IMG/VR virus record: IMGVR_UViG_3300022746_000001
Direction: 5' to 3' (one strand)
From: a virus
Lineage: Duplodnaviria; Heunggongvirae; Uroviricota; Caudoviricetes
Length of the DNA stretch: 64,000 nucleotides
The position numbers and the translations under genes are program-made. The notes under the pieces were generated by a model. That model had not been told where the DNA came from. It made no database searches and saw only the letters and a list, made by a program, of their open reading frames with translations. Shown here piece after piece: positions 1 to 64,000 of the stretch (position 1 is the first letter of the stretch; every line of letters starts with the position of its first letter).

Positions 1-239
1 TTTTTGTCGGTGATGCGGCCCAGATTAACCACCGGAACTTCGTCGTACCCCAGTGCTTTTGCGGCATCCCAACGGTGTTCACCGCCGATGATTTCAAGGG
101 CGCCGTCCGACTTCTCACGCACGACGATGGGTTTGAACATGCCGAAGCGCTTGACGCTTTCTTCGAGCTTGGATTGGTTCTCTGGCGACACGATGTTGGT
201 GTTCCAGGGGTTTGGACGCAGAGAGGCTGGATTCAGCAT
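1..239 (-). CDS. ParB-like nuclease/NTPase N-terminal domain protein (partial, C-terminus off window)
   Basis: minus-strand translation from ATG at 239: MLNPASLRPNPWNTNIVSPENQSKLEESVKRFGMFKPIVVREKSDGALEIIGGEHRWDAAKALGY; GGEHRW is the ParB/sulfiredoxin motif; absent from ORF track because it runs off the window. Confidence 0.6.
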   Translation of the reverse strand, partial: MLNPASLRPNPWNTNIVSPENQSKLEESVKRFGMFKPIVVREKSDGALEIIGGEHRWDAAKALGYDEVPVVNLGRITDK

Positions 240-299
240 CTCCACTTTGATTTTGCTTGCTTTGTGGTCAGCCACGGGATATTGCCTTATGGGGTGTTA

Positions 300-326
300 A
301 GTCACGACTGACTGAACTATAATCCT
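300..326 (+). promoter_or_regulatory. palindromic motif AGTCAC-GAC-TGACT followed by TATAAT, between divergent ParB-like and helicase genes
   Basis: read directly; member of repeated motif family. Confidence 0.5.
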
Positions 327-365
327 TATACAAAGACTTTGCAAGCCTTACAGAAGAGAAATTGG

Positions 366-1901
366 ATGACACAATCAGTAACCATCGCCTACAACGCAAC
401 CATTGCCAAATTGCATGAACCGACAAGACAAGCAAAACTGGCTGTGCAGCGGCTTGTTTCCTATCGCGTCGAAGGCGCAGAACACACCGGCGCGTTCAAA
501 ACCGGCAACTGGGATGGTCGCTCATCCTTCTTTGACTTCCGAAGCGGCACCTTTCCTGCTGGCTTCGTGAACTTTGTCGCCGCGCACCTCACCCGCGCCG
601 GCTACACCGTTCATCGCGTTCGAAAGCCCCTGCCCTTGCCACAAGGCCCAGAGAACCCAAAGGTCGATGAGTTTCCCGAAGACCCTCGCTACGACTATCA
701 GATGGAGGTAGTCAATCGGCTCTGCAAGCACGGCTCCATGATTGCGCAAGTAGCGACAGGTGGCGGTAAGTCTCGTATCGCGCGCCTGGCGTTCATGCGA
801 ATCAATCGCCCCACTCTGTTTCTGACAACGCGCGGCATTCTGATGTACCAAATGAAGGACACGTTCGAGACAGACCTTGGCGTGGCTTGCTCGGTGCTTG
901 GCGACGGTCAGTTTGGGCATGTCGGCCCCGACGGACGCCAGTACATTAAGAAAATGTCGGTGGGCATGGTGCAGACGCTGGTGTCGCGCCTTCAAGAGCC
1001 AAACCCCGACGATCCTGTGGACGTGCAAAACCGTCAGACCGCCATTCGCAACCAAACCATCGAGCTGCTTGGCAAATTCGAGTTCGTTATCGGCGAAGAG
1101 GCTCACGAAGCGTCGGGCAACAGCTATTACGAGATTCTGCGCCACTGCAAGAACGCTCACTACCGCTTGGCGCTAACTGCCACACCGTTCATGAAGGACG
1201 ACGAAGAGTCCAACATGCGTCTGATGGCTGCGTTCGGCCCTATCGGTATCAAGGTCACGGAGAAGATGTTGATCGACCGTGGCATCTTGGCGCGACCCAT
1301 CTTCAAATACCTGCCTCTGACCGTCAAACCCAACCACCTCATGCGCGGCGCCGGATGGCAAGCGGCGTACCGCCTTGGTATCGTTCAGAACGAGCAGCGT
1401 AACGGCATGATTATTGAAGAAGCCGCCCGCGCCGCGCGTTATGGCTTATCGACAATGATTCTCATCCAGCAAAAGAAGCATGGAGCGATTCTTGAGCAGG
1501 CGCTGAACGCGCGTGGTGTCAAAGCTCGGTTCATTGACGGTGACAGCGACCAAACAGAACGCAAACACGCGCTCAAGCAGCTCGCCAATCGTGAAATTGA
1601 TGTGCTGATAGGTTCGACAATTCTTGACGTTGGTGTAGACGTTCCTGCGGTCGGTATGGTGATCTTGGCCGGCGGCGGCAAAGCAGAGGTTGCCCTGCGT
1701 CAGCGTATCGGTCGCGGTCTGCGCGCCAAGAAGAAAGGCCCGAACATCGCCTTGATTGTGGACTTTGCCGATGACTTCAACATGCACCTGAAGTCTCATG
1801 CGCAGCAGCGCCACCAGATCGTGAAGGACACCGAGGGTTTCGGCGAGAATATCTTGAAGGCTGGCGCAGACTTTGACTACAAGGCTTTGGGGTTGATTTA
1901 A
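366..1901 (+). CDS. superfamily 2 DEAD/DEAH-type helicase
   Basis: VATGGGKS (Walker A), GEEAHEA (motif II), LTATPF (III), QRIGRGLR (VI); start moved to ATG 366 (track ORF begins at a TTG at 339). Confidence 0.8.
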   Translation: MTQSVTIAYNATIAKLHEPTRQAKLAVQRLVSYRVEGAEHTGAFKTGNWDGRSSFFDFRSGTFPAGFVNFVAAHLTRAGYTVHRVRKPLPLPQGPENPKVDEFPEDPRYDYQMEVVNRLCKHGSMIAQVATGGGKSRIARLAFMRINRPTLFLTTRGILMYQMKDTFETDLGVACSVLGDGQFGHVGPDGRQYIKKMSVGMVQTLVSRLQEPNPDDPVDVQNRQTAIRNQTIELLGKFEFVIGEEAHEASGNSYYEILRHCKNAHYRLALTATPFMKDDEESNMRLMAAFGPIGIKVTEKMLIDRGILARPIFKYLPLTVKPNHLMRGAGWQAAYRLGIVQNEQRNGMIIEEAARAARYGLSTMILIQQKKHGAILEQALNARGVKARFIDGDSDQTERKHALKQLANREIDVLIGSTILDVGVDVPAVGMVILAGGGKAEVALRQRIGRGLRAKKKGPNIALIVDFADDFNMHLKSHAQQRHQIVKDTEGFGENILKAGADFDYKALGLI

Positions 1902-2152
1902 TGTTGCAAAAACTGTGGCATGCCTTAGAATGTAAGTCATCAAAGACTTACTCCAAAGGTTCACACATGGGATATGCAATCGCTCTCAACCTTCTCATCA
2001 TCGCCTTCTTGAGTGGAGCGCTCTACCTCACAAGCAATCCGCTGGTGCTGTTCGGTCTGCTGCTCCTGAAAGAACTCCCTTATGGCTTGCTCGTACCGGA
2101 AGATGACGAGGAAGAAGGTAAACCTATGGGTTTCGTACACCCAGAAAAGTAA
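1901..2152 (+). CDS. small membrane protein (possible true start 1967)
   Basis: TAATG overlap with helicase stop; hydrophobic core AIALNLLIIAFLSGALYLTSNPLVLFGLLLL; acidic C-terminus. Confidence 0.4.
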   Translation: MLQKLWHALECKSSKTYSKGSHMGYAIALNLLIIAFLSGALYLTSNPLVLFGLLLLKELPYGLLVPEDDEEEGKPMGFVHPEK

Positions 2153-2261
2153 TACCTTTGAGTTGCAATCAAAACAAGTGCAACAAAAATCGTGCCAATT
2201 CTCAGAAAATAAGCGCGACGACCGTATAATCAAGCTCAGGATCATTTCTGAATACCTCCAT

Positions 2262-2288
2262 GCCCCGACACTCGGGGCTTTTTTTTGA
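2262..2288 (+). terminator. rho-independent terminator
   Basis: GCCCCGA-CACT-CGGGGC followed by T8. Confidence 0.7.
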
Positions 2289-2367
2289 ACTTTTTTGTTT
2301 GTATAAGGTTTGCGACAGTACAATACAACCATTCGCAATCATTTTGAAATTTTCACTGGAGAAAACC

Positions 2368-2646
2368 ATGCAAGAAGCTGAAGAAAAAGGCAAGCGCTAC
2401 GCTATCGTCGTCGAACAATCGGTACAGAACAAGCTGGCCGAGCTTGCCAAGCAGCACAAAATCTCTCAAGGCGCTGTTGTCGAAGAGTTGATGGGCTTGG
2501 TCAACACCGACGCACTGGCAAAAGCACTCGTTGCGCGCCGCGAACACAAGGTCTCAAACCGCAGCGGCAAGAGCGCAATCTTGAAGAAGCTCTCCAAGCT
2601 CAGTCCTGAGCAATTGGAAGCGCTGGCAGCTCAAATGAAGGTCTGA
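2368..2646 (+). CDS. ribbon-helix-helix-like DNA-binding protein (putative regulator)
   Basis: GGAGAAAACC RBS before ATG 2368; N-terminal beta strand KRYAIVVEQSV then helices, RHH-like. Confidence 0.5.
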   Translation: MQEAEEKGKRYAIVVEQSVQNKLAELAKQHKISQGAVVEELMGLVNTDALAKALVARREHKVSNRSGKSAILKKLSKLSPEQLEALAAQMKV

Positions 2647-2647
2647 C

Positions 2648-2812
2648 GTGACCTTAGAGACGTATGCGGGTGGGCCAGACGATCTGCCTACCTGCCCCAT
2701 CGACGGATGGCGGACTCAGACCATCGAGACCGACAAAGATGACGTGAACATCACGATCGAACTCTGTCCTCACTGTGGCAAGAAGTTTCGCTACATAGCG
2801 GAGGAAGAATGA
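2648..2812 (+). CDS. small zinc-ribbon protein (54 aa)
   Basis: GTG start 2 nt after upstream stop, ATGA overlap with next gene; CP...CPHCGKKF; below track size cutoff. Confidence 0.35.
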   Translation: MTLETYAGGPDDLPTCPIDGWRTQTIETDKDDVNITIELCPHCGKKFRYIAEEE

Positions 2813-3108
2813 ACACCCAAGACCAACCTAGCGCCCCCTCTTTTGAGTTTACGGGCGTTGCCAAGCGCAAGCTCGACGGCTTGCTGTCTGAAGGCTATGA
2901 GCTGAACGGCTACTGCTTTCAACAAACCTTAGAAGACGGAACCGTCAAGCGCGGAGCAATCACCGAGGGCGGAATGGTTCTTTGGTGGCACTCTGACCAC
3001 CCGCCTGTCAAGATTCCGTCTCGCATGACAGAAGACCCCTGCCCTGGCTGTCGCCCAGGCGTTGTCTGTCGCACCCCTCGCTGCGGACGACTCAAAACCC
3101 GCACCTAA
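2809..3108 (+). CDS. hypothetical Cys-rich protein
   Basis: ORF track; CPGCRPGVVCRTPRCG motif. Confidence 0.45.
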   Translation: MNTQDQPSAPSFEFTGVAKRKLDGLLSEGYELNGYCFQQTLEDGTVKRGAITEGGMVLWWHSDHPPVKIPSRMTEDPCPGCRPGVVCRTPRCGRLKTRT

Positions 3109-3126
3109 CACCCTCATAGCAGTGCC

Positions 3127-3369
3127 ATGACTGAAGCAGAAGACTGGGGCGAACTGTCCGAAGACGACATTCTGGAGCTTGTCGCGCCTACGCCCATACT
3201 GGTCGAACCCACAATTAACTACATCTGGGTGGCGCTCTACATAACGGAAGGTTGCAGCCTGCCCATGACCATGACTGGCTGCGACCGCAAACAAGTCATA
3301 AGTTGGGTGCGCGGCAGCTCCGCACTCGACCGAACCAAGCCAATTAAGCTGTACCGATTGGAATACTGA
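3127..3369 (+). CDS. hypothetical protein
   Basis: ORF track; same-strand operon context. Confidence 0.4.
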   Translation: MTEAEDWGELSEDDILELVAPTPILVEPTINYIWVALYITEGCSLPMTMTGCDRKQVISWVRGSSALDRTKPIKLYRLEY

Positions 3370-3578
3370 TGCCTGAACAACCACGCTATTGCTGCCACAA
3401 GTGTTTTCACAAAACAGGTGGCTTTCTTGACCGTATGCTGCTGTGCCCCGAGTGTGGCAACAAGCGCTGCCCCAAAGCGACCGATCACGATCTAGCCTGC
3501 ACGGACTCAAACGAGCCAGACCAGCCAGGCTCAATCTATGGTGGACGCCCCGTCGAGGGAGCAACCTCAGATGACTAA
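3369..3578 (+). CDS. hypothetical zinc-finger protein
   Basis: TGATG overlap with upstream; CCHKC...CPECGNKRC. Confidence 0.45.
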   Translation: MPEQPRYCCHKCFHKTGGFLDRMLLCPECGNKRCPKATDHDLACTDSNEPDQPGSIYGGRPVEGATSDD

Positions 3579-4053
3579 GAAGATCATCCTCAACGCCGCA
3601 GGCAAGGTCGAGCTAACCGTATGGCACAGCGGTTCAAACGTGTTCATCCAGCAGCCAGGCGCGGGACAGTCCTCGATGGACGTGCTGCTGCTGCCAGAAC
3701 TCATCAAGCAGCTTCAGAAAATCCAAAAAGAGACCATGCCGCTCCCACCCAGGAAGAACGACTGGAAAGAACTCGAAAAGACCTTCATGGACACCCAAGC
3801 GAGACTTCTGCAATGGGGACTGCAAGAGATACGGCTGCGAAGACAAGACCTGTCAAACCGAACAGAAGGCGGTCTGAAGATCGCGAAGCTGGCTGCAAAA
3901 TCACGACGCGAAGCCGCCGGCCTGACCGAAGCGGAAGCTGTGCTGTGGATGAAAGCTGCCCGTAAAGAGCTGGCAGACAGTCTCGTCAAAGAAGATGAGG
4001 CCCAAGCCACGATCAGCAGAGACGTTCCAGCCACAGACGAGGTGACATGGTGA
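3571..4053 (+). CDS. hypothetical protein
   Basis: GAGGGAG RBS before ATG 3571; ends ...DEVTW. Confidence 0.5.
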   Translation: MTKKIILNAAGKVELTVWHSGSNVFIQQPGAGQSSMDVLLLPELIKQLQKIQKETMPLPPRKNDWKELEKTFMDTQARLLQWGLQEIRLRRQDLSNRTEGGLKIAKLAAKSRREAAGLTEAEAVLWMKAARKELADSLVKEDEAQATISRDVPATDEVTW

Positions 4054-4211
4054 GCGACGCATGGAAACTCGGCAACCAAGCCGCATGGAGCTGGTGGGGA
4101 ACGCCACAACCACAAAACCCATTCACGGAAGGAACGCAAGAAGCAATCGACTGGGAAAAGGGTTTCGATATTGGCTGTGAAGACTATACGAACTGGTGGG
4201 AAAGCGAATGA
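4047..4211 (+). CDS. small Trp-rich protein (54 aa)
   Basis: ATGGTGA overlap with upstream stop; MVSDAWKLGNQAAWSWWG...NWWESE; below track cutoff. Confidence 0.35.
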   Translation: MVSDAWKLGNQAAWSWWGTPQPQNPFTEGTQEAIDWEKGFDIGCEDYTNWWESE

Positions 4212-4579
4212 GGGTTCTTGTCTGTGGCGGTCGCGATTACAGAGATTCTGCTTTCGTTAGTTTCGTTCTGGGCGTAATTCACGCAAAAAAATCAATCAAG
4301 CTGGTCATCCACGGTTGCGCACAAGGGGCAGACACCTTCGCAGAGCAATGGGCGTCTCAAATGAGCGATACGACAGCTTACGGTGTACCCGCAGACTGGA
4401 AGAAGCACGGTACGAGAGCTGGTCCCATCAGAAACAGGCTCATGCTGGAATTGGGCAAGCCAGATTTGGTCATTGCGTTCGAAGGCGGAGCTGGCACAAG
4501 GGACATGACGACTGCGGCGACAGCCGCTGGAGTGAAAGTCCTGTTTGCCGAGAAATTGCGACCACATTTCGAATCTTGA
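4208..4579 (+). CDS. DUF2493/SLOG-family Rossmann-fold protein (DprA/LOG-like)
   Basis: VLVCGGRDYRD...VIHGCAQGADTFAEQWA...GPIRNRLMLE...DLVIAFEGGAGTRDM matches SLOG/DUF2493 pattern. Confidence 0.6.
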   Translation: MRVLVCGGRDYRDSAFVSFVLGVIHAKKSIKLVIHGCAQGADTFAEQWASQMSDTTAYGVPADWKKHGTRAGPIRNRLMLELGKPDLVIAFEGGAGTRDMTTAATAAGVKVLFAEKLRPHFES

Positions 4580-4996
4580 GCCACTCAGCTCGAAATTTTT
4601 TGCTTGTATAAGGATAGACAATGTCCCCATCGGGTCATTTTTCTGTCGATCATGGGGATTTTGGTCAAAAATGTCCTCATCGGGGCATTTTCCATTGGGT
4701 CTTACGGATTCGGAGCCGGCTGTATAAGGACGTGAACTTAGGGTCTGCCTGGCTGTATAAGGGGCGCTAGGGGAGGTGGAAAACGAGGAAGGGGTCGCCT
4801 CCAAACCGAAGCACTTTTTCTAGGACTTCGGTATTATTTCTCCAATGTTTACTTTACGGTAAGCGCGTCATGCACTAACCACAAACAATAAACAAAACCT
4901 ATTGCAACCGCTGCACAATCAATTAAATCAATCATTGTTTAAACCTTGTTTGTTTGGTAAGTGGTGCAAGCTGTAACGCTTGCACCGTGTCACTCA

Positions 4997-5665
4997 TTAA
5001 GCATAGAACGCGATAACCGCGCGCGCTGCGTCATTCTCTCGCATTGTGATTGCATCATTGTTTTTTTGCTTGATAACGTTCGCAAGGTTCAACGCTTTGA
5101 GCATCATACGTGTGCTGCTTGCTTGAGTGCTTGCAGTTGATTCGCTGCAATTGTGCAAGCGTTTGAGCGTTTGCACTTGCTCTGTCTCGCTGTATTCGAT
5201 TGATTTACAAATGCTCATGCGTGATTCTTTGTTATTGATTGTTTGCAGCTTAACCAGATTAAACAAAATCGAGTTAGTGTAACCATCAAAACCAGAACGC
5301 GCATTGTTTGCAATTGCGTAAAGCGCTTTGCGTACTTTTTGCAGTGCATACACTGCGAGAAAATCATTTTTTGATTCTGTCTTCAATACTGCTATTTGAC
5401 GCGCAAGCGCTTGCAAATCAATTTTGAGCGCTTCGCACTTGCTCAGAATTACCGCTGCGTTTGCATCGTCAAAAAAACGATATTCTGCTGTGAGCGTGTC
5501 ACGCTGGTTATCATTGTCTGCGTTTTCAATTCTGCGTTTGATAGCTGCTAAAATTGCGGTTTGTGCTGCTGCTGCTGTGTCTGCTGCTGCTGTAGTTGCA
5601 ACCTTGCTTTGCTTTGCTTTTTTAGCTGCTGTAGTTGCTGCTGTGTTTGCGTTTGCTTTGCTCAT
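4997..5665 (-). CDS. hypothetical protein with Ala/Lys/Thr-rich histone-H1-like N-terminus
   Basis: AAAGGTGAAAAC RBS before ATG 5665; low-GC codon usage unlike neighbours. Confidence 0.5.
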   Translation of the reverse strand: MSKANANTAATTAAKKAKQSKVATTAAADTAAAAQTAILAAIKRRIENADNDNQRDTLTAEYRFFDDANAAVILSKCEALKIDLQALARQIAVLKTESKNDFLAVYALQKVRKALYAIANNARSGFDGYTNSILFNLVKLQTINNKESRMSICKSIEYSETEQVQTLKRLHNCSESTASTQASSTRMMLKALNLANVIKQKNNDAITMRENDAARAVIAFYA

Positions 5666-5859
5666 GTTTTCACCTTTAAAAGTTTGGTTTTTGAAACTCA
5701 ATCAAAATCAATTGAGTGAACGTAGTATAAACCAAAAAACAATCAAAAACCACGCAAGCACAAAAAAAAGTTGATTGTTTTTTTAAATCGCCATCATAGC
5801 TAAAAACAATCACACAAAATGCTTGTTTTGTGGTATACGTGAAAAACAATCAAGTCTCC

Positions 5860-6200
5860 TATAAGACAGGAGACAACTCTCCTAGGAGACAGGACATGGG
5901 TCTCCTATAAGACATAAGACAGGAGACAGGATGCGGACGATTCTCATTTAGGCGCCGATGCGGATGATCCGCATTTGCGATGCCGACTCCAGCTCCGACC
6001 CACGCACTGCCCTCTAACCTCCTAGGCAGCCCCAACCAGAGTCCATGCCGTACTCCATGCTCCTAGGCAAGTCCAACCAAAGCCCCTGCCGTACCCAATG
6101 GCGATGAGTACCAGTGTCCTACCCGTACCCAACCAGTGTTCGACCCGTTCCTAGGCGTCATCACGCTGCATAAAAGGGTGTGAAATCCATTCACACCCCC
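5860..6200. repeat. repeat-dense non-coding block: TCTCCT...AGGAGA palindromes, ATGCGGA-TG-ATCCGCAT palindrome, 33-bp imperfect direct repeats starting CCTAGGCA, CTGCCGTACCCAATGG copies
   Basis: read directly. Confidence 0.7.
6165..6198 (-). terminator. rho-independent terminator
   Basis: GGGTGTGAA-ATCCA-TTCACACCC then TTTTAT on minus strand. Confidence 0.5.
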
Positions 6201-6211
6201 TGCTCTATCCG

Positions 6212-6388
6212 TTAACGCTCGTCGTACAGGCGAGGTGTTCGGCGTACCGAGTGACCCTGACGCAGCATCTCTAGCTCCACGTCTTCTTGCATTTGGTCGT
6301 AGAAGTCTTCCTGGTCGTCGAATCGCTCGACAAATTGGAAGGTGTTGTTCTCTGTTGGCACAGGGTTAGTTTGAGCAATGCGTGACAT
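6212..6388 (-). CDS. small acidic protein (58 aa)
   Basis: AGGAG RBS 7 nt before ATG; MSRIAQTNPVPTENNTFQFVERFDDQEDFYDQMQEDVELEMLRQGHSVRRTPRLYDER; followed by hairpin terminator; below track cutoff. Confidence 0.45.
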   Translation of the reverse strand: MSRIAQTNPVPTENNTFQFVERFDDQEDFYDQMQEDVELEMLRQGHSVRRTPRLYDER

Positions 6389-6406
6389 GAGGTACTCCTG
6401 AAGCGG

Positions 6407-6661
6407 TTATTGCTTTGCGCTTGGTGTGGGGTACTGCATGCCGAACTCATCGGTTCGCTCGTCGTCTAGATCGCTATGCCCAAGAACATGCAAGCAATTG
6501 AGAATGGACGACATAGTGAATCCACCAGCGACATACAGACCGAACAACCACAGAGCGCCACCTCCATGTTGTTCAATTGCTTTGATGCAGGCGTATGCGA
6601 TTGCGGAACAGACCGTGATGGTCATTAAGGTGAGAACATAAACAGTTTGGCGATTGTTCAT
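6407..6661 (-). CDS. small membrane protein (2 TM)
   Basis: ORF track; hydrophobic segments. Confidence 0.5.
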   Translation of the reverse strand: MNNRQTVYVLTLMTITVCSAIAYACIKAIEQHGGGALWLFGLYVAGGFTMSSILNCLHVLGHSDLDDERTDEFGMQYPTPSAKQ

Positions 6662-6868
6662 GATTGTCTTTCATTTGTTGCACTCAAAATCGAGTAAATG
6701 AATTACATCATATAAAACAATCAAAAACCGCATGCCTAGATGATTGCCTGAAAGATCGCCTGCACTGGCCTAGGCGTCTTTTGGCCTACAGGTCAATGCT
6801 TACGGCCTAGGGGAATGTGTGGCCTGTGGCCTGAGAACCGAGCCTATCACTCGCTCGGTTTCTGTGGC

Positions 6869-7087
6869 CTACTCGTCGTCGAGATTCACGTAGTCAGGGG
6901 CATCCTGACGCTCAACCACGCGAATCGTCACACCTTCACAGACCGTTTCCAAGACGCTCTTGGTCGTTCTAACCAGCGCATCGAACGCTTCCTGCTCTAT
7001 GCGCTCGTCACGATTGTTCAAGGTCGCAAGCACTTGGAAGTCACCATCATCGCGGTCAAAGCCTATTGAAACGACTTCATGTGTCAT
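6869..7087 (-). CDS. hypothetical protein
   Basis: GGAG RBS, ATGA overlap with upstream gene. Confidence 0.5.
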   Translation of the reverse strand: MTHEVVSIGFDRDDGDFQVLATLNNRDERIEQEAFDALVRTTKSVLETVCEGVTIRVVERQDAPDYVNLDDE

Positions 7088-7335
7088 TGCGCACTCCAGT
7101 TCTTTTGATGCTCTTCCAACTTGATGGTCAGCGCGTAGATTGCTTCAAGCATTAGGGGAACAATATCAGCGCTTGCTTTCTTCGCTTTTTCCAAGCACTC
7201 AATTGCGTAATTAGGTGTGAAGAAGTAGATGGAGGATTCGTCAGCGTGATGCGAATCTTCGCCAAAACAATTGATAACCACACACAGGAGGTCTGCTTCG
7301 TCGTCGGTAAGGTTGCACTTGTCCAAGATGTTCAT
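7084..7335 (-). CDS. hypothetical protein
   Basis: ORF track; preceded by ACTCgattttGAGT palindrome element. Confidence 0.5.
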   Translation of the reverse strand: MNILDKCNLTDDEADLLCVVINCFGEDSHHADESSIYFFTPNYAIECLEKAKKASADIVPLMLEAIYALTIKLEEHQKNWSAQ

Positions 7336-7389
7336 GATGGTTTTGCGTTGTCACTCAAAATCGAGTGATTGAACTATAAGCGCAAAAAT

Positions 7390-8640
7390 CACTGCCTAAT
7401 CATGCTCGGTTCAATTCCCCTATAAGGTGTCCAATTCATGCTTTTCTCCTAGGGAGTTTCTTTTTAGGGGCAAACCTTATAGGGCAATGCCTAGGCAAAC
7501 TTATAGGAGTAGGCAAGCGAGCCTAGGCGAGCTTATACATTGGCAGAGCTTCCTAGAGTCTCCAATTGGCATTACCAGTGCCGCAGCCGTACCCAGTGGA
7601 TGAAAAGCCATCAAGGACATACCAGTCAGACAGCCGTACCCAATGGGTCAGTCCCTAGGGGTTTTGGATGCTTCGGACGCCGCGACTGGTCACGCTTTCT
7701 AGGCTTGGTCTCCTGTCTGCGAGTAGGCATGACGCCGATCCTGGGCTTTTGCCTAGGGACTTTGATGATGATCGTTTCTTTGGACATGCTCGAATTGTAG
7801 GGCGAAATTTCTTGTATAAGATTCGCCGCCGACTGCGTTAAATGATGAAGGGAATACTTCCCCCCAAACCTTATACATCTTTCCTAATTTTTCTTTTCCT
7901 ACTCTCTATCTACATACCTATACCTGAAGTTCTTCTTCCTAGCTTTTTATCATTCATTCTTCTATTCATCCTATGATTCATCCGTATGGTAGTTGTGGTC
8001 GTAGTCCTAGTCTTTATGCGGGTTCTTCGTTTCCGTGTCCGTCGTTTTGCTATTCATCTATCTATTCATCCTCTTAGCTGTTCCGATGTAGTTTGTGGTT
8101 GATTTTGTGCCTGTTCTTTTCTTAGCTGTTGTCGGTTCGGTTTGCTTTGGATTGTTTGTTCTTAGTTGTTTTGGGTGCCGAGTGTGTAAAGTTTGGGAAA
8201 GTTCTTCTTTACGTTTCTTGGGTTCTTTTTGGGGATGTGGGCAATTTCGGTCTGGCGTATATTTATATTTATTGCTTTTAAGGCTTATAGATTAAATGTC
8301 GCGGGATGGAAGAAAGCCTGACTCTGGCCTACGGGAGTTTGCTTACACTTTTCGGCCTCTGATTGTTCTCGGCCTCGTGTTTGATGCTTACGTGTTTTGG
8401 ACGGTCTCTTTAAACGACTTTTGAGCGCTTTTCCTGTGCTTGCTTAGTCGGTGGTATCAATGCTTGTTTGGCAGCGTTTTTGAGGTCGTTTTGAGTGCTT
8501 GGCCTATGGTCGTTTTTGCTTGCGTTTGTTTACATCAAAAAAGCTCAATTCCTGACAACTCAGGTGTCAGTTAGTGGTTGATGGGTCTTCCTCAAAAGTG
8601 GCGTTTTCCTGTTTAAAATCAATGACTTACGCCAAGGGGA
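7390..8640. repeat. non-coding region with CTTATA(G/C) iterons (7400-7860), CCTAGG-rich repeats, then T/G-rich direct repeats (7860-8640)
   Basis: read directly; no convincing ORFs. Confidence 0.65.
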
Positions 8641-8646
8641 CGAATT

Positions 8647-8682
8647 GTATACAAATAACCCCTAACTCGTAGGGGTTATTGA
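8647..8682. terminator. bidirectional hairpin terminator
   Basis: AACCCCTA-ACTCG-TAGGGGTT then TTTTT on plus; ATTTGTAT on minus. Confidence 0.5.
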
Positions 8683-8701
8683 GTGTTTTTGTACTCGATT
8701 T

Positions 8702-9154
8702 TTAGGCGATTTTTAGGTCGTTTTGAGACGCTGCCAAAGTCGGTGTTTTTTGGCTTTTTTGGAGCTTTTCTAGCTGCTGTTCACAGTAGATTCGGACACC
8801 GTCACGAGCAGCCTGCGGGCTGTGATTTTGAAGTGTGTTGTCGTGGATTTCTTGGATCATCTTCAGCTCCGAGACTTTCATGCCTGTCACGGTTTCGACG
8901 TTACGCTTGCCTAAGAAGTCTTTGGCGACATAGTCGATAGCTGATTCGTTGTAGCCTGCTTCGTCGATTGATTTCAGTTGGGTTTTGCTGAACAGCGAGC
9001 CTACCGCGCAGTTGTTGCCTGAAGCGTATAGGTACTCGCAACCTCCATCTTCCCCTTCTCTCTTAGGGCCAATCTTCTTCAAATTTGCCTGTTGAATGAT
9101 GTGTCGCAGGCTTTCTTCGCGTGTTCGGCATTCGACTCCGTTGATGATTTGCAT
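8702..9154 (-). CDS. hypothetical protein
   Basis: AAGGAG RBS before ATG 9154 (internal M of track ORF). Confidence 0.5.
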   Translation of the reverse strand: MQIINGVECRTREESLRHIIQQANLKKIGPKREGEDGGCEYLYASGNNCAVGSLFSKTQLKSIDEAGYNESAIDYVAKDFLGKRNVETVTGMKVSELKMIQEIHDNTLQNHSPQAARDGVRIYCEQQLEKLQKSQKTPTLAASQNDLKIA

Positions 9155-9177
9155 GATGGGTACTCCTTTGGTGTTAC

Positions 9178-9510
9178 TTAGTTGCCGATTGATTCGTAGT
9201 GCTGGATGAGGTGGTTGAGCCAAGCGTGTCTTGTCGCCTGAATCTTCTTCGGGTCGCGGAAGTTGCCATTTATCATGTAAAGGTCTTCCATACGACAGTG
9301 CTTATTGGCGACTAGCCAATCTTCGAGCGTAGTGTGGCCGTTGAGCAGTTCGGAGATGACATGCTTGGCTGCATAGATTCTGTCGTCATGGAGCGGGTGC
9401 CGAGCGAACAGTCGATTGATGGCGTGACAAACAAACTTTGGCTGATATGGTTGTCCGAAACCATTCCAAAGTTCGTATTTGGCTTCGCGGAAGATTTGAC
9501 TGAGTTTCAT
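9178..9510 (-). CDS. hypothetical protein (paralog of 17391-17729)
   Basis: MKLSQIFR...HAWLNHL...IGN resembles MKLSTIFR...HAWLESL...IGD. Confidence 0.55.
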   Translation of the reverse strand: MKLSQIFREAKYELWNGFGQPYQPKFVCHAINRLFARHPLHDDRIYAAKHVISELLNGHTTLEDWLVANKHCRMEDLYMINGNFRDPKKIQATRHAWLNHLIQHYESIGN

Positions 9511-9968
9511 TCTGCCGCCTCCGTCTTTGCCTTTTGCAGCCAAAAGATCATGGGCTTTGGGTCATACGTTGGCAGCTTCATGCCGTAGGCTATTCGAGTG
9601 AAGCAATGCCAGGGCGACTCCCCTTCATCAGAGCGTTCGGCATCACAGGGGACATTGCCTCGAACCTTATAGAGTGGGCAGGCTTCGCAGAAGACCTCGT
9701 CTCCATCTTCGTTTTCAGTGGTGGCGTCATCCGTATGGTGAAGAAGGCATAGGGCGCAGCTTTCGCTGTAGATGTAGAGATTAGGCGGATCGTATCGGTC
9801 GCCGTCCAAGTCAATTACCATTTGGTCAAGCATCGTGCATCGGTGTTTGGCGAGGTTTTCAGGCAGCAGGCCCAACCACTTCTGTAGGCTGTGGTCGATT
9901 GCGTCCTTTTTGCTTACCTTGCTTGCCTCAATCGGATAGAACTCCGCTTTCCATGTTTCTAAGCTCAT
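9507..9968 (-). CDS. hypothetical Cys-rich protein
   Basis: AAGGAG RBS; CALC...CEAC motifs. Confidence 0.55.
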   Translation of the reverse strand: MSLETWKAEFYPIEASKVSKKDAIDHSLQKWLGLLPENLAKHRCTMLDQMVIDLDGDRYDPPNLYIYSESCALCLLHHTDDATTENEDGDEVFCEACPLYKVRGNVPCDAERSDEGESPWHCFTRIAYGMKLPTYDPKPMIFWLQKAKTEAAE

Positions 9969-9991
9969 GGGGTACTCCTTTGGTATTGCTT

Positions 9992-10210
9992 TTACTCGTC
10001 TGCCGGCGGATTGACGGGGCTACCCATCCAATTCAGCTCTAGCCTGATGTAGTTGTTGAAGTGGGCGCGAACCTCGTCACCCTCCACCCCTGAGAAGAAC
10101 ATGCCTGCAACACCGCCATCCGACACTTCGAGCTTTTGCTGAATTGCGAGACAGGCGGCGTTGAGCGCGTCTTCGGCCAAGTCTTCGATTTCTTTTGCGG
10201 ACAATGTCAT
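9992..10210 (-). CDS. hypothetical protein
   Basis: AGGAG RBS. Confidence 0.45.
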   Translation of the reverse strand: MTLSAKEIEDLAEDALNAACLAIQQKLEVSDGGVAGMFFSGVEGDEVRAHFNNYIRLELNWMGSPVNPPADE

Positions 10211-10213
10211 TCG

Positions 10214-10414
10214 TTACTCCTGTATGTCTTTCACTGATGACTTAGTTTCGCAAGCGAGTGATGGACTTGCAATCGTTCCTATCACTACGCCTGGATATAT
10301 CCCATGACTCTCTGCATGGTGGCGCTTCATGGCGTCCGTGATGAATCCAGGCTGATTGACTTGGTCTGCCCATGATTTGCCATTTCGAATGGCGTTTGGA
10401 TCACACATTCCCAT
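10214..10414 (-). CDS. hypothetical protein
   Basis: GGAGG RBS before internal ATG; overlaps upstream gene stop. Confidence 0.4.
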   Translation of the reverse strand: MGMCDPNAIRNGKSWADQVNQPGFITDAMKRHHAESHGIYPGVVIGTIASPSLACETKSSVKDIQE

Positions 10415-10598
10415 GTCTGCCTCCGCTTGGTGGTAAAGGCACATCGCCTGTCTTCTCACAGTACGTCATGCACGCCTGTTCGCTTTCATGGCGCATGACA
10501 CTCAAATGCCCCTGCGGGTTGTAGCTTGACCACTGAGTTGGATGCGTCAGTGTTGGCAGCGTTTTACCAGCTCGTTCTTGGTGCCAAGTCGTCATCAT
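10401..10598 (-). CDS. hypothetical protein
   Basis: GAGGAGG RBS directly upstream; coupled to flanking genes. Confidence 0.4.
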   Translation of the reverse strand: MMTTWHQERAGKTLPTLTHPTQWSSYNPQGHLSVMRHESEQACMTYCEKTGDVPLPPSGGRHGNV

Positions 10599-10954
10599 CC
10601 CCTCCTCATGCGCGCCATTTCGGTCGCTTCTTCAGTGCTGAACACAGGCACGGCATTGCTCTTGTGGAGTGTGCCAATGCCGATCATCTTGGTTCCTGTG
10701 TAGCGTCGGCCAATCACAGGTTTAGTACCGCCTGTAGCGCCGGTGTCCAATGACTTGAACTCATGTCCTGTACTGCGCCCAGGCGGTGTCGTGAGCTTTG
10801 GCAGTGCGCTTGTAACATTGGCCTTGCATGTAACATCGCCAATGTTAGAACGTGAAAACTTTGGGACACTCGCCCATTTGCGTTGTAAAGCATCGAACGC
10901 TTCCATCGCCTCGCGTTCAGCTTTGGTTGGGTTGCGGCGCTTTTTCATGCTCAA
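10595..10954 (-). CDS. hypothetical protein
   Basis: GGAG RBS. Confidence 0.5.
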   Translation of the reverse strand: MSMKKRRNPTKAEREAMEAFDALQRKWASVPKFSRSNIGDVTCKANVTSALPKLTTPPGRSTGHEFKSLDTGATGGTKPVIGRRYTGTKMIGIGTLHKSNAVPVFSTEEATEMARMRRG

Positions 10955-11295
10955 TACTCCGAAGGCAGAAGCAGCACGGCGTCAATGAGGTAGAAACTCC
11001 AAACGCCTTCTGGACAATCGGTAAAGTCGATTTTCTTTTCCCAAGACGTGTTGCCGTTTCCATCTTCGACCACAATGGTCGCCTTACCGTCTTTGGAGAC
11101 CAGCTTCACTGCTGCGAACTCATGACCTTGAGGCATGACCTCGGTGCCGACAATATCCAGAAACCAGTACGCTCCAGCGTTCTGTGCAAAATACCGCACG
11201 CCATCGGTGTATGTCATGGCGGTGATATTGTGCTTCCACCACTGTTCGGTGCCTGTGAAGTGTGCGAGTCCAGATTTAAGTTCTTGGGTGTTCAT
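10951..11295 (-). CDS. hypothetical protein
   Basis: RBS AAAGGATGAGCA; palindromic motif upstream. Confidence 0.55.
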   Translation of the reverse strand: MNTQELKSGLAHFTGTEQWWKHNITAMTYTDGVRYFAQNAGAYWFLDIVGTEVMPQGHEFAAVKLVSKDGKATIVVEDGNGNTSWEKKIDFTDCPEGVWSFYLIDAVLLLPSEY

Positions 11296-11379
11296 TGCTC
11301 ATCCTTTTGGTTTGTTTGCTGACAATTCAATTGTGACCATCGACTTATGGACAAACCAGCGAATTGGTTGGCGACTTAA

Positions 11380-11577
11380 TCAACTCTGACGAAGTGTCCA
11401 CTCTGGGTAGTCGAGTCGTTGGCGGGTGTGGCCTTGCTTCACCAACTTCCAATCATCGAAGGAGTCACACTCAGCTTCTGAGAGCGGAATGCCGGCCTGC
11501 GCTAAGAATCCACCATAGTCACGGAGTTGATCGGCGCGTTCTTTAAGCGCCTGATTGATTGCGTCTGCGTAACTCAT
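11380..11577 (-). CDS. hypothetical protein
   Basis: GGAG RBS. Confidence 0.45.
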   Translation of the reverse strand: MSYADAINQALKERADQLRDYGGFLAQAGIPLSEAECDSFDDWKLVKQGHTRQRLDYPEWTLRQS

Positions 11578-11580
11578 GGC

Positions 11581-11931
11581 TTACTCCACAATGATGAAGT
11601 GTCCATCTGGGTAGTTGGACATGAAGAAGTTCTCACCCTGAAGCAGCCAGTTGCCATTCTCTTTCTTGGACAGACACAGGTTCTTCTCGCGTCCGGTGTA
11701 CCACTCGCTTTTGAGGCGCTTGGTCACTTGCTCCCTGACGTTCTCAAACGTGACGCCATGCTTATTCATGTAGAAGGGAGCGATCGCCTTAGCGAACTTC
11801 TCAGCCAACTCGTTGAACCGATTGTCCGTAAGGTAGCCCTCGTAGGGCACGATGAAATACTTTTGGTCTTCAGGCTTAATGCCGGTTCGCAGCAGCGTGG
11901 TCAATGCCTTTGGAAAGATGCGCTCAGTCAT
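11581..11931 (-). CDS. hypothetical protein
   Basis: GAGGAGAACGACA RBS. Confidence 0.55.
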   Translation of the reverse strand: MTERIFPKALTTLLRTGIKPEDQKYFIVPYEGYLTDNRFNELAEKFAKAIAPFYMNKHGVTFENVREQVTKRLKSEWYTGREKNLCLSKKENGNWLLQGENFFMSNYPDGHFIIVE

Positions 11932-12103
11932 TGTCGTTCTCCTCGTCGTCCGTTTCGATGAATCCTTCTGTCTCTGCCATGTCTGTCACCTCGTCCTCAC
12001 TCATGTAGTCAAGGCAGCGTTCGGCGAGAGTTTTAGGGTCAAGAGTCCCCTGCTCCATCATGTCGAGCAGCTTGCAAGTGTTGGGTCTGGCTTTGCGTGT
12101 CAT
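11924..12103 (-). CDS. small acidic protein (about 59 aa)
   Basis: GGAGATAGAGGT RBS; ATGA/TGA overlaps with neighbours; below track cutoff. Confidence 0.35.
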   Translation of the reverse strand: MTRKARPNTCKLLDMMEQGTLDPKTLAERCLDYMSEDEVTDMAETEGFIETDDEENDND

Positions 12104-12285
12104 ACCTCTATCTCCTCTTCCACAATGGTGACTTGCGCCGAAGTACCTTGGTTGTCCAATGTGCGCTCAAGGTGGCGCTTGAAGTCTTCCATCCACCCGT
12201 CAGGCGTATCCATCGGATGCGCGCAAAGTGGCATGTCCAGCAAGTCGATTCGGATGTGTTTCACTGTTATCTTTGACATAGTCAC
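12100..12285 (-). CDS. hypothetical protein
   Basis: GAGAGGTG RBS. Confidence 0.45.
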   Translation of the reverse strand: MTMSKITVKHIRIDLLDMPLCAHPMDTPDGWMEDFKRHLERTLDNQGTSAQVTIVEEEIEV

Positions 12286-12288
12286 CTC

Positions 12289-12498
12289 TCAAATAGGGTT
12301 AGCGCTGTCGAGCTTGGCGTAGATTGCTTGGAGGTCAGCGCGGTACGCTTCATCAGCCCTGCGTACAGAACCAGCCATAATTCCGTGAAGCCCTGCGTAA
12401 TCGTTGCCGGCAATGAATTGATCCAGCTCCGTGATACGGTTGGATAGCAAGACTTGCAGGATGCGAATCTCAAATGTCTGTAGGGAGACTTCGTTCAT
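12289..12498 (-). CDS. hypothetical protein
   Basis: internal ATG with GAAAGG RBS; track N-terminal extension covers promoter-like motif. Confidence 0.4.
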   Translation of the reverse strand: MNEVSLQTFEIRILQVLLSNRITELDQFIAGNDYAGLHGIMAGSVRRADEAYRADLQAIYAKLDSANPI

Positions 12499-12574
12499 CT
12501 TTCGCCTTTCGGTGCGTTGTTTCGATATATGTATTGTCACAACTGACTTATGGACAAACAACGCAAAACACAGG

Positions 12575-13279
12575 CTAGTACGCTTCTTCCGGCCACATCT
12601 CCTCAAGCGTTCTGTGGTTGATAGTTGGGATGGCTCTGCCTCTGGAAACCTTCACTCGAATCTGTAGCTCCTCACCCTCTTGCGCGTACTTAGTGAGCTT
12701 CTCCACCTTGTCTCGAATCTGGGTGAAGCAATCAGCCAAGTCATAGACTGAGGCGTCACGATAGCGGCGCTTGGCTCTCCAGTAGCCTTGCCTAATCCAC
12801 TGCTTGATTCGATCCGAGAGATAGACGTTGGCGGCTTTAAATTCGGCATACGACTCCTCTGGGTCGTACTCAAACTCGCTTCCAATCAGCCTCTTGGTTT
12901 CTACGGCGATTTCATGCAGGTCATGCTCCAGCGTCTCGTCAAGATGCCTGGGTCGGCCTTTTACTGGTTTCAGCCCCTCACCATCATTGAGCCAACGCTC
13001 ATAGATGAAGCGCGCCAAATCGGACGCCATGTTCCGAGCAGGTGTACCGTAATTGCCATTCGAGTAAAACCAGCCTGACTCCACTCGAATGTAGAGCATC
13101 GAACCGAACGCGAGGAACTCCTCCTCAAGCGTCCCTGCTGCGATGTTGAAATGCTCCATAGAGTCGTGCGCAACTCCAAGACCACTCATTGCGTCAAACT
13201 CAGGCTGTATCTTAGGAATCCAGCCCTCACTGCCGTTGTTGTCTATGCCGTAGGCGAAATCAAGCTGTACTAGACTCAT
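12575..13279 (-). CDS. hypothetical protein
   Basis: GGAGAAAGCCA RBS before ATG 13279. Confidence 0.55.
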   Translation of the reverse strand: MSLVQLDFAYGIDNNGSEGWIPKIQPEFDAMSGLGVAHDSMEHFNIAAGTLEEEFLAFGSMLYIRVESGWFYSNGNYGTPARNMASDLARFIYERWLNDGEGLKPVKGRPRHLDETLEHDLHEIAVETKRLIGSEFEYDPEESYAEFKAANVYLSDRIKQWIRQGYWRAKRRYRDASVYDLADCFTQIRDKVEKLTKYAQEGEELQIRVKVSRGRAIPTINHRTLEEMWPEEAY

Positions 13280-13676
13280 TGGCTTTCTCCGCTTCCAAAC
13301 GCTTGCGTCTTGCGGTGCGCGTCTGTTCTGCTGTTGCGGCGTCGAGACCTGTGGCACCGAGATACATCGCCAACTCTTTCCGACCTTCATAGATGGCGAC
13401 GTAGTCACCCTGAATCAGAAGCAGGCGCTGCGGTTCACCCTTGATGGCGCGTGGCAGCTCTGGGTTTTTCCGAGCGAAGTTGAGCGCGTCATTCCAAACA
13501 CAGTACGCATCCATGATGGACGTGTACTCGCCCATAGATAGGTTGCCCTCCAACGTCGAGTGGTCTTCGTCGTAGTGCTTCAGGAAGTAGCGGACAGAGT
13601 CGTCGGTGGCGTCGGCAACTGAATTGCCATACGACTGAACGAACGCCTCATCCGATGCGGTGATTTCTCTAGTCAT
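13260..13676 (-). CDS. hypothetical protein
   Basis: AAGAAGGG RBS. Confidence 0.5.
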   Translation of the reverse strand: MTREITASDEAFVQSYGNSVADATDDSVRYFLKHYDEDHSTLEGNLSMGEYTSIMDAYCVWNDALNFARKNPELPRAIKGEPQRLLLIQGDYVAIYEGRKELAMYLGATGLDAATAEQTRTARRKRLEAEKANESSTA

Positions 13677-13933
13677 TGGAATAGCCCTTCTTGGTTCTTA
13701 CCAGCTTGGTCGCCGTTCCTGGCGGCTTTGACCCAATCCGATGCTTCAGGTAGTTCGTCCTCTTCAAAGCTGTCCACGTATGCCGCGAGGCACTTGGGAC
13801 AAACCTTGGCGCGGAACTCTGGGTTGTCTAGTGGCGCGTAAATCATGTGAACGCCTTCATCGTGAGGCTCTTTGACTGCGCCGCAGATGGGTGTGCCTGC
13901 ATAAACGCCTGTCATGGTGAGGTGCATGGTCAT
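13673..13933 (-). CDS. small zinc-finger protein
   Basis: AGGAGG RBS; C...CPKC. Confidence 0.5.
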   Translation of the reverse strand: MTMHLTMTGVYAGTPICGAVKEPHDEGVHMIYAPLDNPEFRAKVCPKCLAAYVDSFEEDELPEASDWVKAARNGDQAGKNQEGLFQ

Positions 13934-14163
13934 ACAAGTGCCTCCTGTTGAAGTTGAACGGTGTTCGTGAAAAGGACTTCGTAGCTCCAGTGGCGGGGCT
14001 GCTGTCGGTTCCAGCGCTCGACTACTCTTGCCACAGCTTTCAGCATCTCCTTGACACTCATGTCGTTGATGCCTGGCACTTGAGTTGAATTGAACTCCTC
14101 CTCATAGGTCTGCCCTGTGCGAAGGTTGCGGCGTCGATACCGAAGGTTCAGAGGATTTGCCAT
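13930..14163 (-). CDS. hypothetical protein
   Basis: AGGAGAG RBS. Confidence 0.45.
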   Translation of the reverse strand: MANPLNLRYRRRNLRTGQTYEEEFNSTQVPGINDMSVKEMLKAVARVVERWNRQQPRHWSYEVLFTNTVQLQQEALV

Positions 14164-14453
14164 TTGGTCTCTCCTGTTTTGCGATACTGAAACTCAGTTG
14201 CGCCCGCTTCGTCGGTTGCCCAATCAAGCGCTTCGAAGGCGGCAAGCTCGTCAGCGATAGCTAAGTCGCCACATTTACCGCCATACAAAAGGTTGTCGTC
14301 GTCGTCCAAAATCTTGAACTCGTAAGGCAATGCGGCCGCCAGCTCGTCAAGCTCTTTGATGCGGGGGAATTTCGTACAGTTGTGGAAACTGCCCTCGTAC
14401 CTGCCTGTGAATTGCTTTTGGTGGTCGGGGTCATTTGTGATGATCCAATCCAT
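14148..14453 (-). CDS. hypothetical protein
   Basis: AAGGAG RBS; palindromic motif upstream. Confidence 0.5.
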   Translation of the reverse strand: MDWIITNDPDHQKQFTGRYEGSFHNCTKFPRIKELDELAAALPYEFKILDDDDNLLYGGKCGDLAIADELAAFEALDWATDEAGATEFQYRKTGETKWQIL

Positions 14454-14547
14454 TGCTCACTCCTTGCCTTGTTGTTTCGATAGTTCTATTGTCACGACCG
14501 AACATTGGATAAACAACGTCAGTCGTGACTTACCCTGCAAGATCGCC

Positions 14548-15240
14548 TTAACGAGCGTCGAGTTCGGCAACAATCGACGCCAGGGCTTCTTGGAGCTTCG
14601 CGATGTTGGCCGCAATCTTGGTGGATTTGGTCTTCACAGCCTTGAGGTCTGCAATCTGCTCCTCAACACGCTTGATGGCGCTGATGAGGGCTTCTTCGGT
14701 CATATTCTTCACATCGTTGCCGAAGATGTAGGACTTGGTTTCGAAGGCAGGTGCCAGTGTCGCGGTTGCGCAGGGGGATTTTGCGTAGTTGTCGTTCATG
14801 GTGTCTTCTCCTAAAGGTTGCAAAGTGCAAGGTTGGGGGTCGCCGAGAACTATCTCGACACACGGATTTGTTTTGGCAGGCTGATATACATTTGCCTTCT
14901 GCACGCCTCGCGGGGTTAGCGCGTAGCCTGCTTCGTTGAGTCGATCCAACTGATAGCCAAACTCAGCCCGATCGTTGCTAGTGGTGAACTGGTAGGGTGT
15001 GCCGAGCAGTCGGTTCCACATTTCAAGGTAAAGGAACGACCATTCAATACCTGAGAGAGCGCCAGCACTTGACTCGCCAAGTAGTAAGCGAATTGGATGG
15101 ATGTGTCTTCCAACCAAGCGCCTGAATTGTGAGAAGTTGCCTCGCTCGACTTCGTGTTTGGCTTTGAGTACGAACGCTTGATCGTTCTCCAAGCCCCACA
15201 CGTACTGAACGGTCATGTGGTCTAGTCTTTCGGGTGTCAT
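14548..15240 (-). CDS. hypothetical protein; possible second product from internal start at 14799 (coiled-coil C-terminal 83 aa)
   Basis: AAGGAG RBS at 5' end; strong AGGAGAAGACACC RBS + in-frame ATG at 14799. Confidence 0.45.
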   Translation of the reverse strand: MTPERLDHMTVQYVWGLENDQAFVLKAKHEVERGNFSQFRRLVGRHIHPIRLLLGESSAGALSGIEWSFLYLEMWNRLLGTPYQFTTSNDRAEFGYQLDRLNEAGYALTPRGVQKANVYQPAKTNPCVEIVLGDPQPCTLQPLGEDTMNDNYAKSPCATATLAPAFETKSYIFGNDVKNMTEEALISAIKRVEEQIADLKAVKTKSTKIAANIAKLQEALASIVAELDAR

Positions 15241-15341
15241 TTCATGGGTACTCCTTTACCGCTTTGCTTGCTGAAGTCTTTATTGTGCAGAGCGAGTACA
15301 GGACAAACCAGCGTTCCAGCCAGTTGCCCTGTAATGTCGCC

Positions 15342-16061
15342 TTAGTCTTCGGAGTCCTCGTCTTCATCGTCGTGGATGAAGGTAATCACCGCCTCGATGA
15401 CTTCACCCAGGCTGTTGCGGCGGAAGTAGCAGTTGTAGCTGCCATCGCCGTAACCCGAACTAGACGCTACGCCAAACTCGACAACGCCAAAGCTCTTGTC
15501 ATCCAGCGTGAGGTCGCACACCCTGCCATAGAAGTCTTCAAACGAAGAGTCCTGCGAGTCTCGTCGTGATCGGCTGTCATCTTTGTCCGAGACTGCCGCT
15601 GCGTACTTGAACACGTCAAAGAAGCCTGCTTGACCTGAGTCCACACCAACATCAATGTCGGACAGTTCCCAGTTGAAGTTCAGAGTCTCGGCGTGGTCGA
15701 ACTCCTTTTCGAAGCCTTGAGCAACGATGTGAATGTAGGCAACGCGACCGATGTACTTGGCGGATTCTGCATCATATCGAGCAATGTCAGAGGCGTGCAT
15801 TGCCGCCCACACTTCATCACCCCTCGCTTTCGCCTGCTCCATCTTGTCAACGTGTTCCTGGCGCCACTTGGCGCTCATCTCCATGTCGAGCGAGTCCTTG
15901 TGATAGCCGACGTGAGCATCCCAAGTGCCATTGCGAACATTGTCTAAGGTGCCTGCGCACCACGTATCCATGCTGTAGCAGGGGTCGGTGACACGCAGAG
16001 CATTGGACGTGACGTTGAATGTCTCAACTGCGGAGACTGAATCAATATTGGCTACTTTCAT
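15342..16061 (-). CDS. hypothetical acidic protein
   Basis: starts 2 nt after upstream stop; C-terminal DDEDEDSED. Confidence 0.55.
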   Translation of the reverse strand: MKVANIDSVSAVETFNVTSNALRVTDPCYSMDTWCAGTLDNVRNGTWDAHVGYHKDSLDMEMSAKWRQEHVDKMEQAKARGDEVWAAMHASDIARYDAESAKYIGRVAYIHIVAQGFEKEFDHAETLNFNWELSDIDVGVDSGQAGFFDVFKYAAAVSDKDDSRSRRDSQDSSFEDFYGRVCDLTLDDKSFGVVEFGVASSSGYGDGSYNCYFRRNSLGEVIEAVITFIHDDEDEDSED

Positions 16062-16063
16062 AC

Positions 16064-16480
16064 TTACCACCATGAATCGTAGGCAACAGCGCCACCATCA
16101 GCGATGACTGCGCGAGACTTGGCGACAAAGTCCAAGATGCACTGTTGATCGTCGGCGTCCAAGATTTCTTCGCTACCGAAGAAGAAGCCGGAGGTGGGTT
16201 CGAGGTTATCTCCCGCTTTCGCGTCACGCTCCAAAGCATCGAGGTCGTCAAGCGTCAGGCGAACCGTGTTGCAGTTGAATTTTTCGTCCCTGCCACCCTT
16301 ATCGGTATACAGGCGAGCCATCCAACCATGCAGGTTGTTGAACTTGCGCCAGTAGGCAAAGTCGGTGTCCACACCCTCGTTAGCTTTGCCGTCAGTGAAT
16401 AGCTTTTCTTGAAAGTCCACCTGATCGTCGTCATTCAAGATGCCTGCTTTCATAGCGTAGGCGTACATATCGAGTCCCAT
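16064..16480 (-). CDS. hypothetical acidic protein
   Basis: GGAGAG RBS; ends DSWW. Confidence 0.55.
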   Translation of the reverse strand: MGLDMYAYAMKAGILNDDDQVDFQEKLFTDGKANEGVDTDFAYWRKFNNLHGWMARLYTDKGGRDEKFNCNTVRLTLDDLDALERDAKAGDNLEPTSGFFFGSEEILDADDQQCILDFVAKSRAVIADGGAVAYDSWW

Positions 16481-16744
16481 ATTTGCTCTCCGTTTGCTGT
16501 CAAAATCGACAATTGAAGTATTTCAAGCCAGTCTAGGACTAGCAAGTCACTTGTGACTTATCCCTACTATATCGCCTGTTTCCTTGTTTGAACGGGGACG
16601 AAGCGATTAGAGCGTGCCTCCGGTGCGGTTGATACCGAGGTAGCACCTTGTCATGGAAACACAAGGCCAACGTGTTTAAAGTGGTCGCAAACCAGCGCCT
16701 GCTGGCTCGTGTATGTGCGTTTGTATAGCGTCAGGAACCACAGA

Positions 16745-16774
16745 ACAAAAAAGGAGAGACGCACAGGTCTCTCC
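16745..16774 (-). terminator. strong rho-independent terminator
   Basis: GGAGAGAC-GCACAG-GTCTCTCC then TTTTTTGTT on minus strand. Confidence 0.7.
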
Positions 16775-16808
16775 AAAGGGGTCTTTCGACCCTGAGCAAA
16801 ATCTTCAA

Positions 16809-17195
16809 TTACCAGGCGTCGTCGCCATAAGCAGCTACAGGCTTGTCGTTCTCGGCCAGCTTCTTAGCATGAGCTTCCTGAGCAGCGCGATTCTTAGCCA
16901 TAGTCCTGAGTTCGTATTCTTTCTCGATGACGGGGTTCAGCGACCCTGGGGAAACCTTCCAACGTGTCGGTAGTTCCGAATAATTGTCGGGGTTCACCTC
17001 TTGTCCACTAATGGTCTTCGGGTTCACGCGCTTGATGCGGATGTATCGCTTGTCACCCTTAGCGTCCAAAAACCACGCAATGCGCCCTGTGAACAAAGCC
17101 CCTGCCGAACGCTTCTTGAGAACTGCCATACACTCATCACGCATCGCCTGAAGCGTCTCGGTACTAAGTGTTTCCAGCTTACTCAAATCCATCAC
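16809..17195 (-). CDS. hypothetical protein
   Basis: AGGAGAGTGAGTG RBS; ends DDAW; followed by strong terminator. Confidence 0.55.
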   Translation of the reverse strand: MMDLSKLETLSTETLQAMRDECMAVLKKRSAGALFTGRIAWFLDAKGDKRYIRIKRVNPKTISGQEVNPDNYSELPTRWKVSPGSLNPVIEKEYELRTMAKNRAAQEAHAKKLAENDKPVAAYGDDAW

Positions 17196-17203
17196 TCACT
17201 CTC

Positions 17204-17389
17204 CTATTCAATGACCCGCATAACGCGCAGCCAGGTTTTAAAATCGTTTTGCTTCCACTGCCCTGTCTTGATCCACTCATAGACCTTCTCTACCGGAATG
17301 CTGGCGATTTGGTCGTCCGTGATAAGCCCTTTGTGCTTGATGTGGCTTGCTTTGATATGAATGATGGCGCCCTGAACGTGTTCACTCAT
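17204..17389 (-). CDS. small hypothetical protein (61 aa)
   Basis: internal ATG after upstream stop (TGATATGA). Confidence 0.35.
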   Translation of the reverse strand: MSEHVQGAIIHIKASHIKHKGLITDDQIASIPVEKVYEWIKTGQWKQNDFKTWLRVMRVIE

Positions 17390-17390
17390 A

Positions 17391-17729
17391 TCAATCCCCA
17401 ATAGCCGCGAACTCAGTCTCCAAAGACTCAAGCCATGCGTGACGGTAGTCTTGGAGCTTCTTCTTGTGCTCCGGTGTGTAGTTGCGAAACTCAAACTCCG
17501 TGATGTGTCCATTGCGCAACAACCAACCCTCCACACTGAACGCGCCCTCAATGCGCGTCTCGATGATGTTCCTGGAACGCTCGGCGTCAGCCTCTTCAAT
17601 CACGTTGTCGAAATTCAACAGCGCCTTGATGTTGTCGCAGATGTAGGGTGAACCTTCCAAGTCAAACTTGGTGCTGCCACCTGCCTGCATACGCTCACGA
17701 GTGAGGCGAAAAATTGTGCTTAACTTCAT
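17391..17729 (-). CDS. hypothetical protein (paralog of 9178-9510)
   Basis: AGGAG RBS; shared N- and C-terminal motifs with 9178-9510. Confidence 0.55.
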   Translation of the reverse strand: MKLSTIFRLTRERMQAGGSTKFDLEGSPYICDNIKALLNFDNVIEEADAERSRNIIETRIEGAFSVEGWLLRNGHITEFEFRNYTPEHKKKLQDYRHAWLESLETEFAAIGD

Positions 17730-17829
17730 TTACTGCTCCTGTGTTGCTTACCACTCACCGGAAGGTTCCATTTAGTGAAACCTTTTGGTGAGTGAAGGGG
17801 CAAAAGCCCCTTCGCTTTCTCACCCATGA

Positions 17830-18594
17830 TTAAGCTGCCAACTTTGCCTTCACAACTTGAAGGATGATGCTGTCTTCGTTAGCTGCCATGCGCCCCTTCT
17901 CGCGCTTGGTGATGTTCAAGAGTGGGAACAGCATGAACATTTGGTTAGCCTGAGACGCTGCGGTGCCTGGGCTGTAGGGCTTACCGAGCAAGTTGGTTTG
18001 CAGGTTGCCATTCTTGCCAGAGGTCAGTTCACCGTCCTTGAGCAACACTTCGAAGGAGCGCTTCATGACTTCATTCATTTCGCCGGCAGACTTGCCGCTA
18101 TTGAGCCAAGTCATGAGCATGATTGCTTTGTCCTTGACCTTGTCAGCGATAACGTCACGAGCGTTCATGTTGGCGATGAACTCGTCGGCCAACTTCTCTT
18201 GTTCTTCAGCAGACAGTTCCTCAGCGCGTTCGAGCGAGAACTGGAGCAGCGACTTGTTGCCACCGATCAGAGCAAGCAAGCGATCGCCTGGCTTGTGAGT
18301 GATTGATGTAACGCGAGGCTCCTTCGGTGCTTTCGGCTCCTTAGCCTTCTTTTCTTTCTTAGCCTTCACAGGTGCGACTTCAGTGTCGGCAGGTTCCGCT
18401 GCACTGGTCTCTGCCACAGCAGCTTCGAGTTCAGTGTCGGGGACTTCCACAATCTCAGCGTCTTGAGCGTGAAGGTCAGCCAGCAAGTCATCTACAAGGC
18501 TTGCTTCCAATGCTGCTGCATCGGCTGCGGAGGGTTGAGTTCCGACCATATCGAATTGAATGTCGGCGGGTTTGGTGGCTTTACGTTTGGTCAT
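17830..18594 (-). CDS. hypothetical protein with acidic N-terminus and KAKKEKKAKEPKAPKEP linker
   Basis: GAAGGAG RBS before ATG 18594. Confidence 0.55.
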   Translation of the reverse strand: MTKRKATKPADIQFDMVGTQPSAADAAALEASLVDDLLADLHAQDAEIVEVPDTELEAAVAETSAAEPADTEVAPVKAKKEKKAKEPKAPKEPRVTSITHKPGDRLLALIGGNKSLLQFSLERAEELSAEEQEKLADEFIANMNARDVIADKVKDKAIMLMTWLNSGKSAGEMNEVMKRSFEVLLKDGELTSGKNGNLQTNLLGKPYSPGTAASQANQMFMLFPLLNITKREKGRMAANEDSIILQVVKAKLAA

Positions 18595-19057
18595 AAGTGA
18601 CTCCTTCAAAAGTTGAATTAAGTGGAACGGCATCGCATTTGCGATAAACAGAATGTAATCAGCGAACATTGGGGTCACAAGCGTTTTGCTTGGGGACTTT
18701 TTACATTGCCTTCGTGATTGCTTTCCGTCTAATCGTTTACTGCAATGATTGAATTTTGAAGTGCCGATATAGGACAAACAAGCGAAAACGCAGGCTATCC
18801 ATTAGGGAACATGAGCCAGTTGGAACTGACTAAAACGCACACGCACACGCGCGCGAAATACACACGAGATATTGGAGAGTCAATGCGTTTCCCAGGCGAT
18901 ATGGCTGGAAATATTTTTCGCCCGAGGAGTCAATGGCGCACAGGAAAACCGCCTACATTGGCGGTTTCCTACGGTGATGCTCGGGTCAATGGAGAAATAG
19001 ACCCCAAATAACCATACCAGCCTGTCTGCCGTACCAAATGGGCGGCAAACTTGCCAA

Positions 19058-19504
19058 CTACCAAGCTCCGAAGTCGTCGGTCAAGCCTTCAATCTTCACG
19101 TCAGCAGGTTTGTTTGGATCAGGTGGTGGCGGTGGTGTGTAAATGTTGTCCACCTCAAAGAACTTGCCATCATCATCGCGATCACAGTCTGTCCAAGTGA
19201 GTAAGAAATCCTCATAGCAGTCGATGGCGTTTTGTTCGTGCGCGAACGTCTGTCCGCTCATGTTGGGGTCTACGCGCAATTGACCGTCGCTGCCATAGTT
19301 CCACACGTTGATGGAGAACAGCGGCCAAGTGTCGCGAAAGGATGATTTCTCAATGCTCGACAACTTGCCTAACCAAACGAGCCGAGCCTTTACGACGCCA
19401 TTGTCGAAGTTGCGAATCAGGCGGTAGTCCTCGTCTTCGCTTTTCAACTTCCACTCAGCGAGTGACATTGGACGACCTGTGCGGTCATAGTAAAAAGATG
19501 CCAT
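19058..19504 (-). CDS. hypothetical protein
   Basis: AGGAAGG RBS; ends DDFGAW. Confidence 0.55.
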   Translation of the reverse strand: MASFYYDRTGRPMSLAEWKLKSEDEDYRLIRNFDNGVVKARLVWLGKLSSIEKSSFRDTWPLFSINVWNYGSDGQLRVDPNMSGQTFAHEQNAIDCYEDFLLTWTDCDRDDDGKFFEVDNIYTPPPPPDPNKPADVKIEGLTDDFGAW

Positions 19505-19515
19505 ACATTTCCTTC

Positions 19516-20004
19516 CTAAACTTCAAGCTCCGGCATCCGGTATTCAAACCACGCCGGCACATCACGGTTAGTCCATTTACAAATCTCTGCCTTAGAACCA
19601 ATGTAGTAGCGACGATAGGCCAACACTGGGTCAATGTCGCGGTACTGATCTGGCATCGCCTGGGCAAATGGTGTCTGTCCAACGACAGGTATTCCTCGTG
19701 GCAGAGCATGTAGCTCGCCGAAGACGTAATACTCCGTCTTGTGTTTGCGGCCGTAGCGCGCCGTGTATTCGCAGCACATGGCCTTCGCATGTGCCAGAAG
19801 CCATGCGTAATTGTGCGCAGAGTTTCCAGCCCAGAGAGTGCATGGATGATGCTCATGGGTGGAGCGATACGTAGCGAGGCTGCCATATCGGTGATGAACG
19901 GTTGCCATGATCTGCGCAGACTCCACGATCATCTTGACGACATGGCGGTCGCAAAGCATTTCAGCGGCTGTCGCTGGATTGGAGTCAAGAACGAAGATGT
20001 TCAC
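19516..20004 (-). CDS. hypothetical His/Cys/Trp-rich protein
   Basis: GTG start overlapping upstream stop; no family recognised. Confidence 0.5.
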   Translation of the reverse strand: MNIFVLDSNPATAAEMLCDRHVVKMIVESAQIMATVHHRYGSLATYRSTHEHHPCTLWAGNSAHNYAWLLAHAKAMCCEYTARYGRKHKTEYYVFGELHALPRGIPVVGQTPFAQAMPDQYRDIDPVLAYRRYYIGSKAEICKWTNRDVPAWFEYRMPELEV

Positions 20005-20162
20005 AGGGAGACCTCCGAAAGCACCTCGTCGCCAAGCGTGAGTTGTACCGTATGGCGATCAACGTAAAGTGGCCCATCCATGCCGCCTGTGTACTCGCTT
20101 GTGGTCTTCACATCGAGGCGCAAGTTCTCGCGCAGGAAAGCAATCAGTTCTTCTTGGCTCAT
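20001..20162 (-). CDS. small hypothetical protein (53 aa)
   Basis: GGAG RBS 5 nt before ATG; ATGA and GTGA overlaps with neighbours. Confidence 0.35.
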   Translation of the reverse strand: MSQEELIAFLRENLRLDVKTTSEYTGGMDGPLYVDRHTVQLTLGDEVLSEVSL

Positions 20163-20524
20163 AACGACTCCACAATGTCGAAGCAGGAGTGGTAGATCAA
20201 GAAGCAGTTAATCTCGGGGTTGTCCACCTCGACGACATAGGTCTTCTCTGGAGCCGTCATGGATTGGGTGTCCACGAATGTAATTTTCATTCGTAGGCTT
20301 TTCATGTGCGCCAGACCGAGCGTCTTGCCAAAGCAAATTTCTAAGCCTTCGTCATTGAGGACAACAGTGTCTCCAACTTTAGGCACTGGATGTGACTTCA
20401 TTACTTCTTCCTTCAAATCGTTTGCGGCTGGCTGAATATCGCAGACATGAATCCACTGAAAGCCAGGCATGAAGCCGCGCTCGTCTAATGACAGAAGGCG
20501 CTTGCCGCAGGTGTTGCAATTCAC
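20159..20524 (-). CDS. hypothetical zinc-finger protein
   Basis: N-terminal CNTCG. Confidence 0.5.
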   Translation of the reverse strand: MNCNTCGKRLLSLDERGFMPGFQWIHVCDIQPAANDLKEEVMKSHPVPKVGDTVVLNDEGLEICFGKTLGLAHMKSLRMKITFVDTQSMTAPEKTYVVEVDNPEINCFLIYHSCFDIVESL

Positions 20525-20715
20525 TGCACAATCTCCGCGCTGCCCACCACGTTGCCGTTGGTGTCGCGTAATTGTGGAAAGCTGACATAGCCTTGAGCCA
20601 GCATCTTCACGACAGGCGTCAAGATGCGAGAGACTTCGGCTGCGGCGTCGGACTTGTCGCCAACAGCACCGAAAAAGGCGTCGTTGTCGCAGTCAATCTC
20701 CAGAATGAATTTCAT
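20521..20715 (-). CDS. hypothetical protein
   Basis: internal ATG (MKFILEID) with GGAG RBS. Confidence 0.4.
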   Translation of the reverse strand: MKFILEIDCDNDAFFGAVGDKSDAAAEVSRILTPVVKMLAQGYVSFPQLRDTNGNVVGSAEIVQ

Positions 20716-20912
20716 AGAAAAGCTCCATGTGTTTAGTTGCTGATGACTTAGTGTAGAAACCAGCAACAGGGGTAGCAATACATGCCTACGAAGTCTCCAA
20801 GCACAAAGCAATGCGCCATTAAAGTGACACTATGGTGCTTAGTGCATCTTTAATGGCGCATTACAAGCGCGTTCTAAGCGCTTGCCTGATGTGTCATTAC
20901 TGACTTATGCGG

Positions 20913-21281
20913 TCAAACGCGAGTGTTGGGGTCTTCTTCGCTTTTCTCTACAGGGAAAGGTTCGCCTGCAAAGATAGCTTTCATGTATGCCTGAATCTCT
21001 TCTTCGGTAGGCTCTTCCGCTTGCACATCAATCAAGCGAACACCGCAGGCTTTGCCAGTGATGCCAGCAAAGAAAGAGACCGCGAAGAACAGGACGACCT
21101 TCACGATAGCGTCCCAAAGCGGTCTCACAAACGTGTAAAACAGGATGAAAGGCAGATGAAAGATTGGCGAGAATACGCCGACCACGAGCGACTGCAAGTA
21201 GTTGGGGTTACGCTGAACGCGCAGATTGGCTGGTTCTGGCAACCAAGTGGGGGCGAATGTGTACTTGAATCGTTTAATCAT
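20913..21281 (-). CDS. membrane protein
   Basis: AAGGAG RBS; hydrophobic helices. Confidence 0.5.
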   Translation of the reverse strand: MIKRFKYTFAPTWLPEPANLRVQRNPNYLQSLVVGVFSPIFHLPFILFYTFVRPLWDAIVKVVLFFAVSFFAGITGKACGVRLIDVQAEEPTEEEIQAYMKAIFAGEPFPVEKSEEDPNTRV

Positions 21282-21284
21282 GGG

Positions 21285-21851
21285 TTACTCCTTTGTAGTG
21301 TGGTGATCGACAGTCGTGTGTCCACGACCATCCATGTAAGCTCTAACATCGTCCAATGAGTACGGTGTCAGGTTGTTCGTGTCGCAGCCCACGTCCATGA
21401 GCCGCATACCTTCGTAGGGATGTTTTAACGTGCCATGCGAGTGACCGTGAAGCATCCAAGAGCCGTAGTGCGCTTTGTTCCAAGTCAGCATCGGGTAGTG
21501 GCACATCACGATGCGGTCGTAACCTCCATCGCTGCGCTGCACCTTCAACTCCTTCAGGTCTTGAATAGAAGCGAAGTGTTGCGTCACCAGTGCCGACTGC
21601 CTGGCTTTGTCGTGGTTGCCCTTGATCCAGTGTTTGACGCCATTCAGACGCTTGAGGATGTTGTGGGTGTACTCGGCGTTCTTGAAAGACAGATCGCCCA
21701 AGTGAAAGATGGTGTCTTTCTTGCCTACTACCTCATTCCAACGCTCGACAATGGCTTCGTCAACTTCAGCGGCAGTCTCAAAGCCACGATTGACGTGCTT
21801 GATGATGCCTTCATGACCGAAGTGAGTGTCGGACGTAAAAAAGTAATTCAT
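21285..21851 (-). CDS. calcineurin-like metallophosphoesterase
   Basis: SDTHFGH, GDL, GNHD, GHSHG motifs; GGGGGAG RBS. Confidence 0.7.
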   Translation of the reverse strand: MNYFFTSDTHFGHEGIIKHVNRGFETAAEVDEAIVERWNEVVGKKDTIFHLGDLSFKNAEYTHNILKRLNGVKHWIKGNHDKARQSALVTQHFASIQDLKELKVQRSDGGYDRIVMCHYPMLTWNKAHYGSWMLHGHSHGTLKHPYEGMRLMDVGCDTNNLTPYSLDDVRAYMDGRGHTTVDHHTTKE

Positions 21852-22213
21852 TAGAAACTCCCCCAATTGCCTTCGTACTTTTGTCTCATTACTGCGCGAG
21901 TGAGCGGATAGCTCTCCACAACAACAGGTTCTCCACCGTCGTCCACGTCAACCTTGGCAACCTTCTCAAGTCGAAATGGAACGCAGCGAATGCCTGTATC
22001 AGTTCCAAACTCTTCCGCATCGAGGTGGTAGCGAAAGCCTAAGAAGTCGAACGTGAGGTGGTGATAGAAGCCATTGGTGCTATGACTGACGTAATCAACC
22101 GTGTTCCGCATTACCGCATCGGCAATCGTTTCGATGGCGGCGATGTGCAGACTATTGGCGCATTCGATTACGGACAGATCGTCCGGCCACTCAAGCGACT
22201 GGAGGCGAATCAT
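21851..22213 (-). CDS. hypothetical protein
   Basis: TAATG overlaps at both ends; ends GNWGSF. Confidence 0.45.
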   Translation of the reverse strand: MIRLQSLEWPDDLSVIECANSLHIAAIETIADAVMRNTVDYVSHSTNGFYHHLTFDFLGFRYHLDAEEFGTDTGIRCVPFRLEKVAKVDVDDGGEPVVVESYPLTRAVMRQKYEGNWGSF

Positions 22214-22473
22214 TAGTCCACTCTCTCGTCGTCGATGTAGATGGCGCAACTGCCAGCGCCAGCAATGCAGACCTTGTAGTCGTTCAATCCGAAGATGCCT
22301 GACACCATGAAAATGACGTGCAGAGCGCCGACTACAGCAAGAGCCTTAATCACAGCACTTGCGTACTTTGTACGGCCAATTTTCCTATCACCAGCGTTGT
22401 GATGATTCCCAGAATGGCGATGACAATCAGTAGCTCGATGAGGGTGAAACCCCGTTGTTTGGCTTTCATACAT
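22213..22473 (-). pseudogene. type IV pilin/pseudopilin-like gene interrupted by a frameshift
   Basis: AGGAG RBS + ATG (22469) gives prepilin N-terminus MKAKQRGFTLIELLIVIAILGII that stops after 38 codons; the long frame carries a pilin-like C-terminus with Cys pair CIAGAGSC but a nonsense-looking N-terminus. Confidence 0.45.
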
Positions 22474-22478
22474 GCTCC

Positions 22479-22835
22479 TTAGTCCGCTAAAGTTTCTGGC
22501 ACTTCAACTTCGACACCGAACGCCAAGAACACACGTTGAATCATCCAGCTTGCAATTAGCTTGGAACCATTTGAGAGCGTGTAGCCTATCGGGTTGAAAG
22601 GCTCGATTTGCATAGACTTGCAAAGCTGAAGCCAATTAGCTTCAACAATCGGCCCTGCGACAGACCAATCGTTTGCGTAGTCGGGGATGGGAAACGGTTG
22701 GTCGCCCATGAAAGCGTCTACCGTCTCAAGATAGTGGAGACCGTCTTCAGTGAGCGTTAAGCCCTCTGCTTTAGCCACAGCGTAGTTCAACGCTGCACCA
22801 GTCAGGCGTGAGGTCAATACCTTCTTCATTGTCAT
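22479..22835 (-). CDS. hypothetical protein
   Basis: AAAGGA RBS. Confidence 0.5.
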   Translation of the reverse strand: MTMKKVLTSRLTGAALNYAVAKAEGLTLTEDGLHYLETVDAFMGDQPFPIPDYANDWSVAGPIVEANWLQLCKSMQIEPFNPIGYTLSNGSKLIASWMIQRVFLAFGVEVEVPETLAD

Positions 22836-23374
22836 ACCAGTCCTTTCGGTTTATAAAAGCCACGAGCAACGCCTTTGAAGAAGCAGTTCATCATGACGGA
22901 AGTGTCGTAATCAGCCGAGTGAGCAGCGCCTTCGTCGTAGCTGACGCCAAGCGAGAAGCAAAGCTCACCGAGTTTGGGGAACTTGCCGTTAGGTGTAGCC
23001 CAACGAGCGTTCTCCATCGTGCAAAATATGTTCAGCTCAGGCAGCGTGAGACCAGCGTCCAGCAGCTCTGAAGCGATGAATGGGGCATCGAACCCTGCGT
23101 TATGAATCACAACGAGGTCAGACGACGCCAAAATGCGGTGTACGTCAGATGCTATGTCTGCGAACTTGGCGCACCCTGCAACGTCGGTATAGACGATGCC
23201 GTGAGCGTCAGAAGCGCCTGGGTCGATAGAGCGTTCAGGGTCAACCCGTTTGACGAACTCCTCGATGGGCTTTTTGGTATCACTGTCAAAGCTCAGGAGC
23301 GCAATCTCAATGATGCGGTGGCCTTTAGACAAGTCCAAGCCTGTGGTTTCAAGGTCAAGACCCGTAATTCGCAT
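22832..23374 (-). CDS. DnaQ-like 3'-5' exonuclease (DEDDh)
   Basis: GLDLETTGLD (exo I), HNAGFD (exo II), HSADYD (exo III); AAGGAGG RBS. Confidence 0.7.
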   Translation of the reverse strand: MRITGLDLETTGLDLSKGHRIIEIALLSFDSDTKKPIEEFVKRVDPERSIDPGASDAHGIVYTDVAGCAKFADIASDVHRILASSDLVVIHNAGFDAPFIASELLDAGLTLPELNIFCTMENARWATPNGKFPKLGELCFSLGVSYDEGAAHSADYDTSVMMNCFFKGVARGFYKPKGLV

Positions 23375-23570
23375 TGACTGCCTCCTTTTTAAATTCACGC
23401 AAGCGGTAGCCATCTTTAGGTTCGACGTGCCAGTAGTGAGCGCAACCGCCCTCTTCCACTGGCGCGGTCACGAAAAACGACTGACGGAACTCATTTGGTA
23501 TGGCGCGGTGGCGATAGCAGGTCTCTGCTTGCTCGCACCCTTTACCGTCGCACATGGATATATCTGGCAT
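23355..23570 (-). CDS. hypothetical Cys-containing protein
   Basis: AAAGGAG RBS. Confidence 0.45.
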   Translation of the reverse strand: MPDISMCDGKGCEQAETCYRHRAIPNEFRQSFFVTAPVEEGGCAHYWHVEPKDGYRLREFKKEAVNANYGS

Positions 23571-23663
23571 ATCTGCTCCTTTGAAAACTTACTCTTGCAG
23601 TTAGCCTGTATGTCACTACTGACTAACTGCAATGGTAAGCACTCAGCTCAGGACAAACAAGCG

Positions 23664-24446
23664 TTATCGCTGGATATTGAGCATCTTCCCTGACGATGAC
23701 CCATCGAGAATCACCGTACCGCCTCGTTCCGCGAACTTCATGAGGACTTGGTTGTACTCGTGCTGGAGAAAGCCAGGTGTCAGCGTCAGTGCCGTTTGTT
23801 GCGTAGCTTTAGCGTTGGCTTCAGCGACCGCCACGTTCAGCTTTGCAGCCTCAAGCTCTTTCTCTTTCGCCACGACGTTGCGAATGGATTGCTCGATGGT
23901 TTCGTCCGTCTTAACTTGGCGAACGACGACTCGGGTGACTTTGAATGCGCCAGGGTCTGATGCGTCCAGCTTCTTCTGAATCGCCGCCTGAGATAGACCA
24001 GCCAGCTTCTCGCGTTGGGTGTGGATGACCAAGCTATCCATTGTGGAGACAGCGTCCGCGATTTCACTCTCGGAGATGCTTTTGACCAAGATATACATGG
24101 GCCACCAGATGCCTTTGCCATTATTCAAGGACTGACCCGTGCGCTTGACCGACAGATCACGAATGGCGTTGGGGTCAACCGTGTAGTAGACCGTCATGTC
24201 CAACTCTGCCAAAGACAGGTTGTCGTGCGCTTTGGGCTTCAGGTTGTCCAGCGTGACTGGAATCTCTTTAGCCGAATACTCATCGACATGGCCGAACATG
24301 GCGGTGTAGAAGCCAGGCGACTCGATCTTCTTGTTGACCTCGCCATTGAAGTCGGTGCGAACACCGATATTGCCTGTCTCAATGCGGCCGCAAGCGGTCA
24401 ACATTGTGGCAAAGCAGATTACGAAAAGGGTAAATAGTCGTTTCAT
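23664..24446 (-). CDS. SPFH/band-7 (stomatin/prohibitin-like) lipoprotein
   Basis: signal peptide + lipobox LTAC; SPFH-like core; Ala/Glu-rich coiled coil AKEKELEAAKLNVAVAEANAKA. Confidence 0.55.
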   Translation of the reverse strand: MKRLFTLFVICFATMLTACGRIETGNIGVRTDFNGEVNKKIESPGFYTAMFGHVDEYSAKEIPVTLDNLKPKAHDNLSLAELDMTVYYTVDPNAIRDLSVKRTGQSLNNGKGIWWPMYILVKSISESEIADAVSTMDSLVIHTQREKLAGLSQAAIQKKLDASDPGAFKVTRVVVRQVKTDETIEQSIRNVVAKEKELEAAKLNVAVAEANAKATQQTALTLTPGFLQHEYNQVLMKFAERGGTVILDGSSSGKMLNIQR

Positions 24447-24455
24447 GGACTCTCC

Positions 24456-24656
24456 TTAAATTGCGTGTTCGACCGTGAACAGGAACGAGAAAGCCACCAC
24501 GGTCACGACAATGGCTACCAAGATCAGGAACATCCAATTGCCTACCTTACGAGCGACGGCGATCGCTTGCTTGGGGTTCTTCTTGGAGTACCAAATGAGG
24601 AACAACGAACCGAAGAAAATCGGCAAGATGAAAAAGAAGATGACTCGGAAGATCAT
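24456..24656 (-). CDS. small 2-TM membrane protein (NfeD-like partner of SPFH?)
   Basis: hydrophobic; immediately downstream of SPFH gene. Confidence 0.4.
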   Translation of the reverse strand: MIFRVIFFFILPIFFGSLFLIWYSKKNPKQAIAVARKVGNWMFLILVAIVVTVVAFSFLFTVEHAI

Positions 24657-25843
24657 TGGAACTCCGTTGTCTCGCCTTTGCGCAGCAAGTAAGCGTCCGA
24701 AACGCTCTTTGCAATCTTGCGGCCGTACTGAGGGTGTTGAGCCTCAGATGCCGACTTCACTACAACGCCTTCGCGAATCTGGCTGATATAGTTGCGCGTG
24801 ATGGTTGGCTGCACGAGTGTGTTGCCATTGGTGTGTTCGAGGACGACCTCTTTACTGTAGGGGCCGACAAAAAGAACAGGTACGATTGGCACATCCATCT
24901 CTGTAGCGGCCGCGCAGAACTCGTCCCAATGGAACCACTGCTCATTGCCTCGTGTGCCGCAGACAGCGTCAAACATCCGAAAGCCAAGCTGTTCGCGGTC
25001 ATAGGTCAGGTCTTGGACGCCAGCGCCACTGAGCGTCAGTCCATAGACTTCGCCCACCATGAAGTGCGGCTTGTTGACTTCGTTGGCGGCGTCACCGAAG
25101 TATTTCAGCGCCTTCTCAAACAGGTCATGCTTCTTGGCGCACTGGATGTAGAGGTTGGTTTCGTCAGTAAAGTCCAGAACGAAGCCTTGACGACCCATGC
25201 CTTTGCTGGAGATGGTCACACGCCCTTTGTAGTAGCGCTCATTCGCCATTGATTCAGGCACGACACCGATCTGCATGAGCGTTCCATGAATCTTCTCGGT
25301 GATGACAACTGTCTCGCCATCTTCGAACAGTTCAGGGCGCTTCTTCAGGTTCTCGAAGTCGTAGCCGAGCGTTGCTGCCAAATCGACACCAGCGATCTTG
25401 CCAGCCATGTGCGATGGGATGTGCGGCTCCCACTTTGTAATACCTAAAGCCTCAGAAGCATCTTCACCTTCGGCCAAAAGCGCCATGCCCTGATTGCCTT
25501 CATGCTCTTGCGCGACTACCATGATGGAAGTGTCGTTGTAGGGCGTGCCAGGAACCATCAAGCCTTGCGAGACGATGCCACGCAGCTTGATAGCCTTCAC
25601 ACGGTTGCCCACGCTGCCGGCGAGACCACCCTTGCCACGAGTCGAGTCCCACAGTCCCATTTCTTCGAGCAGCCACTGAGGTACGAGCGCTTGCTCAGGG
25701 ATGTAGACGCCAAGATCGCCGTCTTTGAACTGGCCCTTCTTGACGATTGATTGATAGTCGCCAACCCGAGCTATCTCGATGGCGTCTGCGTTCGGATGCG
25801 GTTCGATTTTGACGCGAACCACTTCACAGGCAAATGTACTCAT
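24653..25843 (-). CDS. putative ATP-dependent RNA ligase with N-terminal tRNA-binding OB domain
   Basis: N-terminal EPHPNADAIEIARVGD resembles CsaA/EMAP tRNA-binding fold; candidate nucleotidyltransferase lysine in VITEKIHGT. Confidence 0.5.
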   Translation of the reverse strand: MSTFACEVVRVKIEPHPNADAIEIARVGDYQSIVKKGQFKDGDLGVYIPEQALVPQWLLEEMGLWDSTRGKGGLAGSVGNRVKAIKLRGIVSQGLMVPGTPYNDTSIMVVAQEHEGNQGMALLAEGEDASEALGITKWEPHIPSHMAGKIAGVDLAATLGYDFENLKKRPELFEDGETVVITEKIHGTLMQIGVVPESMANERYYKGRVTISSKGMGRQGFVLDFTDETNLYIQCAKKHDLFEKALKYFGDAANEVNKPHFMVGEVYGLTLSGAGVQDLTYDREQLGFRMFDAVCGTRGNEQWFHWDEFCAAATEMDVPIVPVLFVGPYSKEVVLEHTNGNTLVQPTITRNYISQIREGVVVKSASEAQHPQYGRKIAKSVSDAYLLRKGETTEFQ

Positions 25844-25989
25844 TGCTTTTTACCTTCCAACTGTTGTTTCTTTTGCTCTAGCTCTTTCATGTGAGCGTCC
25901 AGCTCCTTCCACTTCTTCTCAGTGTGGAGCTGGTGAGCGCGACTGCCAGGCATCAGGGCGATGCCCTGATAGATGATTGCGCCTCTCAT
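25840..25989 (-). CDS. small Lys-rich coiled-coil protein (49 aa)
   Basis: ATGA overlaps with both neighbours; weak RBS. Confidence 0.3.
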   Translation of the reverse strand: MRGAIIYQGIALMPGSRAHQLHTEKKWKELDAHMKELEQKKQQLEGKKQ

Positions 25990-26273
25990 GCTGCTGCGGC
26001 GACAAGCGGCACTACAGATGCTGCAAACATCACCGACTGAGGGCGACCGCTTTCACCCTTGCGAGTGCCAGAACGGTGCATGAGCTTCTTCTTCTCCAGC
26101 GTCGTGTAGCGCGCCGTTACGGATGAATAAGCGAGTGTTGGGAAGTGCGAACGCACCTCGTCGGAAATGCAGCCTCGAACGCCGTAGCTTGCGATGACCT
26201 TCAGGACTTCCGTCTCTAAATGGTTCGTATCTACGGATTTCAGGGCAGCCATTGATGTTGCAACTGAGGGCAT
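25986..26273 (-). CDS. putative winged-helix DNA-binding protein
   Basis: wHTH-like segment LKVIASYGVRGCISDEVRSHF...YTTLEKKKLM. Confidence 0.45.
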   Translation of the reverse strand: MPSVATSMAALKSVDTNHLETEVLKVIASYGVRGCISDEVRSHFPTLAYSSVTARYTTLEKKKLMHRSGTRKGESGRPQSVMFAASVVPLVAAAA

Positions 26274-26302
26274 GGTTTTACCTTTCTGTCAGTGGTGACT
26301 TA

Positions 26303-27223
26303 TTAAATATGGCAATCAACGACTGTCAGGAGCGTGTCGTCAGAGAGACTGGCGATCATTTCGCCAACTTTCGCTGCCCACTCAATGTCAGTCATGTTGT
26401 CTGTGGACATTCCCCACCAGCCCATTTCGCCCTTCTCAAACCATTCACCGCCTTTCAGGACGGCAAAAGTATTGACGGCGGTAGTGTGAGCATCGTTCAT
26501 GAACTGCTCTCGGCTGACGAGGAATTTCGAGGGCGCAGTGAATGGGCCGAAGTGACGGCTGAAATCAATCACCGGAGGCTGGCTGTTGTAGACCTCGCGA
26601 GCCTTATCCCAGTCAGTTTGACCTTCGGCGTTCTTGCAGCTTTCACGAACCTCTTCCCAAGTGCGGAAGGCGCGATCTGCAAACAGTTCGTGAGCTTTGT
26701 CCCAGGCTTCACCAGCGCGGTCAGCAGCTTCTTGACGCATCCCATCAAAGTCGATTGCGCCCTTACGAGCCGAATCACAGACGCCAGCTTGAGCAGGTTT
26801 GCCGCGATCCATCCAGGGACGATCACCGTTCGTGCCGACTGCGCCTTCTTTGAGCTTCAAGAAGCCAGACCAGCGACCGCCGACTACATACCAGTCCCAT
26901 TTGCGGTTGGGGTTTGTGCGGTCGACCGCTTTGATGAGGACACCATCTTTAACAATGGCGTAACCGTATTTGTGGGGACATTCGTCGCCCACCTTCTCGA
27001 CCTTCGATTCATCGTCCACGATCTTGTCTTCAAGGCCGTAGTGGCCAAGAGCTTCTTCGATGGATTCGGGGTCTTCTTTGTCGTCAATGCGAGCCTGAAT
27101 CTCCTCAGTTACATCCTCATCCACGACATACTGGTCGTTGCTGCCAGTACATTCAAACTCATGAAATGGGGCGAGTTGTCCATCAACGTCATCCCCGATA
27201 ACCAAAACGGTAAAGTGGCTCAT
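26303..27223 (-). CDS. hypothetical Trp-rich protein
   Basis: ORF track; palindromic motifs upstream. Confidence 0.55.
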   Translation of the reverse strand: MSHFTVLVIGDDVDGQLAPFHEFECTGSNDQYVVDEDVTEEIQARIDDKEDPESIEEALGHYGLEDKIVDDESKVEKVGDECPHKYGYAIVKDGVLIKAVDRTNPNRKWDWYVVGGRWSGFLKLKEGAVGTNGDRPWMDRGKPAQAGVCDSARKGAIDFDGMRQEAADRAGEAWDKAHELFADRAFRTWEEVRESCKNAEGQTDWDKAREVYNSQPPVIDFSRHFGPFTAPSKFLVSREQFMNDAHTTAVNTFAVLKGGEWFEKGEMGWWGMSTDNMTDIEWAAKVGEMIASLSDDTLLTVVDCHI

Positions 27224-27307
27224 ATCTACTCCTTGTGTCAGTCATTAGCGACTGATTGAATTATTCAAAACGAACAGTGGGCTATCAACCGATAGCGCAG
27301 GGAACCG

Positions 27308-27472
27308 TCACTTCCCGCAAAGGTCTCCTGCTAGACGCTGACACTCGGCGCGAAAGTAGTCCAGCCACAGCAGACCATGTGCAGAGCCTTCGTAATATGG
27401 ACACTCCTCAATAGCGCCGTTACGAGCAGCCACCTCGGTGGCGTGTTTTTGAATTTGGAGAATGTCTAACAT
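27308..27472 (-). CDS. small Cys-containing protein (54 aa)
   Basis: short ORF between two copies of the palindromic motif; weak RBS. Confidence 0.25.
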   Translation of the reverse strand: MLDILQIQKHATEVAARNGAIEECPYYEGSAHGLLWLDYFRAECQRLAGDLCGK

Positions 27473-27538
27473 ACGAAACAATGCCTATTTTGAGAATCAC
27501 TAAGTCAGTGGTGACTTTGATTATAGTGGTCGAAGGCG

Positions 27539-27766
27539 TTAGTTCGCGTTCAGGAACCACCAAATCAAGCCAGAGATGGCGAACAGAACGGCGGTAATCT
27601 CCACGACAAACAAGTCTTTGTCACGGATACCGAAGCCTACAGCCGCCCACATGGATGAACCTGCGGCGCTGAAGACGATGTTGATGGGGTAGATGTTGAA
27701 GGCTGTCAGAAACATGCCGATGATGCACAAAATGGTGCCAATTCGTTTGAGAAAGGCGTACATCAT
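27539..27766 (-). CDS. small membrane protein
   Basis: 2-3 hydrophobic helices. Confidence 0.5.
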   Translation of the reverse strand: MMYAFLKRIGTILCIIGMFLTAFNIYPINIVFSAAGSSMWAAVGFGIRDKDLFVVEITAVLFAISGLIWWFLNAN

Positions 27767-27978
27767 TCGGGTGGCATCCTCACTTGAACGTCCAACGTCA
27801 AGGTTTTAGCGAAGTCGTCATCCACATAGCCTTTAAGCAGTGCGCAACGAGTGCAGCGTGGATACCCTCCCCTGCCTGGAGTTGTGTACCAGTTGCCTGG
27901 GCGATCGTCAGAGCAGCTTGTTCGTCCATGTTCAGGCACCTGTTTCAGCAGCTCATGAAAGAAGGCTTTATTCACCAT
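27763..27978 (-). CDS. hypothetical protein
   Basis: GGAGG RBS. Confidence 0.45.
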   Translation of the reverse strand: MVNKAFFHELLKQVPEHGRTSCSDDRPGNWYTTPGRGGYPRCTRCALLKGYVDDDFAKTLTLDVQVRMPPE

Positions 27979-28355
27979 AAGTCCTCCGAGAACAGCTCTG
28001 GGCCTTGATAGCCGCCAGGATTGCGATTGAGCTGTCCGGTCTGCTCGGCGATCAGAAACGCCTGCTTGCGGTTCAAAAACGTGCCGTTCGCATCCAGAAA
28101 GCCTTGAACGTCTGGGCCGTAGACGCCACCGATCATGCGAATCACGTCATGGTGACGGTTCGGCGCCGGCAGCGAGAACACCTTGTTGGCGTACTTGATG
28201 GCGACGTGCGTGATCTTCTGAGGGTTCTCCAGCGCTTCTTGTACTGGGTCTGGCTTCACCTTCTTGCCCCAAATGCGCTCATGACCTTCCTTGAAGGCTT
28301 CTGTAGTCACTTTGGTGGCGATCAGGTCGCCGGTAATATCGTTCTCTGCAATCAT
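27972..28355 (-). CDS. hypothetical protein (possible small HD-domain phosphohydrolase)
   Basis: AAGGAG RBS; H...HHD pattern; ends EDLW. Confidence 0.45.
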   Translation of the reverse strand: MIAENDITGDLIATKVTTEAFKEGHERIWGKKVKPDPVQEALENPQKITHVAIKYANKVFSLPAPNRHHDVIRMIGGVYGPDVQGFLDANGTFLNRKQAFLIAEQTGQLNRNPGGYQGPELFSEDLW

Positions 28356-28564
28356 GCGTTCTCCTTTACGTTGTTCTCGGTCTCCACGTCATCGACGAAC
28401 ACATACTCCTCACCCACTTCTGCGCGGTGCTGTTCCAATTCGTTTAGGTAGGTATTGAGTTCGTCGTAAAGATACTCAGGCAAACTGTCGTACATGGCTT
28501 CAGTCTTGCCGTCGTCCCATGTGAAAGCGACTTTGACTTGGCAGATGCGTTTTATGTCTGTCAT
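28352..28564 (-). CDS. hypothetical protein
   Basis: AAGGAG RBS before internal ATG (MTDIK). Confidence 0.45.
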   Translation of the reverse strand: MTDIKRICQVKVAFTWDDGKTEAMYDSLPEYLYDELNTYLNELEQHRAEVGEEYVFVDDVETENNVKENA

Positions 28565-28725
28565 TTCCACTCCTTTGGATTCCACAGTGGCGCTACCACT
28601 TGAAAGAATTGCAGAACCGATCGGAACACCAGTTTGATGGCGTCGATCACGAAGTCACCCATCGCAGCGGCGAGAAGTATAAGGGTGGCGAAAATTGAGT
28701 AAAAAAGTTGGCGCGGGATTTTCAT
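28561..28725 (-). CDS. small membrane peptide (54 aa)
   Basis: ATGA overlap with downstream gene; hydrophobic; no clear RBS. Confidence 0.3.
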   Translation of the reverse strand: MKIPRQLFYSIFATLILLAAAMGDFVIDAIKLVFRSVLQFFQVVAPLWNPKEWK

Positions 28726-28734
28726 TTTCTGGGT

Positions 28735-28992
28735 TTACCAAGTTTGAAGGTCTTCCATCACCTCGACGGCTGCCGGCTTGGGTCGTGCTTCGCACAGAGC
28801 TTGAGCCTCACCGATAAGGTGAATGAAGTCCTTGTCGTGGACGAGACCCGAAACAGCCATAAACAAAACGTCAACGCCTGTTGAGAACTGCTGCGGTGTG
28901 ATCTTTTCTTGGGAAACTGCGAGAGTCAGCCAAGTCAATGTCTCAATTGCCTTGCGGTCGATTTCTTCTTGAAGGGTGGGCAACTGAGACAT
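28735..28992 (-). CDS. hypothetical protein
   Basis: GAGGAG RBS; ends LQTW. Confidence 0.45.
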   Translation of the reverse strand: MSQLPTLQEEIDRKAIETLTWLTLAVSQEKITPQQFSTGVDVLFMAVSGLVHDKDFIHLIGEAQALCEARPKPAAVEVMEDLQTW

Positions 28993-29071
28993 AAACTCCT
29001 CGCATATTTGCTGTCGATAATTGATTGTAGAAACAGAATCACGGGCAAGCTAGTCACCCGTGACTGATTCC

Positions 29072-29704
29072 CTAGTGGATAGTTAAAGTCCCCTGAGCTT
29101 TCAATGATTCGTAGTTAGCGAGAACATTGGACTTCGAGCGTGTGACCGCCGAGTGCAGAGCTGAGACACGATCATCCAAGTTGGTCATGTGGCGAGGCAT
29201 GTAAAAGTGAGAACACTTCACACTCTCGTCCACCGACAAGCCAAAGATCAACGAGTTCAGATGCTCGATGTACGCCTCATTCATTGCGGCTTTACCCTCT
29301 GCTTTCACGAGGGCGATGCCTGGCTGAACGAGTAAGATGACTCCAAAACGCTTGTTGGTCGTCTCAAAGCACTTGTTGACGTAGGCTTTGACACGATCTT
29401 GGCAGTTATCGGGGACTCGGTCTCCGATAGCGTCACCAAGAAGGTAGCCAGCCATATCAATCGGCGTTCTATCAGTCACAAACTCTGTGCCAGATATGGC
29501 GCCGTACTTTTGGTCGATGCGCTCAAGAATTTCTTCCTGAATGCCCAAGCGAGTCTCGAAGTCGTACAGTGCGGCGGGGTCGTACCCAAGTTCGCGCCAG
29601 ATGGCACTTACCGAGGTCTCGAAAAAGGGAATGCCATGCCTGTCAGCGTAAGCCTTTGCAAGCGTTGACTTCCCTGTTCGGTGGGCGCCACACAAACCGA
29701 TCAT
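29072..29704 (-). CDS. P-loop NTPase, putative nucleotide/nucleoside kinase
   Basis: Walker A GAHRTGKST at N-terminus. Confidence 0.55.
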   Translation of the reverse strand: MIGLCGAHRTGKSTLAKAYADRHGIPFFETSVSAIWRELGYDPAALYDFETRLGIQEEILERIDQKYGAISGTEFVTDRTPIDMAGYLLGDAIGDRVPDNCQDRVKAYVNKCFETTNKRFGVILLVQPGIALVKAEGKAAMNEAYIEHLNSLIFGLSVDESVKCSHFYMPRHMTNLDDRVSALHSAVTRSKSNVLANYESLKAQGTLTIH

Positions 29705-30318
29705 TCAGTCTTGCCTTCCAAGACAGCACGTTCGGCGTCGAGGTCACGGTTCAAGGTGCCTTCGGCATTAAAGGTTTGACCCTTGTTGCGCAGCTCCAGC
29801 TTCTTGATGTTCTTCTCGCGCTCAACATCCTCGTCGGTGCCGGCAGCATCGTGACCCAGAGCCTGATACCAGCTAATGTCGCCACCGATTTCTTCACCCC
29901 AACCTACCGTGTCGAATGGTTTGCCCTGAAGTTGGTCACGAACCAATTCCAACGCTTCACCTGCTTCTGTGAAGATGCCAATTGCTGAGTGCAGTAAACG
30001 CAGGTTGATGTTCTTAGGATCAACGGTACGTGCGTCTTCGGGGAGCGCGTTGTATTGCTCCTTGTCGTTCTTGTCAGCCAAGTGATCGCTCAACTCGTAG
30101 GTCAACTGGGCGAAGCCACCAATGTCGCTTGCCAGCTTACGAACCAGTTCACCGTCCAACGGCTTGCCGTAAAAGATGGTGCGCTTCACTTGGTTGAGGA
30201 GTTCAGCCATCTGAATCGCGCCTGAGAGAACGATATGCAGGCCGACCTCGCCGAAGTTCAGTTCAGAAGGCTTGCTTTCAGTCAGCAAGGCGCGTTGTTG
30301 GTACTCTTTGAAGTTCAT
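29701..30318 (-). CDS. MazG-like nucleotide pyrophosphohydrolase (tentative)
   Basis: all-alpha; N-terminal EYQQRALLT and GGDISWYQALG segments. Confidence 0.4.
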   Translation of the reverse strand: MNFKEYQQRALLTESKPSELNFGEVGLHIVLSGAIQMAELLNQVKRTIFYGKPLDGELVRKLASDIGGFAQLTYELSDHLADKNDKEQYNALPEDARTVDPKNINLRLLHSAIGIFTEAGEALELVRDQLQGKPFDTVGWGEEIGGDISWYQALGHDAAGTDEDVEREKNIKKLELRNKGQTFNAEGTLNRDLDAERAVLEGKTE

Positions 30319-30330
30319 GAATGTTCTTTC

Positions 30331-30555
30331 TTAGGGGTTGATGATTGCGCTCAACTTGGCGCGAACACTCACGGCGTTCGCAGCTTCGTCTTTGGCATTC
30401 TTTGCCGCAGACAGGGCATCATTCGCGATTGCGGTTTGACGCTCTGCTTCGGCGGTTTGCGCGGTTGCTACGGTCTCCAAGTCAGTGATGGCTTGGGCGA
30501 AAACGCTCATAACGTCAGAGACGGTGCGTTTGGGGTTCAAAATGTTGGACAACAT
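30331..30555 (-). CDS. hypothetical protein
   Basis: ORF track; Ala-rich. Confidence 0.4.
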   Translation of the reverse strand: MLSNILNPKRTVSDVMSVFAQAITDLETVATAQTAEAERQTAIANDALSAAKNAKDEAANAVSVRAKLSAIINP

Positions 30556-30583
30556 GGTGCTGCTTCTTTCTTTCAGTTATGAC

Positions 30584-31423
30584 TTATGACTTTACCGTCA
30601 AGGTCGTGGGGAAAAGCGTAGCCTCGACGATCTTCCGGTACTGTTGCCAGCCCCTGAAGTTGCCAGACCATTGATCGGCTCCGATTGGAGACGCTTGATG
30701 CTCGATAGGCGACGCATGAAGCGGAACGCTACCGACGAGGCGATCGTAGAGAGCAATGTCCTTTTCGATCGTTGGATTCTCACCGTCATGAGTGAGGTAG
30801 GAGACACGAGCGCATCGTGCGGCAGAAGCCTTGAGTAAGGTCTCAATGTCCAATTGCTCTCGCTCTTGATCTTGGACGTAAGGCAGATGCCAAACACCAT
30901 GCTTGAGCGCTTTGGGCGTTGATTGCTCCATTGCGGTCTTCATCACAATGGCAAGCGCTTGAATCTCTGGCTGCGCATCAGGATGTGCGCGCAAGGCAAA
31001 GAAGTTATCCCACTCTGTAGCCGTCACAATCACGCTAATGAATTGAAACGGTTCCAAGATGCGGTTCGCAACTTGCTTGTGCAGTCCGTGCTTCTCCATG
31101 AACTCAGCAGTCGCGGCAGCTTCACGCGCAGCTTGTTGCCAAGCTCGCATCATGGTCTCAAGCTCTTGCCCCTGCATTTCTGCACTCGCCTGCATTCCTG
31201 GCTGATTCTTGCCCCAGTGAACTGGCATCGCAGGGTTAGTGCGAACCTGCTCAATCATCTTGGCAACAGGAATGGCGCGTGACGAGCTGGCGTTACGGCT
31301 AAACACCCGATGCGTCATGAACTCAGCATGGATGAAGCGCGGATAGCGCAACTGAAGTGTGGTCAGACGAACGCCACCAGGGGAAATGGAGTCTTCAATG
31401 ACTCGTGCGGAGATTCCACTCAT
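30584..31423 (-). CDS. thyX: flavin-dependent thymidylate synthase ThyX
   Basis: ThyX signature RHRVFSRNASSSR (RHRX7S). Confidence 0.85.
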   Translation of the reverse strand: MSGISARVIEDSISPGGVRLTTLQLRYPRFIHAEFMTHRVFSRNASSSRAIPVAKMIEQVRTNPAMPVHWGKNQPGMQASAEMQGQELETMMRAWQQAAREAAATAEFMEKHGLHKQVANRILEPFQFISVIVTATEWDNFFALRAHPDAQPEIQALAIVMKTAMEQSTPKALKHGVWHLPYVQDQEREQLDIETLLKASAARCARVSYLTHDGENPTIEKDIALYDRLVGSVPLHASPIEHQASPIGADQWSGNFRGWQQYRKIVEATLFPTTLTVKS

Positions 31424-31905
31424 TAGTTGGCTCGCATAGCTCGGGTCATGGGGCCGCCAGGTGCCTTCACAGACGCCTTGATCGGTGTGACTTTCTTCGC
31501 CTTGACCAGCTTGAGACGGGTCGAGGAGATGAACATGCTCTCTGCCGGAGTTTTCTTCGTGGCGTTCTCAGGCTTAGTCACGTCAAAGTAAACGCAGCCG
31601 TTCATGAAGATGGACTTCATGCTTGCGACACCTTTAAAGCCACTCAAGATGCACTCCACCTCGTCACCGAGACTGATGGACACAGGTTGAGGCTCTTTAG
31701 CGAGTTCGCTGATGCCTTTGCCTTTGACCTTCAAGGTGGCAGCGTCAAAGTTCACTTGTTCGGGGAACTTCTCAGAGCCTTTAGTAACCTTTGGGGTCAC
31801 GGTGTACTGGACGTTGCCGCTAAACAGCTCGATGCGGGCAGTGGCAGTGCCTTCGTAACCTGATTGCAGGTCTGTGACGATTGAGCCTAATTTAATGTCT
31901 TCCAT
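31423..31905 (-). CDS. hypothetical protein
   Basis: ORF track; ATGG overlap with thyX. Confidence 0.5.
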   Translation of the reverse strand: MEDIKLGSIVTDLQSGYEGTATARIELFSGNVQYTVTPKVTKGSEKFPEQVNFDAATLKVKGKGISELAKEPQPVSISLGDEVECILSGFKGVASMKSIFMNGCVYFDVTKPENATKKTPAESMFISSTRLKLVKAKKVTPIKASVKAPGGPMTRAMRAN

Positions 31906-31914
31906 GAAAACTCC

Positions 31915-32163
31915 TTAGTTCGATTGAGGCGTGCGGTTGAACGCGCTCGGAAAAACAATCAGCTTGATGAAGCCAATCAGCACAAGCATCCCAGTCATGT
32001 CCCAGAAGCCCATGTTGAGATACACGGCTGGAACAAAACTGAAGTAGATTGGGCCGAGCCAACTCCAGAGAAAGCTAAGAGGCATGGCAATGAAAATCGC
32101 CATGAGTGCGGAAATGATCCAACCGACGATCGGCAGAATCGTGAGCTTTGCTAGTCCTTGCAT
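31915..32163 (-). CDS. membrane protein (3 TM)
   Basis: hydrophobic. Confidence 0.5.
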   Translation of the reverse strand: MQGLAKLTILPIVGWIISALMAIFIAMPLSFLWSWLGPIYFSFVPAVYLNMGFWDMTGMLVLIGFIKLIVFPSAFNRTPQSN

Positions 32164-32172
32164 GAGAACTCC

Positions 32173-32661
32173 TTATTTACGACCGTAGGACGAGTAGCTC
32201 GTACTGCGGCTTGGGGTGCTTGAATGGCTGTAACCTGTGGTTGCAGGCTTGTACGCAGGCACGGGAGCCGGTGCTGGCTTTGGTGTAGCGACAGGGGCTG
32301 GTGCAGGCGTGGGGACTGGCGCTGGCTTCGGTGCTTCATGGACAATCGTCTTGTTGATGACTGTCTTATTGACCACCGTCTCATGGCGAGTAGCGCTGCC
32401 GCCACCGCTGTTGCCAGAACTACCAATCATGTGACCGATCATTCCACCGATCAGCATGTTTTGCAGGGTGTTGTCGTGCTGCTGTGGCGCTTGCTGGACA
32501 ATCACCTGTTGAGGCTGCGGAGCTACCGCAGGTTGTTGTTGGGCCATCTGCTGCTGTTGCTGTTGCAACTGAACCGGAGATGGGCCAGCGTCGTTCTCAT
32601 GACCGCCACAAGCTGTCAAAGCCATCATGAGAGCTGCCAATGTGGTGTACTTAAATGGCAT
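32173..32661 (-). CDS. lipoprotein with Gln-rich, glycine-zipper and Pro/Ala-rich regions
   Basis: signal peptide + lipobox LTAC; GGMIGHMIGSSGNSGGG; PAPVPTPAPAPVATPKPAPAP. Confidence 0.55.
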   Translation of the reverse strand: MPFKYTTLAALMMALTACGGHENDAGPSPVQLQQQQQQMAQQQPAVAPQPQQVIVQQAPQQHDNTLQNMLIGGMIGHMIGSSGNSGGGSATRHETVVNKTVINKTIVHEAPKPAPVPTPAPAPVATPKPAPAPVPAYKPATTGYSHSSTPSRSTSYSSYGRK

Positions 32662-33056
32662 TACTCAAACGTCGCATAGGAGTTAATTACGAACATTGAT
32701 TCCAACATTCGACGAATCGGTTGCTTGTGATCGTGGCGACGAATCATCACAGTCGAGCCATCAAAGAAGTTGGCTGCTGCATAGGCGCGACCTGCCAGCT
32801 TTGTGGGCTTGTCATCTGGGTGGCTGATGGCTGTCGAGATTTCGATCACGTCTTTGCGCACGACGCGATAGGCGATCGTGGTGCCGTGACCGTGAATGTC
32901 AGCTTGGTAGCCATGACCAGGGGTCAAGCGTCGGATGGGAACGAACACGAAGCGAATGTCTTGCTCGATGGCGTTCGCGACGGTCTCCTTCATAGCCAGG
33001 CGTTCTTCAGCAACTTTCTGTTGCCGCTGAAGTGCCTTCTCTTGTTCAGGGTGCAT
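32661..33056 (-). CDS. hypothetical protein
   Basis: ORF track; first gene downstream of palindromic motif at 33080. Confidence 0.5.
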   Translation of the reverse strand: MHPEQEKALQRQQKVAEERLAMKETVANAIEQDIRFVFVPIRRLTPGHGYQADIHGHGTTIAYRVVRKDVIEISTAISHPDDKPTKLAGRAYAAANFFDGSTVMIRRHDHKQPIRRMLESMFVINSYATFE

Positions 33057-33140
33057 AGATTTCTCCGGTAGTTAAGTCACTAATGACTTTGAGATTATAG
33101 AGAGCGAAAACTTATAGAAGACGGCAATGCGTCAAGTCCC

Positions 33141-33169
33141 CAAATGAAAACACCTGCTAAATGCAGGTG
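33141..33169 (-). terminator. rho-independent terminator at 3' end of tRNA array
   Basis: stem CACCTGC/GCAGGTG with T-runs on both sides. Confidence 0.55.
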
Positions 33170-33175
33170 CTGTTT

Positions 33176-33263
33176 TGGCGGAAGCGGTGAGATTCGAACT
33201 CACGGAACCTTGCGGTTCGACTGGGTTCAAGCCAGTTGCCATAGACCACTCGACCACACTTCC
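33176..33263 (-). tRNA. tRNA-Ser (anticodon UGA), CCA encoded
   Basis: long variable arm; anticodon loop CTTGAAC; T-arm GGTTCGAATCTC. Confidence 0.8.
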
Positions 33264-33270
33264 TAAATCT

Positions 33271-33355
33271 TGGTGCCCAGAGTCGGACTCGAACCGACAC
33301 GCCTCGCGGCGACGGCTTCTGAGGCCGTTGCGTCTACCAATTTCACCACCTGGGC
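33271..33355 (-). tRNA. tRNA-Leu (anticodon CAG), CCA encoded
   Basis: anticodon loop CTCAGAA; long variable arm; T-loop GTTCGAGTC. Confidence 0.8.
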
Positions 33356-33356
33356 T

Positions 33357-33432
<76 letters not shown>

Positions 33433-33535
33433 ATCATGAATGAAGGCTTTCGTCCAGCTCGGGATAGGTCGGTAGTTAGCCGTTTCAGTTTCACCCGTCC
33501 CCTGGGAATCGAACCCAGAAGCCTTCATTCATGAT
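33433..33535 (-). other. about 100-nt element with 15-bp terminal inverted repeats containing a tRNA T-arm-like hairpin (tRNA-like fragment / structured RNA / miniature insertion)
   Basis: ATCATGAATGAAGGC ... GCCTTCATTCATGAT flank CTGGGTTCGATTCCCAG (minus strand) and tandem TGAAAC repeats; no complete cloverleaf found. Confidence 0.35.
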
Positions 33536-33610
33536 GGTGCCGCCTTGAGGAATTGAACCCCAGACCTTCTGCTTACAAGGCAGCTGCTCTACCAACTGAG
33601 CTAAGGCGGC
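33535..33610 (-). tRNA. tRNA-Thr (anticodon UGU), CCA encoded
   Basis: GCCGCCTTAGCTCAGTTGGTAGAGC; anticodon loop CTTGTAA; 7-bp acceptor stem. Confidence 0.75.
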
Positions 33611-33614
33611 TTAA

Positions 33615-33691
33615 TGGTCGGAGATGCAGGATTCGAACCTGCGACCCTCTGCTCCCAAAGCAGATGCGCTACCAGACTGCGCTAATCTCCG
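33615..33691 (-). tRNA. tRNA-Pro (anticodon UGG), CCA encoded
   Basis: CGGAGATTAGCGCAGTCTGGTAGCGC; anticodon loop TTTGGGA. Confidence 0.8.
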
Positions 33692-33695
33692 ATAC

Positions 33696-33770
33696 TGGTA
33701 CTCGGTGCGGGAATCGAACCCGCCTTACCGCCGTGAAAGGGCGGTGTCCTAACCGATAGACGAACCGAGC
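33696..33770 (-). tRNA. tRNA-Glu (anticodon UUC), CCA encoded
   Basis: anticodon stem-loop CCGCC-CTTTCAC-GGCGG; T-arm GCGGGTTCGATTCCCGC. Confidence 0.75.
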
Positions 33771-33861
33771 GTTCCATCAAGTCTGTTCTCTCGTGGGTCA
33801 AGCTACTCCTTTGCCGTCAAGAGGCTTGTTTCACCATTCCTCTTAGAGAGGACAGACTTCA

Positions 33862-33937
33862 TGGCTCCCCAGGGTGGGTTCGAACCACCGACACATGGAT
33901 TAACAGTCCATTGCTCTACCAACTGAGCTACTAGGGA
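33862..33937 (-). tRNA. tRNA-Asn (anticodon GUU), CCA encoded
   Basis: TCCCTAGTAGCTCAGTTGGTAGAGC; anticodon loop CTGTTAA. Confidence 0.8.
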
Positions 33938-34034
33938 ATGACGGTGCGTATGGAGTTGTACCCCAGACGTTTGTCGGCTTTTATAGTCCCCACACCTTTA
34001 GGACTACCGTGTCTCTGTTCTTCTTGCAAGAAAC

Positions 34035-34111
34035 TGGTTGCGGGGGCAGGACTCGAACCTGCGACCTCTGGATTATGAGTCCAGCGCTCTAACCTACTGA
34101 GCTACCCCGCT
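34035..34111 (-). tRNA. tRNA-Met (anticodon CAU; elongator or Ile2-type), CCA encoded
   Basis: anticodon loop CTCATAA; A1xA72 unpaired; no GGG/CCC initiator anticodon stem. Confidence 0.7.
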
Positions 34112-34170
34112 TCAATCTTTCAATGTATGAATCTTATATAAGTTTTCGCGGGTTTGCAAGTCACCACTGA

Positions 34171-34341
34171 CTTATTTTAAAGATCGCCTGATTATTTCTT
34201 CTTGAAAGCTGCCTCATGCTCAGAATAGCGTTCCAATGACTCGCGCAATGTTGTGAACATCGCGATAGCTTGGCGCTCTCTTTGAGCTTCTAAGACGGGG
34301 TCAATCACGTCCTCTTCAGTGTCGGTTTGGTTCTCAGTCAT
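34171..34341 (-). CDS. small acidic protein (56 aa)
   Basis: GGAG RBS 5 nt before ATG; MTENQTDTEEDVIDPVLEAQRERQAIAMFTTLRESLERYSEHEAAFKEEIIRRSLK; below track cutoff. Confidence 0.4.
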
Positions 34342-34351
34342 GGTTACTCCT

Positions 34352-34380
34352 AATGTGAAACTACCGCCCGAAGGCGGTAG
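34352..34380 (-). terminator. rho-independent terminator after RNR gene
   Basis: perfect hairpin CTACCGCC-CGAA-GGCGGTAG then TTTCACATT on minus strand. Confidence 0.55.
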
Positions 34381-34391
34381 CTGGTTGGTGG

Positions 34392-36860
34392 TTAGGCTTT
34401 GTCTTCAGTGAAGTCGATTGGACAGCCACCTGCCCCGCAATCAACGTGTTCAAAGCCAATGTCTTCCTTGACCTCTTCGCTGTCCTTAATGGCGGCGACG
34501 ATCATTTCAAACTCGTGCTTTGTCACGGGTTGCTCAGGCTGGTATTCGTAGGCTGTGGTGTCAGCTTGTGGCATCACCGAGCAGCAGCGAATAGTGGACT
34601 GACCTTCGAACAGAGTGCGCTTGAACTCCTCAAACGACACAGTCTTAGGGTCGTACTTCAGCGTGTAAGACACTTGGTTGCCACGCTCTTCGAGAGGCGT
34701 CACACCGTCTTCTTCCACACCAGTGATCCAATACTTTTCCATCAAGCGCAGGAACTGGTATTGCTCTTCCGGTGTAGCTTCTGCGGCCGTCACGAGTTTG
34801 TCACCCATGCCCAACTTGCAGATTTCAGGGATGGTTGGGAAGCCAACGATGGTCGTGCCGCTGTAGGTCTTGAGCTTCTTCACTGGGTAGCCAAGTTCAC
34901 GGTACTGGTCAATCAATGGATCGTCATTACGGAACTGCACCCAACGCAGGTACTCACGCATTGAAGGCAAGTGAGCGCCTTCTGTCAGACCGAACAGCTT
35001 GGACGTTGTGCCGGCAGGCTTCATGGTCGTGTTGGTGTGAGGTACAGCGACGCCCAAAGCCTCTGAGTAGCTCTTGGCTTCGCTCTGTACGGCGCGCTTG
35101 AAGCGGCTCAGAGTCAGCCAGAAGTCCAGCGACTTAGCTTCGTCAACAATGTCCTTCCAACCATAGCCAAAACGTGCCCAGGCGTACTCGTGCAAGCCGG
35201 TCATGCCAACGCCGATACGGTTTGTGCGGCGCACTTCTTTACCGTACAGACTGTCCATTAGGTTGGTACGAATCAGGGCGCGTGTCGCGGTGCGGAAGGA
35301 GTCTTCAGCATCGTCGTCCCACTCCTCGTTCGTCACTTGATCCAAGCCTGTCGCAGAGCGTTCGCCAGCATGGTACGGAACCACGTCAGCAATCACGCAA
35401 TAGCCACCCAAAGCACCCAGAACGATTTCGCCACAGGGGTTGGTGATAACCTTATAGGGCGAATTGAGCCATGCTTTAGCCAGTGTTGCGGTCAGTTCGA
35501 GGGTTTCGGTATCGAGCTTGTAACGCTCCGACTCCGCGAAGTTACCATCCAGAAGCACTTCCGTACCCTCGTCGCTCCATGTCAATTTATCAACGCTGAT
35601 GATGCCTGGCTCGCCAGTTTGATCGTGGTAAGCAGCGTCACACAGGGCATTGAACACGGCGAAGGCATGCTCTTGCTCCGCATCTTGCATTGGGTCATGG
35701 CTGTGTACGCCACGCATGGCATTATCGACGTGACGCCAGAACTCAGAGTCCACAGTCACGCTATTGTTAGACGACCACAGGAAGCCACCGCGCTTGACTT
35801 GAACAAAGTCCAGCACGTTCTTGTCACGCCAAGTCTTTGTCGCCATACGAGCTGCGCGACGAGCGCCACCCACCAGCACACATTCGGCGATGTAGTGGTC
35901 AGCGTACATGGCGGCGCGCCAGGGAGCCATACCAGCGTCACGCAGTTTGCCGACATTACTCAGAGCAGTCATCATTGGGCCAGGGCCGGACGCAGGACGA
36001 TTCTGCATACCGCCGATCGGTGCGCCGCGAGGACGAACCTTGCTGAAGTCCAAAATCAAAACGGTGTCGCGCTTGTCACCACGGAAGGCGGCATACTCCA
36101 TCTTCTCGATAGCTTTCGCCCAACCTTCGCGGCTGTCTGGCACCTCGAAGATTTCCATTTCACGACCGGCGTACAGATGCTTGGCAGTACGTAAGTCCAA
36201 AGCGTTAATTTCGCCAGACTGACAATCCTTGTGCATCATGTCGATGGTGCAGACAGTCACAGGCAAGTTGTTCAAATCAGCCTTAATCATGGCGTTGTCA
36301 TAGCTGCGGCCGACACCCGAACCATTGAGCAAGAGATAGAAGGTCAGGAAGGTCGTGGCTGCTGTCGAACAGTTGGTGAAGACTTCCATGTTGCGAACCG
36401 CTTGGGTCTCGTCACCATGTTGCAGGTGGCGACCCGACATGAGAATGGACGCTTGGCGCAGGTGGTGGTGCATCTTCTCGTACTCAGCAGTGCGTTGGCG
36501 AGCCAGCTCCGCAAGTTGCGTACCTTCGATCTGAGGATGCAGTGTGGCGTTGCCGTAAGCGACACGAGCTGCAACGTCTGCCCAAGTCTCAACTTCAATG
36601 TGGCCTGTAACGGTCAACTCAATCTTGACAATCAGTTCATCGCCATAAGCAACGTGATAGCCCTGAATGACGATGTTGTTGGACTTGCACCACTCGTCTA
36701 CTTCATGGTCTAGCGCCATGTCATCGCGGCGCGGCAGCTCAATCACCTTCGTGTAGCTCTCCACCTGGCGTACTACTTTACGGTTAATTGTGCGATCCGC
36801 TACGGCGTCACCAATACCTTTGGCGTATTCCCGTGCGGGCGTGTTGATACTTTCGTGCAT
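34392..36860 (-). CDS. ribonucleotide reductase, large monomeric type (class II-like)
   Basis: active-site NPCGEI; 822 aa; C-terminal Cys pair CGAGGCPI. Confidence 0.8.
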   Translation of the reverse strand: MHESINTPAREYAKGIGDAVADRTINRKVVRQVESYTKVIELPRRDDMALDHEVDEWCKSNNIVIQGYHVAYGDELIVKIELTVTGHIEVETWADVAARVAYGNATLHPQIEGTQLAELARQRTAEYEKMHHHLRQASILMSGRHLQHGDETQAVRNMEVFTNCSTAATTFLTFYLLLNGSGVGRSYDNAMIKADLNNLPVTVCTIDMMHKDCQSGEINALDLRTAKHLYAGREMEIFEVPDSREGWAKAIEKMEYAAFRGDKRDTVLILDFSKVRPRGAPIGGMQNRPASGPGPMMTALSNVGKLRDAGMAPWRAAMYADHYIAECVLVGGARRAARMATKTWRDKNVLDFVQVKRGGFLWSSNNSVTVDSEFWRHVDNAMRGVHSHDPMQDAEQEHAFAVFNALCDAAYHDQTGEPGIISVDKLTWSDEGTEVLLDGNFAESERYKLDTETLELTATLAKAWLNSPYKVITNPCGEIVLGALGGYCVIADVVPYHAGERSATGLDQVTNEEWDDDAEDSFRTATRALIRTNLMDSLYGKEVRRTNRIGVGMTGLHEYAWARFGYGWKDIVDEAKSLDFWLTLSRFKRAVQSEAKSYSEALGVAVPHTNTTMKPAGTTSKLFGLTEGAHLPSMREYLRWVQFRNDDPLIDQYRELGYPVKKLKTYSGTTIVGFPTIPEICKLGMGDKLVTAAEATPEEQYQFLRLMEKYWITGVEEDGVTPLEERGNQVSYTLKYDPKTVSFEEFKRTLFEGQSTIRCCSVMPQADTTAYEYQPEQPVTKHEFEMIVAAIKDSEEVKEDIGFEHVDCGAGGCPIDFTEDKA

Positions 36861-36937
36861 AAAACTCCTTGTTGTGTTGTTAATTTGGGGGACGGTGATT
36901 CTATTGCAGTCACGAGTGACTTACCATATAAGGACGA

Positions 36938-37417
36938 CTACCAAGTGTCCGATTCGGTAGTTGGGGTATCTGGACTGCGCGGCACTTCTGACTCCAGTGG
37001 CGCGCTGTCAGTTGGAATGAGGCTCATGAGTTGCATGTCGTCGGTCTTGATGCGGGTGTAGCTGAATACGCCACCTCGTCTGTATAAGGTTTCGTTCTTA
37101 CAGCGAATTTGGACTTGATCTGTCTGTCCGCAAGAGACGCAATACTGCTTGGTCATGCGCTCCAAGTTCTCTTGCTCGTCAACCTTGATGCTCGAACAGC
37201 CCTCACATTCCGGTACGTCTTTTCGGAGCGTATGAGTGATCTTGAGGCGCGCAGATTCCGGAAACTTGGACTGCATCGCTTCAAGGCTGCTTACTTCGAA
37301 GAAGAACTTCTTGTTGCAAAGGCGATTGGGCGTCACCTCTTCCGTCTCGTACTTAATTGTTTCGTAGTCCACAAGCGCGTTGTAGCGCTGCGACATGCCT
37401 ACAGAATGAAACGCCAT
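36938..37417 (-). CDS. hypothetical zinc-finger protein
   Basis: CEGC...CVSCGQ; ends ESDTW. Confidence 0.5.
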   Translation of the reverse strand: MAFHSVGMSQRYNALVDYETIKYETEEVTPNRLCNKKFFFEVSSLEAMQSKFPESARLKITHTLRKDVPECEGCSSIKVDEQENLERMTKQYCVSCGQTDQVQIRCKNETLYRRGGVFSYTRIKTDDMQLMSLIPTDSAPLESEVPRSPDTPTTESDTW

Positions 37418-37418
37418 A

Positions 37419-37979
37419 TCAGGCAGCCGCCTTGAACAGCGCCATCACAGAACGGAACTCGGTGGACTTCAGGCCAGCTTTGATTGCAAAGCAGGCATCT
37501 GCCAAGTGTTCGTTGTCATTGAGGAGTTTGGTTTCACCTTTGACTTTGCGTGTAAGCCATTTGGCTTCAGGAAACTCTTTGACTGCCGCTTCGATCATCT
37601 CCGACTTCTCTGCGGTCTTGTAGCCAGTGGCGGCCAGCTTCACCTCAGAAGGCGTCACTTGAATGATTGGAATTGGGCAAGCAGCCAAGACACCGACGCA
37701 GATGCCATACGACGCCATTGCTCGTGCGCTTTGTGAGCCTACAGGAACTTCAACGAACGCGAAGGCTGCGCTCTTGCACTCTTCCATCATGCCGTCGTAA
37801 AGCAACTTGGCGCGGCGTAGGTCGTCGGAGTTTTTGCGCACCGTCTTTTGCTTCGCCGCATTGTCCTCGGACTCTACAAGTCTCATGCTGTCCACCTTGA
37901 AGGTGAGCGAGTTCGCGTCCAGGGTTGCACTGACGATGCCAAAGTTACGCAGTGATGGGTCGATGCCTATGATTTTCAT
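37419..37979 (-). CDS. RuvC-like Holliday junction resolvase
   Basis: IIGIDPSLRNFGIV (first catalytic Asp), FVEVP, C-terminal acidic residues; RNase H-like fold. Confidence 0.65.
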   Translation of the reverse strand: MKIIGIDPSLRNFGIVSATLDANSLTFKVDSMRLVESEDNAAKQKTVRKNSDDLRRAKLLYDGMMEECKSAAFAFVEVPVGSQSARAMASYGICVGVLAACPIPIIQVTPSEVKLAATGYKTAEKSEMIEAAVKEFPEAKWLTRKVKGETKLLNDNEHLADACFAIKAGLKSTEFRSVMALFKAAA

Positions 37980-38236
37980 TACCAGCTTTCTGTTTCTGTT
38001 GAGGGTTTATCTGTCGTTGGGACAGATACGATTTCAGGGGTCTCTGCGCTTGTTGGCGGTTCGATGTGTATTTGCATCAAGTCTCCTTTGCGGTTGATAA
38101 GCGCGTTCTGGAGCTTGGTGACTTCTGGCACTTCCATGTACGCCTCCACCATTACTCGCACCAAGCCAGGGTTCGTTGAATTGCCTGATGCGAGGTACTC
38201 GTAACTGGCGAGACTGAAGTGACCCTTGATTACCAC
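37979..38236 (-). CDS. hypothetical protein
   Basis: GTG start overlapping upstream TGGTAA; ends TESW. Confidence 0.45.
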   Translation of the reverse strand: MVIKGHFSLASYEYLASGNSTNPGLVRVMVEAYMEVPEVTKLQNALINRKGDLMQIHIEPPTSAETPEIVSVPTTDKPSTETESW

Positions 38237-38676
38237 GAGCCAAACCCCAAGTCTTCGTACTTGTCGTAGCGGTCTTCCAGGGCGGCGCGCTCTGCTTTGT
38301 CTGCAATCTGGCGACGCGCTTCTGCGATGGTGGAGTCAAGACCGGCGGTCGTCTCTTTCAGGAACTCTCTGAATCCCATCAAGCTGCGCTCTGCTTCGTC
38401 TTGCGCCATCTCCATCTCTTTGTAGTCGGCGGTCATGATTGGCTTGAAGACGCAAATCATCTTGCCTCGCTTGCCCATGTAGACGCGCACAGGGCGAAAG
38501 TCTTCAGAGCCAACGTGAGGCGCCTTCGAGTAGCCCTTCTCCTTGAGAACGGTCAGCGTCAAAGGCTCCATCAGCATGAAGGTCTCGTGGGTCGCCTGCA
38601 TTGCTTTGGTGATTGCTTCAACCAGCGGCGCCATCACGTCTTCCGTGATTTGTTCCTTCTGGGTCTTCTCTTCCAT
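38230..38676 (-). CDS. hypothetical protein
   Basis: AGGAG RBS before internal ATG; track N-terminal extension overlaps palindromic motif; ends DLGFGSW. Confidence 0.5.
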   Translation of the reverse strand: MEEKTQKEQITEDVMAPLVEAITKAMQATHETFMLMEPLTLTVLKEKGYSKAPHVGSEDFRPVRVYMGKRGKMICVFKPIMTADYKEMEMAQDEAERSLMGFREFLKETTAGLDSTIAEARRQIADKAERAALEDRYDKYEDLGFGSW

Positions 38677-38713
38677 TACTGCTCCTGCTTGTGTTTCGGT
38701 TTGGTCATTGATT

Positions 38714-38740
38714 GTAGTCACGGGTGACTTATTCTCTCAG
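38714..38740 (-). promoter_or_regulatory. palindromic motif ATAAGTCAC-CCG-TGACTACAAT upstream of 38230-38676
   Basis: read directly; about 30 nt upstream of RBS. Confidence 0.5.
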
Positions 38741-38766
38741 GCGAGACGTAATCACCCTATGAACTA

Positions 38767-40713
38767 TCAAGCGCGTGTGGCGCCAGACAGCGTACCGAAG
38801 CCGCTTTCCTTCTTGACCGTGATGACGTTGTCGATCCAGTCAGCGAGACTGTTGTGGCTGATAACCATGACAGTGCCGCGCTCCTTCGCTTTGTCGTTCA
38901 AGACCGTCATGAGGCGTTCAAGACCCGATTCGTCCAGAGCGTGATCGACCTCGTCTGCCACAAAGATGTTGATAGGCTTGGTAGCGCGAGACGCCACCAT
39001 GTCTTGCAGTGCCATCGCAGTCGCCAGACGAACCTTGCGCTTCTCACCGCCAGACAAGCCGCTGAATGACTCGGCGCCTTTGTCGTTGACCACTTCGATA
39101 TTGAACTTCTCCTTCAGCTCACCCTTCGCGCTCTTTGCCAGAGTGTTCCAGACTGCGTGAATGTTGCCGTCCGCAAGTGCAGACAGGTAATGAGAAGTCC
39201 TATCATTTAGATATGGCGTCACGGTGTCGAGAATGTGTGCGCGAACCCCTGCCGGCCCGAAGACCTTCACTGCCGAGTCCAGCAGCTCATATTCCTCTTC
39301 GAGAGCAACCTTCTCAGCGGTAGCCTTTGTCAGAATGGCATCATTCTGTTCGATCTTGGCTTTTTGCAGCTCGATGATCTTCGTAAAGGGGTTGGGCGCC
39401 TCAAGGTACGACTTCGCTTTCGATTTAATGTCCTCAATGTCGCGCGTCTTTGCGGTGACTTGCTTCTTATACGCTTCAACGGTTGACAGGACAGCGTTCA
39501 ATTCGCTGCGTCGTCGAGCCATTTCGGTCGTGTCAGTCATTGACGCTTTGAACTCAGTGGCGCGCTTCTGCGCTTCTTCAGCGTCGGTCTTGGCTTTCTT
39601 GTAGACAGTGGCAGCGCTGCGCAGCTCTGCTTCCGCCTTCGCTACATCTTCGGTACGCAGCTTCTTCGCTGCCTCAATGTCGTGTTCGCAGTAGTCTTTG
39701 CCGCACTCACCGCATGGCTTGCCCACCTTGTCGTCAACCGTTCGCAGCGCCTCGACTGCGTCGGCATGTTTGCGCTTGGCGGTAGCGGCGGCAGACTGCG
39801 CCAGTGTGAAGGTTCGATCAAATGCGGCAGCGGCGTTCTTGAACTCTTCCAGCGCGTTAGACTCCGCTCGAAGCGAGGAGAACTTGGTGTCGATGACTGC
39901 CAGCTCCGCAAGCACATCAGTCTCCTTCAGCGAGGCGATTTCGTCATTGAGCGTGTCAATCTCTGCCTTGATGGGCACAACCTTAGACAACTCTGCTTTC
40001 GCCAATGGCTTGCGGTTGTCTTCGTGGTGTTTGAATCCAACTTCTGAGCCTTCAAGGTCGTCCTGAAGAACCTTTTTGTTGTTGGCGGCCATGTCGATGC
40101 GCGACTGAGCCACGGTCATTTCACCAGCCTTCAGATTGAACTTCTCACGCGCCTTGAGGTGAGCTTTGGCAAGCACTTCAACGCCGGCAGCTTCCTCGAT
40201 CATCAGCTTGAGCTGCTTGTCGGTCATTGCTGGCAGATCGGGCATCTTCTCCTGACCTGCGTAGACGGCTGCGGTGAAGACTTCGAGGCTACATCCGACC
40301 ACCTTGTCGATCACCTCTTGAGTCTCACGCTCGGTGCCTTTATGAAGTTCGATCGGCGCTTCGCCTGGGTTCTTACTCTTTTGCAGAACGATGGCTTGAT
40401 TCTTATACGTGGCGTGTTTGCGGTAGCGAGTGATTCGATACTCGTCTGCGCCATCGGAGAGCGTCACCTCGACAAAACAGTCCTTCTTCGCCGTCTTGTT
40501 GACGACAGCATCGCTGGCAACGCCTCGCGCTGTGACGCCGTAGAGCGCCCAACAGATCGCGTCAGCTACTGATGACTTACCGGCACCATTGGACTCAGCC
40601 GAGCTATCGTCTTTGTTCTCGCCCTGCACCAGCAGCAAGCCGCGCTCCGACAATTCAATCTCGAACTTCGAGAGGGTCAGAAAGTTTTCCCCTGATACGC
40701 TTACGATATTCAT
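38767..40713 (-). CDS. sbcC: SbcC/Rad50-like recombination ATPase (T4 gp46-like)
   Basis: Walker A GENGAGKSS, coiled coil with CGECGKDYC zinc hook, signature LSGGEKRKV, Walker B IFVADEVD; AGGAGAAGA RBS; TAATG overlap with sbcD. Confidence 0.85.
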   Translation of the reverse strand: MNIVSVSGENFLTLSKFEIELSERGLLLVQGENKDDSSAESNGAGKSSVADAICWALYGVTARGVASDAVVNKTAKKDCFVEVTLSDGADEYRITRYRKHATYKNQAIVLQKSKNPGEAPIELHKGTERETQEVIDKVVGCSLEVFTAAVYAGQEKMPDLPAMTDKQLKLMIEEAAGVEVLAKAHLKAREKFNLKAGEMTVAQSRIDMAANNKKVLQDDLEGSEVGFKHHEDNRKPLAKAELSKVVPIKAEIDTLNDEIASLKETDVLAELAVIDTKFSSLRAESNALEEFKNAAAAFDRTFTLAQSAAATAKRKHADAVEALRTVDDKVGKPCGECGKDYCEHDIEAAKKLRTEDVAKAEAELRSAATVYKKAKTDAEEAQKRATEFKASMTDTTEMARRRSELNAVLSTVEAYKKQVTAKTRDIEDIKSKAKSYLEAPNPFTKIIELQKAKIEQNDAILTKATAEKVALEEEYELLDSAVKVFGPAGVRAHILDTVTPYLNDRTSHYLSALADGNIHAVWNTLAKSAKGELKEKFNIEVVNDKGAESFSGLSGGEKRKVRLATAMALQDMVASRATKPINIFVADEVDHALDESGLERLMTVLNDKAKERGTVMVISHNSLADWIDNVITVKKESGFGTLSGATRA

Positions 40714-41768
40714 TATTCTTCTCCTCGAACTTCGGTCAATATGGAATGGCACAGCGCGTTCAACTTGGCTGTGTTGTCAAAGTCTGCGCCGTTGATGTAA
40801 TCCGAAACACTTACTTCAATGGATGCACCAGCTTTGACTGTGGATGCGGTACGTGTGACGCCAGTGGCGGGTTGCGCAACGATGGTTACGCCACGAGCGC
40901 CGCTGTCGGTGAGAAACTTGCGCAGCGCTTCCAAGTCAGCAGACTTGCCGCTGTAGGTCTTTGCTCTTACGTAGTTGCCATCAACGATCAGTGGAATGTC
41001 TTCAGGTGCAGTCGCGGCGTCAATCTCAACAAAGCTCGGCGCATGTGAGGCATGCCACTTCACTTCGCTGTCTGAGACGACCAAGAAGCCAGCTTTGCTG
41101 CCAACGTCAGACCATGTTTGATGCGTCAGAGCGCCGATGCTGTAGACGCCATCGCCCAAGTCGCGGTGATGGTGGTAGTGACCAGCGAAGACACGGCGAA
41201 AGCCCAGACCAGCCAAGAACTCTTTGCTCAGACCGTGATTGGGCAGACCTTTGATGACGCCGTCGATACCTGCGTGGATGATTAGGTCAACGTCCTTGCT
41301 GTCAGTAACGCTAGAGACGCGCGTCAAGGCATCTTTCAGGTCAGCGACTTGAGGTATCCAGGGAACCATCACCACATCATCACTGGCAGTTGCGCCATCG
41401 TCGATTGAGTTGATGACTTTGCAGCCGACTTCTTGCAGCGCGGTAATGGCGCTACCGATGCTTGTCGCTTCTTTGCCCTCAAGGTCGTGGTTGCCTGAGA
41501 GGATCACAATCTTGAAGCCCATGTCGATCAGCTTCTTGTAGACCTCCAGTGTGGGGTTCAGCACGGACGGAGCAACACTGCCGCGCACATGGAACAAGTC
41601 ACCAGCGTGGTAAATGGTGTCGCCCCCTGCTCTTCCCACTTCGCTTGCGCAGCGAATCGTCTCGTCCAAGATTTGACGCAGCCGACTGTTGACGCCAGAC
41701 GGCAGCGTGGTCGAGAAGGAAGACCAGTTGTGGTTGTGTGTATCTGAGATTAAGCCAAATGGTTTCAT
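40713..41768 (-). CDS. sbcD: SbcD/Mre11-like nuclease (T4 gp47-like)
   Basis: calcineurin-like motifs ISDTHNHNW, HAGDLFH, GNHD, GHYHH. Confidence 0.85.
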   Translation of the reverse strand: MKPFGLISDTHNHNWSSFSTTLPSGVNSRLRQILDETIRCASEVGRAGGDTIYHAGDLFHVRGSVAPSVLNPTLEVYKKLIDMGFKIVILSGNHDLEGKEATSIGSAITALQEVGCKVINSIDDGATASDDVVMVPWIPQVADLKDALTRVSSVTDSKDVDLIIHAGIDGVIKGLPNHGLSKEFLAGLGFRRVFAGHYHHHRDLGDGVYSIGALTHQTWSDVGSKAGFLVVSDSEVKWHASHAPSFVEIDAATAPEDIPLIVDGNYVRAKTYSGKSADLEALRKFLTDSGARGVTIVAQPATGVTRTASTVKAGASIEVSVSDYINGADFDNTAKLNALCHSILTEVRGEE

Positions 41769-41789
41769 ATTTCTCCAGTCAGTTGTGAC

Positions 41790-42203
41790 TTATGCCTTAC
41801 GGTAAAAAATGTGCTTGCCAAGCACAGCGGTCTTAACCAAGTCATGACGCCACACTGGACGCGCATCTTTGGTGTGATAAAAAGTTGCTCCACCATGAGT
41901 GAAGTCGCCGATCTTGCCAGCTAGAACGACCTCTGAAATTCGCACTGCTTTTTTCCATGCGTAGTCATCTTGAGGCAGACCGTTATCTTTCAGATAGAAG
42001 CGGCCATCTTTCTGCTTAACCATCTTCGTTGTCCAAGAGAATTGACGCTTGGCTGTCACAGTCTTGCAGACTTCACTTGGCTTGCCGGCGCGGTTCATTG
42101 TGACTTGCGCGACAGCGTACTGCCCTGGAATCATTTCAGAGCGCGCCTCATGGTAGACGTTCAGTGCGAGGCATAACAGTGCGGATTCGAGAATCATTTT
42201 CAC
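41790..42203 (-). CDS. SleB/CwlJ-family cell wall hydrolase (Hydrolase_2)
   Basis: ALNVYHEARSE...QFSW matches SleB catalytic-domain signature. Confidence 0.65.
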   Translation of the reverse strand: MKMILESALLCLALNVYHEARSEMIPGQYAVAQVTMNRAGKPSEVCKTVTAKRQFSWTTKMVKQKDGRFYLKDNGLPQDDYAWKKAVRISEVVLAGKIGDFTHGGATFYHTKDARPVWRHDLVKTAVLGKHIFYRKA

Positions 42204-42256
42204 CTTTCAGTTATTAGCTTGATGGTATCGAGCGAGGTTTGGAGTAGCTACGCTTT

Positions 42257-42619
42257 TCATCGGAGACGCATAGCGGAATCAACAACTTCCCTGCGCATCG
42301 AGGGAGTGACCCTGAACTTGTTCAGCGGCAAACAGCGCTGCAAAATGTTCTGGGGATTCGTGAATGAATCGGGGCCAAAAAAGTCCTCGACGTTGGTTAG
42401 GTAGAACAGCTTCTTCTTCCCGTCCTTCACGACGACACCAGCGGCTATGTAGCCTTTGGTGATCGTCTCCTCAAGGGCAAGGCGTTCTATGCACCAAGCG
42501 TTGCGCTTGCGATAGATGTGGCTCATCCGACGATGAGCCAAGTACAACCCCCTGCCGTCCTCTAACTCGTACCAGCCGCCGCAGTGTTTGAAATTTACTT
42601 TGTGCGGCTGGATTTTCAT
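42257..42619 (-). CDS. hypothetical protein
   Basis: ORF track. Confidence 0.5.
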   Translation of the reverse strand: MKIQPHKVNFKHCGGWYELEDGRGLYLAHRRMSHIYRKRNAWCIERLALEETITKGYIAAGVVVKDGKKKLFYLTNVEDFFGPDSFTNPQNILQRCLPLNKFRVTPSMRREVVDSAMRLR

Positions 42620-42966
42620 TACTCAACTCTCCTTAGACCGACCACCGTGAAAATCTTTGACGGATTGACAATGTGCGGCCCATAAATTTTCAAAATCGTC
42701 TTGTAGAGGCTCTCTGACGGATTCTCGGACTTAGTCGCAAGCTCCGTGTGATTCTGAGAGGCGTACAAGACACACATTTCACTCAAGGTTCCTGAATCGA
42801 CGTAGGTGACTTTCGCCATGCCGATCACAGCCTTCTTTTTCTCATCCATGAGAAGAACATCTTCACCTTCAGGCAGCTTGCTTAACTTGCGCCCCATGCG
42901 AAAGGTGTTGAACTCTCCATCAATGCCGACAACCGGCGGGATGAAACCAATAACTTGGATTTCCAT
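42619..42966 (-). CDS. hypothetical protein
   Basis: AGGGAG RBS before internal ATG. Confidence 0.5.
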   Translation of the reverse strand: MEIQVIGFIPPVVGIDGEFNTFRMGRKLSKLPEGEDVLLMDEKKKAVIGMAKVTYVDSGTLSEMCVLYASQNHTELATKSENPSESLYKTILKIYGPHIVNPSKIFTVVGLRRVE

Positions 42967-43023
42967 ATAGCTCCCTATAAGTTTTGTTTGCGAGAACAAA
43001 AGTATAGGGAGCCAGTTCTTACC

Positions 43024-44031
43024 TTACGTTGGCAAAAGTTTCAGCAGTTCCGAGTGCGTACCTTCTTTGGTGATCTTCTCTGCCAGGGCTTTCACGAAGT
43101 ATTGCTTACCGTCGATCCAAGTCACGCGCGGTTTGCTGTACGTAATCATCTTGTGGGCGATCAGGTACTCAAGCAGGCTGAACGTGGTATCAAACTGTGC
43201 AGCGCCAAGCTCGTCAAAGCTCATGCGAACCGAACACTCTTGGAATGGTTTGGTCATCTTGGACTTCACGCATTGGATAGAAATGTTCTGTCCCACGAAG
43301 GTCTTTTCGCCGTCTTGTTGCTCCATGATCTTTTGACGACCCAAAGCCAGACGTGCGGTTGCGTAGAACTCCATCGCTTTACCGCCTGGGGTGGTGCGAG
43401 GGTCGCCGTAGACAACGCCAGGCTTCAAACGCATTTGGTTCAGGTACAGGAACGTCGCGTTGTATTCTTCGCAGTGCTGCGCCATCGCTTTGAGTGTTGT
43501 CGAAGTCACGCGAGCCAAAGCCGTTGTGTCGTTCATGGTGTACTCGTCAATCTCCTTCTCAGCTTGCGACTTTGGCAACGCTGCGGCGATGGAGTCAAAC
43601 ACGAACAAGATGGGCGCTTCGTCTGGAATGGCTTTGGACTCACGAATGAGTTTGCAAGCCTTCGCAGCTTTGACGTTACCTTCTTCCCATGTCTTTGGTT
43701 TGAAGTACAGCCAGTGTGGGCGCTCAGACTTCAGTCCGAAACCTTCAGCGAGGCTCACGTCGAACGAGCGCTCCCAGTCGATGAAGCCGGCAACGCCACC
43801 CATTTGTTGAGCGCGAACCATCCACATCGTTGCCAGTGCGGTCTTACCTGTTGAGGATTCACCGAACATTTCAACCATGCGGCCGAACGGCAAGCCACCG
43901 TCATAGCGACCCGACATGATGTGGTTCAGCGGAGGGTAGCCAGTGTCGATGAAGTTTGTAACTTGTTGGCCGTCTGCATTGGCGCCCAACTCTTTGTCCA
44001 TTGCGGAAAGGAGGTCTGTTAAGGCTGACAT
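43024..44031 (-). CDS. RecA/UvsX-family recombinase
   Basis: N-terminal FIDTGYPPLN...GGLPFGRMVEMFGESSTGKTALA (RecA-like Walker A); 335 aa. Confidence 0.75.
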   Translation of the reverse strand: MSALTDLLSAMDKELGANADGQQVTNFIDTGYPPLNHIMSGRYDGGLPFGRMVEMFGESSTGKTALATMWMVRAQQMGGVAGFIDWERSFDVSLAEGFGLKSERPHWLYFKPKTWEEGNVKAAKACKLIRESKAIPDEAPILFVFDSIAAALPKSQAEKEIDEYTMNDTTALARVTSTTLKAMAQHCEEYNATFLYLNQMRLKPGVVYGDPRTTPGGKAMEFYATARLALGRQKIMEQQDGEKTFVGQNISIQCVKSKMTKPFQECSVRMSFDELGAAQFDTTFSLLEYLIAHKMITYSKPRVTWIDGKQYFVKALAEKITKEGTHSELLKLLPT

Positions 44032-44040
44032 TTGTTTCTT

Positions 44041-44940
44041 TCAGTTTGCGAACGGTCTTACGAACACGTCCATGTTTTTTAAGATGCTGTTGAAGGCAAG
44101 CTCTTCGCAGATGGCGGTGAACTTCTCTTGATTGAAGCTATCCGTGCGAATCTCCATGTCTTCTTTGTTCGGCTTGGCAACCTTCATGAGTTGCATCATT
44201 CGCAGATTGCGGCCAAAGATTTGACGCCCTTCTGCGCTTGCAAGTCGAATGTGCGCCTTCTTCTTTGGTACGAATGCGCCACTGTCGCACTGCACCCAGA
44301 AGTTGCGAACGCTACCGAACTCTGCCAAGAACTCAGGTGCGCCCTTCTCACCGATACCGCCGACGCCTGGAACATCGTCAGAGCCATCGCCCTGAAGACA
44401 CTTACCTTCGAGGAAGGCTAGTGGTGTCTTGTATCCAGTCTTATCGTAGAAGTTGCCAGCGTTGATGATCTTGGCGTCATTGCGGTGGTCACGCCAACCT
44501 ACGTTTGGTCGAACCAATTGCAACCAGTCTTCGTCGCCTGTAATGAGCTGAATCTCGTTCTCAGGGTTCTTAGACAGAGTAGCCACCATGTAGCCAGCCA
44601 TGTCGTCAGCTTCTTGGTTTACCGCGCGCATTTGGCGAACACCTAACGCCGCAAGTGCGTCTTTGATGTACGGAGTTTGCTCGGTATAAGCCTTCTTGAT
44701 CGCTGCTTTCTTGGGGTCGTTGTCTCGCGTACTCTTGTACGTTGGAAGCAAGTCAAAACGCCACTGAGCGCGGCCGTCCCAAAGCACAAGAATGGAGTGG
44801 TCACGGTAGGTCTGTCGGAGGTCACGCATTGTCTTCAGAAAGCCAAAGACTGCCTGAGTCTGCATGTCGCCTGACGTGAGCTTGGTTGCGTAGTGAGCAG
44901 CCCAACCGATGCTGTTGCCGTCGATGATTAGGGTCTTCAT
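44041..44940 (-). CDS. 5'-3' exonuclease / flap endonuclease (FEN, RNase H-like)
   Basis: N-terminal LIIDGNSIGWAAHYA and acidic clusters typical of Pol I 5'-3' exo family. Confidence 0.8.
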   Translation of the reverse strand: MKTLIIDGNSIGWAAHYATKLTSGDMQTQAVFGFLKTMRDLRQTYRDHSILVLWDGRAQWRFDLLPTYKSTRDNDPKKAAIKKAYTEQTPYIKDALAALGVRQMRAVNQEADDMAGYMVATLSKNPENEIQLITGDEDWLQLVRPNVGWRDHRNDAKIINAGNFYDKTGYKTPLAFLEGKCLQGDGSDDVPGVGGIGEKGAPEFLAEFGSVRNFWVQCDSGAFVPKKKAHIRLASAEGRQIFGRNLRMMQLMKVAKPNKEDMEIRTDSFNQEKFTAICEELAFNSILKNMDVFVRPFAN

Positions 44941-44998
44941 AATGAAGAAGGCCAGCCAACCAAACCCGAAGGCTTGGTTGAGCTGACCCTCACTCCCT

Positions 44999-45808
44999 TT
45001 AGCTCAAGTCGCTCAACAGGTCGTCGAGTTCCTCATCCAGCTTTGGAGAGGGAGCTGCTGCTGGCGCTGGAGCGCGCGCGGCAGTCTCAATCACTTCTTC
45101 AGCTTCTTGAGCGATAGTGCGAGGCACATCGGGGTTACGACCAGCGGGAGCTGGCAAGAGACCAGCCACCGAAGCGATTGCGCCGAGAGCTTTACGCTTT
45201 TGCTCGTCGCTTTCCTGATGCACGTACTCATCCAGGTTTGCCAGCTTGCCGTAAACAGCGGCGGGGACTGGGTGCTTCTTGGGGCTGACTTGAACCGAAT
45301 ACTTCGTGTTCAAACCCTTGCCTTCGCGAGTGATCGTGAGAACTTGTGCGCCCTCTGGATCAAAGATGGAGGCAGCCCATTCTTCAACTGCTTCAACCAA
45401 CTGTCCGAAAACAGTAGTACGCACTTCGAGAATTTGGGGAGTGGTCGGGTCTTCCGAGTCGAGAGCCAGCACGTTGAGCAAGAAGCTACGGCCTGCTTTG
45501 GCCTTCTTGAGCAATTCGGTCGTTTCGTCGTCCGAAGAGGCGTGCATTGCACGGTTCAAACTGTCGCAGATCGGGCAAGGTTTGCCGTAGATCGCTTCAT
45601 TACATGGGTACACAGCTTGAATTTCATCCGCTGCGTTCTTGATGTAATGCTGGCCGAAGTCGTGATACCAAACGTGTTCTTCACCCTTGCGCCAGCCTGG
45701 GAGCAGAACATAACGATTAGCGCCAGGAGCGGGCTTGATCGTCTTGTCTTTGGTTTTCAGAGCAGCTTTTTTAGCTTTCATGAGTTCGAGGAGTTTCGAG
45801 GTATCCAT
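44999..45808 (-). CDS. gp32-like single-stranded DNA-binding protein
   Basis: His-X15-Cys-X9-Cys-X2-Cys zinc motif (YPCNEAIYGKPCPICD) like T4 gp32; acidic C-terminal tail DEELDDLLSDLS. Confidence 0.55.
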   Translation of the reverse strand: MDTSKLLELMKAKKAALKTKDKTIKPAPGANRYVLLPGWRKGEEHVWYHDFGQHYIKNAADEIQAVYPCNEAIYGKPCPICDSLNRAMHASSDDETTELLKKAKAGRSFLLNVLALDSEDPTTPQILEVRTTVFGQLVEAVEEWAASIFDPEGAQVLTITREGKGLNTKYSVQVSPKKHPVPAAVYGKLANLDEYVHQESDEQKRKALGAIASVAGLLPAPAGRNPDVPRTIAQEAEEVIETAARAPAPAAAPSPKLDEELDDLLSDLS

Positions 45809-45861
45809 TTGTAGTTTCCTTTGAGGTTGAGGTTAATGCGTCCCGAGAGTTACTTCGCGTC

Positions 45862-45892
45862 TGCATTTTCATTATATGTCAGGAGTGACTTA
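45862..45892 (-). promoter_or_regulatory. palindromic motif AATAAGTCAC-TC-CTGACATATAAT upstream of SSB gene
   Basis: read directly; includes a perfect TATAAT. Confidence 0.5.
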
Positions 45893-45914
45893 TTCAATCG
45901 CCCCGTACACACAA

Positions 45915-46721
45915 TCACTGAATGTTCCCTACGGCCGCTCGTGAAGCGCGGTCTTTTAGAGAACTAATGTTGTCCTTTTCGGCGAGAACACGGGCTGCAC
46001 CCTTGTATTCTTCGCGTCGGTCGGCACCGAGTTGGATCATCATGTCGCGGCGATCAGCCAGGGACGCCACCAACGACTTGTTGATGTTGGCAATGGTGTC
46101 AGCTTCGATGACGGCGTTCTTGGCTTGCAACCACTTGGGGTTCATCTTCACGGCGTTCTCAACCATCTTCTCAGTGGTCTTCTCGCCTGCTGCCGCCAGG
46201 GACTTACGAGCGTCGTCGTACAGCTTGGCCTCCAATACCTCGAACCGAGCCTTCAAACGAGCATGTTGGGCTTCTGCGTTCGCTGCCTGGGCACCGTAGA
46301 AGGCGCGCAGACCGGACTGTTCGATCATGCAGTTGTCCAGCGTGGCTTCGGTCAGCTTGGTTTCTTTGTTGAACTCCACCACGTCAATTGAATACTTTAG
46401 CTTTGCCGCAGCCGACGATTGTGGAACGTCTGCACTAATAGCTTCATCTTCAGCGGGTGCAGCCATGTCAATCTCTGGCTCTGGCTTTGGTTTCGCAATC
46501 GCTTTAGGCTTTTCGACCTTCACAGGTGCTGGCTCTGGCAGAGGCTCAGGTGCTGGCTCGGGTTCGGGTTCAGCGACAGGCTGTGGTTCGGGTTCGGGTG
46601 TAGGTTCCGCAGCTTTGGCTGGTACAGCAGCTTGCACGGGGAAGCTGGCGTTCTCACGCTCTAGCTCATCCATCAATGCGGCAAGCTCTGCGTCTTCTAC
46701 GGAAATCTCTGGGTTTGACAT
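45915..46721 (-). CDS. hypothetical protein with Pro/Glu-rich linker
   Basis: PEPEPQPVAEPEPEPAPEPLPEP repeat region. Confidence 0.5.
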   Translation of the reverse strand: MSNPEISVEDAELAALMDELERENASFPVQAAVPAKAAEPTPEPEPQPVAEPEPEPAPEPLPEPAPVKVEKPKAIAKPKPEPEIDMAAPAEDEAISADVPQSSAAAKLKYSIDVVEFNKETKLTEATLDNCMIEQSGLRAFYGAQAANAEAQHARLKARFEVLEAKLYDDARKSLAAAGEKTTEKMVENAVKMNPKWLQAKNAVIEADTIANINKSLVASLADRRDMMIQLGADRREEYKGAARVLAEKDNISSLKDRASRAAVGNIQ

Positions 46722-46805
46722 GGTTACTCCTTGTGTGTCATAAAACTCTGACGCTTGATATTAGCGTCTGAATCGCGGGGTTGTAAGTCACCTTTGACTT
46801 ATCTT

Positions 46806-49800
46806 TTAAGACAAAATCTCGGCGACTTTTCGGAATGCTTCATCCAAAATCAGTTGCTTGTCTGGGTCAAAGCCAATCTGCTGTGCGTTGAGGCCACAAA
46901 CAATGGTCGCGTCCAGCTTGGGGTCGTAGAACGCCTTACCAGCCACTTCTGCTGCCCCACCCTTCAGTCCTGGAACGAACTTCTTGATGGTTGACGAGCC
47001 AAGCGCCACGATGATCGGTGGCTTAATCAGCTCAATCTCACGGTCGATGTAAGCGGAACAGCCATTGATCTGCTCGTTGGTCAGGAACTTGTCTTGCTTC
47101 TTAGCTTTGACCAGTGTGGTGTAATAGCCTTCAGCTACGTTCAATCCTGCATTCTTGATTGCCAGCTTGACGTACTGAGCGGCGTCACCTTCCAGCAGCT
47201 TGTCTTTCTTCTCTTCTTGCCATGTTGGGCAGTCCGAGACAACCATGAAGCGGACGTTCGTCTTGCAGCGTACTGTTGGGTGAGGTTCGCCAGCTAAAGT
47301 GCAGCCTTCGCATTTCTTGTAATCCTGAACCACCTCGATGATCTTGGTGCGCAAAAAGCCAGCACTGAGGTCAGCCGATCGGTCAGCCTTCACCGTGTCG
47401 ATAATCAGTCCTGGCAGCAGTTCCATCTGCGCTTTGCGGCGACTGAAATGCAGGGGCGACAGCTCAGTCTTGTCGATGCTGGCGTAAGCGCCAATCAGCT
47501 TCAAGTTCTCCACCACCCGAGCGTTGACCTTTGAGCCAGGCTGCGAGGCGGCAAGCTCGAACTCTTGAGGCGTATCGAAACGACCCTTGACTGGGGCTGC
47601 CTCATCCATCTCCCACACGTCCTCGACCGTCCCATCGCGCTTCTTCTTGGTCTTGACGACGCCCCAGCTCCGGTTGCGTTCACGCAGCTCCACAATGCGT
47701 AGCGCGGTATTCTCGGAGACGCCCTTCACGGCAGAGAACGGTGCCAAGATCGTGCTGTTGTTGGGGATGGTATACCGATGTGTGGACAGGTTAATGTCTG
47801 GCGGCATGACTTCAATCTTGTACTCACGCGCGTCCGTCACCAGCCCAGGCAGCTTGTCTTCGGCCACGATCGACATACAGGCAGCGAAGTATTCAGCGGG
47901 GTAGCGGCAGCGAACCCACATCGTCCAGTAGCTGATGATGGAGTATTCAACGGCGTGCGAACGGTTGAAACCGTAGCCAGCGAACGCTTCGATCTTGTCA
48001 AAAATGCCACCAGCGGTGCGCTCGTCCATACCGACGTTCTTCAGACAACCGGCATTCCACTGCTCACGCATTTCAGCCATCTTGTCTTTGTCTTTCTTGC
48101 CCATCGCTTTACGCAAGTGGTCAGCTTCAGCTCGTGTGAAGCCTGCAAGATCAACGGCAACCTGCATGACCTGTTCCTGATAGACGATAACGCCATAGGT
48201 CTGACGCAGCGCTGGCTCCATACTTGGATGGTCGTAGTATGGGGAGCGAATACCTTGCTTAATGGCAACGTAGTCATCCATCAGACCGGAGTCCATTGGG
48301 CCTGGACGGTACAGCGCGGTTGCGGCAGTAATGTCTTCGAAGGTCAATGTGCCACCGACAGCCAAGTCGCGCAGCAGCTTCTTCATGCCTGGCGATTCGA
48401 ACTGAAACACGCCGGTAGTGTCGCCACGACCGAATGATTCCATAATGTCAGCTTCTTCAAGAGGCAGATCGAGGTAGTCAATCTCAACGCCATGACGGTC
48501 ATGGATGTATTGACGCGCAATCTCCAGTACGTCGAGCGTGGACAGACCCAAAATATCCATCTTGACCAAGCCCCAGTCTTCAACCACACGCTTGTCCCAA
48601 GACACTGTGGGCGTCGTATCGTCACCGCGCGTCTCCACAACGGCACGATTGACTAACGGCTCACCAGCGACCACTACGCCGGCAGCGTGTCGTCCAAAGG
48701 CTCGCATAGCACCCTCTAAGTGCAGCGCATGCTTCCAAATCCCTGGGCGCTCGTCTTTGAACTTGTCGATTTCAGGAACAGCTTTCGCTGCTTCTGACAG
48801 CGTGAACGATTGACCATGCTCTTTTGGAACGAGCTTAGTAGCGGTTAGCTCAATGCCATTGAGACCATATACGCGACCAGTGTCACGCAGCGCGGAGGCG
48901 CTCGCTAACGTCGAATAGTTTGAGATTCCTGCGACACGATCTGTACCGTATTTGGCTGACAGGTATTCGATAACCATGTGACGCTTGGAAGACATGAAGT
49001 CCAAGTCAGCGTCTGGCAAGTCAAGACGTTCAGGGTTAATGAAACGCTCGAACAGGAGGTTAAATCGAATCGGGTCAACGTCAGTGATGCCAATTAGGTA
49101 AGCGACCAATGAGCCGCCAACCGAACCGCGACCTGGCCCCACGATGATGCCGTTGTTCTTAGCCCAGACCACCAAGTCTTCCACGAGTAAGAAGTAGCCA
49201 GCGAAGCCCATCTTTTTCAGCACACCCAACTCGTATTGCAGGCGCTCTTGGTAGACCTTTATCTCCGTGCTGTCTGGCTTGTGACCGAGAACTTCGCGAC
49301 CAAAGCGGCGCTTCCATCCTTCGAGACACTTCTTACCGAGCGCCATGAACTCGTTGTCTGCCATCTTGGGCAGAGAGACGGGCAACTTTGAGAAGGTGTA
49401 GGCACATTCATTGACCAGTTCTTCGGCATTCTTTAAGCCCTCAACCCACAGGTTTGGAGCCGACACACCATCGAACGTGGCAATGCGCTTTGATGCGCCC
49501 TTGACGCGATCAACGATGTGCTTGGGTTCGTGAATGGAGAAGTCCTGCACGTATTGAATGGGACGGTACGACACATCCATCTTGCTGCTTGATGTGATAG
49601 CCGCCAGTACCTCAAGACTTTCGGCACAGTTATCGTCACGGTAGAAGATGGGGTATGTGACAAGTGGCAGACCGATGCCAGGCTGGTCATCGAGCAACAG
49701 CATGGCTTTTGCGTTCAGGGTATCGAACAGCGGCGTATTGATTGGCGTTAGCTCGATGTAGGTCTTGAACTTGTCAGCCAGCTTGCGAACGATCTCTGCG

Positions 49801-50261
49801 TGGTTTGCCATGTGAAAGACGTTATACATATCGCCAGTGCTGATCGACACGCCCTCAAGCTCAAGCACGTCCTCTAAGCCGACACGGGCGTGATAGTAGA
49901 AGTAGTCTTTGGAGTAACCCTTTGACAGCAGCTTAATGAGCGAGTGAATGCCAGCGTCATTCTGGACGTAGACCTTCAGCGCGTAACTGGGATTAGGCTT
50001 CTCTACTTCGCCCGAAGCCTTTGATGGTTTGCGGTAGGTTGGGTCTTGATAGACGCGAAGACGGCAGCCGATGATAGGCTTGATGCCTGCTTTCTTGCAG
50101 CGGTTGGTAAAGTCAACCATGCCATGCAGGGACATAGTGTCTACCAAAGCCACAGATTCGTAACCTTTCTCTTTAGCCTCAGAGACAAGGTGTTCAATCT
50201 GTAGCATGGACTCGCCAATACTAAAGTCGCTTCTGGCAGACAATGCGTGATTCAAATACAT
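46806..50261 (-). CDS. dnaE: DNA polymerase III alpha subunit (DnaE-type) with C-terminal degenerate family-4 UDG-like domain
   Basis: PHP domain N-terminus; GIIVGPGRGSVGGSLVAYLIGITDVDPIRFNLLFERFINPER; C-terminal about 190 aa aligns to family-4 UDG (CEGC, FMVVSDCPT, IVALGSS) with catalytic motifs altered. Confidence 0.85.
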   Translation of the reverse strand: MYLNHALSARSDFSIGESMLQIEHLVSEAKEKGYESVALVDTMSLHGMVDFTNRCKKAGIKPIIGCRLRVYQDPTYRKPSKASGEVEKPNPSYALKVYVQNDAGIHSLIKLLSKGYSKDYFYYHARVGLEDVLELEGVSISTGDMYNVFHMANHAEIVRKLADKFKTYIELTPINTPLFDTLNAKAMLLLDDQPGIGLPLVTYPIFYRDDNCAESLEVLAAITSSSKMDVSYRPIQYVQDFSIHEPKHIVDRVKGASKRIATFDGVSAPNLWVEGLKNAEELVNECAYTFSKLPVSLPKMADNEFMALGKKCLEGWKRRFGREVLGHKPDSTEIKVYQERLQYELGVLKKMGFAGYFLLVEDLVVWAKNNGIIVGPGRGSVGGSLVAYLIGITDVDPIRFNLLFERFINPERLDLPDADLDFMSSKRHMVIEYLSAKYGTDRVAGISNYSTLASASALRDTGRVYGLNGIELTATKLVPKEHGQSFTLSEAAKAVPEIDKFKDERPGIWKHALHLEGAMRAFGRHAAGVVVAGEPLVNRAVVETRGDDTTPTVSWDKRVVEDWGLVKMDILGLSTLDVLEIARQYIHDRHGVEIDYLDLPLEEADIMESFGRGDTTGVFQFESPGMKKLLRDLAVGGTLTFEDITAATALYRPGPMDSGLMDDYVAIKQGIRSPYYDHPSMEPALRQTYGVIVYQEQVMQVAVDLAGFTRAEADHLRKAMGKKDKDKMAEMREQWNAGCLKNVGMDERTAGGIFDKIEAFAGYGFNRSHAVEYSIISYWTMWVRCRYPAEYFAACMSIVAEDKLPGLVTDAREYKIEVMPPDINLSTHRYTIPNNSTILAPFSAVKGVSENTALRIVELRERNRSWGVVKTKKKRDGTVEDVWEMDEAAPVKGRFDTPQEFELAASQPGSKVNARVVENLKLIGAYASIDKTELSPLHFSRRKAQMELLPGLIIDTVKADRSADLSAGFLRTKIIEVVQDYKKCEGCTLAGEPHPTVRCKTNVRFMVVSDCPTWQEEKKDKLLEGDAAQYVKLAIKNAGLNVAEGYYTTLVKAKKQDKFLTNEQINGCSAYIDREIELIKPPIIVALGSSTIKKFVPGLKGGAAEVAGKAFYDPKLDATIVCGLNAQQIGFDPDKQLILDEAFRKVAEILS

Positions 50262-50284
50262 TCAATACCCTTCTTTTTTGTTGC

Positions 50285-50977
50285 TTATTCATTGTCTGCG
50301 GTGAGTGTTGGGTTCACAACATACATACCGTCTTTCTCCACGATGATTCCCAACGCGACAAACGCTGGCGTGACAATGATGTAATGCGAGGACGCAGTCC
50401 CCTTCTTCCATGACAGCGCGGTCATGAGCGCCATTTCGAGAGACTTCTTTGTGTAGCCGCCACTGAGCAGCTTCTCGCAGGTGACTGACAAGAAGCAGCG
50501 GCGCGCTTGTGATGCGTAGGGGTTGCGACCGTGTGACAGCTCTGTCTTGATGACTTCAAGCATTCCGTTCTTCGCAAGGCGATGCACTAAGGCGGCTGGC
50601 TTTTGGTTCAGATTGTCGATGATCGCCTGAACGTCAGTGCCGATGGTGAAGACTTGTTTCTCCACAATGGTTGCGCGGCGCTTCACTGGTACAGTGGGCT
50701 TCTTCAGTGAAGGCATGAATTTGATATTAGATGCCTTAGTGTTTTCTTCTGGCTGCGCGGCTTCGATCGTTACCTTGCGGGCGTTCTGATGGCGCTTGAG
50801 CAGATGGGAAATGTCAATGCTTTCACGGAGCGCTTGGAGTGTGTTCAAAGATGCGGCAGAACACGAATCGAAGGCGGGGCACGACTGGCAGATTTGCGAA
50901 TCGTGAGCGAATACGCTTGGTGCGGCGAAACATGCTGGTGCTAATGCGGGTGCGGTCAAACCTTGATACAACTCCAT
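50285..50977 (-). CDS. hypothetical protein
   Basis: ORF track; N-terminal CQSCPAFDSC. Confidence 0.5.
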   Translation of the reverse strand: MELYQGLTAPALAPACFAAPSVFAHDSQICQSCPAFDSCSAASLNTLQALRESIDISHLLKRHQNARKVTIEAAQPEENTKASNIKFMPSLKKPTVPVKRRATIVEKQVFTIGTDVQAIIDNLNQKPAALVHRLAKNGMLEVIKTELSHGRNPYASQARRCFLSVTCEKLLSGGYTKKSLEMALMTALSWKKGTASSHYIIVTPAFVALGIIVEKDGMYVVNPTLTADNE

Positions 50978-50989
50978 TTTTCTTTTTCC

Positions 50990-51643
50990 TTAGAAATGAT
51001 TTTCCATTGTGGTGTTCTCCAACTTACGCAGCTCGGCTAATGCACTGCGAACTTGCGCCTCTGTGACACCGCCCAACATCACGATGAATTGCCCTACATA
51101 GCGTGGCGATACATGGTTCATGAAGCGGCGCTCATAACCGAGACTTTTGGCGTACTGAATGTGCGCTTCGGCTTTTGCTAACTCTTCCAAGAACTCCTTC
51201 GGTGGCTCAATGACCCACTCCATAATCAAGAACGCCAGAGGTGAAAGTTGTTCACGAATCTGAGCCACGAACTCGCTACAGGCGTAGATTGCTTCAGGTG
51301 TCGCGTTGTCCTTCATCAGCACTTCTTCGAGATTGAAGTCTTCGCCGTTGGACTTGTTGTTCATCTCCTCGATGCTGACAACGCCATAGCGAAGACGCTC
51401 GTCAATCATCTTTTGCGCCCAAGAGTTAATCTTGTTGAAGGCAGCCATGTAGTAGTAAGTCGTGAATCGGTTGCCCAAACTCGCGTCGAACCCCTCGTAT
51501 GCCTTCAGGAAGACGAGAGACATTTCTTGGAACACATCGTCATAGTCCAAACCAATGCCTGCCGCCTGAAGTCGAGCGTAGCCCTTCTTCGAGACGGCGT
51601 GGACAAGACCTTTGTTCTCCTTGTAGAACTGGTCTACGTTCAT
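50990..51643 (-). CDS. sigma-70 family (ECF-like) RNA polymerase sigma factor
   Basis: region 2 DDVFQEMSLVFLKAYEGFDASLGNRFTTYYYMAAFNKI; C-terminal HTH VMLGGVTEAQVRSAL. Confidence 0.65.
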   Translation of the reverse strand: MNVDQFYKENKGLVHAVSKKGYARLQAAGIGLDYDDVFQEMSLVFLKAYEGFDASLGNRFTTYYYMAAFNKINSWAQKMIDERLRYGVVSIEEMNNKSNGEDFNLEEVLMKDNATPEAIYACSEFVAQIREQLSPLAFLIMEWVIEPPKEFLEELAKAEAHIQYAKSLGYERRFMNHVSPRYVGQFIVMLGGVTEAQVRSALAELRKLENTTMENHF

Positions 51644-51645
51644 GA

Positions 51646-52836
51646 TTAGCTTCCGAAGATGCGTTGAGCCAAGCCGTCTACAACTTCGCGGTCGATCTTG
51701 GACAACTTGTTGATGAACGACAGAGTCAAGCCCTGACGGAACGAACCGCGCTTGACGCCAATCTTGGCTGCGTAGATCAAAGTACGAGGCGAAATCACAT
51801 CGCTGATCTTTGCGCCGTCATACGCATCACGGACGAGACCTGCGAAGTCCACCAGCTTGTCGGCATCTTCTTTGGTCAAGCCAACTTGATTCTGGAGAAT
51901 CTGCGACTCGGAAGCCTTCTTCATGTACTGCTTGTGGATCACCATGCCGAAGCGGTCATAGTTCGCAGAGTTCTGAAGGTTTGTGCCTTGATACAGACCC
52001 GTCTCGTCGCCCGAACCGTTGGTGTTGCCAGTAGCGCAGAAGCGGAAGTTCGGGTGAGGCTTGATAAGACGATTCTCAGCATCGGCTTCTTTAATCATCA
52101 GTGACTTACCTTCGAGGACAGCCTGATAGACCGATAAGACAGAAGGCAACGCGAAGTCGTATTCGTCAGCGACATACATCCAACCATTTTGCATAGCGAG
52201 TGGAAGTGGGCCAAGTTCGAAGACGGTTTGACCGCCCTTCACCGTCCACTGCCCAACGATGTGTGATTCTTCCGTGTTGACTGTGTGCTGGACGCGAATC
52301 GTGGGTCGGTTAGTACGCGCGCCGATTTGTTCATACAGCTCAGTCTTGCCAGAACCTTTGTGACCCCACACGTAAGACGGAATGTTCAACTCAAGTGCCA
52401 GGATGACGTTTTTCAATTCGTCAATGTCGTACACGTAGTTGTCCGAAGGTGTCGGAACCATGTCGCTGAACTCGCCAGCGGCAAGTACGGAAATTGGAAT
52501 GGCTTCGCCCTTAGAACTCAATGCAGACTTGAGTTTGCCGAGATTGAAGGTTTCGTGAAATGCTTTTTTCATCACACCATTTCGGGGAGCAAGAGCGGCC
52601 ACATTCGTGCCAGCCATCTCCACTTTGGTGGTTGCTGCCGCTGCGGGTGCTGCGGTAGGATTTGTCGCGGCATGTTCCGCGATCTTCTTCTGCGCCAGTT
52701 GAGACAGCAGAGGTGCGTCTGGATAATCCATCGCATACTGCTCAACAGTCATTTCTGGGTGTGCATCCTTCAAGTGCAACTTGATGGCGTGAACATGCGC
52801 TCCACAGATGGCACATGCGATCTTTTCGTCTGACAT
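51646..52836 (-). CDS. cobS: CobS-like AAA+ ATPase (MoxR family)
   Basis: Walker A VWGHKGSGKTE; paired with downstream vWA protein as in phage CobS/CobT pairs. Confidence 0.7.
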   Translation of the reverse strand: MSDEKIACAICGAHVHAIKLHLKDAHPEMTVEQYAMDYPDAPLLSQLAQKKIAEHAATNPTAAPAAAATTKVEMAGTNVAALAPRNGVMKKAFHETFNLGKLKSALSSKGEAIPISVLAAGEFSDMVPTPSDNYVYDIDELKNVILALELNIPSYVWGHKGSGKTELYEQIGARTNRPTIRVQHTVNTEESHIVGQWTVKGGQTVFELGPLPLAMQNGWMYVADEYDFALPSVLSVYQAVLEGKSLMIKEADAENRLIKPHPNFRFCATGNTNGSGDETGLYQGTNLQNSANYDRFGMVIHKQYMKKASESQILQNQVGLTKEDADKLVDFAGLVRDAYDGAKISDVISPRTLIYAAKIGVKRGSFRQGLTLSFINKLSKIDREVVDGLAQRIFGS

Positions 52837-52911
52837 AGGTCTCTCCTTAAAACGTCAAAATTGACAAAACTAAATTTCTCGAACAGTTCAAATGTTAATA
52901 CCTAAATTGCG

Positions 52912-52945
52912 GGGATGCAAGTCACTTGTGACTTACCCTGCAACA
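52912..52945 (-). promoter_or_regulatory. palindromic motif GTAAGTCAC-AA-GTGACTTGCAT upstream of CobS-like gene
   Basis: read directly. Confidence 0.5.
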
Positions 52946-52953
52946 TTGCCAAG

Positions 52954-55089
52954 TTACGCTGCAAGCAAAAGCTGGCGCAACTCTTTAATCACAACGCTTG
53001 GCAACTGCTCCACGTTGTTCAACACAAGACTCTTTGGATAGAACTCGCGAACGGCCTCCGATTGAATGCCGATGCCGATGATCTTTACGCCTGAGTTGGC
53101 AATGTCACGCACCTTCTCGCGCAAGTGGCGACGCAGGTCGGCAGAGTTGCCGGCAGCCGCTGGATAACCGTCCGACAGCACCAGCATGATCTTGCCCTCT
53201 TCGCGACGCGCCATTAGACGACGAGCGGCCACCTCGATAGATTCGCCATCGACGTTACTGCGAAGGATGTTTGTGTTGGGAAGCCAACCGAAGCGCTCCT
53301 TCACGTCTGTAGTCATGCGTTCCTCGTAACCCTTGAGAATCGGCATGTAGATGCCTTCCATACGAGAGAAGCCACGACCCATCTTGCTCTGCTGCTCACG
53401 CATATCCTTCTGAGCGCCGCCAATGTCCTTCGTGGTGAAACAGATTACTTCATTCTTAATGCTCAAACGCTCCAACACGGCTGCCAGCGCATACGCAGCC
53501 TGACAAGCGGTGTGAACCTTCTCACCAGCCATCGAGCCAGAGGCGTCAACGACGAGTTCGACTGCCACATCCTTGCTGGTTGATTCCTGCTTGCGGCTAA
53601 AGACACGGTTATCGTTCACTGCCAGGCGAGACAGGTTTGGTGCGTGGAGACGACCGGAGCGGTGTCCGTGTGATCGGGTGGCGAGAGAACGTGCAGCGAT
53701 GGCGCGCTCAAGGTCTTTCTGCAATGGCGCGACCATGTGTTCCGTCTTCTCTATCAGCTTCTTGGTCATGGCTGCGTTGTAGCCGGAGCCGATTGGTAGC
53801 TTCTCCACAACGTCATAATCTTTCGTGAAGATCAGGTAATCGGCATTCTCCGCAACCGCGCTGGTGGCGTCGCTGATGACTTTGCTCATAGCTTCGTCGT
53901 AGCCGTTAGCACTCTCCTTGTCGAGCGCTTCCCATACTGGCGCAGAGTCGCCAAGCTCAACATCTTCTTCGTCTGAGGCGGTCGCACTTGGGGACGATTC
54001 GTCATCTACAGGGTCGGGTTCAGAAGGCTCCTCTTCCTCTTGCTCTGCGATCTCAGGCTCTGGCTCCGATTCGTCTTCTGATTCTTCAGGTGCTGGCTCT
54101 GGCTCTGATTCGTCTTCAGATTCTTTTTCTTCTGGCTCTTTCTCAGGTTCAGACTTCTCAGGCTTGGACTCTTTTTCTTTCTCGTCTTCTTTCTCGCCAG
54201 GCGCCTCTTCTTCTTTTTCTTCTTTCTCTTTTTCGCCCTTGCCCTTGCCTTTACCCTTTGAAGGAGTCTTTTCTTCTTCGCTTTTTTCTTCTGGCTCTTT
54301 CTCAGGTTTGGTCTTGCCGCTGCCAGAAGACTTGTCTTTTTTGCCAGAGGTTGTCTTGGTGCCGATACCGCCCGACTTGCTAGAACCACCCTTCTCGCTC
54401 TTCTCCTCACCCTTGTCGCCACCTGACGAGCCTTCGCTCATGCGCTTACCAATCTCGGCAGCCAGCTCAAAACATTCTTCGGTAGAGGCGGCAGCTTCGA
54501 TCTTCGGGGCCAAGTCTTTAATGCGTTCATACACAGGGGCGACCGTTGTCCAGTGGTCTTTCATGAACTCTTGGAAGACCATCTGACCCGACATAGCGCG
54601 AATCATTGGAACCATTAGCGATTCGATAACGCCGTTCACGTCACCGGCAGCAGCTTTCTCTTGCAAGCGTGGCTTGACGAACTTGTCCAGGTAGAACTGT
54701 CCAGTAACAGACAGGTTGTGCGCAGAGCCTTGAAAGCGCTTTGCCATGCACTTCTCGATGCGAGGGTCTTCAAGTGCATTAAGCAAGTAACCGATGCGCT
54801 TACCTTGCGCCATCGCCTTGCTCATGACGGTGAACTCGGTAAAGAGGATGTGAGCAACCTCGTGATCCAAGAAGCCTTGAATGGCGTTGCACAGGTCTTC
54901 ACCAGCGTTGTCTGGCAGATATGGCAAGTTGACAACCAGCGGCACACCGCGATGGTCGGCACGAACGTATGCGCTAACACCCTGTTGGGTGACTTTGATG
55001 CCCTTACCGGAGAGCATCTGTGTGATCTTCACGACGGACTCGCGAAGGATAAAAACTCGATCATTCTTCATTGTCGCTCCTTTAGTCAT
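52954..55089 (-). CDS. cobT: CobT-like von Willebrand factor A domain protein with long acidic/Lys-rich low-complexity region
   Basis: vWA MIDAS DASGSMAG; long low-complexity stretch KGKGKGEKEKEEKEEEAPGEKEDEKEKESKPEKSEPEKEPEEKESEDESEPEPAPEE. Confidence 0.7.
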   Translation of the reverse strand: MTKGATMKNDRVFILRESVVKITQMLSGKGIKVTQQGVSAYVRADHRGVPLVVNLPYLPDNAGEDLCNAIQGFLDHEVAHILFTEFTVMSKAMAQGKRIGYLLNALEDPRIEKCMAKRFQGSAHNLSVTGQFYLDKFVKPRLQEKAAAGDVNGVIESLMVPMIRAMSGQMVFQEFMKDHWTTVAPVYERIKDLAPKIEAAASTEECFELAAEIGKRMSEGSSGGDKGEEKSEKGGSSKSGGIGTKTTSGKKDKSSGSGKTKPEKEPEEKSEEEKTPSKGKGKGKGEKEKEEKEEEAPGEKEDEKEKESKPEKSEPEKEPEEKESEDESEPEPAPEESEDESEPEPEIAEQEEEEPSEPDPVDDESSPSATASDEEDVELGDSAPVWEALDKESANGYDEAMSKVISDATSAVAENADYLIFTKDYDVVEKLPIGSGYNAAMTKKLIEKTEHMVAPLQKDLERAIAARSLATRSHGHRSGRLHAPNLSRLAVNDNRVFSRKQESTSKDVAVELVVDASGSMAGEKVHTACQAAYALAAVLERLSIKNEVICFTTKDIGGAQKDMREQQSKMGRGFSRMEGIYMPILKGYEERMTTDVKERFGWLPNTNILRSNVDGESIEVAARRLMARREEGKIMLVLSDGYPAAAGNSADLRRHLREKVRDIANSGVKIIGIGIQSEAVREFYPKSLVLNNVEQLPSVVIKELRQLLLAA

Positions 55090-55171
55090 TAGTGACTGAC
55101 AGACGTAATGTAAGCAATGACTTCAGGAGGTGCAATGCTATTGACGAAATCCCCTGAGACGTTCCCAAGGT

Positions 55172-55195
55172 AAGAAAAAGGGGCCGAAGCCCCTT
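55172..55195 (-). terminator. rho-independent terminator
   Basis: AAGGGGC-CGAA-GCCCCTT then TTTCTTACC on minus strand. Confidence 0.5.
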
Positions 55196-55200
55196 GATAG

Positions 55201-55389
55201 TCAGGCAAAGATGATGGCTGACCGGCCTATGATTGTCGAAACGATATGTAGAGCGCCCAATGAGGGGTGGTCGCCAAACTGGATAACAGAGACGCCCAGG
55301 TCTATCGTGGACTGGATGGTCATGGATTCAAGAATTTCGGCACATTGCTCTAAAGACAACTCCTGAGATTTGGTTTCTTGCACTAGCAT
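55201..55389 (-). CDS. hypothetical protein
   Basis: strong AAGGAGAGG RBS. Confidence 0.45.
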   Translation of the reverse strand: MLVQETKSQELSLEQCAEILESMTIQSTIDLGVSVIQFGDHPSLGALHIVSTIIGRSAIIFA

Positions 55390-55569
55390 TACCTCTCCTT
55401 TTTGATGAGAACGCCCGTAATTATAGTCACTGACCGCTTAGTTATTGCTAACTGCAAAAAATAGAAATGTGTGATAAATTGCCAGTAAAACAAACTCACT
55501 ACTTATTTAACCCGCGTTTATAATTTAGAAGTCAGCTCGACGTTTGAGCTAAATTTTTGGGAGAAAGCT

Positions 55570-56016
55570 ATGGCTATCACTAAAGCTGTGCGAGTCACTC
55601 CACCGACCGCAAGTAAGCCGAAGAATGTTGCCGAATACATATCGTGGCAGATCAACCTGTGTGGCAAGAAGCAAATCGAAATCGCTGAAGAAGTCGGCTT
55701 TGATAAGCCGAACGTCATCACAATGATTAAGCAGGGAAAGACCAAGGTTCCGATCAACAAGATTGGAAAAATGGCGAAAGCACTCAATGTTGACCCCATC
55801 TTCTTCTTGAGGATGTGCATCAATGAGTACATGCCAGACATGATGGAAGCCATTACCGCCATCATAAACCAACCCGTTTTTACGGCCAATGAAATTGATT
55901 TCATTGAGGAAATGAGAGCTTCGAAGATAGTTAACCCGAAGCTGGAGACCAAAGATGATCGCGCCAGATTCAGGGAGTTCTTGAAGACACTGAAAAGCGA
56001 CAATGGCGGAAACTGA
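55570..56016 (+). CDS. XRE-family helix-turn-helix transcriptional regulator (repressor-like)
   Basis: HTH QIEIAEEVGFDKPNVITMIKQGKT; GGGAGAAAG RBS; AT-rich divergent promoter region upstream. Confidence 0.7.
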   Translation: MAITKAVRVTPPTASKPKNVAEYISWQINLCGKKQIEIAEEVGFDKPNVITMIKQGKTKVPINKIGKMAKALNVDPIFFLRMCINEYMPDMMEAITAIINQPVFTANEIDFIEEMRASKIVNPKLETKDDRARFREFLKTLKSDNGGN

Positions 56017-56050
56017 GCAAAGTTTCGTCACTACTGAATAAGGCACCTTC

Positions 56051-56076
56051 GGGTGCCTTTTTTTTCAACTAAGGAT
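56051..56076 (+). terminator. rho-independent terminator
   Basis: AGGCACC-TTCG-GGTGCCT followed by T8. Confidence 0.7.
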
Positions 56077-56122
56077 TTAGTGACTATCATATAAATTCAC
56101 TCGTGACTTATCAACAAGCCAA

Positions 56123-56380
56123 ATGATGATGCGTTTTATAAAGATTGCCGAAGTCGAACAGATTTCAGGATTCAAGAAATCCAAGATTTATTCCATGATC
56201 CAACAGGGCGAGTTTCCTCAACCCGTCAAGATCGGTCGCTCGTCTAATTGGCTACTCTCGGAGCTTGAGGGATGGATAGCCTTGCGCGCCATGCAGCGAA
56301 CCACTCCCACGGTTGAATGGAGTAGTTACAGTTCCCAGAGCGCAGGTCATCCAGATAGTCAGCCCACCCCTGCACCATGA
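56123..56380 (+). CDS. alpA: AlpA-family excisionase-like DNA-binding protein
   Basis: MRFIKIAEVEQISGFKKSKIYSMIQQGEFPQPVKIGRSSNWLLSELEGWI matches AlpA pattern; 3' end overlaps integrase by about 137 nt. Confidence 0.65.
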   Translation: MMMRFIKIAEVEQISGFKKSKIYSMIQQGEFPQPVKIGRSSNWLLSELEGWIALRAMQRTTPTVEWSSYSSQSAGHPDSQPTPAP

Positions 56381-57518
56381 TGCAGCGCTCTTGCCAATAC
56401 TCAGCGCGGTTGTAGGCGCGTTCAACCTTACTCTCCAGCTCGTGCGCTAATTGCTTTTCGACAACTTTGGAATCGAAGCCGCCCTCTTCCAACAAGGTCT
56501 TGGCAGTAGTTCTAAAGCCGTGTGTGGAGTGAATTTCTTTGTAGCCCAGGCGATGCAAGTTCTTCATGAAGGTGGTGTCGCCATAGACGCCACCTCGCGG
56601 ACTTGGGAATACAAGACCTTCCGAGCCTGTGACTGTTTTCAGGTTTTCAAGCATTTCAACTGCTTGCTTGGACAGAGGGCACAGAAAGTCTTTTCTTGCT
56701 TTCATCTGATGCGCCGGTAATGTCCAAGTCGCATTCGGAAGATCAAACTGTTCCCATGATGCGTATCGTAAGTTTTGCGGACGAACGAAGACCAACGCAT
56801 TCAGGCGCAACGCAATCACAGGCAATGTCTGCTCGTCGTTGTCCAGCTTTCGCAATAACTCCCCAAGTTGTTCAGGGACAATGAGTGCAGGAAAGTGACG
56901 CTCTTTATGCTGCGCAAATCCATCGCGCTTTACTCTTGCAATTGGATTGCCTGGAAGTTCGCCGCGATCATAAGCGGCTTCAAATGCTCGATTTAGGAGT
57001 GATCGTACTCGGGTTAGCTTGTAATTCGCACCGCGCTTTTCTACTCTTTCAAGCAAGCTCCGAATGTCATCAGGTGTGATACCGATCGCCTCGCGTTTAC
57101 CGATGAACGGTAGAACGTCTCGCTTCATGGCAATCTCATAGTCGTCGTAGTGAGTGTCGCTCCAATCTTTCTTGTTGCGCTCCATCCACCCGTACAAAAG
57201 TTCCGAGACCGTTTGGTGCTTGGTCACGATCCTCTCGACACGACGAGCCTCGACAGGGTCTTTCCCCAACTGTACTTTTTCCCTAGCTTGCTGTGCCAGG
57301 GTACGAGCCGTACTTAGCGAGACTGCGGGATAGGTTCCGATGGAATAGGTCTTACGTTTTCCATACAGGGAGTAGTTCAAAGTCCAGCTTGCAGAGCCGT
57401 TGGGTCGAACGACTAGGTACAGGTTTTCGCCGTCCGCTATCTTCGTTACTCCACCCTTGTCTCTTGCTTGCTTGAGCCTTGATTCTAAAGACTTTTGGGA
57501 CAACTCATGTAACGCCAT
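56244..57518 (-). CDS. int: tyrosine integrase (P4-type, N-terminal arm-binding domain)
   Basis: GGAGG RBS before ATG 57518; catalytic-region HGFRTT...HEL...RAYNRAEY. Confidence 0.8.
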   Translation of the reverse strand: MALHELSQKSLESRLKQARDKGGVTKIADGENLYLVVRPNGSASWTLNYSLYGKRKTYSIGTYPAVSLSTARTLAQQAREKVQLGKDPVEARRVERIVTKHQTVSELLYGWMERNKKDWSDTHYDDYEIAMKRDVLPFIGKREAIGITPDDIRSLLERVEKRGANYKLTRVRSLLNRAFEAAYDRGELPGNPIARVKRDGFAQHKERHFPALIVPEQLGELLRKLDNDEQTLPVIALRLNALVFVRPQNLRYASWEQFDLPNATWTLPAHQMKARKDFLCPLSKQAVEMLENLKTVTGSEGLVFPSPRGGVYGDTTFMKNLHRLGYKEIHSTHGFRTTAKTLLEEGGFDSKVVEKQLAHELESKVERAYNRAEYWQERCIMVQGWADYLDDLRSGNCNYSIQPWEWFAAWRARLSIPQAPRVAN

Positions 57519-57519
57519 G

Positions 57520-57830
57520 TGGTAACGCCTCCAAACAAATGTGGTAACGGTCTTGAGTGTAGTGACCGATTTCTTAGTTACCACCGGCGTTACCACTTTA
57601 TTTTCTGGAAGTCAGGGGATTGGCATGGAGAGTGGTGGAAAAGAAAAACCCCCAGAACCTAGTGGTGGTGGGGGTTTCGCTTTTGCTGAACACTCTGGCG
57701 GAGGTCAGCGGACTACCAGTTTCAAGCAGGTGCCAAATATTTGGCGGAGACGGAGGGATTCGTACTTCTAGTCTCTATGAGGCTTTCGGGAGGATTCCAA
57801 ATTCGTTACCACCGCCGTTACCACTTGAGT
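57520..57830. repeat. candidate att region with direct GTTACCAC arm-type repeats
   Basis: GTTACCACCGGCGTTACCACTT and GTTACCACCGCCGTTACCACTTGAGTG plus further GTTACCAC/GTGGTAAC copies beside integrase start. Confidence 0.5.
57640..57676 (-). terminator. rho-independent terminator
   Basis: CCCCCA...TGGGGG stem then TTTTTCTTTTCC on minus strand. Confidence 0.55.
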
Positions 57831-58452
57831 GAGCCGGCGAATAAACCGTCCGAATCAACTCATCTACCACCGTGTCAATGTTGTCCTCATTGAACCACAA
57901 CAGGTTTACATCTGCCAGAGAGCGGCATTGCTCAAACCAGTGCGTCTCTTCGCCCATCATAACACTGAGGCGCTTCGAGTAGGTATCCAAGACTTTCTCA
58001 GCCCCTTCTGGATTTCCGATGCCGCCCACGATGAAGTCCTGGATCATGCGCTCCAAGAATCGTTTGGCAATTACGCTGTACGGATTGTTCACAAAAACGG
58101 AGACGATTCGAATCCCCTTTTGCAATCCATATTCGCGAACTTGGCGAAGACCTTCAGGCTCAACAACGACGACAACAGGCTTGCTTTTCGCAAACACTCG
58201 TTCCACTTCGCAAGCACTGACGCCGTACAGGTTTCCATTAAATTCAACCTGCTCAATGTATGCACCTTCGGCTGCATTCTTTTTAAATGCTTCAGGCGAC
58301 ACGAAGTAATATGATTGCCCATCTACTTCGCCTTTTCGCATGGGTCGAGTGGTCGTGGAAATTACGTTCTCAAAGCCTGCTTGTTTTAGCCTTGCTTCAA
58401 GTGTTGATTTGCCAGAGCATGATGGGCCGGTGAGGGTTAGGATTGTTTTCAT
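57775..58452 (-). CDS. guanylate kinase-like nucleoside monophosphate kinase
   Basis: LTGPSCSGKSTL, TTRPMRKGEVDGQSYYFVS. Confidence 0.7.
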   Translation of the reverse strand: MKTILTLTGPSCSGKSTLEARLKQAGFENVISTTTRPMRKGEVDGQSYYFVSPEAFKKNAAEGAYIEQVEFNGNLYGVSACEVERVFAKSKPVVVVVEPEGLRQVREYGLQKGIRIVSVFVNNPYSVIAKRFLERMIQDFIVGGIGNPEGAEKVLDTYSKRLSVMMGEETHWFEQCRSLADVNLLWFNEDNIDTVVDELIRTVYSPAHSSGNGGGNEFGILPKAS

Positions 58453-58910
58453 TCTGCAATCTCCTTGAATGTTGTGTAGTACGTGTTGATCTTCAAGGCG
58501 TTATTGCCGTTGTATATGATTGAACCTTGAGAGCCGAGATATGTATCCAAACTCCAACCTTCGCGTTGAAACATTTTGTCTGGGTCTTCTTTCAACAATT
58601 GGCGAATTTTTTCCTTGTTGTATGTCTCTATGCCTTTTGACTCCAGGTACTCCTTAGACAGCTCAAAAGTCACCGACTCCACAATTCGACGTTTACCTAT
58701 CTTGTCAAGACTGCGGACAACCATGTTTGCCTCTACATTTGAAAGGCCAGTTAGTGCTTCTGCAAAACTAGCCAGAGGCACTTCAAGTTCGACAAATTCA
58801 ATTCGACTTGCCTCATCTTGAATGGCTATTCTGATAAACGGGTTGTCGTCAGATCGAAAGCCGTATGGCCTGCTGATCGTTAGCTTTCCTTTAAGGGTTT
58901 GCTTGCTCAT
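58449..58910 (-). CDS. hypothetical protein
   Basis: AAAGGAGAAAG RBS. Confidence 0.5.
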   Translation of the reverse strand: MSKQTLKGKLTISRPYGFRSDDNPFIRIAIQDEASRIEFVELEVPLASFAEALTGLSNVEANMVVRSLDKIGKRRIVESVTFELSKEYLESKGIETYNKEKIRQLLKEDPDKMFQREGWSLDTYLGSQGSIIYNGNNALKINTYYTTFKEIAE

Positions 58911-59091
58911 TTACTTTCTCCTTTGGCGTTAGCTTTTTGGTAATGAGCATCAGGAAAGCCGTCATTACAAAAATGGGGACTTCCTCCCCGTTCTTGTCGA
59001 TGACTTGAACCAACCCACCTAACCCTGTTGGAGTTACTTTCTCTGTCCAGGGAAAGGTGTTTTGTAACGCCTTGAACTGCTCATCATTCAC
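58891..59091 (-). CDS. hypothetical protein
   Basis: ORF track. Confidence 0.4.
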   Translation of the reverse strand: MNDEQFKALQNTFPWTEKVTPTGLGGLVQVIDKNGEEVPIFVMTAFLMLITKKLTPKEKVNEQANP

Positions 59092-60453
59092 TTATGCTGC
59101 CTCCATCGCCGCTTCTTGCTGAGTGATGATTCGCGCTAAGTCATCGGCGACTGACTTGTCTTTGCGCTCCTCAACAAAGCGAGGCAGAAATAGTGAGTGA
59201 AGTGAATTACTTTCGGATGGGCGCATGATGCTGTTGGCGCGAACCGTGATGATCTTTCCACCGCCACTCCACTCGTCTCGCGCTTCGTGAATCTCCTTGC
59301 GCTTGCCGTCTGTGAATCCAGAGACCGACACTTGAAGTTCGCCGCATGAGGATTTGCAGATCATGGAACCGAAGGTGTCTGCGTTCTTGCCGTTACCAGC
59401 TTCAAAGCCGATAACCTCAAGCTCAACCTCAAACTCCAGCTTCAGCTTGACCTGCTCTTTACTTGTCCCATCACGCCAGATAGCGTGAGGGTTCTTGATG
59501 ATCGTGCCTTCCTTACCTTGCTTGAGAAGGTCGCGGTAGTGACCATAGGCATCGCTCAGTGAGTGATAAATGCGTGTCTCGATCAAAGCCACAACTTCAC
59601 CTTGCGTTGTCTTTAATTGACGGTTTAGCGAGGCCAAGCGTCTGATGTACGGCACTTCATACTTGCCCTTTGTAACTACCGCAGACAAGGGAATTTGGTC
59701 CCAAATGAGGAAGATGGGGCGCTCATTGGCTGCGAATGAACCGCCGCTCAAGATGCTGTTCAGAATGCCGTTACCAATCTCACGCGCACAAACCACGCCG
59801 TCACGCATCACTAACAGTTCGCCATGACTTTGAGTGTTGGGAGTTAAGCGGTCTGCAATCTCGATAGCCAGCTCTTCGAACGCCTCGATAGGGAATGGTG
59901 AACCTTGACGACTTGTAATTCGAACAATGCCGCCCTCTTCCAAATCGACGTTAGCAAACATACCATCCGCTTTCTCTTGCGAGAACACGCCGAGAGTCCA
60001 GTCAAACTCGTTGAGCTTGGCATCTTTGGGCAGTGTGCAGCGCATGTAAGGAAAGTCGGGGATGAGACCCTTCCAGACCTTGTTGCAGGTGGATTCGCTG
60101 AAGCCGGCGCGCATGTCTTTTGAAACGATGCGCCAAAGCAGCTCGGCCGATTCTTTGTTCAGCGCTGTCAACTCGCCACGAAGGTATTCGATAGCGTTGT
60201 TGCCAGTTACTTTGCGGCTGATTAAGTCGTCCAGGAGTTCGAACGTGCCTTCGTCAAACTCATTGTCGCAATGCTCACCAATCGTATCTGGACGCTTTGC
60301 AATGCCGTAGGTCTTGAACGGGTTGTAGGCGTACTCAAGCACCTTCTTGAGCATGTCGTCGTCCTTATGGGCCGACAGGTGTGCGATCTTGTCGTTCTTG
60401 CCAGACGTTTTGGCGACGTAATCAATTACGTCAAAGGCTTGGCTGGAGTTCAT
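59092..60453 (-). CDS. ATP-dependent DNA ligase
   Basis: motif I SQEKADGMF (KxDG), motif IV EGTIIKNP, motif VI LFLPRFVEERKDK. Confidence 0.8.
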   Translation of the reverse strand: MNSSQAFDVIDYVAKTSGKNDKIAHLSAHKDDDMLKKVLEYAYNPFKTYGIAKRPDTIGEHCDNEFDEGTFELLDDLISRKVTGNNAIEYLRGELTALNKESAELLWRIVSKDMRAGFSESTCNKVWKGLIPDFPYMRCTLPKDAKLNEFDWTLGVFSQEKADGMFANVDLEEGGIVRITSRQGSPFPIEAFEELAIEIADRLTPNTQSHGELLVMRDGVVCAREIGNGILNSILSGGSFAANERPIFLIWDQIPLSAVVTKGKYEVPYIRRLASLNRQLKTTQGEVVALIETRIYHSLSDAYGHYRDLLKQGKEGTIIKNPHAIWRDGTSKEQVKLKLEFEVELEVIGFEAGNGKNADTFGSMICKSSCGELQVSVSGFTDGKRKEIHEARDEWSGGGKIITVRANSIMRPSESNSLHSLFLPRFVEERKDKSVADDLARIITQQEAAMEAA

Positions 60454-60767
60454 GCAGCGCTCTTTTCTTTCTCGTCAGCCAGCGTCTTGTCGATAGACTG
60501 ATACAGGCCGTCGATATGAGGAACCAACTCCTCCGCTGCGGTCATGAACATGGCTTTAGCGTCTTCGGCTGTCTTGCCGCTTTCGTATGCGCCGGCAGCC
60601 ACTAGTTGAATCAAGCAAGTCATACAGCCAGAAACAACGGCGGGAAACTCGATGCCGTCGTCTTGCAGCTTGTCGGCGGTAATACCGAATTGCTTGATGG
60701 CGTCCATGATCTGACCCTGCATGTACGCAGTGATGATTACAGGCTGTTCGTTTTGTTGGTCACTCAT
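60450..60767 (-). CDS. hypothetical protein
   Basis: ORF track. Confidence 0.45.
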   Translation of the reverse strand: MSDQQNEQPVIITAYMQGQIMDAIKQFGITADKLQDDGIEFPAVVSGCMTCLIQLVAAGAYESGKTAEDAKAMFMTAAEELVPHIDGLYQSIDKTLADEKEKSAA

Positions 60768-60770
60768 GAC

Positions 60771-61382
60771 TTACTCCTTTGGGTGTGAATTTTTCATGTG
60801 CAGCTTGGCGATTTCCAAGAGGCTCATGCCAGGTTTTTGAACTACGGGTTCGGGTGTCTCGACAGGTTCGGGTGTCGCAGCTTGCGCTTGCGTTTCCTTG
60901 ATTGCCGCATTGATTGCTGCGGCGTAACCATCTTCTTCATTAGAAGTTGATTGTATTGATTTCGCTGCTATTTTCGGTTGGGGAGTTGAAGCTGCCGTAG
61001 GCGATGTTGTCCCGTGCGCTGGCTTCTTCACAGGTGGGCGTTGTGCTGCGTAGGCTTCGCGTTGTGCTTGCGCTTGTTTGTCCAGTTCTTCAAGCATGAG
61101 CCTGCGATCAACGTAGTACATGGCTTTGCCAGCAAGCTGCTCTTGCTCACGCATCGGCATTGCGGGGCATGACTTACCCTTGATAGCGGTTTCACATACC
61201 GTATAGGCAGACAAGCTGCGGTCACGCTCGAATGCCGCGATCTTATTCAGACACACTGCGTAGCCTGCGCGAAAGCCAGCTTCTTTGCAGCCCACCGTGT
61301 AGGTGTTGGTTCCACTCATTGATTGCGCTGCGGGATAGATGGGTTGTCTCGCCAGTACCGCTTCGTTGATTGCATCACTCAT
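60771..61382 (-). CDS. hypothetical protein
   Basis: AGGAGAAAGT RBS before internal ATG. Confidence 0.5.
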   Translation of the reverse strand: MSDAINEAVLARQPIYPAAQSMSGTNTYTVGCKEAGFRAGYAVCLNKIAAFERDRSLSAYTVCETAIKGKSCPAMPMREQEQLAGKAMYYVDRRLMLEELDKQAQAQREAYAAQRPPVKKPAHGTTSPTAASTPQPKIAAKSIQSTSNEEDGYAAAINAAIKETQAQAATPEPVETPEPVVQKPGMSLLEIAKLHMKNSHPKE

Positions 61383-61390
61383 ACTTTCTC

Positions 61391-61666
61391 CTACCATGTG
61401 CCCCACTCAGGGCGTTCGATTAAAAACTGTTTTTGGGCCGCGACATTACTCAGCACTGACGTAAGTCTACTGCGCGCATTAAGGAGTTTGGTTGCTTCCT
61501 GCGAAGTCTCCAGCATCTTGAGTGCAGCTTTCCCAATTGCTTGGCTCTCTTCAGTGTTTTTCACTAGAGCCTCCGCGACTTCATCAATCCAGACGCTAGT
61601 TAGTTCTGTGCCCACGATCTTGTGAAACGTGGCTAATTGATCGGCGGTAAAGCTAATGGAAGGCAT
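61391..61666 (-). CDS. hypothetical protein
   Basis: TAATG overlap with upstream gene; ends PEWGTW. Confidence 0.45.
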   Translation of the reverse strand: MPSISFTADQLATFHKIVGTELTSVWIDEVAEALVKNTEESQAIGKAALKMLETSQEATKLLNARSRLTSVLSNVAAQKQFLIERPEWGTW

Positions 61667-62121
61667 TACCAGCTACCCCACTCTTCGCCGCGCTCCGGTT
61701 CAGGTTCTGGCTCCTCGCTGATAATGTCCGCTTCTGTTACGTCATCTGCCGGTAGCAGAATTTCAAACAGACCTAGCGCCTCCCAAATTTCGTCAGTTGA
61801 GCCGTAGTGGTTCTGAATTGCGCGTCCTAGATCGCCGTTCTCTACCGACAGCTCAGATACGCCAAGACCATGCAGCCCATACGACGATGATGTAATGTTG
61901 TAGCCACGATTGACTTTGCTTGAGACTGTCCGATCTGCCACCTGCTGCGCTTTTCTCAGAACGGGAAAACCCTCAACGGACTTTTGTCCGACTGAACCAT
62001 TTGCGCCCCACCGTTTAACCACAACATACTTGCCTTGTTCAGAGTTCCAAAACTCCACTAACTCGTAGAATTTTGTACCTCCCTCGTGAGCCAAGAATTT
62101 TGACTCGATATGAATTTTCAT
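61666..62121 (-). CDS. WGR-domain-like protein (tentative)
   Basis: GAGAGGAGAG RBS; KFYELVEFWNSEQGKYVVVKRWGANGSVGQ; acidic tail ending EEWGSW. Confidence 0.45.
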   Translation of the reverse strand: MKIHIESKFLAHEGGTKFYELVEFWNSEQGKYVVVKRWGANGSVGQKSVEGFPVLRKAQQVADRTVSSKVNRGYNITSSSYGLHGLGVSELSVENGDLGRAIQNHYGSTDEIWEALGLFEILLPADDVTEADIISEEPEPEPERGEEWGSW

Positions 62122-62193
62122 AGCTCTCCTCTCAAACTGATATTTCAATTCAAACTATAGAGTTCAAATCGCGGGGTAAACAGACTGGCTCAC

Positions 62194-63282
62194 TTATTCC
62201 CCGCTGTATTGAATCTTTAGCCTGGCCGCAACGCTTGGGGAAATCGCTTGGGCCTTCCAGTAGGCTTGACGCACGACGCTTGCCGGCACTTCGTTCGGGT
62301 CTTTACCCTTCGGCAAAATGGCAACCTTGGCGATTAGTCCGATCTTCTTAATCTCCAGAGCTGCATCTACGGCGTCGCAGATTGCTCGGGACTCACCGTC
62401 CCACATCAGCGTAACCACCTTCAGCCCCTTTTCCTTGAGCTGTAAAAGTTTTGCCATCTGACTGACTTCGTCACCGGAAGACAGATGCTTGCCAAATGTG
62501 CCAACAGGAATGACATTGCGCAACGCCATCTCCTGATCGAACGCGATCTTGACTGCCGCCACGTCGAACACGCCCTCATTCAGCACGATGCTTTCTGCGC
62601 CAACTGCGTTGTGTCCGTTGTAGAGGTATGCGCCTGTCGAGGCGTAGCCAGGCGGGAAGAGGTACTTCTGTTTGGCTGTGCCGCTAATGTCGCGACCTTG
62701 GAAACTGACTAGCTTTCCTTCGAGGTCAAAGATGGGGATGATGACCCGACCCGAGTAGTCTTGGACGATCTTGTCGCCATCAACACCCAAGTAGGAAAAC
62801 CCGCCGTTCTTGCAGAAGCGCAGGTGGAAGTAATCTGCGATCGCGCCAGTGATGCCACGATTGTCGAGATACTTGAGGTTGCGCCCTTGATGTGGCAGCG
62901 CGATGGATTCGGGTATTACCAACTCTGAAGCCATTTGTACTGGCGCAGATTTCTTGCGAGGTGGTTGCCAGCCAAATTCAGCCGCGACTGCCTTCACATG
63001 CTCAACCGCTTCTCTATCTGAGATTCGTCCGAGCGATGCCTTGATAAACTTCCAGCGATTGAATTTGGTTTCGCAATCGCCTGAGAAGCAGTTGCCCAAG
63101 CCGTTGTCGGCGTTGAGGTAGACCTTCCACTTTGAGTTGCCACAGCAGGGGCACTCTTTCACATTTAACTGAACGCCTCTCGAACCACGGGTAACTCGGT
63201 AGTCAATCCCCTGGCGGTCGAGCCAGCCTTCCATGTCAATCTGTTCTAGAGCCTCCTGAAGTTCGTCACTGCGGGTACTCAT
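62194..63282 (-). CDS. DnaG-like DNA primase (zinc ribbon + TOPRIM)
   Basis: CPCCGNSKWKVYLNADNGLGNCFSGDC zinc finger; TOPRIM SIVLNEGVFD...DGE; ATGA overlap with upstream small ORF. Confidence 0.8.
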   Translation of the reverse strand: MSTRSDELQEALEQIDMEGWLDRQGIDYRVTRGSRGVQLNVKECPCCGNSKWKVYLNADNGLGNCFSGDCETKFNRWKFIKASLGRISDREAVEHVKAVAAEFGWQPPRKKSAPVQMASELVIPESIALPHQGRNLKYLDNRGITGAIADYFHLRFCKNGGFSYLGVDGDKIVQDYSGRVIIPIFDLEGKLVSFQGRDISGTAKQKYLFPPGYASTGAYLYNGHNAVGAESIVLNEGVFDVAAVKIAFDQEMALRNVIPVGTFGKHLSSGDEVSQMAKLLQLKEKGLKVVTLMWDGESRAICDAVDAALEIKKIGLIAKVAILPKGKDPNEVPASVVRQAYWKAQAISPSVAARLKIQYSGE

Positions 63283-63416
63283 TTGGCAAGCTCTTGCTGG
63301 ATGAGCGCCCATGCCGCTGATGCTTCTCGAACAGCCTGTGCGTAATTGAATTGCGCATCCACTATCGCTCTTGCGCGAGCCAGCACAAATGCCTTAATAA
63401 ATTCAGCCTTGTGCAT
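63279..63416 (-). CDS. small hypothetical protein (45 aa) coupled between helicase and primase
   Basis: TAATG overlap with helicase stop and ATGA overlap with primase start. Confidence 0.3.
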   Translation of the reverse strand: MHKAEFIKAFVLARARAIVDAQFNYAQAVREASAAWALIQQELAK

Positions 63417-64000
63417 TACTCGACCCTCAACACCGATTCCATAAACTTCATCTTGGCAAGGTTCTGCTTAATAAAGAGCGTGAAGCCTGATTCTTGGTTT
63501 CGTGATGCGGCAAAATACAAACGTGCTTCACCTTTGCTGCGCTCCTCATCCGTGATGTTGATGGAAATCATCAAGTCAACGGTACGCACCTTGTTAAAGT
63601 CTTCAGCAACGTGTTCCGCTTTCGCGACTGTCGCCTTGTAACCCTCACGGTTTGTTTGTGTCGCGGTGAGCATCGCAACATCCTCTTCGGATGCAATGGC
63701 GCGAAGGTCAACGTAGACGCTCTTGGAGTTTTCAATCGGGTCGTTGTAGCGAAAGTTGGGCGCCATAATGTCAGCGTAGTCCACAACCACTAAGTCGAAC
63801 TTCATGCCTTGCGCGGCGTAGCGATGAATCAGTCCGCGCAGCATGTTTGGAGAGAACGTACCGCTTGGGAACTCATGAATCTTCAGGGCGCCGGCCTTCG
63901 CTGCGAGAGCCTCAATCTTGGCTTTTACGTCATGAATATGGCTGCCGAGCTGTTTGACTTCCGTGTCCGACAATGAGGCGTCAAGACGCTCTGCAATAAT
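63416..64000 (-). CDS. DnaB-like replicative helicase, C-terminal RecA-like domain (partial, N-terminus off window)
   Basis: FDLVVVDYADIM, MLTATQTNREG, RTVDLMISIN...ARLYFAASRNQESG; reading frame stays open to window edge. Confidence 0.75.
   Translation of the reverse strand: MIAERLDASLSDTEVKQLGSHIHDVKAKIEALAAKAGALKIHEFPSGTFSPNMLRGLIHRYAAQGMKFDLVVVDYADIMAPNFRYNDPIENSKSVYVDLRAIASEEDVAMLTATQTNREGYKATVAKAEHVAEDFNKVRTVDLMISINITDEERSKGEARLYFAASRNQESGFTLFIKQNLAKMKFMESVLRVE

What the first reader, a model, noticed from the sequence alone, without database searches (positions are those of the whole stretch)
1..4579. Divergent ParB-like nuclease / SF2 helicase module with Zn-ribbon minigenes and a SLOG-domain protein
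A minus-strand ParB-N (GGEHRWDAAKALGY) gene is transcribed divergently from a plus-strand operon, the only long plus-strand stretch in the window. The operon encodes an SF2 DEAH helicase, a tiny membrane protein, an RHH regulator behind its own terminator and promoter, five very small Cys/Trp-rich proteins joined by overlapping stop-start codons, and a DUF2493/SLOG (DprA/LOG-like) protein, and ends at a terminator. The shared intergenic region carries the palindromic motif, a TATAAT and a CCTTATACA iteron. The nuclease + helicase + SLOG combination, of unclear role (early host takeover, recombination, or a conflict system), is worth testing as a unit.
Basis: partly seen in the sequence, partly recalled or inferred. 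Interest (0 to 1): 0.6.

Follow-up and report, generated by a model that had tools for sequence, protein, structure and literature searches.

The report
Phage helicase–ParB junction with accessory cassette
This is the ordinary, lineage-conserved boundary between the packaging genes and a UvsW-type helicase in a ~106-kb freshwater phage, followed by a small self-regulated cassette of swappable mini-genes ending in a widespread phage SLOG protein. It is not a dedicated nuclease–helicase–SLOG machine.

Summary
They include a ParB_N gene cut by the window edge, a divergent UvsW-type SF2 helicase, a small membrane protein and a terminator. After these come a CopG-like RHH gene, a translationally coupled chain of Cys/Trp-rich minigenes and a YAcAr/YpsA-clade SLOG protein. 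The palindrome and the CCTTATACA box in the shared intergenic region are also real. The window is 100% identical to a 105.7-kb JGI metagenome contig.

The "unit" idea is not supported.
- ParB and helicase are divergent neighbours in every relative that could be checked: 52 of 52 IMG/VR loci plus SSU5, BUCTxx99, RHph_N1_15 and hairong. All belong to one phage supergroup, where ParB heads the ParB–ParB–ATPase–terminase–portal operon, so this is inherited synteny.
- SLOG is facultative: it lies downstream in 13 of 37 relatives with enough flank.
- In 69 unrelated SLOG-bearing viral loci, SLOG never sits with ParB. It sits mostly beside integrase, terminase or portal genes.

The conserved core is helicase–membrane protein | RHH–[0–2.3 kb of variable minigenes]–SLOG. 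The TGTATAAGG box lies inside the spacers of the ParB and RHH promoters and forms a conserved 33–34-bp array after the operon, which suggests repressor control.

Verdict: known families in a known arrangement. Interest is low to moderate.

The parts
3..275 (-). N-terminal 91 codons of ParB1, a 220-aa ParB_N-domain protein. It is the first gene of the leftward ParB1-ParB2-ABC ATPase-thioredoxin-...-TerL-portal operon.
   Evidence: Translation. Pfam ParB_N 1e-13 and phrog_723 1.6e-30. Full gene and upstream operon seen in L056. Closest solved relatives are Spo0J and Noc, but the GERRxR box reads GEHRWD.
276..365 (.). Divergent promoter region. The leftward promoter is TTGCAA (344-339), a 17-nt spacer, then TATAGT (321-316). 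The TGTATAAGG box (332-324, minus strand) lies in that spacer. The palindrome AGTCACGACTGACT (300-313) lies at about +1. The rightward TATAAT (318-323) overlaps the leftward -10.
   Evidence: Promoter scan, sequence, motif statistics. The same layout is conserved in L003, L005 and L015.
366..1901 (+). UvsW-type SF2 (DExH-variant) DNA helicase, 511 aa.
   Evidence: Pfam ResIII and Helicase_C, with UvsW_N weak; phrog_16 1e-99. T4 UvsW 2oca at 2e-18, matching the N-domain and the core. Motifs GGGKS, EEAH, TATP and QRIGRGLR are visible in the translation.
1901..2152 (+). Small membrane protein. It is 83 aa if translationally coupled to the helicase, or 61 aa from the ATG at 1967 that JGI called.
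   Evidence: Hydropathy 2.0-2.1 over 19 residues. Conserved directly after the helicase in about 30 loci, and in the closest ones the alignment extends over the N-terminal 22 residues.
2262..2287 (+). Intrinsic terminator (GCCCCGACACTCGGGGC plus T8) that ends the helicase unit.
   Evidence: Terminator scan. Relatives have hairpin plus T-run at the same place with different stem sequences.
2295..2324 (+). Promoter-like TTGTTT, 18-nt spacer, TACAAT, with the TGTATAAGG box (2300-2308) in the spacer.
   Evidence: Read from the sequence. It scores below the scan's threshold in the window. L006 and L007 have TTGATC/TTGAAC, 16-nt spacer, TATAAT with the box in the spacer.
2368..2646 (+). CopG-like ribbon-helix-helix DNA-binding protein, 92 aa, with a conserved C-terminal helical extension.
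   Evidence: 16-member family alignment A2. Its profile hits CopG 1b01/2cpg at E=1.3e-3 over residues 9-47, then the RHH proteins Reg576 and MazE7. Weak Pfam hits to SopB_HTH, RepB-RCR_reg and ParG.
2648..2812 (+). 54-aa minigene with CPxD...CPxCGKKFR, a zinc-ribbon-like motif.
   Evidence: Homologue only in L003/L004, with 45% identity over 38 aa at E=1e-5 and the Cys pattern conserved. It was not called by JGI. This is the weakest coding evidence in the set.
2809..3108 (+). 99-aa minigene with an invariant C-terminal DPCPGCRP...CRTPxCGRL zinc knuckle.
   Evidence: Family F4 is present in 7 related loci, always right after RHH, and varies from 63 to 274 aa. Only 10 lineage-restricted relatives among 5.8 billion proteins, none with a Pfam domain.
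3127..3369 (+). 80-aa minigene of unknown function.
   Evidence: 58% identical homologue in L003/L004 at E=5e-28. No Pfam or PHROG hit.
3369..3578 (+). 69-aa Cys-rich minigene (YCCHKC...CPxCGNKRCPKATDHxLAC).
   Evidence: 76% identical homologue in L012 at E=8e-28, with all Cys conserved. It was not called by JGI.
3571..4053 (+). 160-aa charged protein of unknown function. An alternative start at 3538 would give 171 aa.
   Evidence: Only 5 relatives at E<=1e-3 among 1.84 billion representative proteins. A partial homologue is in L012. Absent from the near-identical strain variant L059.
4047..4211 (+). 54-aa Trp-rich minigene.
   Evidence: The ORF has overlapping start and stop junctions and was called by JGI. 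No homologue in the 53 related loci. Absent from L059.
4208..4579 (+). YAcAr (DUF2493) protein of the YpsA-like clade of the SLOG superfamily, 123 aa. It is the terminal gene of the RHH unit.
4580..4996 (+). Conserved non-coding element just outside the finding. It holds TGTATAAGG boxes at 4605, 4721 and 4754, the last two 33 bp apart. It also holds two hairpin plus T-run units and the invariant boxes GAGGAAGG and TAGGACTTCG.
   Evidence: Sequence. Box arrays are seen in about 12 related loci and the invariant boxes in 14, including loci without SLOG. No Rfam match and no covarying structure.

Best explanation
The region is the backbone junction of a ~106-kb tailed phage, judged by its TerL, portal, tRNA cluster and replication genes. 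The phage belongs to the supergroup that includes the SSU5-like phage-plasmids, Stenotrophomonas phage BUCTxx99, the Rhizobium RHEph10/RHph phages and Pseudomonas Nickievirus.

**Leftward operon.** A sigma-70-type promoter drives ParB1, ParB2, an ABC-type ATPase, thioredoxin and eventually TerL and portal.

**Rightward units.** There are two.
- Unit 1 encodes a UvsW-type SF2 helicase and a small membrane protein, and ends at a strong, conserved terminator. By analogy with T4 UvsW, I infer that the helicase remodels forks, Holliday junctions and R-loops during recombination-dependent replication. This would fit with the SbcCD, ligase, polymerase and primase genes elsewhere in the window.
- Unit 2 starts at its own promoter. 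It encodes a CopG-like RHH protein, then a translationally coupled chain of lineage-specific Zn-knuckle and Trp-rich minigenes, and ends with a YpsA-clade SLOG protein. The chain is exchangeable cargo: 0 to 2.3 kb in relatives, and different even between near-identical strains.

**Regulation (inferred).** The 9-mer TGTATAAGG sits inside the spacer of both the ParB promoter and the RHH promoter. I infer that it is an operator through which a phage repressor gives a self-limiting burst of expression, as Arc does in P22 immI. The RHH protein is the most likely repressor.

**SLOG (inferred).** SLOG most likely binds or cleaves a nucleotide-derived small molecule through its GxD pocket. I favour a counter-signalling or host-manipulation role (about 0.45) over a DprA-like, helicase-associated DNA role (about 0.3).

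**Shown versus inferred.** Shown here: domain identities, gene order, conservation pattern, and motif positions and enrichment. Inferred: all biochemical activities, who binds the box, and timing.

The three headline genes are neighbours by descent, not a three-part machine.
For: **Identity of the source.** The window is 100% identical to JGI contig Ga0228703_1000066.

**Supergroup synteny.** The portal-TerL-...-ATPase-ParB2-ParB1 <-> helicase layout is found in BUCTxx99, SSU5, RHph_N1_15 and hairong. ParB lies divergently next to the helicase in all 52 IMG/VR loci that extend left of the helicase.

**Helicase.** It matches T4 UvsW across both domains.

**Gene-family map.** The order is helicase-F3-F1(RHH)-[variable]-F2(SLOG). 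In five loci (L018, L020, L021, L023, L024) RHH abuts SLOG directly.

**Minigenes.** They are lineage-restricted ORFans with conserved Cys motifs. Cargo differs between the near-identical strains L056 and L059.

**RHH.** The family profile hits CopG.

**Box.** It lies in the promoter spacers and its position is conserved in relatives.

**SLOG.**
- Structure and family assignment.
- An invariant GAD matches the GxD/E substrate-binding signature of the YpsA clade (PMC6459960).
- Viral SLOGs are common (19% of medium-sized phages) and predicted to act on ADPr-derived signals (PMC9503650).
- Elsewhere SLOG sits next to integrase, TerL or portal in unrelated phages.

**Defence systems.** No defence-system signature was found.
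Against: - No expression or biochemical data exist for any gene here.
- L015 keeps the TGTATAAGG boxes, at the ParB promoter and in a 4-copy array, but has no RHH gene downstream of its helicase. The always-present ParB paralogues are an alternative.
- All box copies near genes point in the direction of transcription, which would also fit a promoter element.
- The CopG hit is marginal (E=1.3e-3).
- The RHH promoter in the window is below the scan's threshold.
- SLOG is sometimes adjacent or fused to helicases. Examples are the Leszy UvrD-type helicase, L146 and ICP1 HelB (10.1101/671271). A helicase-linked role therefore cannot be dismissed.
Confidence: 0.65

Rival explanations
1. ParB-like nuclease, SF2 helicase and SLOG act together as one system, for host-DNA takeover or degradation, recombination, or a conflict or counter-defence machine. 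The nuclease would cut, the helicase would unwind and SLOG would sense or load.
For: - ParB and helicase are invariably adjacent and divergent, sharing one 90-bp control region.
- SLOG lies downstream on the helicase strand in 17 related loci.
- SLOG is adjacent or fused to helicases elsewhere (10.1101/671271; PMC9503650 lists SF1 helicase fusions).
- The helicase gives generic hits to PbeA, type IV REase and DpdF helicase models.
Against: - The adjacency is confined to one phage supergroup and coincides with an operon boundary.
- SLOG is missing from 24 of 37 relatives and from the sampled flanks of all four isolate genomes.
- SLOG is separated from the helicase by a conserved terminator and its own promoter.
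- No ParB_N lies near SLOG in 69 unrelated loci.
- ParB1 resembles CTP-switch ParBs rather than any characterised nuclease, and its Arg box is degenerate.
- The PADLOC hits are to shared helicase and ParB domains only.
Confidence: 0.06
2. A plasmid-type partition and maintenance module. The TGTATAAGG repeats would be a centromere-like site. They would be bound by ParB1/ParB2, or by a ParG/omega-like RHH, and moved by the neighbouring ABC-type ATPase. This would fit the phage-plasmid lifestyle of SSU5 relatives.
For: - SSU5-like relatives are phage-plasmids (PMC7969092 abstract).
- There are arrays of 2-4 direct repeats at 33-34 bp spacing.
- The box lies in the ParB promoter, as in autoregulated par operons.
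- RHH gives weak Pfam hits to SopB_HTH and ParG.
- RHph_N1_15 carries a ParA plus a small regulator downstream of its helicase.
- An integrase or recombinase-like gene lies at 56.2-57.6 kb.
Against: - The ParB pair and ATPase are equally conserved in BUCTxx99, Nickievirus and the Rhizobium phages, in the same place in the packaging operon. As far as I know, those phages have not been described as phage-plasmids.
- No ParA/Walker-type partition ATPase homologue is in the 64-kb window.
- No HTH or centromere-binding domain was detected in ParB1.
- The box is absent from the more distant relatives that keep the ParBs.
Confidence: 0.08
3. The RHH-to-SLOG unit is a dedicated counter-defence cassette. 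An RHH-autoregulated early operon would serve as an insertion hotspot for small anti-defence proteins. It would end in a SLOG protein that sequesters or degrades ADPr-derived immune signals of the Thoeris or TIR type.
For: - RHH-SLOG is the conserved core, with variable cargo between them.
- Cargo differs between near-identical strains.
- SLOG is structurally close to YpsA and to the ThsA SLOG domain bound to 3'cADPR.
- Iyer et al. predict exactly this role for viral SLOGs (PMC9503650).
- A sister strain carries a Tad2-like gene nearby.
- Unrelated phages keep SLOG in accessory positions next to integrase or terminase, and one has SLOG alongside Fic and DUF4326.
Against: - No experimental anti-defence activity is reported for any YAcAr protein in the papers found.
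- None of the minigenes matches a known anti-defence family.
- SLOG also occurs next to replication genes and helicases.
- The operator-repressor link is inferred.
Confidence: 0.2

Closest known systems
SSU5-supergroup / Nickievirus / RHEph10-type backbone (published genomes SSU5 JQ965645, BUCTxx99 OR529408, RHph_N1_15 MN988506, hairong OM223115)
   Same: The gene order is the same: portal, TerL, ATPase(s), two ParB_N genes, then a divergent UvsW-like helicase followed by a ~60-95-aa protein. Helicase identity is 42-51% and ParB identity 50-53%.
   Different: Those genomes lack the RHH-minigene-SLOG unit within the sampled flanks and lack the TGTATAAGG box. The window's clade is known only from metagenomes: 85% helicase identity at best, and no megablast hit among isolate phages.
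T4 UvsW helicase
   Same: Same length (511 aa against the 510-residue 2oca chain). It has the UvsW-type N-terminal domain with the GNWDGR motif and an SF2 core, and UvsW is its best solved relative.
   Different: Similarity is low: E=2e-18 overall, and the Pfam UvsW_N hit is below its cut-off (22.4 against 25.3 bits). Motif II is EEAH rather than DECH. No UvsW.1 equivalent was identified.
YAcAr / YpsA-like clade of the SLOG superfamily (PF10686; Burroughs et al. 2015 as cited in PMC6459960 and PMC9503650)
   Same: The Pfam hit is above its cut-off. The protein is a five-stranded Rossmannoid whose closest fold is YpsA. The GxD signature is conserved. It is a stand-alone small phage protein, as in hundreds of phages.
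   Different: Here it is the terminal gene of an RHH-led unit downstream of a UvsW-type helicase. No Macro, NADAR or Nudix partner was seen in the neighbourhood.
P22 immI (Arc/Mnt RHH repressors) and CopG-type autoregulation
   Same: A small RHH gene comes first in its operon, with a conserved site inside its own promoter spacer and a payload downstream.
   Different: Binding is untested. The site is a single 9-mer per promoter, an 8-of-10 imperfect palindrome CTTGTATAAG. The same site also occurs in the divergent ParB promoter and in a distal array.
ICP1 HelB (SF1B helicase fused to DUF2493) and Brevundimonas phage Leszy (UvrD-type helicase overlapping a YAcAr gene)
   Same: The same SLOG family is physically linked to a DNA helicase in a phage (10.1101/671271).
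   Different: The helicase superfamily differs (SF1, not SF2). Here 0.65-3 kb, a terminator and a promoter separate the two genes.

Membership tests
ParB/Srx N-terminal domain family (PF02195) | Sequence match to the ParB_N profile above the curated threshold | tested here: met
   51.5 bits for the window fragment and 55.2 bits for the full 220-aa protein, against a cut-off of 26.3. The best solved relatives are Spo0J and Noc.
ParB/Srx N-terminal domain family (PF02195) | Canonical CTP-binding arginine patch GERRxR(A), as in partition ParB, Noc and KorB | tested here: not met
   It aligns to GERRYRAA of Spo0J as GEHRWDAA, so only one of the three Arg residues is retained.
ParB-like nuclease | Demonstrated or motif-supported nuclease active site | not testable with these tools
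   Only legacy annotation names support 'nuclease'. No nuclease-specific profile or solved nuclease relative was found.
ParABS partition system | Cognate ParA (Walker-type ATPase), a ParB with a DNA-binding domain, and a centromere | tested here: not met
   No ParA homologue is in the window. No HTH was detected in ParB1. Repeat arrays exist, but their binder is unknown.
UvsW-type SF2 helicase | SF2 core with motifs I, II, III and VI | tested here: met
   ResIII 54 bits and Helicase_C 53 bits. GGGKS, EEAH, TATP and QRIGRGLR are present in the translation.
UvsW-type SF2 helicase | UvsW N-terminal domain | tested here: inconclusive
   Pfam UvsW_N scores 22.4 bits, below its 25.3 cut-off. However, residues 30-80 align to UvsW 28-77 with a conserved GNWDGR motif.
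UvsW-type SF2 helicase | Branch-migration or R-loop unwinding activity | not testable with these tools
   Inferred from T4 UvsW only.
YAcAr (PF10686), YpsA-like clade of SLOG | Profile match above threshold, and a Rossmannoid five-strand fold closest to YpsA | tested here: met
YAcAr (PF10686), YpsA-like clade of SLOG | GxD/E substrate-binding signature | tested here: met
   G40 and D42 are invariant and A41 is at least 90% conserved across 45 homologues down to 48% identity. The signature is described in PMC6459960.
DprA (recombination mediator) | Match to the DNA_processg_A profile, and the SAM or DML1 accessory domains | tested here: not met
LOG phosphoribohydrolase | PGGxGTxxE catalytic motif | tested here: inconclusive
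   The family consensus is FPGGxGTADM, and the window protein has FEGGAGTRDM. The motif is similar, but the catalytic Glu position is Met.
Ribbon-helix-helix (CopG/Arc/MetJ) regulators | N-terminal beta-strand, helix, turn, helix motif detectable by profile | tested here: met
   The profile of 16 family members hits CopG (1b01, 2cpg) at E=1.3e-3 over the full 45-aa fold, then Reg576 and MazE7. The score is marginal, but the hits are all RHH proteins.
Known anti-phage defence or anti-defence systems (PADLOC-DB v2) | Specific match of the components to one system's models | tested here: not met
   Only domain-level hits were found. The ParBs hit the ParB domain of an MTase_II model, the helicase hits the PbeA, mREase_IV and DpdF helicase cores, and the ATPase hits mad3 and mad8. 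RHH, the minigenes and SLOG gave none.
   Helicase-anchored survey: 13 of 37 relatives have SLOG. SLOG-anchored survey: none of 69 unrelated loci has ParB_N, and 2 of 69 have an SF2 helicase. The phmmer sensitivity for distant ParB_N is limited.

The most novel reading that the evidence does not exclude
The RHH-to-SLOG transcription unit is a self-limiting, repressor-gated counter-defence locus. It would be a conserved 'docking bay' between an RHH gene and a YpsA-clade SLOG gene, into which Zn-knuckle minigenes are swapped. The SLOG protein would be a new family of phage proteins that sequester or cleave ADPr-derived immune signals. A variant reading is that the SLOG protein senses such signals to modulate the neighbouring UvsW-type helicase.
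Probability: 0.18. Interest if true: 0.55.

Novelty: new member of a known kind. Interest (0 to 1): 0.25.

Why it matters
As a whole the region is ordinary. It shows that an eye-catching nuclease + helicase + SLOG neighbourhood is inherited genome architecture plus an accessory cassette, so it should not be prioritised as a new system.

Three by-products have some value.
- **A clean natural experiment.** The same RHH and SLOG genes are either fused end to end or separated by up to 2.3 kb of exchangeable minigenes. This marks a hotspot where small phage accessory proteins could be mined.
- **A cheap regulatory model to test.** Two strongly enriched, position-conserved motifs are available for an uncultivated phage clade: TGTATAAGG, and AGTCA-N4-TGACT (12 copies against 0.08 expected).
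- **A context for studying YAcAr SLOG proteins.** These are among the commonest uncharacterised phage domains. Here is a small, confidently modelled member in a defined operon context.

Tried and rejected
- **Megablast** of 1-5000 against 50,697 phage records gave no match. tblastn and IMG/VR were needed instead.
- **Rfam** at E<=1 on 1-8500 gave only two chance-level hits inside the coding region of the 4997-5701 gene.
- **PADLOC** gave no system-level match.
- **Nick-motif lead.** I followed a lead that relatives named 'nickie' have motif-associated DNA nicks. The paper found (PMC11780129) concerns an unrelated ~45-kb tf-like group with the motif WACTRTGAC, so it is not relevant.
- **Sequence search of solved structures with the SLOG profile** gave only chance BtuF hits. 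Fold comparison was needed.
- **Conserved element at 4770-4853.** I tested whether it is a structured RNA. RNAalifold found 4 invariant pairs and no covariation.
- **Toxin-antitoxin reading of RHH-SLOG.** I rejected it as the primary reading. Up to 2.3 kb of other genes are tolerated between the two, and SLOG is overwhelmingly a stand-alone phage gene elsewhere.
- **TGTATAAGG as a sigma-70 -10 or extended -10 element.** Its distance to good -35 and -10 hexamers varies from 2 to 10 nt, and the array copies have no partner hexamers. I therefore prefer an operator reading, without excluding a promoter element.
- **RHH homologue search** in the 5.8-billion-protein set returned only 4 proteins.
- **Literature search** for a described ParB-like + UvsW module found nothing specific.

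Full report
**What is there**

- **ParB1.** On the minus strand, codons 1-91 of a ParB_N protein run from a GTG at 275 off the left edge of the window, and the fragment contains GGEHRWDAAKALGY. Pfam ParB_N scores 51.5 bits against a cut-off of 26.3, and phrog_723 gives 1.6e-30.
- **Helicase.** A 511-aa SF2 helicase lies at 366-1901, with ResIII, Helicase_C and phrog_16 at 1e-99.
- **Membrane protein.** A small hydrophobic protein lies at 1901/1967-2152. Its 19-residue hydropathy window reaches 2.0-2.1.
- **Terminator.** A strong hairpin plus T8 lies at 2262-2278.
- **RHH.** A 92-aa protein lies at 2368-2646.
- **Minigenes.** Six small ORFs of 54, 99, 80, 69, 160 and 54 aa follow. Their junctions are a 1-nt gap, a 4-nt overlap, an 18-nt gap, and overlaps of 1, 8, 7 and 4 nt.
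- **SLOG.** A 123-aa YAcAr (DUF2493) protein lies at 4208-4579, scoring 55.1 bits against 28.2.

The window is 100% identical over its first 12 kb to JGI metagenome contig Ga0228703_1000066, which is 105,728 bp. That contig supplies the missing upstream DNA.

The rest of the window encodes ribonucleotide reductase, SbcCD, a 1151-aa DNA polymerase, an ATP-dependent ligase, a primase, an RNA ligase, an integrase-like recombinase and eight tRNAs. This is the replication half of a large tailed phage.

**Who the relatives are**

Megablast against isolate phages finds nothing. tblastn with the helicase finds 42-51% identical proteins in these groups:

- Stenotrophomonas phage BUCTxx99
- Xanthomonas phage JGB6
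- the Rhizobium RHEph10/RHph phages
- SSU5-like phage-plasmids
- Pseudomonas Nickievirus phages

All have genomes of roughly 103-122 kb.

Four annotated examples share one layout: portal, TerL, one or two ABC-type ATPases, two tandem ParB_N genes, then a divergent helicase followed by a 60-95-aa protein. The source contig has the same leftward operon: ParB1 220 aa, an 85-aa ORF, ParB2 218 aa, a 122-aa protein, an ABC-type ATPase of 221 aa, thioredoxin, and on to TerL.

IMG/VR yielded 53 further loci with 48-85% helicase identity.

**Test of the 'unit' idea, anchored on the helicase**

I ran tblastn with every module protein against these loci.

- ParB lies divergently next to the helicase in all 52 loci that extend to the left.
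- The membrane protein is found in about 30 loci and the RHH in about 24.
- SLOG lies downstream on the same strand in 17 loci.
- Among the 37 loci with at least 3.5 kb downstream of the helicase, 13 have SLOG. That is 11 of 21 at 68% helicase identity or more, and 2 of 16 below 61%.
- None of the four isolate genomes has SLOG within the sampled flanks.

A family map shows the fixed order: helicase, F3 (membrane protein), F1 (RHH), a variable segment, then F2 (SLOG). In five loci the RHH stop abuts the SLOG start, with a helicase-to-SLOG gap of about 650 bp. In the window's clade, 0.7-2.3 kb of patchy minigenes are inserted there.

Even near-identical strains differ. L059 lacks the 160-aa and Trp-rich genes.

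**The same test, anchored on SLOG**

SLOG homologues occur in 867 isolate phage records and in at least 581 IMG/VR stretches.

Of 80 fetched IMG/VR loci, 11 belong to this lineage. In ten of them the flank reaches the ParB1, ParB2, ATPase and helicase genes, and all four are found there. In the other 69:

- phmmer with ParB1 or ParB2 finds no ParB_N.
- phmmer with the helicase finds only two distant SF2 helicases.
- The recurrent same-strand neighbours are tyrosine integrase (15 loci), TerL (8) and P22-type portal (7). These are typical accessory positions in temperate phages.

Sampled isolate phages put SLOG in varied settings:

- next to TerL in PHB04
- in an Erf-containing early-gene region in MinM2
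- among nucleotide-metabolism genes in RcIroh
- next to a replication initiator in Silvergun
- next to a DNA polymerase in the Klebsiella phages
- overlapping a UvrD-type SF1 helicase in Leszy

ICP1 HelB is an SF1B helicase fused to DUF2493 (10.1101/671271). Iyer et al. list sporadic fusions of SLOG to SF1 helicases (PMC9503650).

So a loose, recurrent SLOG-helicase association exists. The three-gene cassette does not recur. PADLOC gives only domain-level hits.

**What the individual proteins are**

*Helicase.* Its best solved relative is T4 UvsW (2oca, 2e-18). The alignment covers both the N-terminal domain, with a conserved GNWDGR motif, and the SF2 core, and the proteins are the same length. 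Motifs GGGKS, EEAH, TATP and QRIGRGLR are intact.

*ParB1.* It resembles the CTP-switch ParBs Spo0J and Noc, at 4e-11. However, the GERRxR box reads GEHRWD, and no DNA-binding domain is detectable. 'Nuclease' is a legacy label without support here.

*RHH.* A profile built from 16 homologues hits CopG at E=1.3e-3 across the whole CopG fold, then the RHH proteins Reg576 and MazE7.

*SLOG.*
- The AF2 model has pLDDT 97.3.
- The invariant residues CGGR, GxxxGAD and RN include the GxD/E signature that is required for YpsA function (PMC6459960).

*Minigenes.*
- They have no Pfam or PHROG family.
- The 99-aa protein has 10 lineage-restricted relatives among 5.8 billion proteins.
- The 160-aa protein has 5 relatives among 1.84 billion representatives.
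- Translated conservation supports coding for the 99-, 80-, 69- and 160-aa ORFs (E from 1e-16 to 1e-29).
- Support is weaker for the first 54-aa ORF (1e-5), and there is none for the Trp-rich one.
- The Cys motifs CPxD...CPxC, CPGC...CRTPxC and CCHKC...CPxCGNKRC are conserved.

**Regulatory anatomy**

*The ParB promoter.* The 90-bp intergenic region has a leftward promoter, TTGCAA, a 17-nt spacer, then TATAGT. The rightward TATAAT at 318-323 overlaps its -10.

The pattern gives 17 matches in the window at up to 1 mismatch against 5.0±1.9 expected, and 7 of them are exact.

A second copy lies in the spacer of a promoter-like TTGTTT-18-TACAAT upstream of RHH. In L006 and L007 the equivalent promoter is a better one: TTGATC/TTGAAC, a 16-nt spacer, then TATAAT.

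*The box array.* A third set forms an array of 2-4 direct copies (GGCTGTATAAGG) at 33-34 bp spacing just after the operon. The array is followed by invariant GAGGAAGG and TAGGACTTCG boxes. Box arrays are seen in about 12 relatives and the invariant boxes in 14, including loci without SLOG.

*The palindrome.* AGTCA-N4-TGACT at 300-313, about +1 of the ParB promoter, is one of 12 copies in the window against 0.08 expected. Eleven of them lie just upstream of leftward genes.

The terminator before RHH is conserved with different stems in relatives. The helicase and the RHH-to-SLOG genes are therefore separate transcription units.

**Most likely mechanism**

*Shown.* The region is a lineage-conserved operon junction. 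It has a UvsW-type helicase unit, plus an RHH-led unit with exchangeable cargo that ends in a YpsA-clade SLOG.

*Inferred.*
- The helicase serves recombination-dependent replication, as T4 UvsW does.
- The RHH protein binds the TGTATAAGG box to shut down its own unit and the ParB/packaging promoter, in the manner of Arc.
- SLOG binds or cleaves a nucleotide-derived ligand.

For SLOG I favour a counter-signalling or host-manipulation role (about 0.45), following the prediction of Iyer et al. and its accessory-type contexts. A DprA-like, helicase-coupled role comes second (about 0.3).

*Caveats.*
- L015 keeps the boxes but has no RHH gene downstream of the helicase, so another protein, possibly the ParB paralogues, may read the box.
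- L047 has an RHH gene that tblastn missed.
- No structured RNA was detected in the conserved non-coding element.

**Comparison with known systems, and novelty**

All the annotatable components belong to known families, and the ParB-helicase layout is already present in published genomes. What is new is modest.

- The clade is uncultivated.
- The RHH-[cargo]-SLOG architecture has not been described.
- Two regulatory motifs are conserved in sequence and position.

I rate the finding as a new member of a known kind, with interest of about 0.25.

The most novel reading not excluded is that the RHH-to-SLOG unit is a repressor-gated counter-defence locus, and that its SLOG protein is an anti-signalling factor. 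I put its probability at about 0.18.

Noticed in passing
window 300-313, 16545, 27503, 29052, 33075, 34159, 36908, 38716, 41777, 46786, 52920, 55084: The palindrome AGTCA-N4-TGACT occurs 12 times against 0.08 expected. Its arms are invariant and its spacer varies. Eleven copies lie immediately upstream of leftward genes or operons (RNR, SbcD, SbcC, DNA polymerase, the tRNA cluster and others), often 2-5 nt after a -10-like box. It looks like a genome-wide promoter-proximal operator or a 5'-leader hairpin.
   Followed up: partly
window 4580-4996: A conserved non-coding element lies between SLOG and the convergent gene at 4997-5701. It contains a TGTATAAGG array at 33 bp spacing, two near-identical hairpin plus T-run units (about 4620-4645 and 4670-4695), and the invariant boxes GAGGAAGG and TAGGACTTCG about 30 nt apart. 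The invariant boxes are conserved in 14 related loci and box arrays in about 12, including loci that lack SLOG. There is no Rfam hit and no covarying structure. Its function is unknown: operator array, centromere-like site, origin or short transcript.
   Followed up: partly
L056 1-6068 (upstream of the window); L001, L002, L067, L068: Two tandem ParB_N paralogues plus one or two ABC-type ATPases, and here a thioredoxin and a weakly SprT-like 122-aa protein, always sit between the helicase and TerL/portal across the whole supergroup. This includes relatives not known to be phage-plasmids. Their role in a packaging-proximal operon is unexplained.
   Followed up: partly
L057 2378-2665(-); L067 5959-6261(-): A near-identical strain variant of the window's phage carries an extra Tad2-like (PF11195) gene in the leftward operon. 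Rhizobium phage RHph_N1_15 has a gene annotated as DUF2829-domain-containing at the equivalent place. I recall DUF2829 to be the older name of the same family, but I did not check this. It hints that these phages meet TIR or Thoeris-type signalling defences.
   Followed up: no
L059 3839-4075 versus window 3369-4211: A strain variant with an identical SLOG lacks the 160-aa and Trp-rich 54-aa genes. This shows very recent gain or loss of minigene cargo.
   Followed up: no
window 4997-5701(-): A 234-aa protein with an Ala/Thr-rich N-terminus has no Pfam, PHROG or PADLOC hit. It is conserved, convergent to the rightward operon, in about 25 related loci.
   Followed up: no
window 33176-34111(-): A cluster of eight tRNA genes (Ser, Leu, Trp, Thr, Pro, Glu, Asn, Met) lies directly downstream of one copy of the AGTCA-N4-TGACT palindrome (34159).
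   Followed up: no
L146 742-3288: An unrelated viral contig has an intein-containing SF2 helicase about 600 nt upstream of its YAcAr SLOG gene. This is another sporadic helicase-SLOG adjacency.
   Followed up: no
window 1904-1931: A promoter-like TTGCAA-16-TAGAAT lies at the very end of the helicase gene, ahead of the membrane-protein ORF. It is one of only two sites the scan reported in 1-6000.
   Followed up: no

Follow-up and report, generated by a model that had tools for sequence, protein, structure and literature searches.

Why does one short palindrome recur in the gaps between genes throughout a tailed-phage genome, and which protein, if any, reads it? We addressed this question in a 64,000-nucleotide stretch of Caudoviricetes DNA (hereafter the window) and in related phage loci. 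The motif had been described in an earlier note, made from the letters alone, as a regulatory element linked to transcription that heads transcription units, including the tRNA array, and our analysis agrees with that description.

Definition and distribution of the palindrome

The core of the element is AGTCA-N4-TGACT, with the fuller form T-n-AGTCA-nTAn-TGACT-n-A. The earlier note had written it as AGTCAC followed by a spacer of two or three nucleotides; the arrangement AGTCAC-NN-GTGACT is real and contains the core, while a search of the window for the N3-spaced version gave 0 matches, and the spacing is therefore fixed. Allowing at most one mismatch, AGTCACNNGTGACT matches 13 times in the window against 0.17 expected, a number reached by none of 100 shuffles. 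A position weight matrix, which had been proposed as the way to check the motif, gave a similar picture: an 18-bp matrix trained on 331 sites from related phages only, at a cut-off of at least 14 bits, found 24 sites in the window compared with 0.3 in shuffles. Nineteen of these 24 are intergenic by our gene calls; the JGI gene calls place a twentieth, at 1935, between genes as well. Four lower-scoring copies lie within or at the edges of coding sequences (30480, 52093, 59139 and 60758).

Intergenic enrichment, on which the earlier note had staked the motif, is borne out in 39 related phage loci, whose 59.8 kb of intergenic DNA contain the exact core 107 times and whose 582 kb of coding sequence contain it only 3 times. 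AGTCA-N4-TGACT is the top-ranking 5-N4-5 palindrome in relatives with 50-63% GC and 63-83% DnaE identity, and it is also found in a Paraburkholderia contig. Twenty of the 24 positions listed before are true copies, one of which had been placed at 26258 and is located at 26287. The three at 11333, 14488 and 15281 belong to a different element, the promoter form TTGTTTGTCC-N13-GACAAT, and position 30571 is weak (9 bits by the matrix). The extended consensus given at the time, TTTGTCCATAAGTCAC...GTGACAATA, is a hybrid of the palindrome and this TTGTTTGTCC-N13-GACAAT promoter motif. One intergenic copy, at 1935-1948, had been overlooked.

Phasing with promoter hexamers

The spacing had been thought not to fit sigma-70 geometry. 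The palindrome is not itself a promoter, nor is it generally an RNA hairpin; rather, its position is fixed to the base relative to ordinary sigma-70-type -35/-10 hexamers, in four registers, with its centre near -41.5, -27.5 or -18.5, or just past the start site. Of 199 unique sites, 54 have a -10-like hexamer starting at offset +13/14, 20 at +22 and 56 at +36/37, with a further cluster at offsets -21 to -11, while most remaining offsets hold 0-5 sites each. The same phasing is seen in the exact-core set, where the median is 1 per offset, and in 190 sites from portal-centred late-region loci. Judging from their match to the consensus, these hexamers are probably functional promoters.

In the window, five sites on the minus strand are centred at -41.5 of a predicted promoter. 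These are 16545..16558 (23.5 bits), whose final T also begins the -35 hexamer of TTGCTA-N17-AATACT; 29052..29065 (19.8 bits; TAGCTT-N17-TACAAT); 34159..34172 (23.8 bits), at the promoter of the 8-tRNA array (TTGCAA-N17-TAAGAT, 34131-34159); 46786..46799 (23.4 bits; TTACAA-N17-TAATAT), just downstream of dnaE; and 52920..52933 (23.5 bits; TTGCAT-N17-TAACAT, 52892-52920), which heads the gene run CobS, sigma, a 230-aa protein and DnaE, and lies within a covarying outer inverted repeat. The minus-strand site 14517..14530 (16.5 bits) is directly upstream of the -35 hexamer in TTGTTT-N17-GACAAT, with its centre at about -42.5.

Other sites fall between or against the hexamers. The plus-strand copy AGTCACGACTGACT at 300..313 (23.4 bits) occupies a promoter spacer upstream of a helicase gene (366-1901); TATAAT begins 18 nt after the palindrome start, which puts the centre at about -23.5. 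On the minus strand, 36908..36921 (20.0 bits) is likewise in a spacer, ahead of a ribonucleotide reductase gene and with TAGAAT starting 18 nt after the palindrome start, and 12535..12548 (15.3 bits) lies within the spacer and -10 hexamer of TTGTTT-N17-GACAAT, centred at about -15.5. Two minus-strand sites abut the -10 hexamer, 38716..38729 (19.0 bits; TGAC-TACAAT; centre -18.5) and 45877..45890 (17.5 bits; CTGACA-TATAAT; centre -19.5), the latter upstream of a gp32-like SSB gene whose orthologs in relatives have promoters with the same layout. The TACAAT or TATAAT that had been noticed directly after the palindrome is the -10 hexamer of one of these registers.

Start-site-proximal sites include the plus-strand copy AGTCATCAAAGACT at 1935..1948 (17.3 bits), behind TTGCAA-N16-TAGAAT, and five on the minus strand: 23611..23624 (17.5 bits; centre about +7.5), behind TTGTTT-N17-TACCAT; 27240..27253 (16.2 bits; centre about +6.5), behind TTGATA-N17-AATAAT, a promoter also recovered in a consensus scan with 10/12 matches; 27503..27516 (24.3 bits), 3 nt past a TATAAT; 33075..33088 (24.7 bits), after TATAAT and downstream of the tRNA array's terminator (33171-33149); and the CobT site, 55084..55097 (23.0 bits; centre about +9.5), behind TTGCAC-N17-TACATT (55107-55135). 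The CobT promoter and site are conserved in about 20 relatives, and in several relatives two copies flank this promoter. The copy at 56095..56108 (16.7 bits), between the terminator of an XRE gene and the AlpA gene, can be read in both directions, being start-site-proximal behind TATCAT on the plus strand and in the spacer of TTGATA-N17-TATGAT on the minus strand.

A few minus-strand copies come without a promoter. The one at 41777..41790 (22.2 bits) is 8 nt before the SbcD start codon and, having no promoter, is taken as an intra-operon site; the upstream gene ends with the TAA that flanks this copy, and the layout recurs in about 10 relatives. The copy at 26287..26300 (17.1 bits), 13 nt before a start codon and with no clear promoter, is an intra-operon or start-site-proximal site. 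A weaker copy at 20892..20905 (12.9 bits) has no convincing promoter near it and lies 176 nt before the next gene.

A candidate repressor and its switch region

We propose, with a probability of about 0.72, that the AGTCA-N4-TGACT sites are operators of a phage-encoded dimeric HTH regulator, most probably a 148-aa XRE/434-type protein acting as the master repressor of the prophage. This protein probably binds the palindromes, and binding would repress. Many ordinary promoters of the host sigma-70 type would drive the phage genes, almost every one with one operator copy placed so that a dimer on it would obstruct RNA polymerase: next to or over the -35 hexamer (centre -41.5 or -27.5), in the spacer beside the -10 hexamer (centre about -18.5), or across the start site or early transcribed region (centre +3 to +10). 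The few promoter-less copies between operon genes could serve as roadblocks. One protein could silence a 106-kb temperate virus through about two dozen operator-covered promoters.

The candidate gene (55570..56016, plus strand) encodes an XRE/Cro-C1-type HTH followed by a helical C-terminal domain. The earlier note had counted several small DNA-binding proteins as possible readers of the motif, and the XRE-type protein is predicted to be the best of them. Its HTH_3 match (E 2e-4, 21.6 bits) is slightly below the 23-bit cut-off; in the AF2 model (pLDDT 80), the N-domain superposes on 434 Cro, 434 repressor and P22 C2 with an rmsd of 1.6-2.0 Å, and the whole chain resembles the Stl, DdrO and SinR repressors with TM-scores of about 0.46-0.48 and a high rmsd. 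The protein has no S24 peptidase (autocleavage) domain. Its recognition-helix stretch KPNVITMIKQGKTKVP is nearly invariant among 35 homologues, down to 32% identity, which parallels the invariance of the operator; in every subclade with an AGTCA palindrome the helix hardly changes.

The XRE gene is transcribed divergently from the lytic genes. The divergent neighbor, a 62-aa gene (55201..55389, minus strand) conserved in 15 relatives, is cro-like by position only, as its product has no Pfam or PHROG match. In eight relatives (L011, L012, L019, L020, L022, L028, L032 and L121), the gap that separates the XRE gene from its small divergent neighbor holds at least one palindrome, mostly two or three, one of which abuts a -10 hexamer. 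The promoter of the 62-aa gene carries a full palindrome in relatives, whereas in the window (55420..55435, minus strand; TATAAT) only the right half-site, GTGAC, is kept. Upstream of the XRE gene, the degenerate variant ACTCACTACTTATT (55494..55507, plus strand) ends 11 nt before a TATAAT (55519-55524); it is a candidate for a weak autoregulatory operator, and similar variants occur in L124 and L125. Since the switch-region operators of the window are half-sites or degenerate, the lambda-like tripartite arrangement is seen in the relatives and not here. The phage is temperate: it carries a tyrosine integrase gene (56244..57518, minus strand; Arm-DNA-bind_3, Phage_int_M and Phage_integrase domains) and an AlpA gene, and a relative sits as a prophage inside a 450-kb Paraburkholderia MAG contig.

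The palindrome and the XRE recognition helix vary together across subclades, in which the half-sites are AGTCA, AGTAA, TCAGT and TAAGT. For example, subclades with the helix NQ-NMVSFIVRGKSKLP or TPNMLTLMKSGTSKVP have AGTAA-N4-TTACT, and the subclade with RPNILSMILNGQTRLP has TCAGT-N4-ACTGA; these alternative 5-N4-5 palindromes occupy the same promoter positions as the AGTCA sites. The co-variation is confounded by phylogeny, because any phage-encoded binder would track it, and there are exceptions: L213 retains AGTCA despite N48T and Q55L, and L225 retains M52 and K54, yet has no exact copy.

Alternative readings and known systems

Sites centred at -41.5 or -42.5 make up 56 of the 199 unique sites and 39 of the 98 exact-core sites, and this share of roughly 30-40% at -41.5, the classical class II activator position, counts against the repressor reading. 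The same protein might repress at spacer and start-site positions and activate from the -41.5-centred sites, giving a temporal switch rather than simple silencing, which we consider unlikely. Lambda and 434 CI at PRM, and FNR and CRP at class II promoters, are precedents for such activation; FNR-type boxes have the same 5-N4-5 geometry as the sites here, the last base of the palindrome is the first base of the -35 hexamer, and late-region promoters in L040 (149 and 4803) are of the -41.5 class. However, the -35 hexamers at these sites are good and conserved (TTGCAT, TTGCAA, TTGCTA and TTGAAA), unlike those of activator-dependent promoters, and the genes they precede are lytic ones (CobS to DnaE, tRNAs, capsid), which a prophage repressor should not activate. 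One protein at four registers is most simply explained by steric repression. It is distinctly improbable that the binder is a host (Burkholderiales) global regulator or another phage protein, such as AlpA or the product of the 62-aa gene. A second phage protein could share the operators, as lambda Cro does, and locus L023 keeps the motif without an XRE gene; yet with a single host factor the sequence should stay the same, whereas the palindrome differs between phage subclades, and the 62-aa protein has no recognisable DNA-binding domain. We know of no LexA, CRP or FNR box that AGTCA-N4-TGACT matches.

A short mRNA hairpin acting as a processing site, 5' stabiliser or translational operator, as the earlier note had suggested from the RBS-abutting copies at SbcD and CobT, is very unlikely. 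The start-site-proximal palindromes would occupy about +3 to +16 of the transcript, adjoining the RBS in these two cases, and at the CobT-CobS junction the palindrome is the tip of a longer hairpin with a covarying outer stem. Against this, the stem is short (5 bp, 4-nt loop, about -3.5 kcal/mol), its five pairs are invariant with no compensatory change or wobble-biased variation, flanking pairing is not generally added (median z about 0, with 9.5% of sites below -2), and no Rfam family matches. Most copies precede the predicted start site (over half of all sites) or, in some cases, lie between divergent promoters; the CobT copy is better read as a start-site-proximal operator and the SbcD copy as an intra-operon site. 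Recognition by the phage sigma factor (50990-51643), also raised before, or by another phage RNA polymerase component, with the palindrome as a self-contained promoter, is extremely improbable, even though most transcription units have the motif at their head, the phage carries a sigma-like gene (Sigma70_r2 E 1e-5; phrog_351) and the flank is stronger upstream (T at -2, A at -1) than downstream. This asymmetry is accounted for by TAA stop codons to one side of the site and, to the other, by -35/-10 hexamers that overlap it. Moreover, the site is dyad-symmetric, its distance to the gene is variable (8 to >100 nt, bimodal), it takes four registers relative to good sigma-70-type hexamers, and the sigma factor averages only 39% identity across loci whose motif is identical.

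Returning to the repressor reading, a dispersed-operator strategy is already known from P1, L5 and lambda/434, and here it would operate in an undescribed phage group. In P1, likewise large and temperate, the C1 operators overlap promoters of replication, recombination and regulatory genes, and C1 is not known to be a 434-type protein. As we propose here, one repressor serves many genome-wide operators in P1, 22 of which have been reported (PMC8546580). The P1 operators are asymmetric 17-mers (ATTGCTCTAATAAATTT), whereas ours are 14-18-bp palindromes; the candidate binder here has a Cro/C1-type HTH, and late and structural promoters carry the operator too. The L5/Cluster A repressor silences the prophage from >20 sites genome-wide, at promoters and in short intergenic spaces (PMC9283540). 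The promoter-less intra-operon copies (41777 and 26287) resemble its "stoperators", but an L5 site is an asymmetric 13-mer that a monomer binds and that works in one orientation only, whereas the sites here are symmetric and mostly coincide with a promoter instead of lying inside transcription units.

Lambda, 434 and P22 CI-Cro share with our system the Cro/C1-type fold (434 Cro, rmsd 1.6 Å), dyad-symmetric 14-mer operators with an A/T-preferring centre, and a repressor gene divergent from the lytic genes, with mostly two or three intergenic operators in the relatives. In contrast, our system has dozens of operators rather than two clusters and a candidate repressor that lacks an S24 autocleavage domain, and the switch-region operators of this window are degenerate. 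SaPI Stl, DdrO and SinR, the best whole-chain fold matches, carry the HTH at the N-terminus and an all-helical domain behind it. Their inactivation does not proceed through RecA-stimulated self-cleavage: partner proteins inactivate Stl and SinR, and a protease inactivates DdrO. We identified no such partner, antirepressor or protease here. The restriction-modification controller (C) proteins C.AhdI, C.BclI and C.Esp1396I are small XRE HTH dimers with folds similar to that of the XRE protein, and they can both activate and repress. The GACT/AGTC tetranucleotide also occurs in their sites (PMC3351150). These C-boxes, GACT-N3-AGTC, are everted relative to AGTCA-N4-TGACT and occur once per restriction-modification operon, whereas the palindrome here is genome-wide.

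A palindromic element in the intergenic regions

The core of the repeated motif is a fixed 5-N4-5 palindrome, AGTCA-N4-TGACT. With at most one mismatch allowed, AGTCACNNGTGACT gave 13 matches in the window against 0.17 expected, a number that none of 100 shuffles reached. An 18-bp matrix, trained on 331 sites from relatives only and applied at a cut-off of at least 14 bits, found 24 window sites against 0.3 in shuffles. Of these, 19 are intergenic by our own gene calls, and the JGI gene calls add a further one, at 1935. The near-palindromic motif that an earlier note had read directly from the sequence is therefore real, and 20 of the 24 positions listed there are true copies; 30571 is weak, and a second motif, TTGTTTGTCC-N13-(G/C)ACAAT, accounts for 11333, 14488 and 15281. 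The spacing of two to three nucleotides given in that note did not hold, since the N3-spaced version has no match in the window and only the N4 core recurs, and its extended consensus proved to be a merger of the palindrome with the second motif. A full-text search for the motif sequence found no occurrence in the searchable literature.

From 260 instances, taken in the window and in its relatives, the logo is a-T-(A/C)-AGTCA-n-t-A-n-TGACT-(a/t)-a, or T-n-AGTCA-nTAn-TGACT-n-A, a dyad-symmetric site of about 14-18 bp, as expected of Cro/C1 operators. Part of the "TA" signal on the upstream side comes from TAA, the stop codon of the gene before, and the downstream flank is an overlapping -35 or -10 hexamer. 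Four matrix matches of 14.7-16.3 bits (30480-30493, 52093-52106, 59139-59152 and 60758-60771) lie within coding sequences or at a gene junction, one of them within the CobS gene, and may be chance occurrences or internal roadblock sites.

Among 39 loci of related phages centred on DnaE, AGTCA was the top 5-N4-5 palindrome in most of those longer than 20 kb; the loci with AGTCA on top have DnaE identities of 63-83% and a GC content of 50-63%. The proposed enrichment outside genes was borne out, with 107 exact copies in 59.8 kb of intergenic sequence as compared to 3 in 582 kb of coding sequence across the 39 loci. The density in 80 portal-centred late-region loci (0.17 copies per kb) equals that in the replication loci, and the late region adjoining the window also carries copies, at 149, 2797 and 4803 of locus L040. 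With its 24 sites in 64 kb, most of them in short gaps between genes, the element resembles the dispersed networks of more than 20 repressor sites over a genome. A palindrome that remains invariant over such divergence, with no compensatory changes, argues for a conserved protein that recognises the sequence itself.

Position relative to promoters

In the relatives' loci, the motif and the next start codon are separated by either 8-25 nt or about 35-100 nt, a bimodal distribution in which the gap falls below 8 nt only at a few copies that run into a start codon by chance. Aligning the sites per orthologous gene explained the two modes as promoter-relative layouts. At CobT, for example, the palindrome lies at the start site, 7-10 nt beyond a conserved promoter TTGC(A/G)C-N17-TA(C/T)A(A/T)T, and several relatives carry a second copy immediately upstream of the -35 hexamer. 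No strong fixed-distance signal beyond the core appeared in the logo, because four promoter registers are mixed in it; these were separated by a histogram of the offsets of -10-like hexamers from the palindrome start at 199 unique sites. At 54 sites the offset is +13/14 (TGAC-TATAAT), which places the palindrome in the spacer, centred at -18.5; at 20 sites it is +22, with the palindrome over the -35 hexamer (centre -27.5); at 56 sites it is +36/37, where the palindrome and the -35 TTGCAN share a T, the last of the one and the first of the other (centre -41.5). A broad cluster from -21 to -11 is start-site-proximal, with centres at +3 to +10. The remaining offsets mostly hold 0-5 sites each, and the same peaks recur in the exact-core set, where the median is 1 per offset, and in 190 late-region sites.

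In the window, the copies starting at 14517, 16545, 29052, 34159 (tRNA array), 46786 and 52920 are centred at -41.5, those at 300, 12535, 36908, 38716, 45877 and 56095 (as read on the minus strand) lie in spacers, and those at 1935, 23611, 27240, 27503, 33075, 55084 and 56095 (as read on the plus strand) are start-site-proximal. The copies at 20892, 26287 and 41777 have no promoter within reach and are candidate elongation-block (stoperator-like) sites. On the evidence of these registers, the palindrome is itself no promoter; it overlies predicted promoters of the ordinary sigma-70 type, placed so that a protein bound to it would be expected to meet RNA polymerase. A scan with the canonical sigma-70 consensus, uninformative on its own, gave fewer sites than in shuffles. 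Inspection by eye of the right half-site as a -35 with a -10 17 nt downstream, and of the upstream flank as a -10 hexamer, gave inconsistent results across sites.

The second motif is a conserved promoter family with sigma-70 geometry, (c)TTGTTTGTCC-N13-(G/C)ACAAT, that is, TTGTTT-N17-GACAAT. Its six intergenic copies all lie between 11.3 and 23.7 kb on the minus strand (11349-11358, 12552-12561, 14507-14516, 15301-15310, 18772-18781 and 23651-23660), and its extended -35 block GTTTGTCC suggests a regulator or sigma factor of its own. A further block, GGCGATnTTnCAGGG, is shared on the minus strand by 14533-14547, 15327-15341, 16562-16576 and 52936-52950, directly past the stop codon of the upstream gene. 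It lies immediately left of the palindrome in three of the four cases and occurs without a palindrome at 15327, a pattern that suggests duplicated or shuffled promoter cassettes.

The stretch 4580-8701 is gene-poor, with 1.37 kb (7336-8701) devoid of convincing open reading frames, and holds many short repeats of CCTAGG, GTATAAGG and TGTCTCCT. Three sigma-70-like promoters lie in it, and immediately behind each comes CACTCGATTTTGAGTG or a variant of it, an inverted repeat (minus-strand hairpins at 5696-5718, 6681-6696 and 7352-7367). The AGTCA palindrome was not found at any of these three promoters, and the genes they serve may escape the predicted repressor or be under a second regulator.

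A candidate repressor and its predicted operators

The motif is well explained as a genome-wide set of candidate repressor operators, and the candidate binder is the XRE protein, a 148-aa product of 55570-56016 (plus strand). Its gene is the only one in its stretch that runs against the flow of transcription. Among the loci extending to this point, 20 have kept it, in every case divergent from a small gene (62 aa, 55201-55389 on the minus strand in the window; cro-like by position only) that is followed by CobT. The intergenic region between the two holds at least one palindrome, and mostly two to three, in L011, L012, L019, L020, L022, L028, L032 and L121; the rightward promoter has one of these copies against its -10 hexamer, and L020 has one across the -35 region of the XRE promoter, so that the predicted layout in the relatives is lambda-OR-like. 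In the window and its nearest relatives, these copies are reduced to a half-site (55420-55435) and a degenerate variant (55494-55507).

The XRE protein has a Cro/C1-type HTH domain, as seen in an HTH_3 match (E 2e-4; 21.6 bits, slightly below the Pfam cut-off of 23 bits) and in an AlphaFold (AF2) model (pLDDT 80), whose N-terminal domain superposes on 434 Cro, 434 repressor and P22 C2 with an rmsd of 1.6-2.0 A and a target-normalised TM of about 0.8. The whole-chain model resembles Stl, DdrO and SinR, and the best PDB sequence match is 8bny, an "immunity repressor protein" (E 0.004). A Peptidase_S24 (LexA-like autocleavage) domain was not found in the protein, and its C-terminal half is all-helical in the model. 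The family has about 118 members, all from this kind of phage or prophage, and KPNVITMIKQGKTKVP hardly varies among them even where overall identity drops to 32%. The XRE protein is the probable immunity determinant of the clade.

Searching IMG/VR with the XRE recognition-helix peptides returned only AGTCA-type phages; more distant relatives were reached by loci centred on CobS, using a CobS profile. Where the XRE gene was retrieved among these subclades (L199, L206 and L211), the recognition helix differs. The main clade combines helix KPNVITMIKQGKTKVP with AGTCA-N4-TGACT. L197-L205 and L207-L209, with helix NQ-NMVSFIVRGKSKLP, have no AGTCA copy, and L199 shows AGTAA-N4-TTACT; L206 pairs TPNMLTLMKSGTSKVP with the same AGTAA-N4-TTACT, and L211 pairs RPNILSMILNGQTRLP with TCAGT-N4-ACTGA. 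L218 also belongs to the AGTAA-N4-TTACT group. The variant palindromes keep their positions, abutting ATAAT, before CobT and before CobS, and a portal-defined sister clade (L113-L120) has TAAGT-N4-ACTTA inside promoter spacers. This is the pattern expected of heteroimmune repressor/operator pairs; the co-variation is confounded by phylogeny and imperfect at L213 and L225. The GCTAG "palindromes" of L229 were discarded as operators, being a tandem-repeat tract of about 500 bp (2990-3480) composed of GCTAGCTAGC or GATAG-type short repeats upstream of the CobT region, with no counterpart in the window.

Other recognisers fit these observations less well. Binding by a host factor is unlikely because the palindrome sequence switches between phage subclades. 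A promoter read by the phage sigma factor, as the earlier note had considered, should be asymmetric and at a fixed distance from the start, whereas this element has dyad symmetry, stands in four different registers to the sigma-70-type hexamers and can be anywhere from 8 to more than 100 nt away from a gene; the sigma factor itself is poorly conserved (39% mean identity), and this reading is inconsistent with the data. The same note's alternative of an RNA hairpin is weak as a general role: the stem would have 5 bp and about -3.5 kcal/mol, none of its five pairs varies on both sides, the flanks generally add no pairing (median z about 0), the majority of sites lie upstream of the predicted start, and Rfam matches are tRNAs only. 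The exception is the CobT-CobS junction (52905-52955), where the palindrome is the tip of a longer hairpin with orthologous sites in about 20 loci (e.g., L011 6515, L032 6785 and L022 6744). Its outer stem of 6-12 bp varies in sequence between phages and keeps its complementarity, with z of -2 to -6 versus shuffled flanks; in the CobS-upstream set, RNAalifold on an ungapped alignment recovered the inner 5-bp stem only, the outer stem shifting register by 1-2 nt. The right arm lies within the CobS promoter spacer and no U-tract follows; this hairpin is possibly a terminator-like or mRNA-end element.

About 30-40% of sites are centred base-exactly at -41.5, which would suit a bifunctional master regulator that activates from this position (tRNAs, CobS to DnaE, terminase and capsid) and represses promoters with spacer or start-site copies (helicase, SSB, RNR, CobT and the cro-like gene). 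However, the -35 hexamers behind the -41.5 sites are good (TTGCAT, TTGCAA and similar), not poor as class II FNR/CRP-type activation expects, the genes they serve are lytic, and the remaining sites sit at repressing positions; we consider such dual control improbable. If it were true, one 148-aa protein would set the timing of all lytic functions in a 106-kb phage, and the operator at the tip of the CobT-CobS hairpin could couple DNA-level with RNA-level control.

By analogy with known systems, the candidate operators would form a network of an already known mechanistic type. P1 C1 has 22 dispersed asymmetric operators (PMC8546580), and for L5-type repressors the number of asymmetric operators and stoperators exceeds 20 (PMC9283540). 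A network of the P1 C1 and L5 gp71 kind would be expected to have asymmetric sites, orientation-dependent action and a monomeric repressor, whereas the site here is a palindrome. The 434 and lambda CI-Cro systems resemble this one in their fold, in having a palindromic operator and in the divergent arrangement of the genes, although the S24 autocleavage domain of 434-type repressors was not found in the XRE protein. C-proteins have the same fold and sites with a GACT/AGTC tetranucleotide (PMC3351150) in the opposite arrangement: the C-box GACT-N3-AGTC is everted and duplicated upstream of the C gene, while AGTCA-N4-TGACT is inverted and genome-wide. Genome-wide operator dispersal, with asymmetric sites in P1 and L5, is predicted here with a classical palindromic dimer-type operator. 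The half-sites AGTCA, AGTAA, TCAGT and TAAGT would represent a natural series of immunity specificities, usable for an HTH recognition code and for defining immunity groups, and could yield orthogonal repressor/operator pairs for betaproteobacteria.

The phage and its clade

The window encodes a UvsW-like helicase, class II RNR, SbcCD, DnaE, a sigma-like factor, CobS- and CobT-like proteins, DNA and RNA ligases, RecA, a gp32-like SSB, guanylate kinase and eight tRNAs, as well as a tyrosine integrase, an AlpA-type protein and the XRE-type HTH protein. The window comes from a JGI metagenome contig of 105.7 kb, Ga0228703_1000066, on which the terminase, portal and capsid module begins about 6 kb left of the window. 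An exact-match look-up with the protein of the window's last gene gave no record. When 20 kb were compared with phage isolates by megablast, tRNA matches alone emerged; in the phage collection searched, the closest isolates by DnaE, at about 44% identity, are Rhizobium RHEph10-like phages and Pseudomonas phage nickie. Relatives of 100-114 kb are numerous in IMG/VR. One relative, L121, is embedded in a Paraburkholderia MAG contig of 450 kb, and a second comes from a betaproteobacterial MAG; therefore the clade is temperate and infects Betaproteobacteria. The present data provide a predicted promoter and operon map for this uncultivated clade of temperate Burkholderiales phages of about 105-115 kb.

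DnaE (Pol III alpha, 46806-50261, minus strand) carries a C-terminal domain of the uracil-DNA-glycosylase superfamily (PF03167, residues 999-1100), and DnaE of L125 has the same architecture. The AlpA-type gene (56123-56380, plus strand) and the integrase gene (56244-57518, minus strand), both with strong Pfam matches, converge with an overlap of about 137 nt. Adjoining the integrase start, GAATCCCTCCGTCTCCGCCA at 57742-57761 resembles a tRNA 3' end and probably represents the attP core, with a tRNA gene as the integration target.

Follow-up and report, generated by a model that had tools for sequence, protein, structure and literature searches.

The locus and its repeated motif

The window, a 64,000-nucleotide stretch of DNA, comes from a phage of roughly 112 kb that has SSU5, Stenotrophomonas phage BUCTxx99 and Rhizobium phage RHEph10 among its relatives. 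MAG records suggest that its hosts are Betaproteobacteria, and a megablast search against GenBank phages returned no close DNA relatives. Enterobacteria, Xanthomonadaceae, Rhizobia and apparently Betaproteobacteria commonly carry SSU5-related phages and phage-plasmids; we found no literature on the regulation or replication start of these elements, and nothing relevant on SSU5 regulatory repeats. At the start of the window lie divergent ParB-like and helicase genes, a small DNA-binding-like gene, the gene for an uncharacterised 222-residue protein (p222) and small early genes on the minus strand (Table 1). An integrase gene is also present, 51 kb from this module.

An earlier note had described a repeated motif clustered here in non-coding regions and at promoters. 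The counts far exceed chance: CCTTATACA (reverse complement TGTATAAGG) has seven exact matches in the 64-kb window, against 0.14 expected, and none of 100 shuffled windows reached seven. The 12-mer AAACCTTATACA, with at most one mismatch, matched four times (0.13 expected), TATAAGG occurred 13 times (1.8 expected) and TATAAG 27 times (8.3 expected), with 15 of the 27 in 325-8289, i.e., the first 8.3 kb. The motif is asymmetric and non-palindromic and clusters in non-coding DNA and at promoters. Its conserved part is TATAAGG, a core of 7 to 9 bp (up to about 13 to 20 bp counting flanks), and not the 12-mer.

Most of the sites listed in that note could be located. The copy near 2296 (2296-2311) and the three in 4606-4760 (4605-4762) were right, and the one placed at 312 exists but lies about 10 nt away, at 321-332. 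At least six copies had been counted in 7400-7860; that interval holds the degenerate core only (TATAAG at 7421 on the plus strand, 7476, 7500 and 7532 on the minus strand and 7815 on the plus strand) and no exact 9-mer, the nearest being just outside at 7869-7877. Of two distant sites, given as 36920 and 37085, the second is an exact copy at 37081, although antisense in a predicted ORF, and the first, at 36927, has the TATAAGG core only. Sites had been assigned to the plus-strand module, but not all belong there, as the motif also flanks the minus-strand early genes.

Table 1. Motif copies and neighbouring features in the window
Feature	Position	Strand	Basis
Exact matches to CCTTATACA	324, 2300, 4605, 4721, 4754, 7869, 37081	+, -, -, -, -, +, -	exact search
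Sigma70-like promoter TTGCAA-17-TATAGT towards ParB-like operon; motif occupies part of spacer	316..344	-	promoter scan
TGTATAAGG site in 90-bp divergent intergenic region, ParB-like gene/helicase	324..332	-	exact match
Putative promoter TTGTTT-18-TACAAT, motif in spacer	2295..2324	+	read from sequence
TGTATAAGG site, promoter of small DNA-binding-like gene (2368-2643)	2300..2308	+	exact match, alignment, promoter scan
First copy after plus-strand module, conserved context TCGAAATTTTTTGCTTGTATAAGGAT	4605..4613	+	exact match, alignment
Tandem pair GGCTGTATAAGG (4721-4729 and 4754-4762), 33 bp apart	4721..4762	+	exact match, alignments
Conserved region with G-rich block (GGAAAACGAGGAAGGGG, 4778-4794) and hairpin	4763..4832	+	alignments across 17 loci
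Hairpin ACCGAAG...CTTCGGT, loop with conserved word TCTAGGAC	4805..4832	+	alignments across 17 loci
p222, conserved uncharacterised 222-aa protein	5000..5665	-	
Three 23-bp units, GTCTCCTATAAGACAGGAGACA or CCTAGG variant, upstream of p222	5854..5921	+	repeat family search
Four degenerate copies interleaved with CCTAGG, including an inverted pair	7419..7539	both	
Array copy CCCCTATAAGGT	7417..7428	+	
Array copy CCCTATAAGGTT	7473..7484	-	
Array copy TCCTATAAGTTT	7497..7508	-	
Array copy ATGTATAAGCTC	7529..7540	-	
Face-to-face pair TGTATAAGA (7813-7821, +)/TGTATAAGG (7869-7877, -), upstream of small ORF 7626-7787 (-)	7813..7877	both	
TATAAG copy, upstream edge of T-poor non-coding stretch (7878-8283, minus strand)	8284..8289	-	
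Isolated exact copy TGTATAAGG, antisense within predicted ORF 36938-37417 (-)	37081..37089	+	

Single copies lie in promoter spacers

The motif recurs at homologous positions in related contigs. DNA identity is about 67 to 78% in L012 and L014, and there the motif bases are invariant while the flanks have diverged. This holds for the 324-332 site, whose core CCTTATA is also kept in L015 to L021 and L024. Promoters read directly in relatives have the form TTGCCA-17-TATAGT with TATAAGG inside the spacer, and TATAAT at 318-323 (+) is likely the -10 of the helicase promoter. The 2300-2308 site comes after a terminator (2262-2286). The -10 of the putative promoter around it aligns in L012 and L014, and in L015 to L017 the core lies in the spacer of TTGATC, TTGAAC or TTGACT-16-TATAAT. 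This promoter also has a clade-specific inverted repeat, TTGCGA (2310-2315)/TCGCAA (2333-2338); other clades have different inverted repeats at the small gene's promoter.

Because the offset from the motif to the -10 varies (3, 6, 7 or 11 nt), the motif is not itself a fixed promoter element. We looked for two properties of operators and found both: the copies overlap core promoter elements, and they are conserved at orthologous promoters amid diverging flanks. In distant clades, the motif is absent from the helicase and small-gene promoters, and evidence for operators is thus confined to the close clade.

A tandem pair is linked to p222

In relatives, two to four copies spaced 30 to 37 bp apart follow the plus-strand module. 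An exact tandem pair lies 150 to 400 bp past the p222 stop codon in 24 of 29 examined sequences with a p222 homologue, and three more carry a TGTAAGG variant; well-covered loci without p222 are also without the pair. The two remain linked in L024, L037 and L055, which lack the SLOG gene or most of the small gene, and in L009 they sit together on the opposite side of the helicase. Even where helicases are only about 50% identical, the tandem module persists in the DNA with its spacing unchanged. GC skew is +0.38 at 4700-4799, and the following DNA (4800-4999), which doubles as the p222 3' untranslated region, is 39% GC. In relatives too, the repeats are succeeded by the strongly conserved G-rich block and a hairpin, close to the 3' end of p222; the hairpins vary in register, and L024 and L055 have none. 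RNAalifold gave no consensus structure on either strand for the module after the tandem repeats, and Rfam matched only eight tRNAs at the gathering threshold, with sub-threshold chance matches in 4400-8800.

At the same junction, BUCTxx99 encodes a protein not homologous to p222 and carries another triple repeat, TGTATGGAG, and SSU5 has CCGTTTCCC repeats. Since relatives carry different triple repeats and proteins there, this junction is a natural system for studying how protein and DNA-site specificity change together.

No Pfam, NCBIfam or PDB sequence match to p222 was found, and Foldseek returned nothing significant. Its predicted model has a helical N-terminal part followed by a C-terminal helix-helix-beta-hairpin (residues 160 to 208), which would be its single winged-helix-like unit. 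Residues 176 to 186, STASTQASSTR, are nearly invariant and form a putative recognition helix. Among the matches listed, p222 resembles neither Rep, pi, RepE nor lambda O in sequence or fold. The earlier note did not have p222 among its candidate binders.

Repeat arrays are helically phased

Further copies lie upstream of p222 and of the small early minus-strand genes, in the latter case without overlap with their core promoters. Two of the three 23-bp units carry TATAAG (5860 and 5906), and L012 and L014 have such units in either orientation. Arrays homologous to the one at 7419-7539, with three to nine copies about 12, 22 or 33 bp apart, occur in L012, L014 to L016 and L018. Distances between neighbouring copies on the same strand peak at 12, 22 to 23 and 32 to 35 bp; 61 of the 122 distances lie no more than 1.6 bp from a multiple of 10.9 bp, where 29% would be expected. 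Array spacing is thus in multiples of about 10.5 to 11 bp.

The motif as a set of probable protein-binding sites

Since it is non-random, non-palindromic, clustered, conserved in position and helically spaced, the motif looks like the sites of a sequence-specific protein. We hold with moderate confidence that it is the recognition site of a phage-encoded DNA-binding protein, with p222 the likeliest binder. Single copies in the sigma70-type spacers of the ParB-like/helicase and small-gene promoters may act as operators, because a protein bound in the spacer would block RNA polymerase; we infer repression at these sites. Groups of copies that share one helical face flank the p222 gene and precede the small early minus-strand genes. 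Protein bound to these arrays could assemble cooperatively into a larger nucleoprotein complex controlling the early/regulatory region, possibly with DNA loops joining arrays that lie about 2.7 kb from each other. The TATAAGG cis-element with its fixed-spacing tandem module, its placement in two promoters and the candidate binder family are all directly testable.

Given the winged-helix-like C terminus of its model, p222, the most likely binder, would represent a new family. Its association with the motif is a correlation made up of linkage to the pair, the predicted fold and the conserved putative recognition helix. The linkage could be plain synteny, one block inherited together. In addition, a simple autoregulator would normally have its sites at its own promoter, whereas the invariant pair is downstream of p222, and a lone asymmetric site of 7 to 9 bp offers one protein little length to bind stably.

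The binders named in the earlier note gained no support. The small protein (2368-2643), proposed as an RHH regulator, has a weak SopB-HTH match (PF18090, E 7.6e-5, below the curated cut-off; E 0.6 to SopB in the PDB), and the searches did not confirm an RHH fold. Its promoter has the clade-specific inverted repeats described above, and L024 keeps 17 TATAAGG copies with a mere remnant of its gene (21.5 kb covered). Neither the XRE repressor gene nor the wHTH gene at 26 kb has motif sites nearby.

Alternative explanations

The sites were first described as iterons or operators. They are indeed clustered, promoter-placed, homologously conserved and helically spaced, but nothing marks an origin specifically. 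As an iteron-type replication origin or copy-control locus, the region would have p222 as a new initiator binding the TATAAGG tandem beside the G-rich block, hairpin and AT-rich 4800-4999, with the upstream and downstream arrays acting like P1 incC and incA. Two to four direct repeats at about 33-bp spacing do lie beside a gene for a winged-helix-like protein (the 4605, 4721 and 4754 copies are three direct repeats in the same orientation, +), and sites flank that gene on both sides. The conserved fixed spacing of the module, the 39% GC DNA after it, the different triple repeats of SSU5 and BUCTxx99 at the equivalent junction and the UvsW-like helicase gene that opens the adjacent module also fit. 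However, there is no DnaA box (TTWTNCACA) in 1-11000, the sole match in 64 kb being at 11183; the motif reads TTATACA(A/G/T)N, with conserved bases extending 5' (CC), and gives no DnaA-consensus match in the region. By the sequence and fold matches listed, no Rep-type (WH1-WH2) or lambda O-type initiator gene is next door. Moreover, the conserved core is 7 to 9 bp, against 17 to 22 bp in classical iterons, GC skew shows no origin signal distinguishable from gene orientation, and the single copies in promoter spacers are explained more simply as operators. We consider this explanation unlikely, and an origin role of the TATAAGG sites possible but unsupported.

A broader form of this proposal, that the invariant module and p222 are the origin and initiator of the widespread group of roughly 110-kb SSU5-related phages by a new mechanism, is in our view quite unlikely. 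p222 would then found a new winged-helix initiator family, and an R-loop from a G-rich transcript might prime initiation. The neighbouring UvsW-like helicase might control initiation, and copies at promoters would tie replication to early transcription. If the module were an origin or maintenance site, it would aid typing, and possibly incompatibility grouping, of these elements.

We consider it very unlikely that TATAAGG serves as a -10-like element in a special phage promoter class, one that would drive the ParB-like operon, the small-gene operon, a short transcript over the G-rich block and a T-poor RNA (8283-7878). TATAAG is one base from TATAAT, single sites agree in orientation with the downstream gene (325, -; 2302, +; 7870, -), and in five phages a copy marks the upstream edge of the T-poor stretch. 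Yet the differing base is position 6, G instead of T, and the last T of the -10 is critical for sigma70. Better -10 hexamers lie 3 to 11 nt downstream at both promoters, up to nine copies occur 12 to 34 bp apart with both orientations within one array, no -35 is conserved at a fixed distance, and no phage sigma factor came to light. Inspection by eye also led us to reject GGCTG...TATAAGG and GGAAC...TCCAAA as sigma54 and sigmaE elements, since their spacing or conservation does not fit.

We likewise regard as improbable that these are partition centromere or global regulator sites bound by the ParB-like or the small SopB-HTH-like protein, on the model of KorB OB sites or omega/ParR repeat arrays. 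The promoters of the ParB-like operon and of the small gene each contain one copy, ParB-like genes adjoin the 324 site, and relatives have an AAA ATPase in that operon; the weak SopB resemblance, the phased arrays and the presence of phage-plasmids such as SSU5 in the family are also compatible. Against this, the arrays do not adjoin the ParB-like/AAA ATPase genes, and both BUCTxx99 and SSU5 have the ParB-like and small genes without the tandem pair and arrays. The retention of sites in L024 and the small gene's own inverted repeats count against it as well. The integrase gene, and homologous loci on MAG contigs of 450 to 700 kb, suggest integration and not plasmid maintenance.

A structured sRNA or riboswitch was rejected on the absence of an Rfam match and consensus fold and on the variable hairpin register. 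An attP site was rejected because L006, on a 450-kb MAG contig, has the module intact with unchanged neighbours at either end, and because the integrase gene is 51 kb distant.

Comparison with known systems

The operators of the P1 C1 repressor are asymmetric 17-bp sites scattered over the genome. Like them, the sites here are non-palindromic, occur singly at several promoters and in clusters, lie inside core promoter regions and belong to a large temperate phage. Unlike them, they have a core of 7 to 9 bp and helically phased arrays. In database searches by sequence and fold p222 showed no detectable similarity to C1, and the putative binder need not be a lysogeny repressor as C1 is.

As in theta iterons (P1 incC-repA-incA and lambda ori/O), direct repeats at whole helical turns flank a winged-helix-type gene and adjoin an AT-rich stretch and a hairpin. 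The sites here differ from them in the short conserved unit, in the lack of DnaA boxes and of Rep/O similarity, and in the copies within unrelated promoter spacers, which are atypical of iterons.

Some plasmid regulators also serve as centromere proteins and bind arrays of short repeats: the omega heptads of pSM19035, ParR/parC of R1 and TubR/tubC. The present case differs in that no partner NTPase gene lies beside p222. Moreover, most repeats here are 22 to 33 bp apart and not contiguous, and an RHH fold is unconfirmed for any candidate.

The 'stoperators' bound by gp71 of mycobacteriophage L5 share a short asymmetric site, repeated many times in intergenic DNA, that here is the putative target of a phage protein. 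Unlike stoperators, the present sites are concentrated in 8 kb and not spread across all operons, and they occur in both orientations.

Motif abundance and genomic setting

The window has 7 copies of CCTTATACA (reverse complement, TGTATAAGG) where 0.14 would be expected, 13 of its common core TATAAGG (1.8 expected), and 27 of the shorter TATAAG (8.3 expected), 15 of these 27 within 325-8289. Chance is excluded as the source of these repeats. The motif positions in the earlier note proved roughly correct. Of the six or more copies that it placed in 7400-7860, degenerate ones with TATAAG at 7421, 7476, 7500, 7532, and 7815 were recovered, and the exact copy (7869-7877) lies just beyond that range.

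The window is a portion of a large phage genome. From ~5 kb onward, the minus strand carries nearly all genes, including those for DNA polymerase, ribonucleotide reductase, SbcC, UvsX, CobS/CobT-like proteins, ligases, primase, and integrase, and there are eight tRNAs. By helicase (45 to 51% identity), the closest named relatives are Stenotrophomonas phages BUCTxx99 and ANB28, Xanthomonas JGB6, Rhizobium RHEph10-like phages, and the SSU5 phage-plasmid group; the helicase neighborhoods of BUCTxx99 and SSU5 have the same gene order as the window. Closer relatives are found only among metagenomic viral contigs of ~100 to 113 kb and MAG contigs labeled Betaproteobacteria (e.g., Paraburkholderia, Castellaniella, and Oxalobacter). 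One 112-kb contig on record encodes a protein identical to p222, the 222-amino-acid candidate binder.

Features of the window by position
Feature	Position	Strand	Description
ParB-like gene	275		Diverges from plus-strand module
Plus-strand module	366-4579	+	First gene, UvsW/DEAD-type helicase (phrog_16, E 1e-99); last gene, YspA/SLOG protein
Small gene	2368-2643		
AATGTCC(C/T)CATCGGG(T/G)CATTTT(T)C	4618-4700		Two copies ~56 bp apart, between first and second TATAAGG copies
p222 gene	5000-5665	-	
Early-gene module	5685-5756, 6685-6734, 7338-7374		Precedes p222, p84, and p83
ACCAGTG...CCGTACCCA(A/G)TGG	6012-6151, 7573-7646		Six copies (families D2 and D6)
TATAAG array	7421-7537		Four degenerate copies
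T-poor, ORF-free stretch	7878-8283	-	~400 nt; plus-strand AT skew down to -0.66
GTCA-N4-TGACTTA	298-312, 12536, 14518, 16546, 20893, 26288, 27501, 33073, 34160, 36909, 38717, 41778, 45878, 46784, 52921, 60759		
tRNA cluster	33176-34111	-	Ser, Leu, Trp, Thr, Pro, Glu, Asn, Met
Hairpin CTCCCTATAAGTTTTGTT...AACAAAAGTATAGGGAG	42960-43010		Between UvsX-like gene and next gene

Conservation of the motif and its linkage to p222

Two related contigs, L012 (= L002) and L014 (= L003), have 67 to 78% DNA identity to the window in coding parts; both keep the motif at homologous places, and the neighboring noncoding DNA has diverged. The same placement recurs in ~25 further loci. The close clade has one minus-strand copy ~42 bp ahead of the helicase start, one plus-strand copy ~1.9 kb past that start and ahead of the small gene, and minus-strand arrays farther right, and all clades have a plus-strand tandem pair to quadruplet after the plus-strand module. 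The motif, real and conserved in an unstudied phage group, is probably cis-regulatory or nucleoprotein in nature and belongs to a kind already known: asymmetric operator or iteron-like sites, dispersed as well as clustered.

The tandem module begins directly after the plus-strand module and consists of nTATAAGG(A), ~26 nt with GGnCnGCCTGG, nTATAAGG, 23 to 24 nt, GGTCGGAACGAGGAAGG, ~28 variable nt, and TCTAGGACTTCG in a hairpin of variable stem. This order and spacing are kept down to ~50% helicase identity. Because neither strand of the module gave a consensus RNA fold and Rfam had no match to it, its conservation is at the DNA level. It always lies 150 to 400 bp past the stop codon of the convergent gene p222. 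Among 29 sequences with a p222 homologue, 24 have the exact pair 30 to 37 bp apart and 3 more have a TGTAAGG variant, the form seen in L029, L030, and L043; no tandem pair was found in well-covered loci without p222. Pair and p222 remain linked in loci that lack the SLOG gene or the bulk of the small gene (L024, L037, and L055) and stay together in L009, where the unit is found on the opposite side of the helicase. In BUCTxx99, this junction has another word, CCTGTATGGAG, in three copies, along with a protein for which no homology to p222 could be detected; in SSU5, it has CCGTTTCCC repeats. The AATGTCC repeat of this region is kept in L012; L014 and L021 keep it more loosely.

p222 has no relative in Pfam, NCBIfam, or PDB and falls in PHROGs of unknown function. 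Within its family, conservation peaks at STASTQASSTR (residues 176 to 186), which extends from a loop into the first part of the helix ahead of a hairpin and can still be recognized in the most divergent homologues; every one of these retains TATAAGG pairs. Matching this conserved putative recognition helix to the conserved DNA word is reasonable but unproven. The data fit a reading in which the motif is bound by one phage-encoded protein, with single sites as putative operators inside promoter spacers and phased clusters, around p222 and the early genes, as putative assembly sites. L024 (IMGVR_UViG_3300044806_000242) has two p222 paralogues; of its plus-strand module, just the helicase and one small protein of membrane type are left, and of the small DNA-binding-like gene, just a C-terminal remnant. 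Its TATAAGG count, 17 in 21.5 kb, is the highest.

Phased arrays around p222

The array in the window lies upstream of small early minus-strand genes, and in relatives such arrays hold (Y)CC-TATAAG-GTT in three to nine copies. Distances between same-strand neighbors across loci peak at 12, 22 to 23, and 32 to 35 bp; 61 of 122 are within 1.6 bp of a 10.9-bp multiple (29% expected), and the resultant length is 0.39 at a 10.5-bp period, a statistic that carries no exact probability, as the sequences are related. Array copies are interspersed with a 6-bp palindrome, CCTAGG in the window phage, L012, L014, and L022 to L024 and CCATGG in L015 to L018. All 11 copies of CCTAGG in the 64 kb are within 5881-7752. 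The two palindromes occupy equivalent places between TATAAG units, which suggests a second site changing together with its protein. Two more TATAAG copies are in 23-bp units upstream of p222 (repeat family D3), so p222 has sites on both sides.

The earlier note had proposed iteron-type origins or operator arrays. The motif proved real and conserved, with phased clusters, and an origin is an unlikely reading of it: direct repeats adjoin a winged-helix-type gene, sites flank that gene on both sides, and an AT-rich stretch follows the repeats, but DnaA boxes and similarity to known initiators are lacking, and the promoter copies are less simply explained.

Other repeats share this region. BUCTxx99 has GGGATGGGATGG-type repeats at places equivalent to families D2 and D6. 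The common module of the early minus-strand genes consists of AAAACAATCAAAAACC and a small 5'-leader hairpin, CACTC-GATTTT-GAGTG (families D5, D7, D9, and D11). The T-poor stretch begins directly after the TATAAG copy at 8284, holds six GGATGAAT(A) repeats, which resemble CsrA/RsmA GGA binding sites, and may be a phage sponge RNA; a comparable T-poor run follows TATAAGG in L012, L015, L016, and L018.

Motif copies at promoters

The copy at 324-332 falls within the 17 bp that separate TTGCAA and TATAGT in a sigma70-like promoter directed into the ParB-like operon, and relatives have TATAAGG in the same spacer of TTGCCA-17-TATAGT. It directly follows TATAAT (318-323), likely the -10 element of the helicase promoter. 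A second copy (2300-2308), downstream of a strong terminator (2262-2286), overlaps TTGTTT-18-TACAAT, and in L015 to L017 the core is midway in near-consensus promoters (TTGATC/TTGAAC/TTGACT-16-TATAAT). A protein bound at such copies would exclude RNA polymerase. The motif is no fixed promoter element, as its TATAAG lies at varying distances (3, 6, 7, or 11 nt) from the -10 element. That TATAAGG is itself a -10 element is quite improbable: the last position, a critical one, is a G, better -10 hexamers occur nearby, and there are arrays with 12-bp spacing.

The 92-aa product of the small gene, taken in the earlier note for an RHH regulator, gave only weak matches, the best of which was to the SopB centromere-binding HTH domain (PF18090, E 7.6e-5, below the cutoff; PDB SopB, E 0.6). 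Nearly all relatives have a homologue downstream of the helicase, probably including BUCTxx99 (a marginal match, E 0.06). The promoter of the small gene also contains clade-specific inverted repeats (TTGCGA...TCGCAA in the window, CAGCA...TGCTG in L015 to L017, and ACGTG or GCATGC types in distant clades), and these are more likely than TATAAGG to be operators of the small protein itself. A centromere is an improbable reading of the motif, as the tandem pair and arrays are missing from relatives that carry the same ParB-like and small genes, and the phage group appears to integrate.

A second motif and a hairpin

GTCA-N4-TGACTTA is a much commoner motif, with 17 exact copies against 0.04 expected. 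In the gene direction, it reads TAAGTCA-N4-TGAC, often directly followed by a -10-like hexamer (TGCAAT, TACAAT, or ATATAAT), and is kept family-wide at the helicase promoter, where relatives have TTATACT as the hexamer. It looks like a promoter class with a palindrome in place of the -35 element, serving most minus-strand replication and metabolism genes. Palindrome-type promoter motifs and TATAAG copies (33111 and 34133/34137) border the tRNA cluster, and TATAAG-N11-TATAAT at 33111 has the same arrangement as the promoter at 2302. The hairpin near the UvsX-like gene looks perfect and includes a TATAAG copy.
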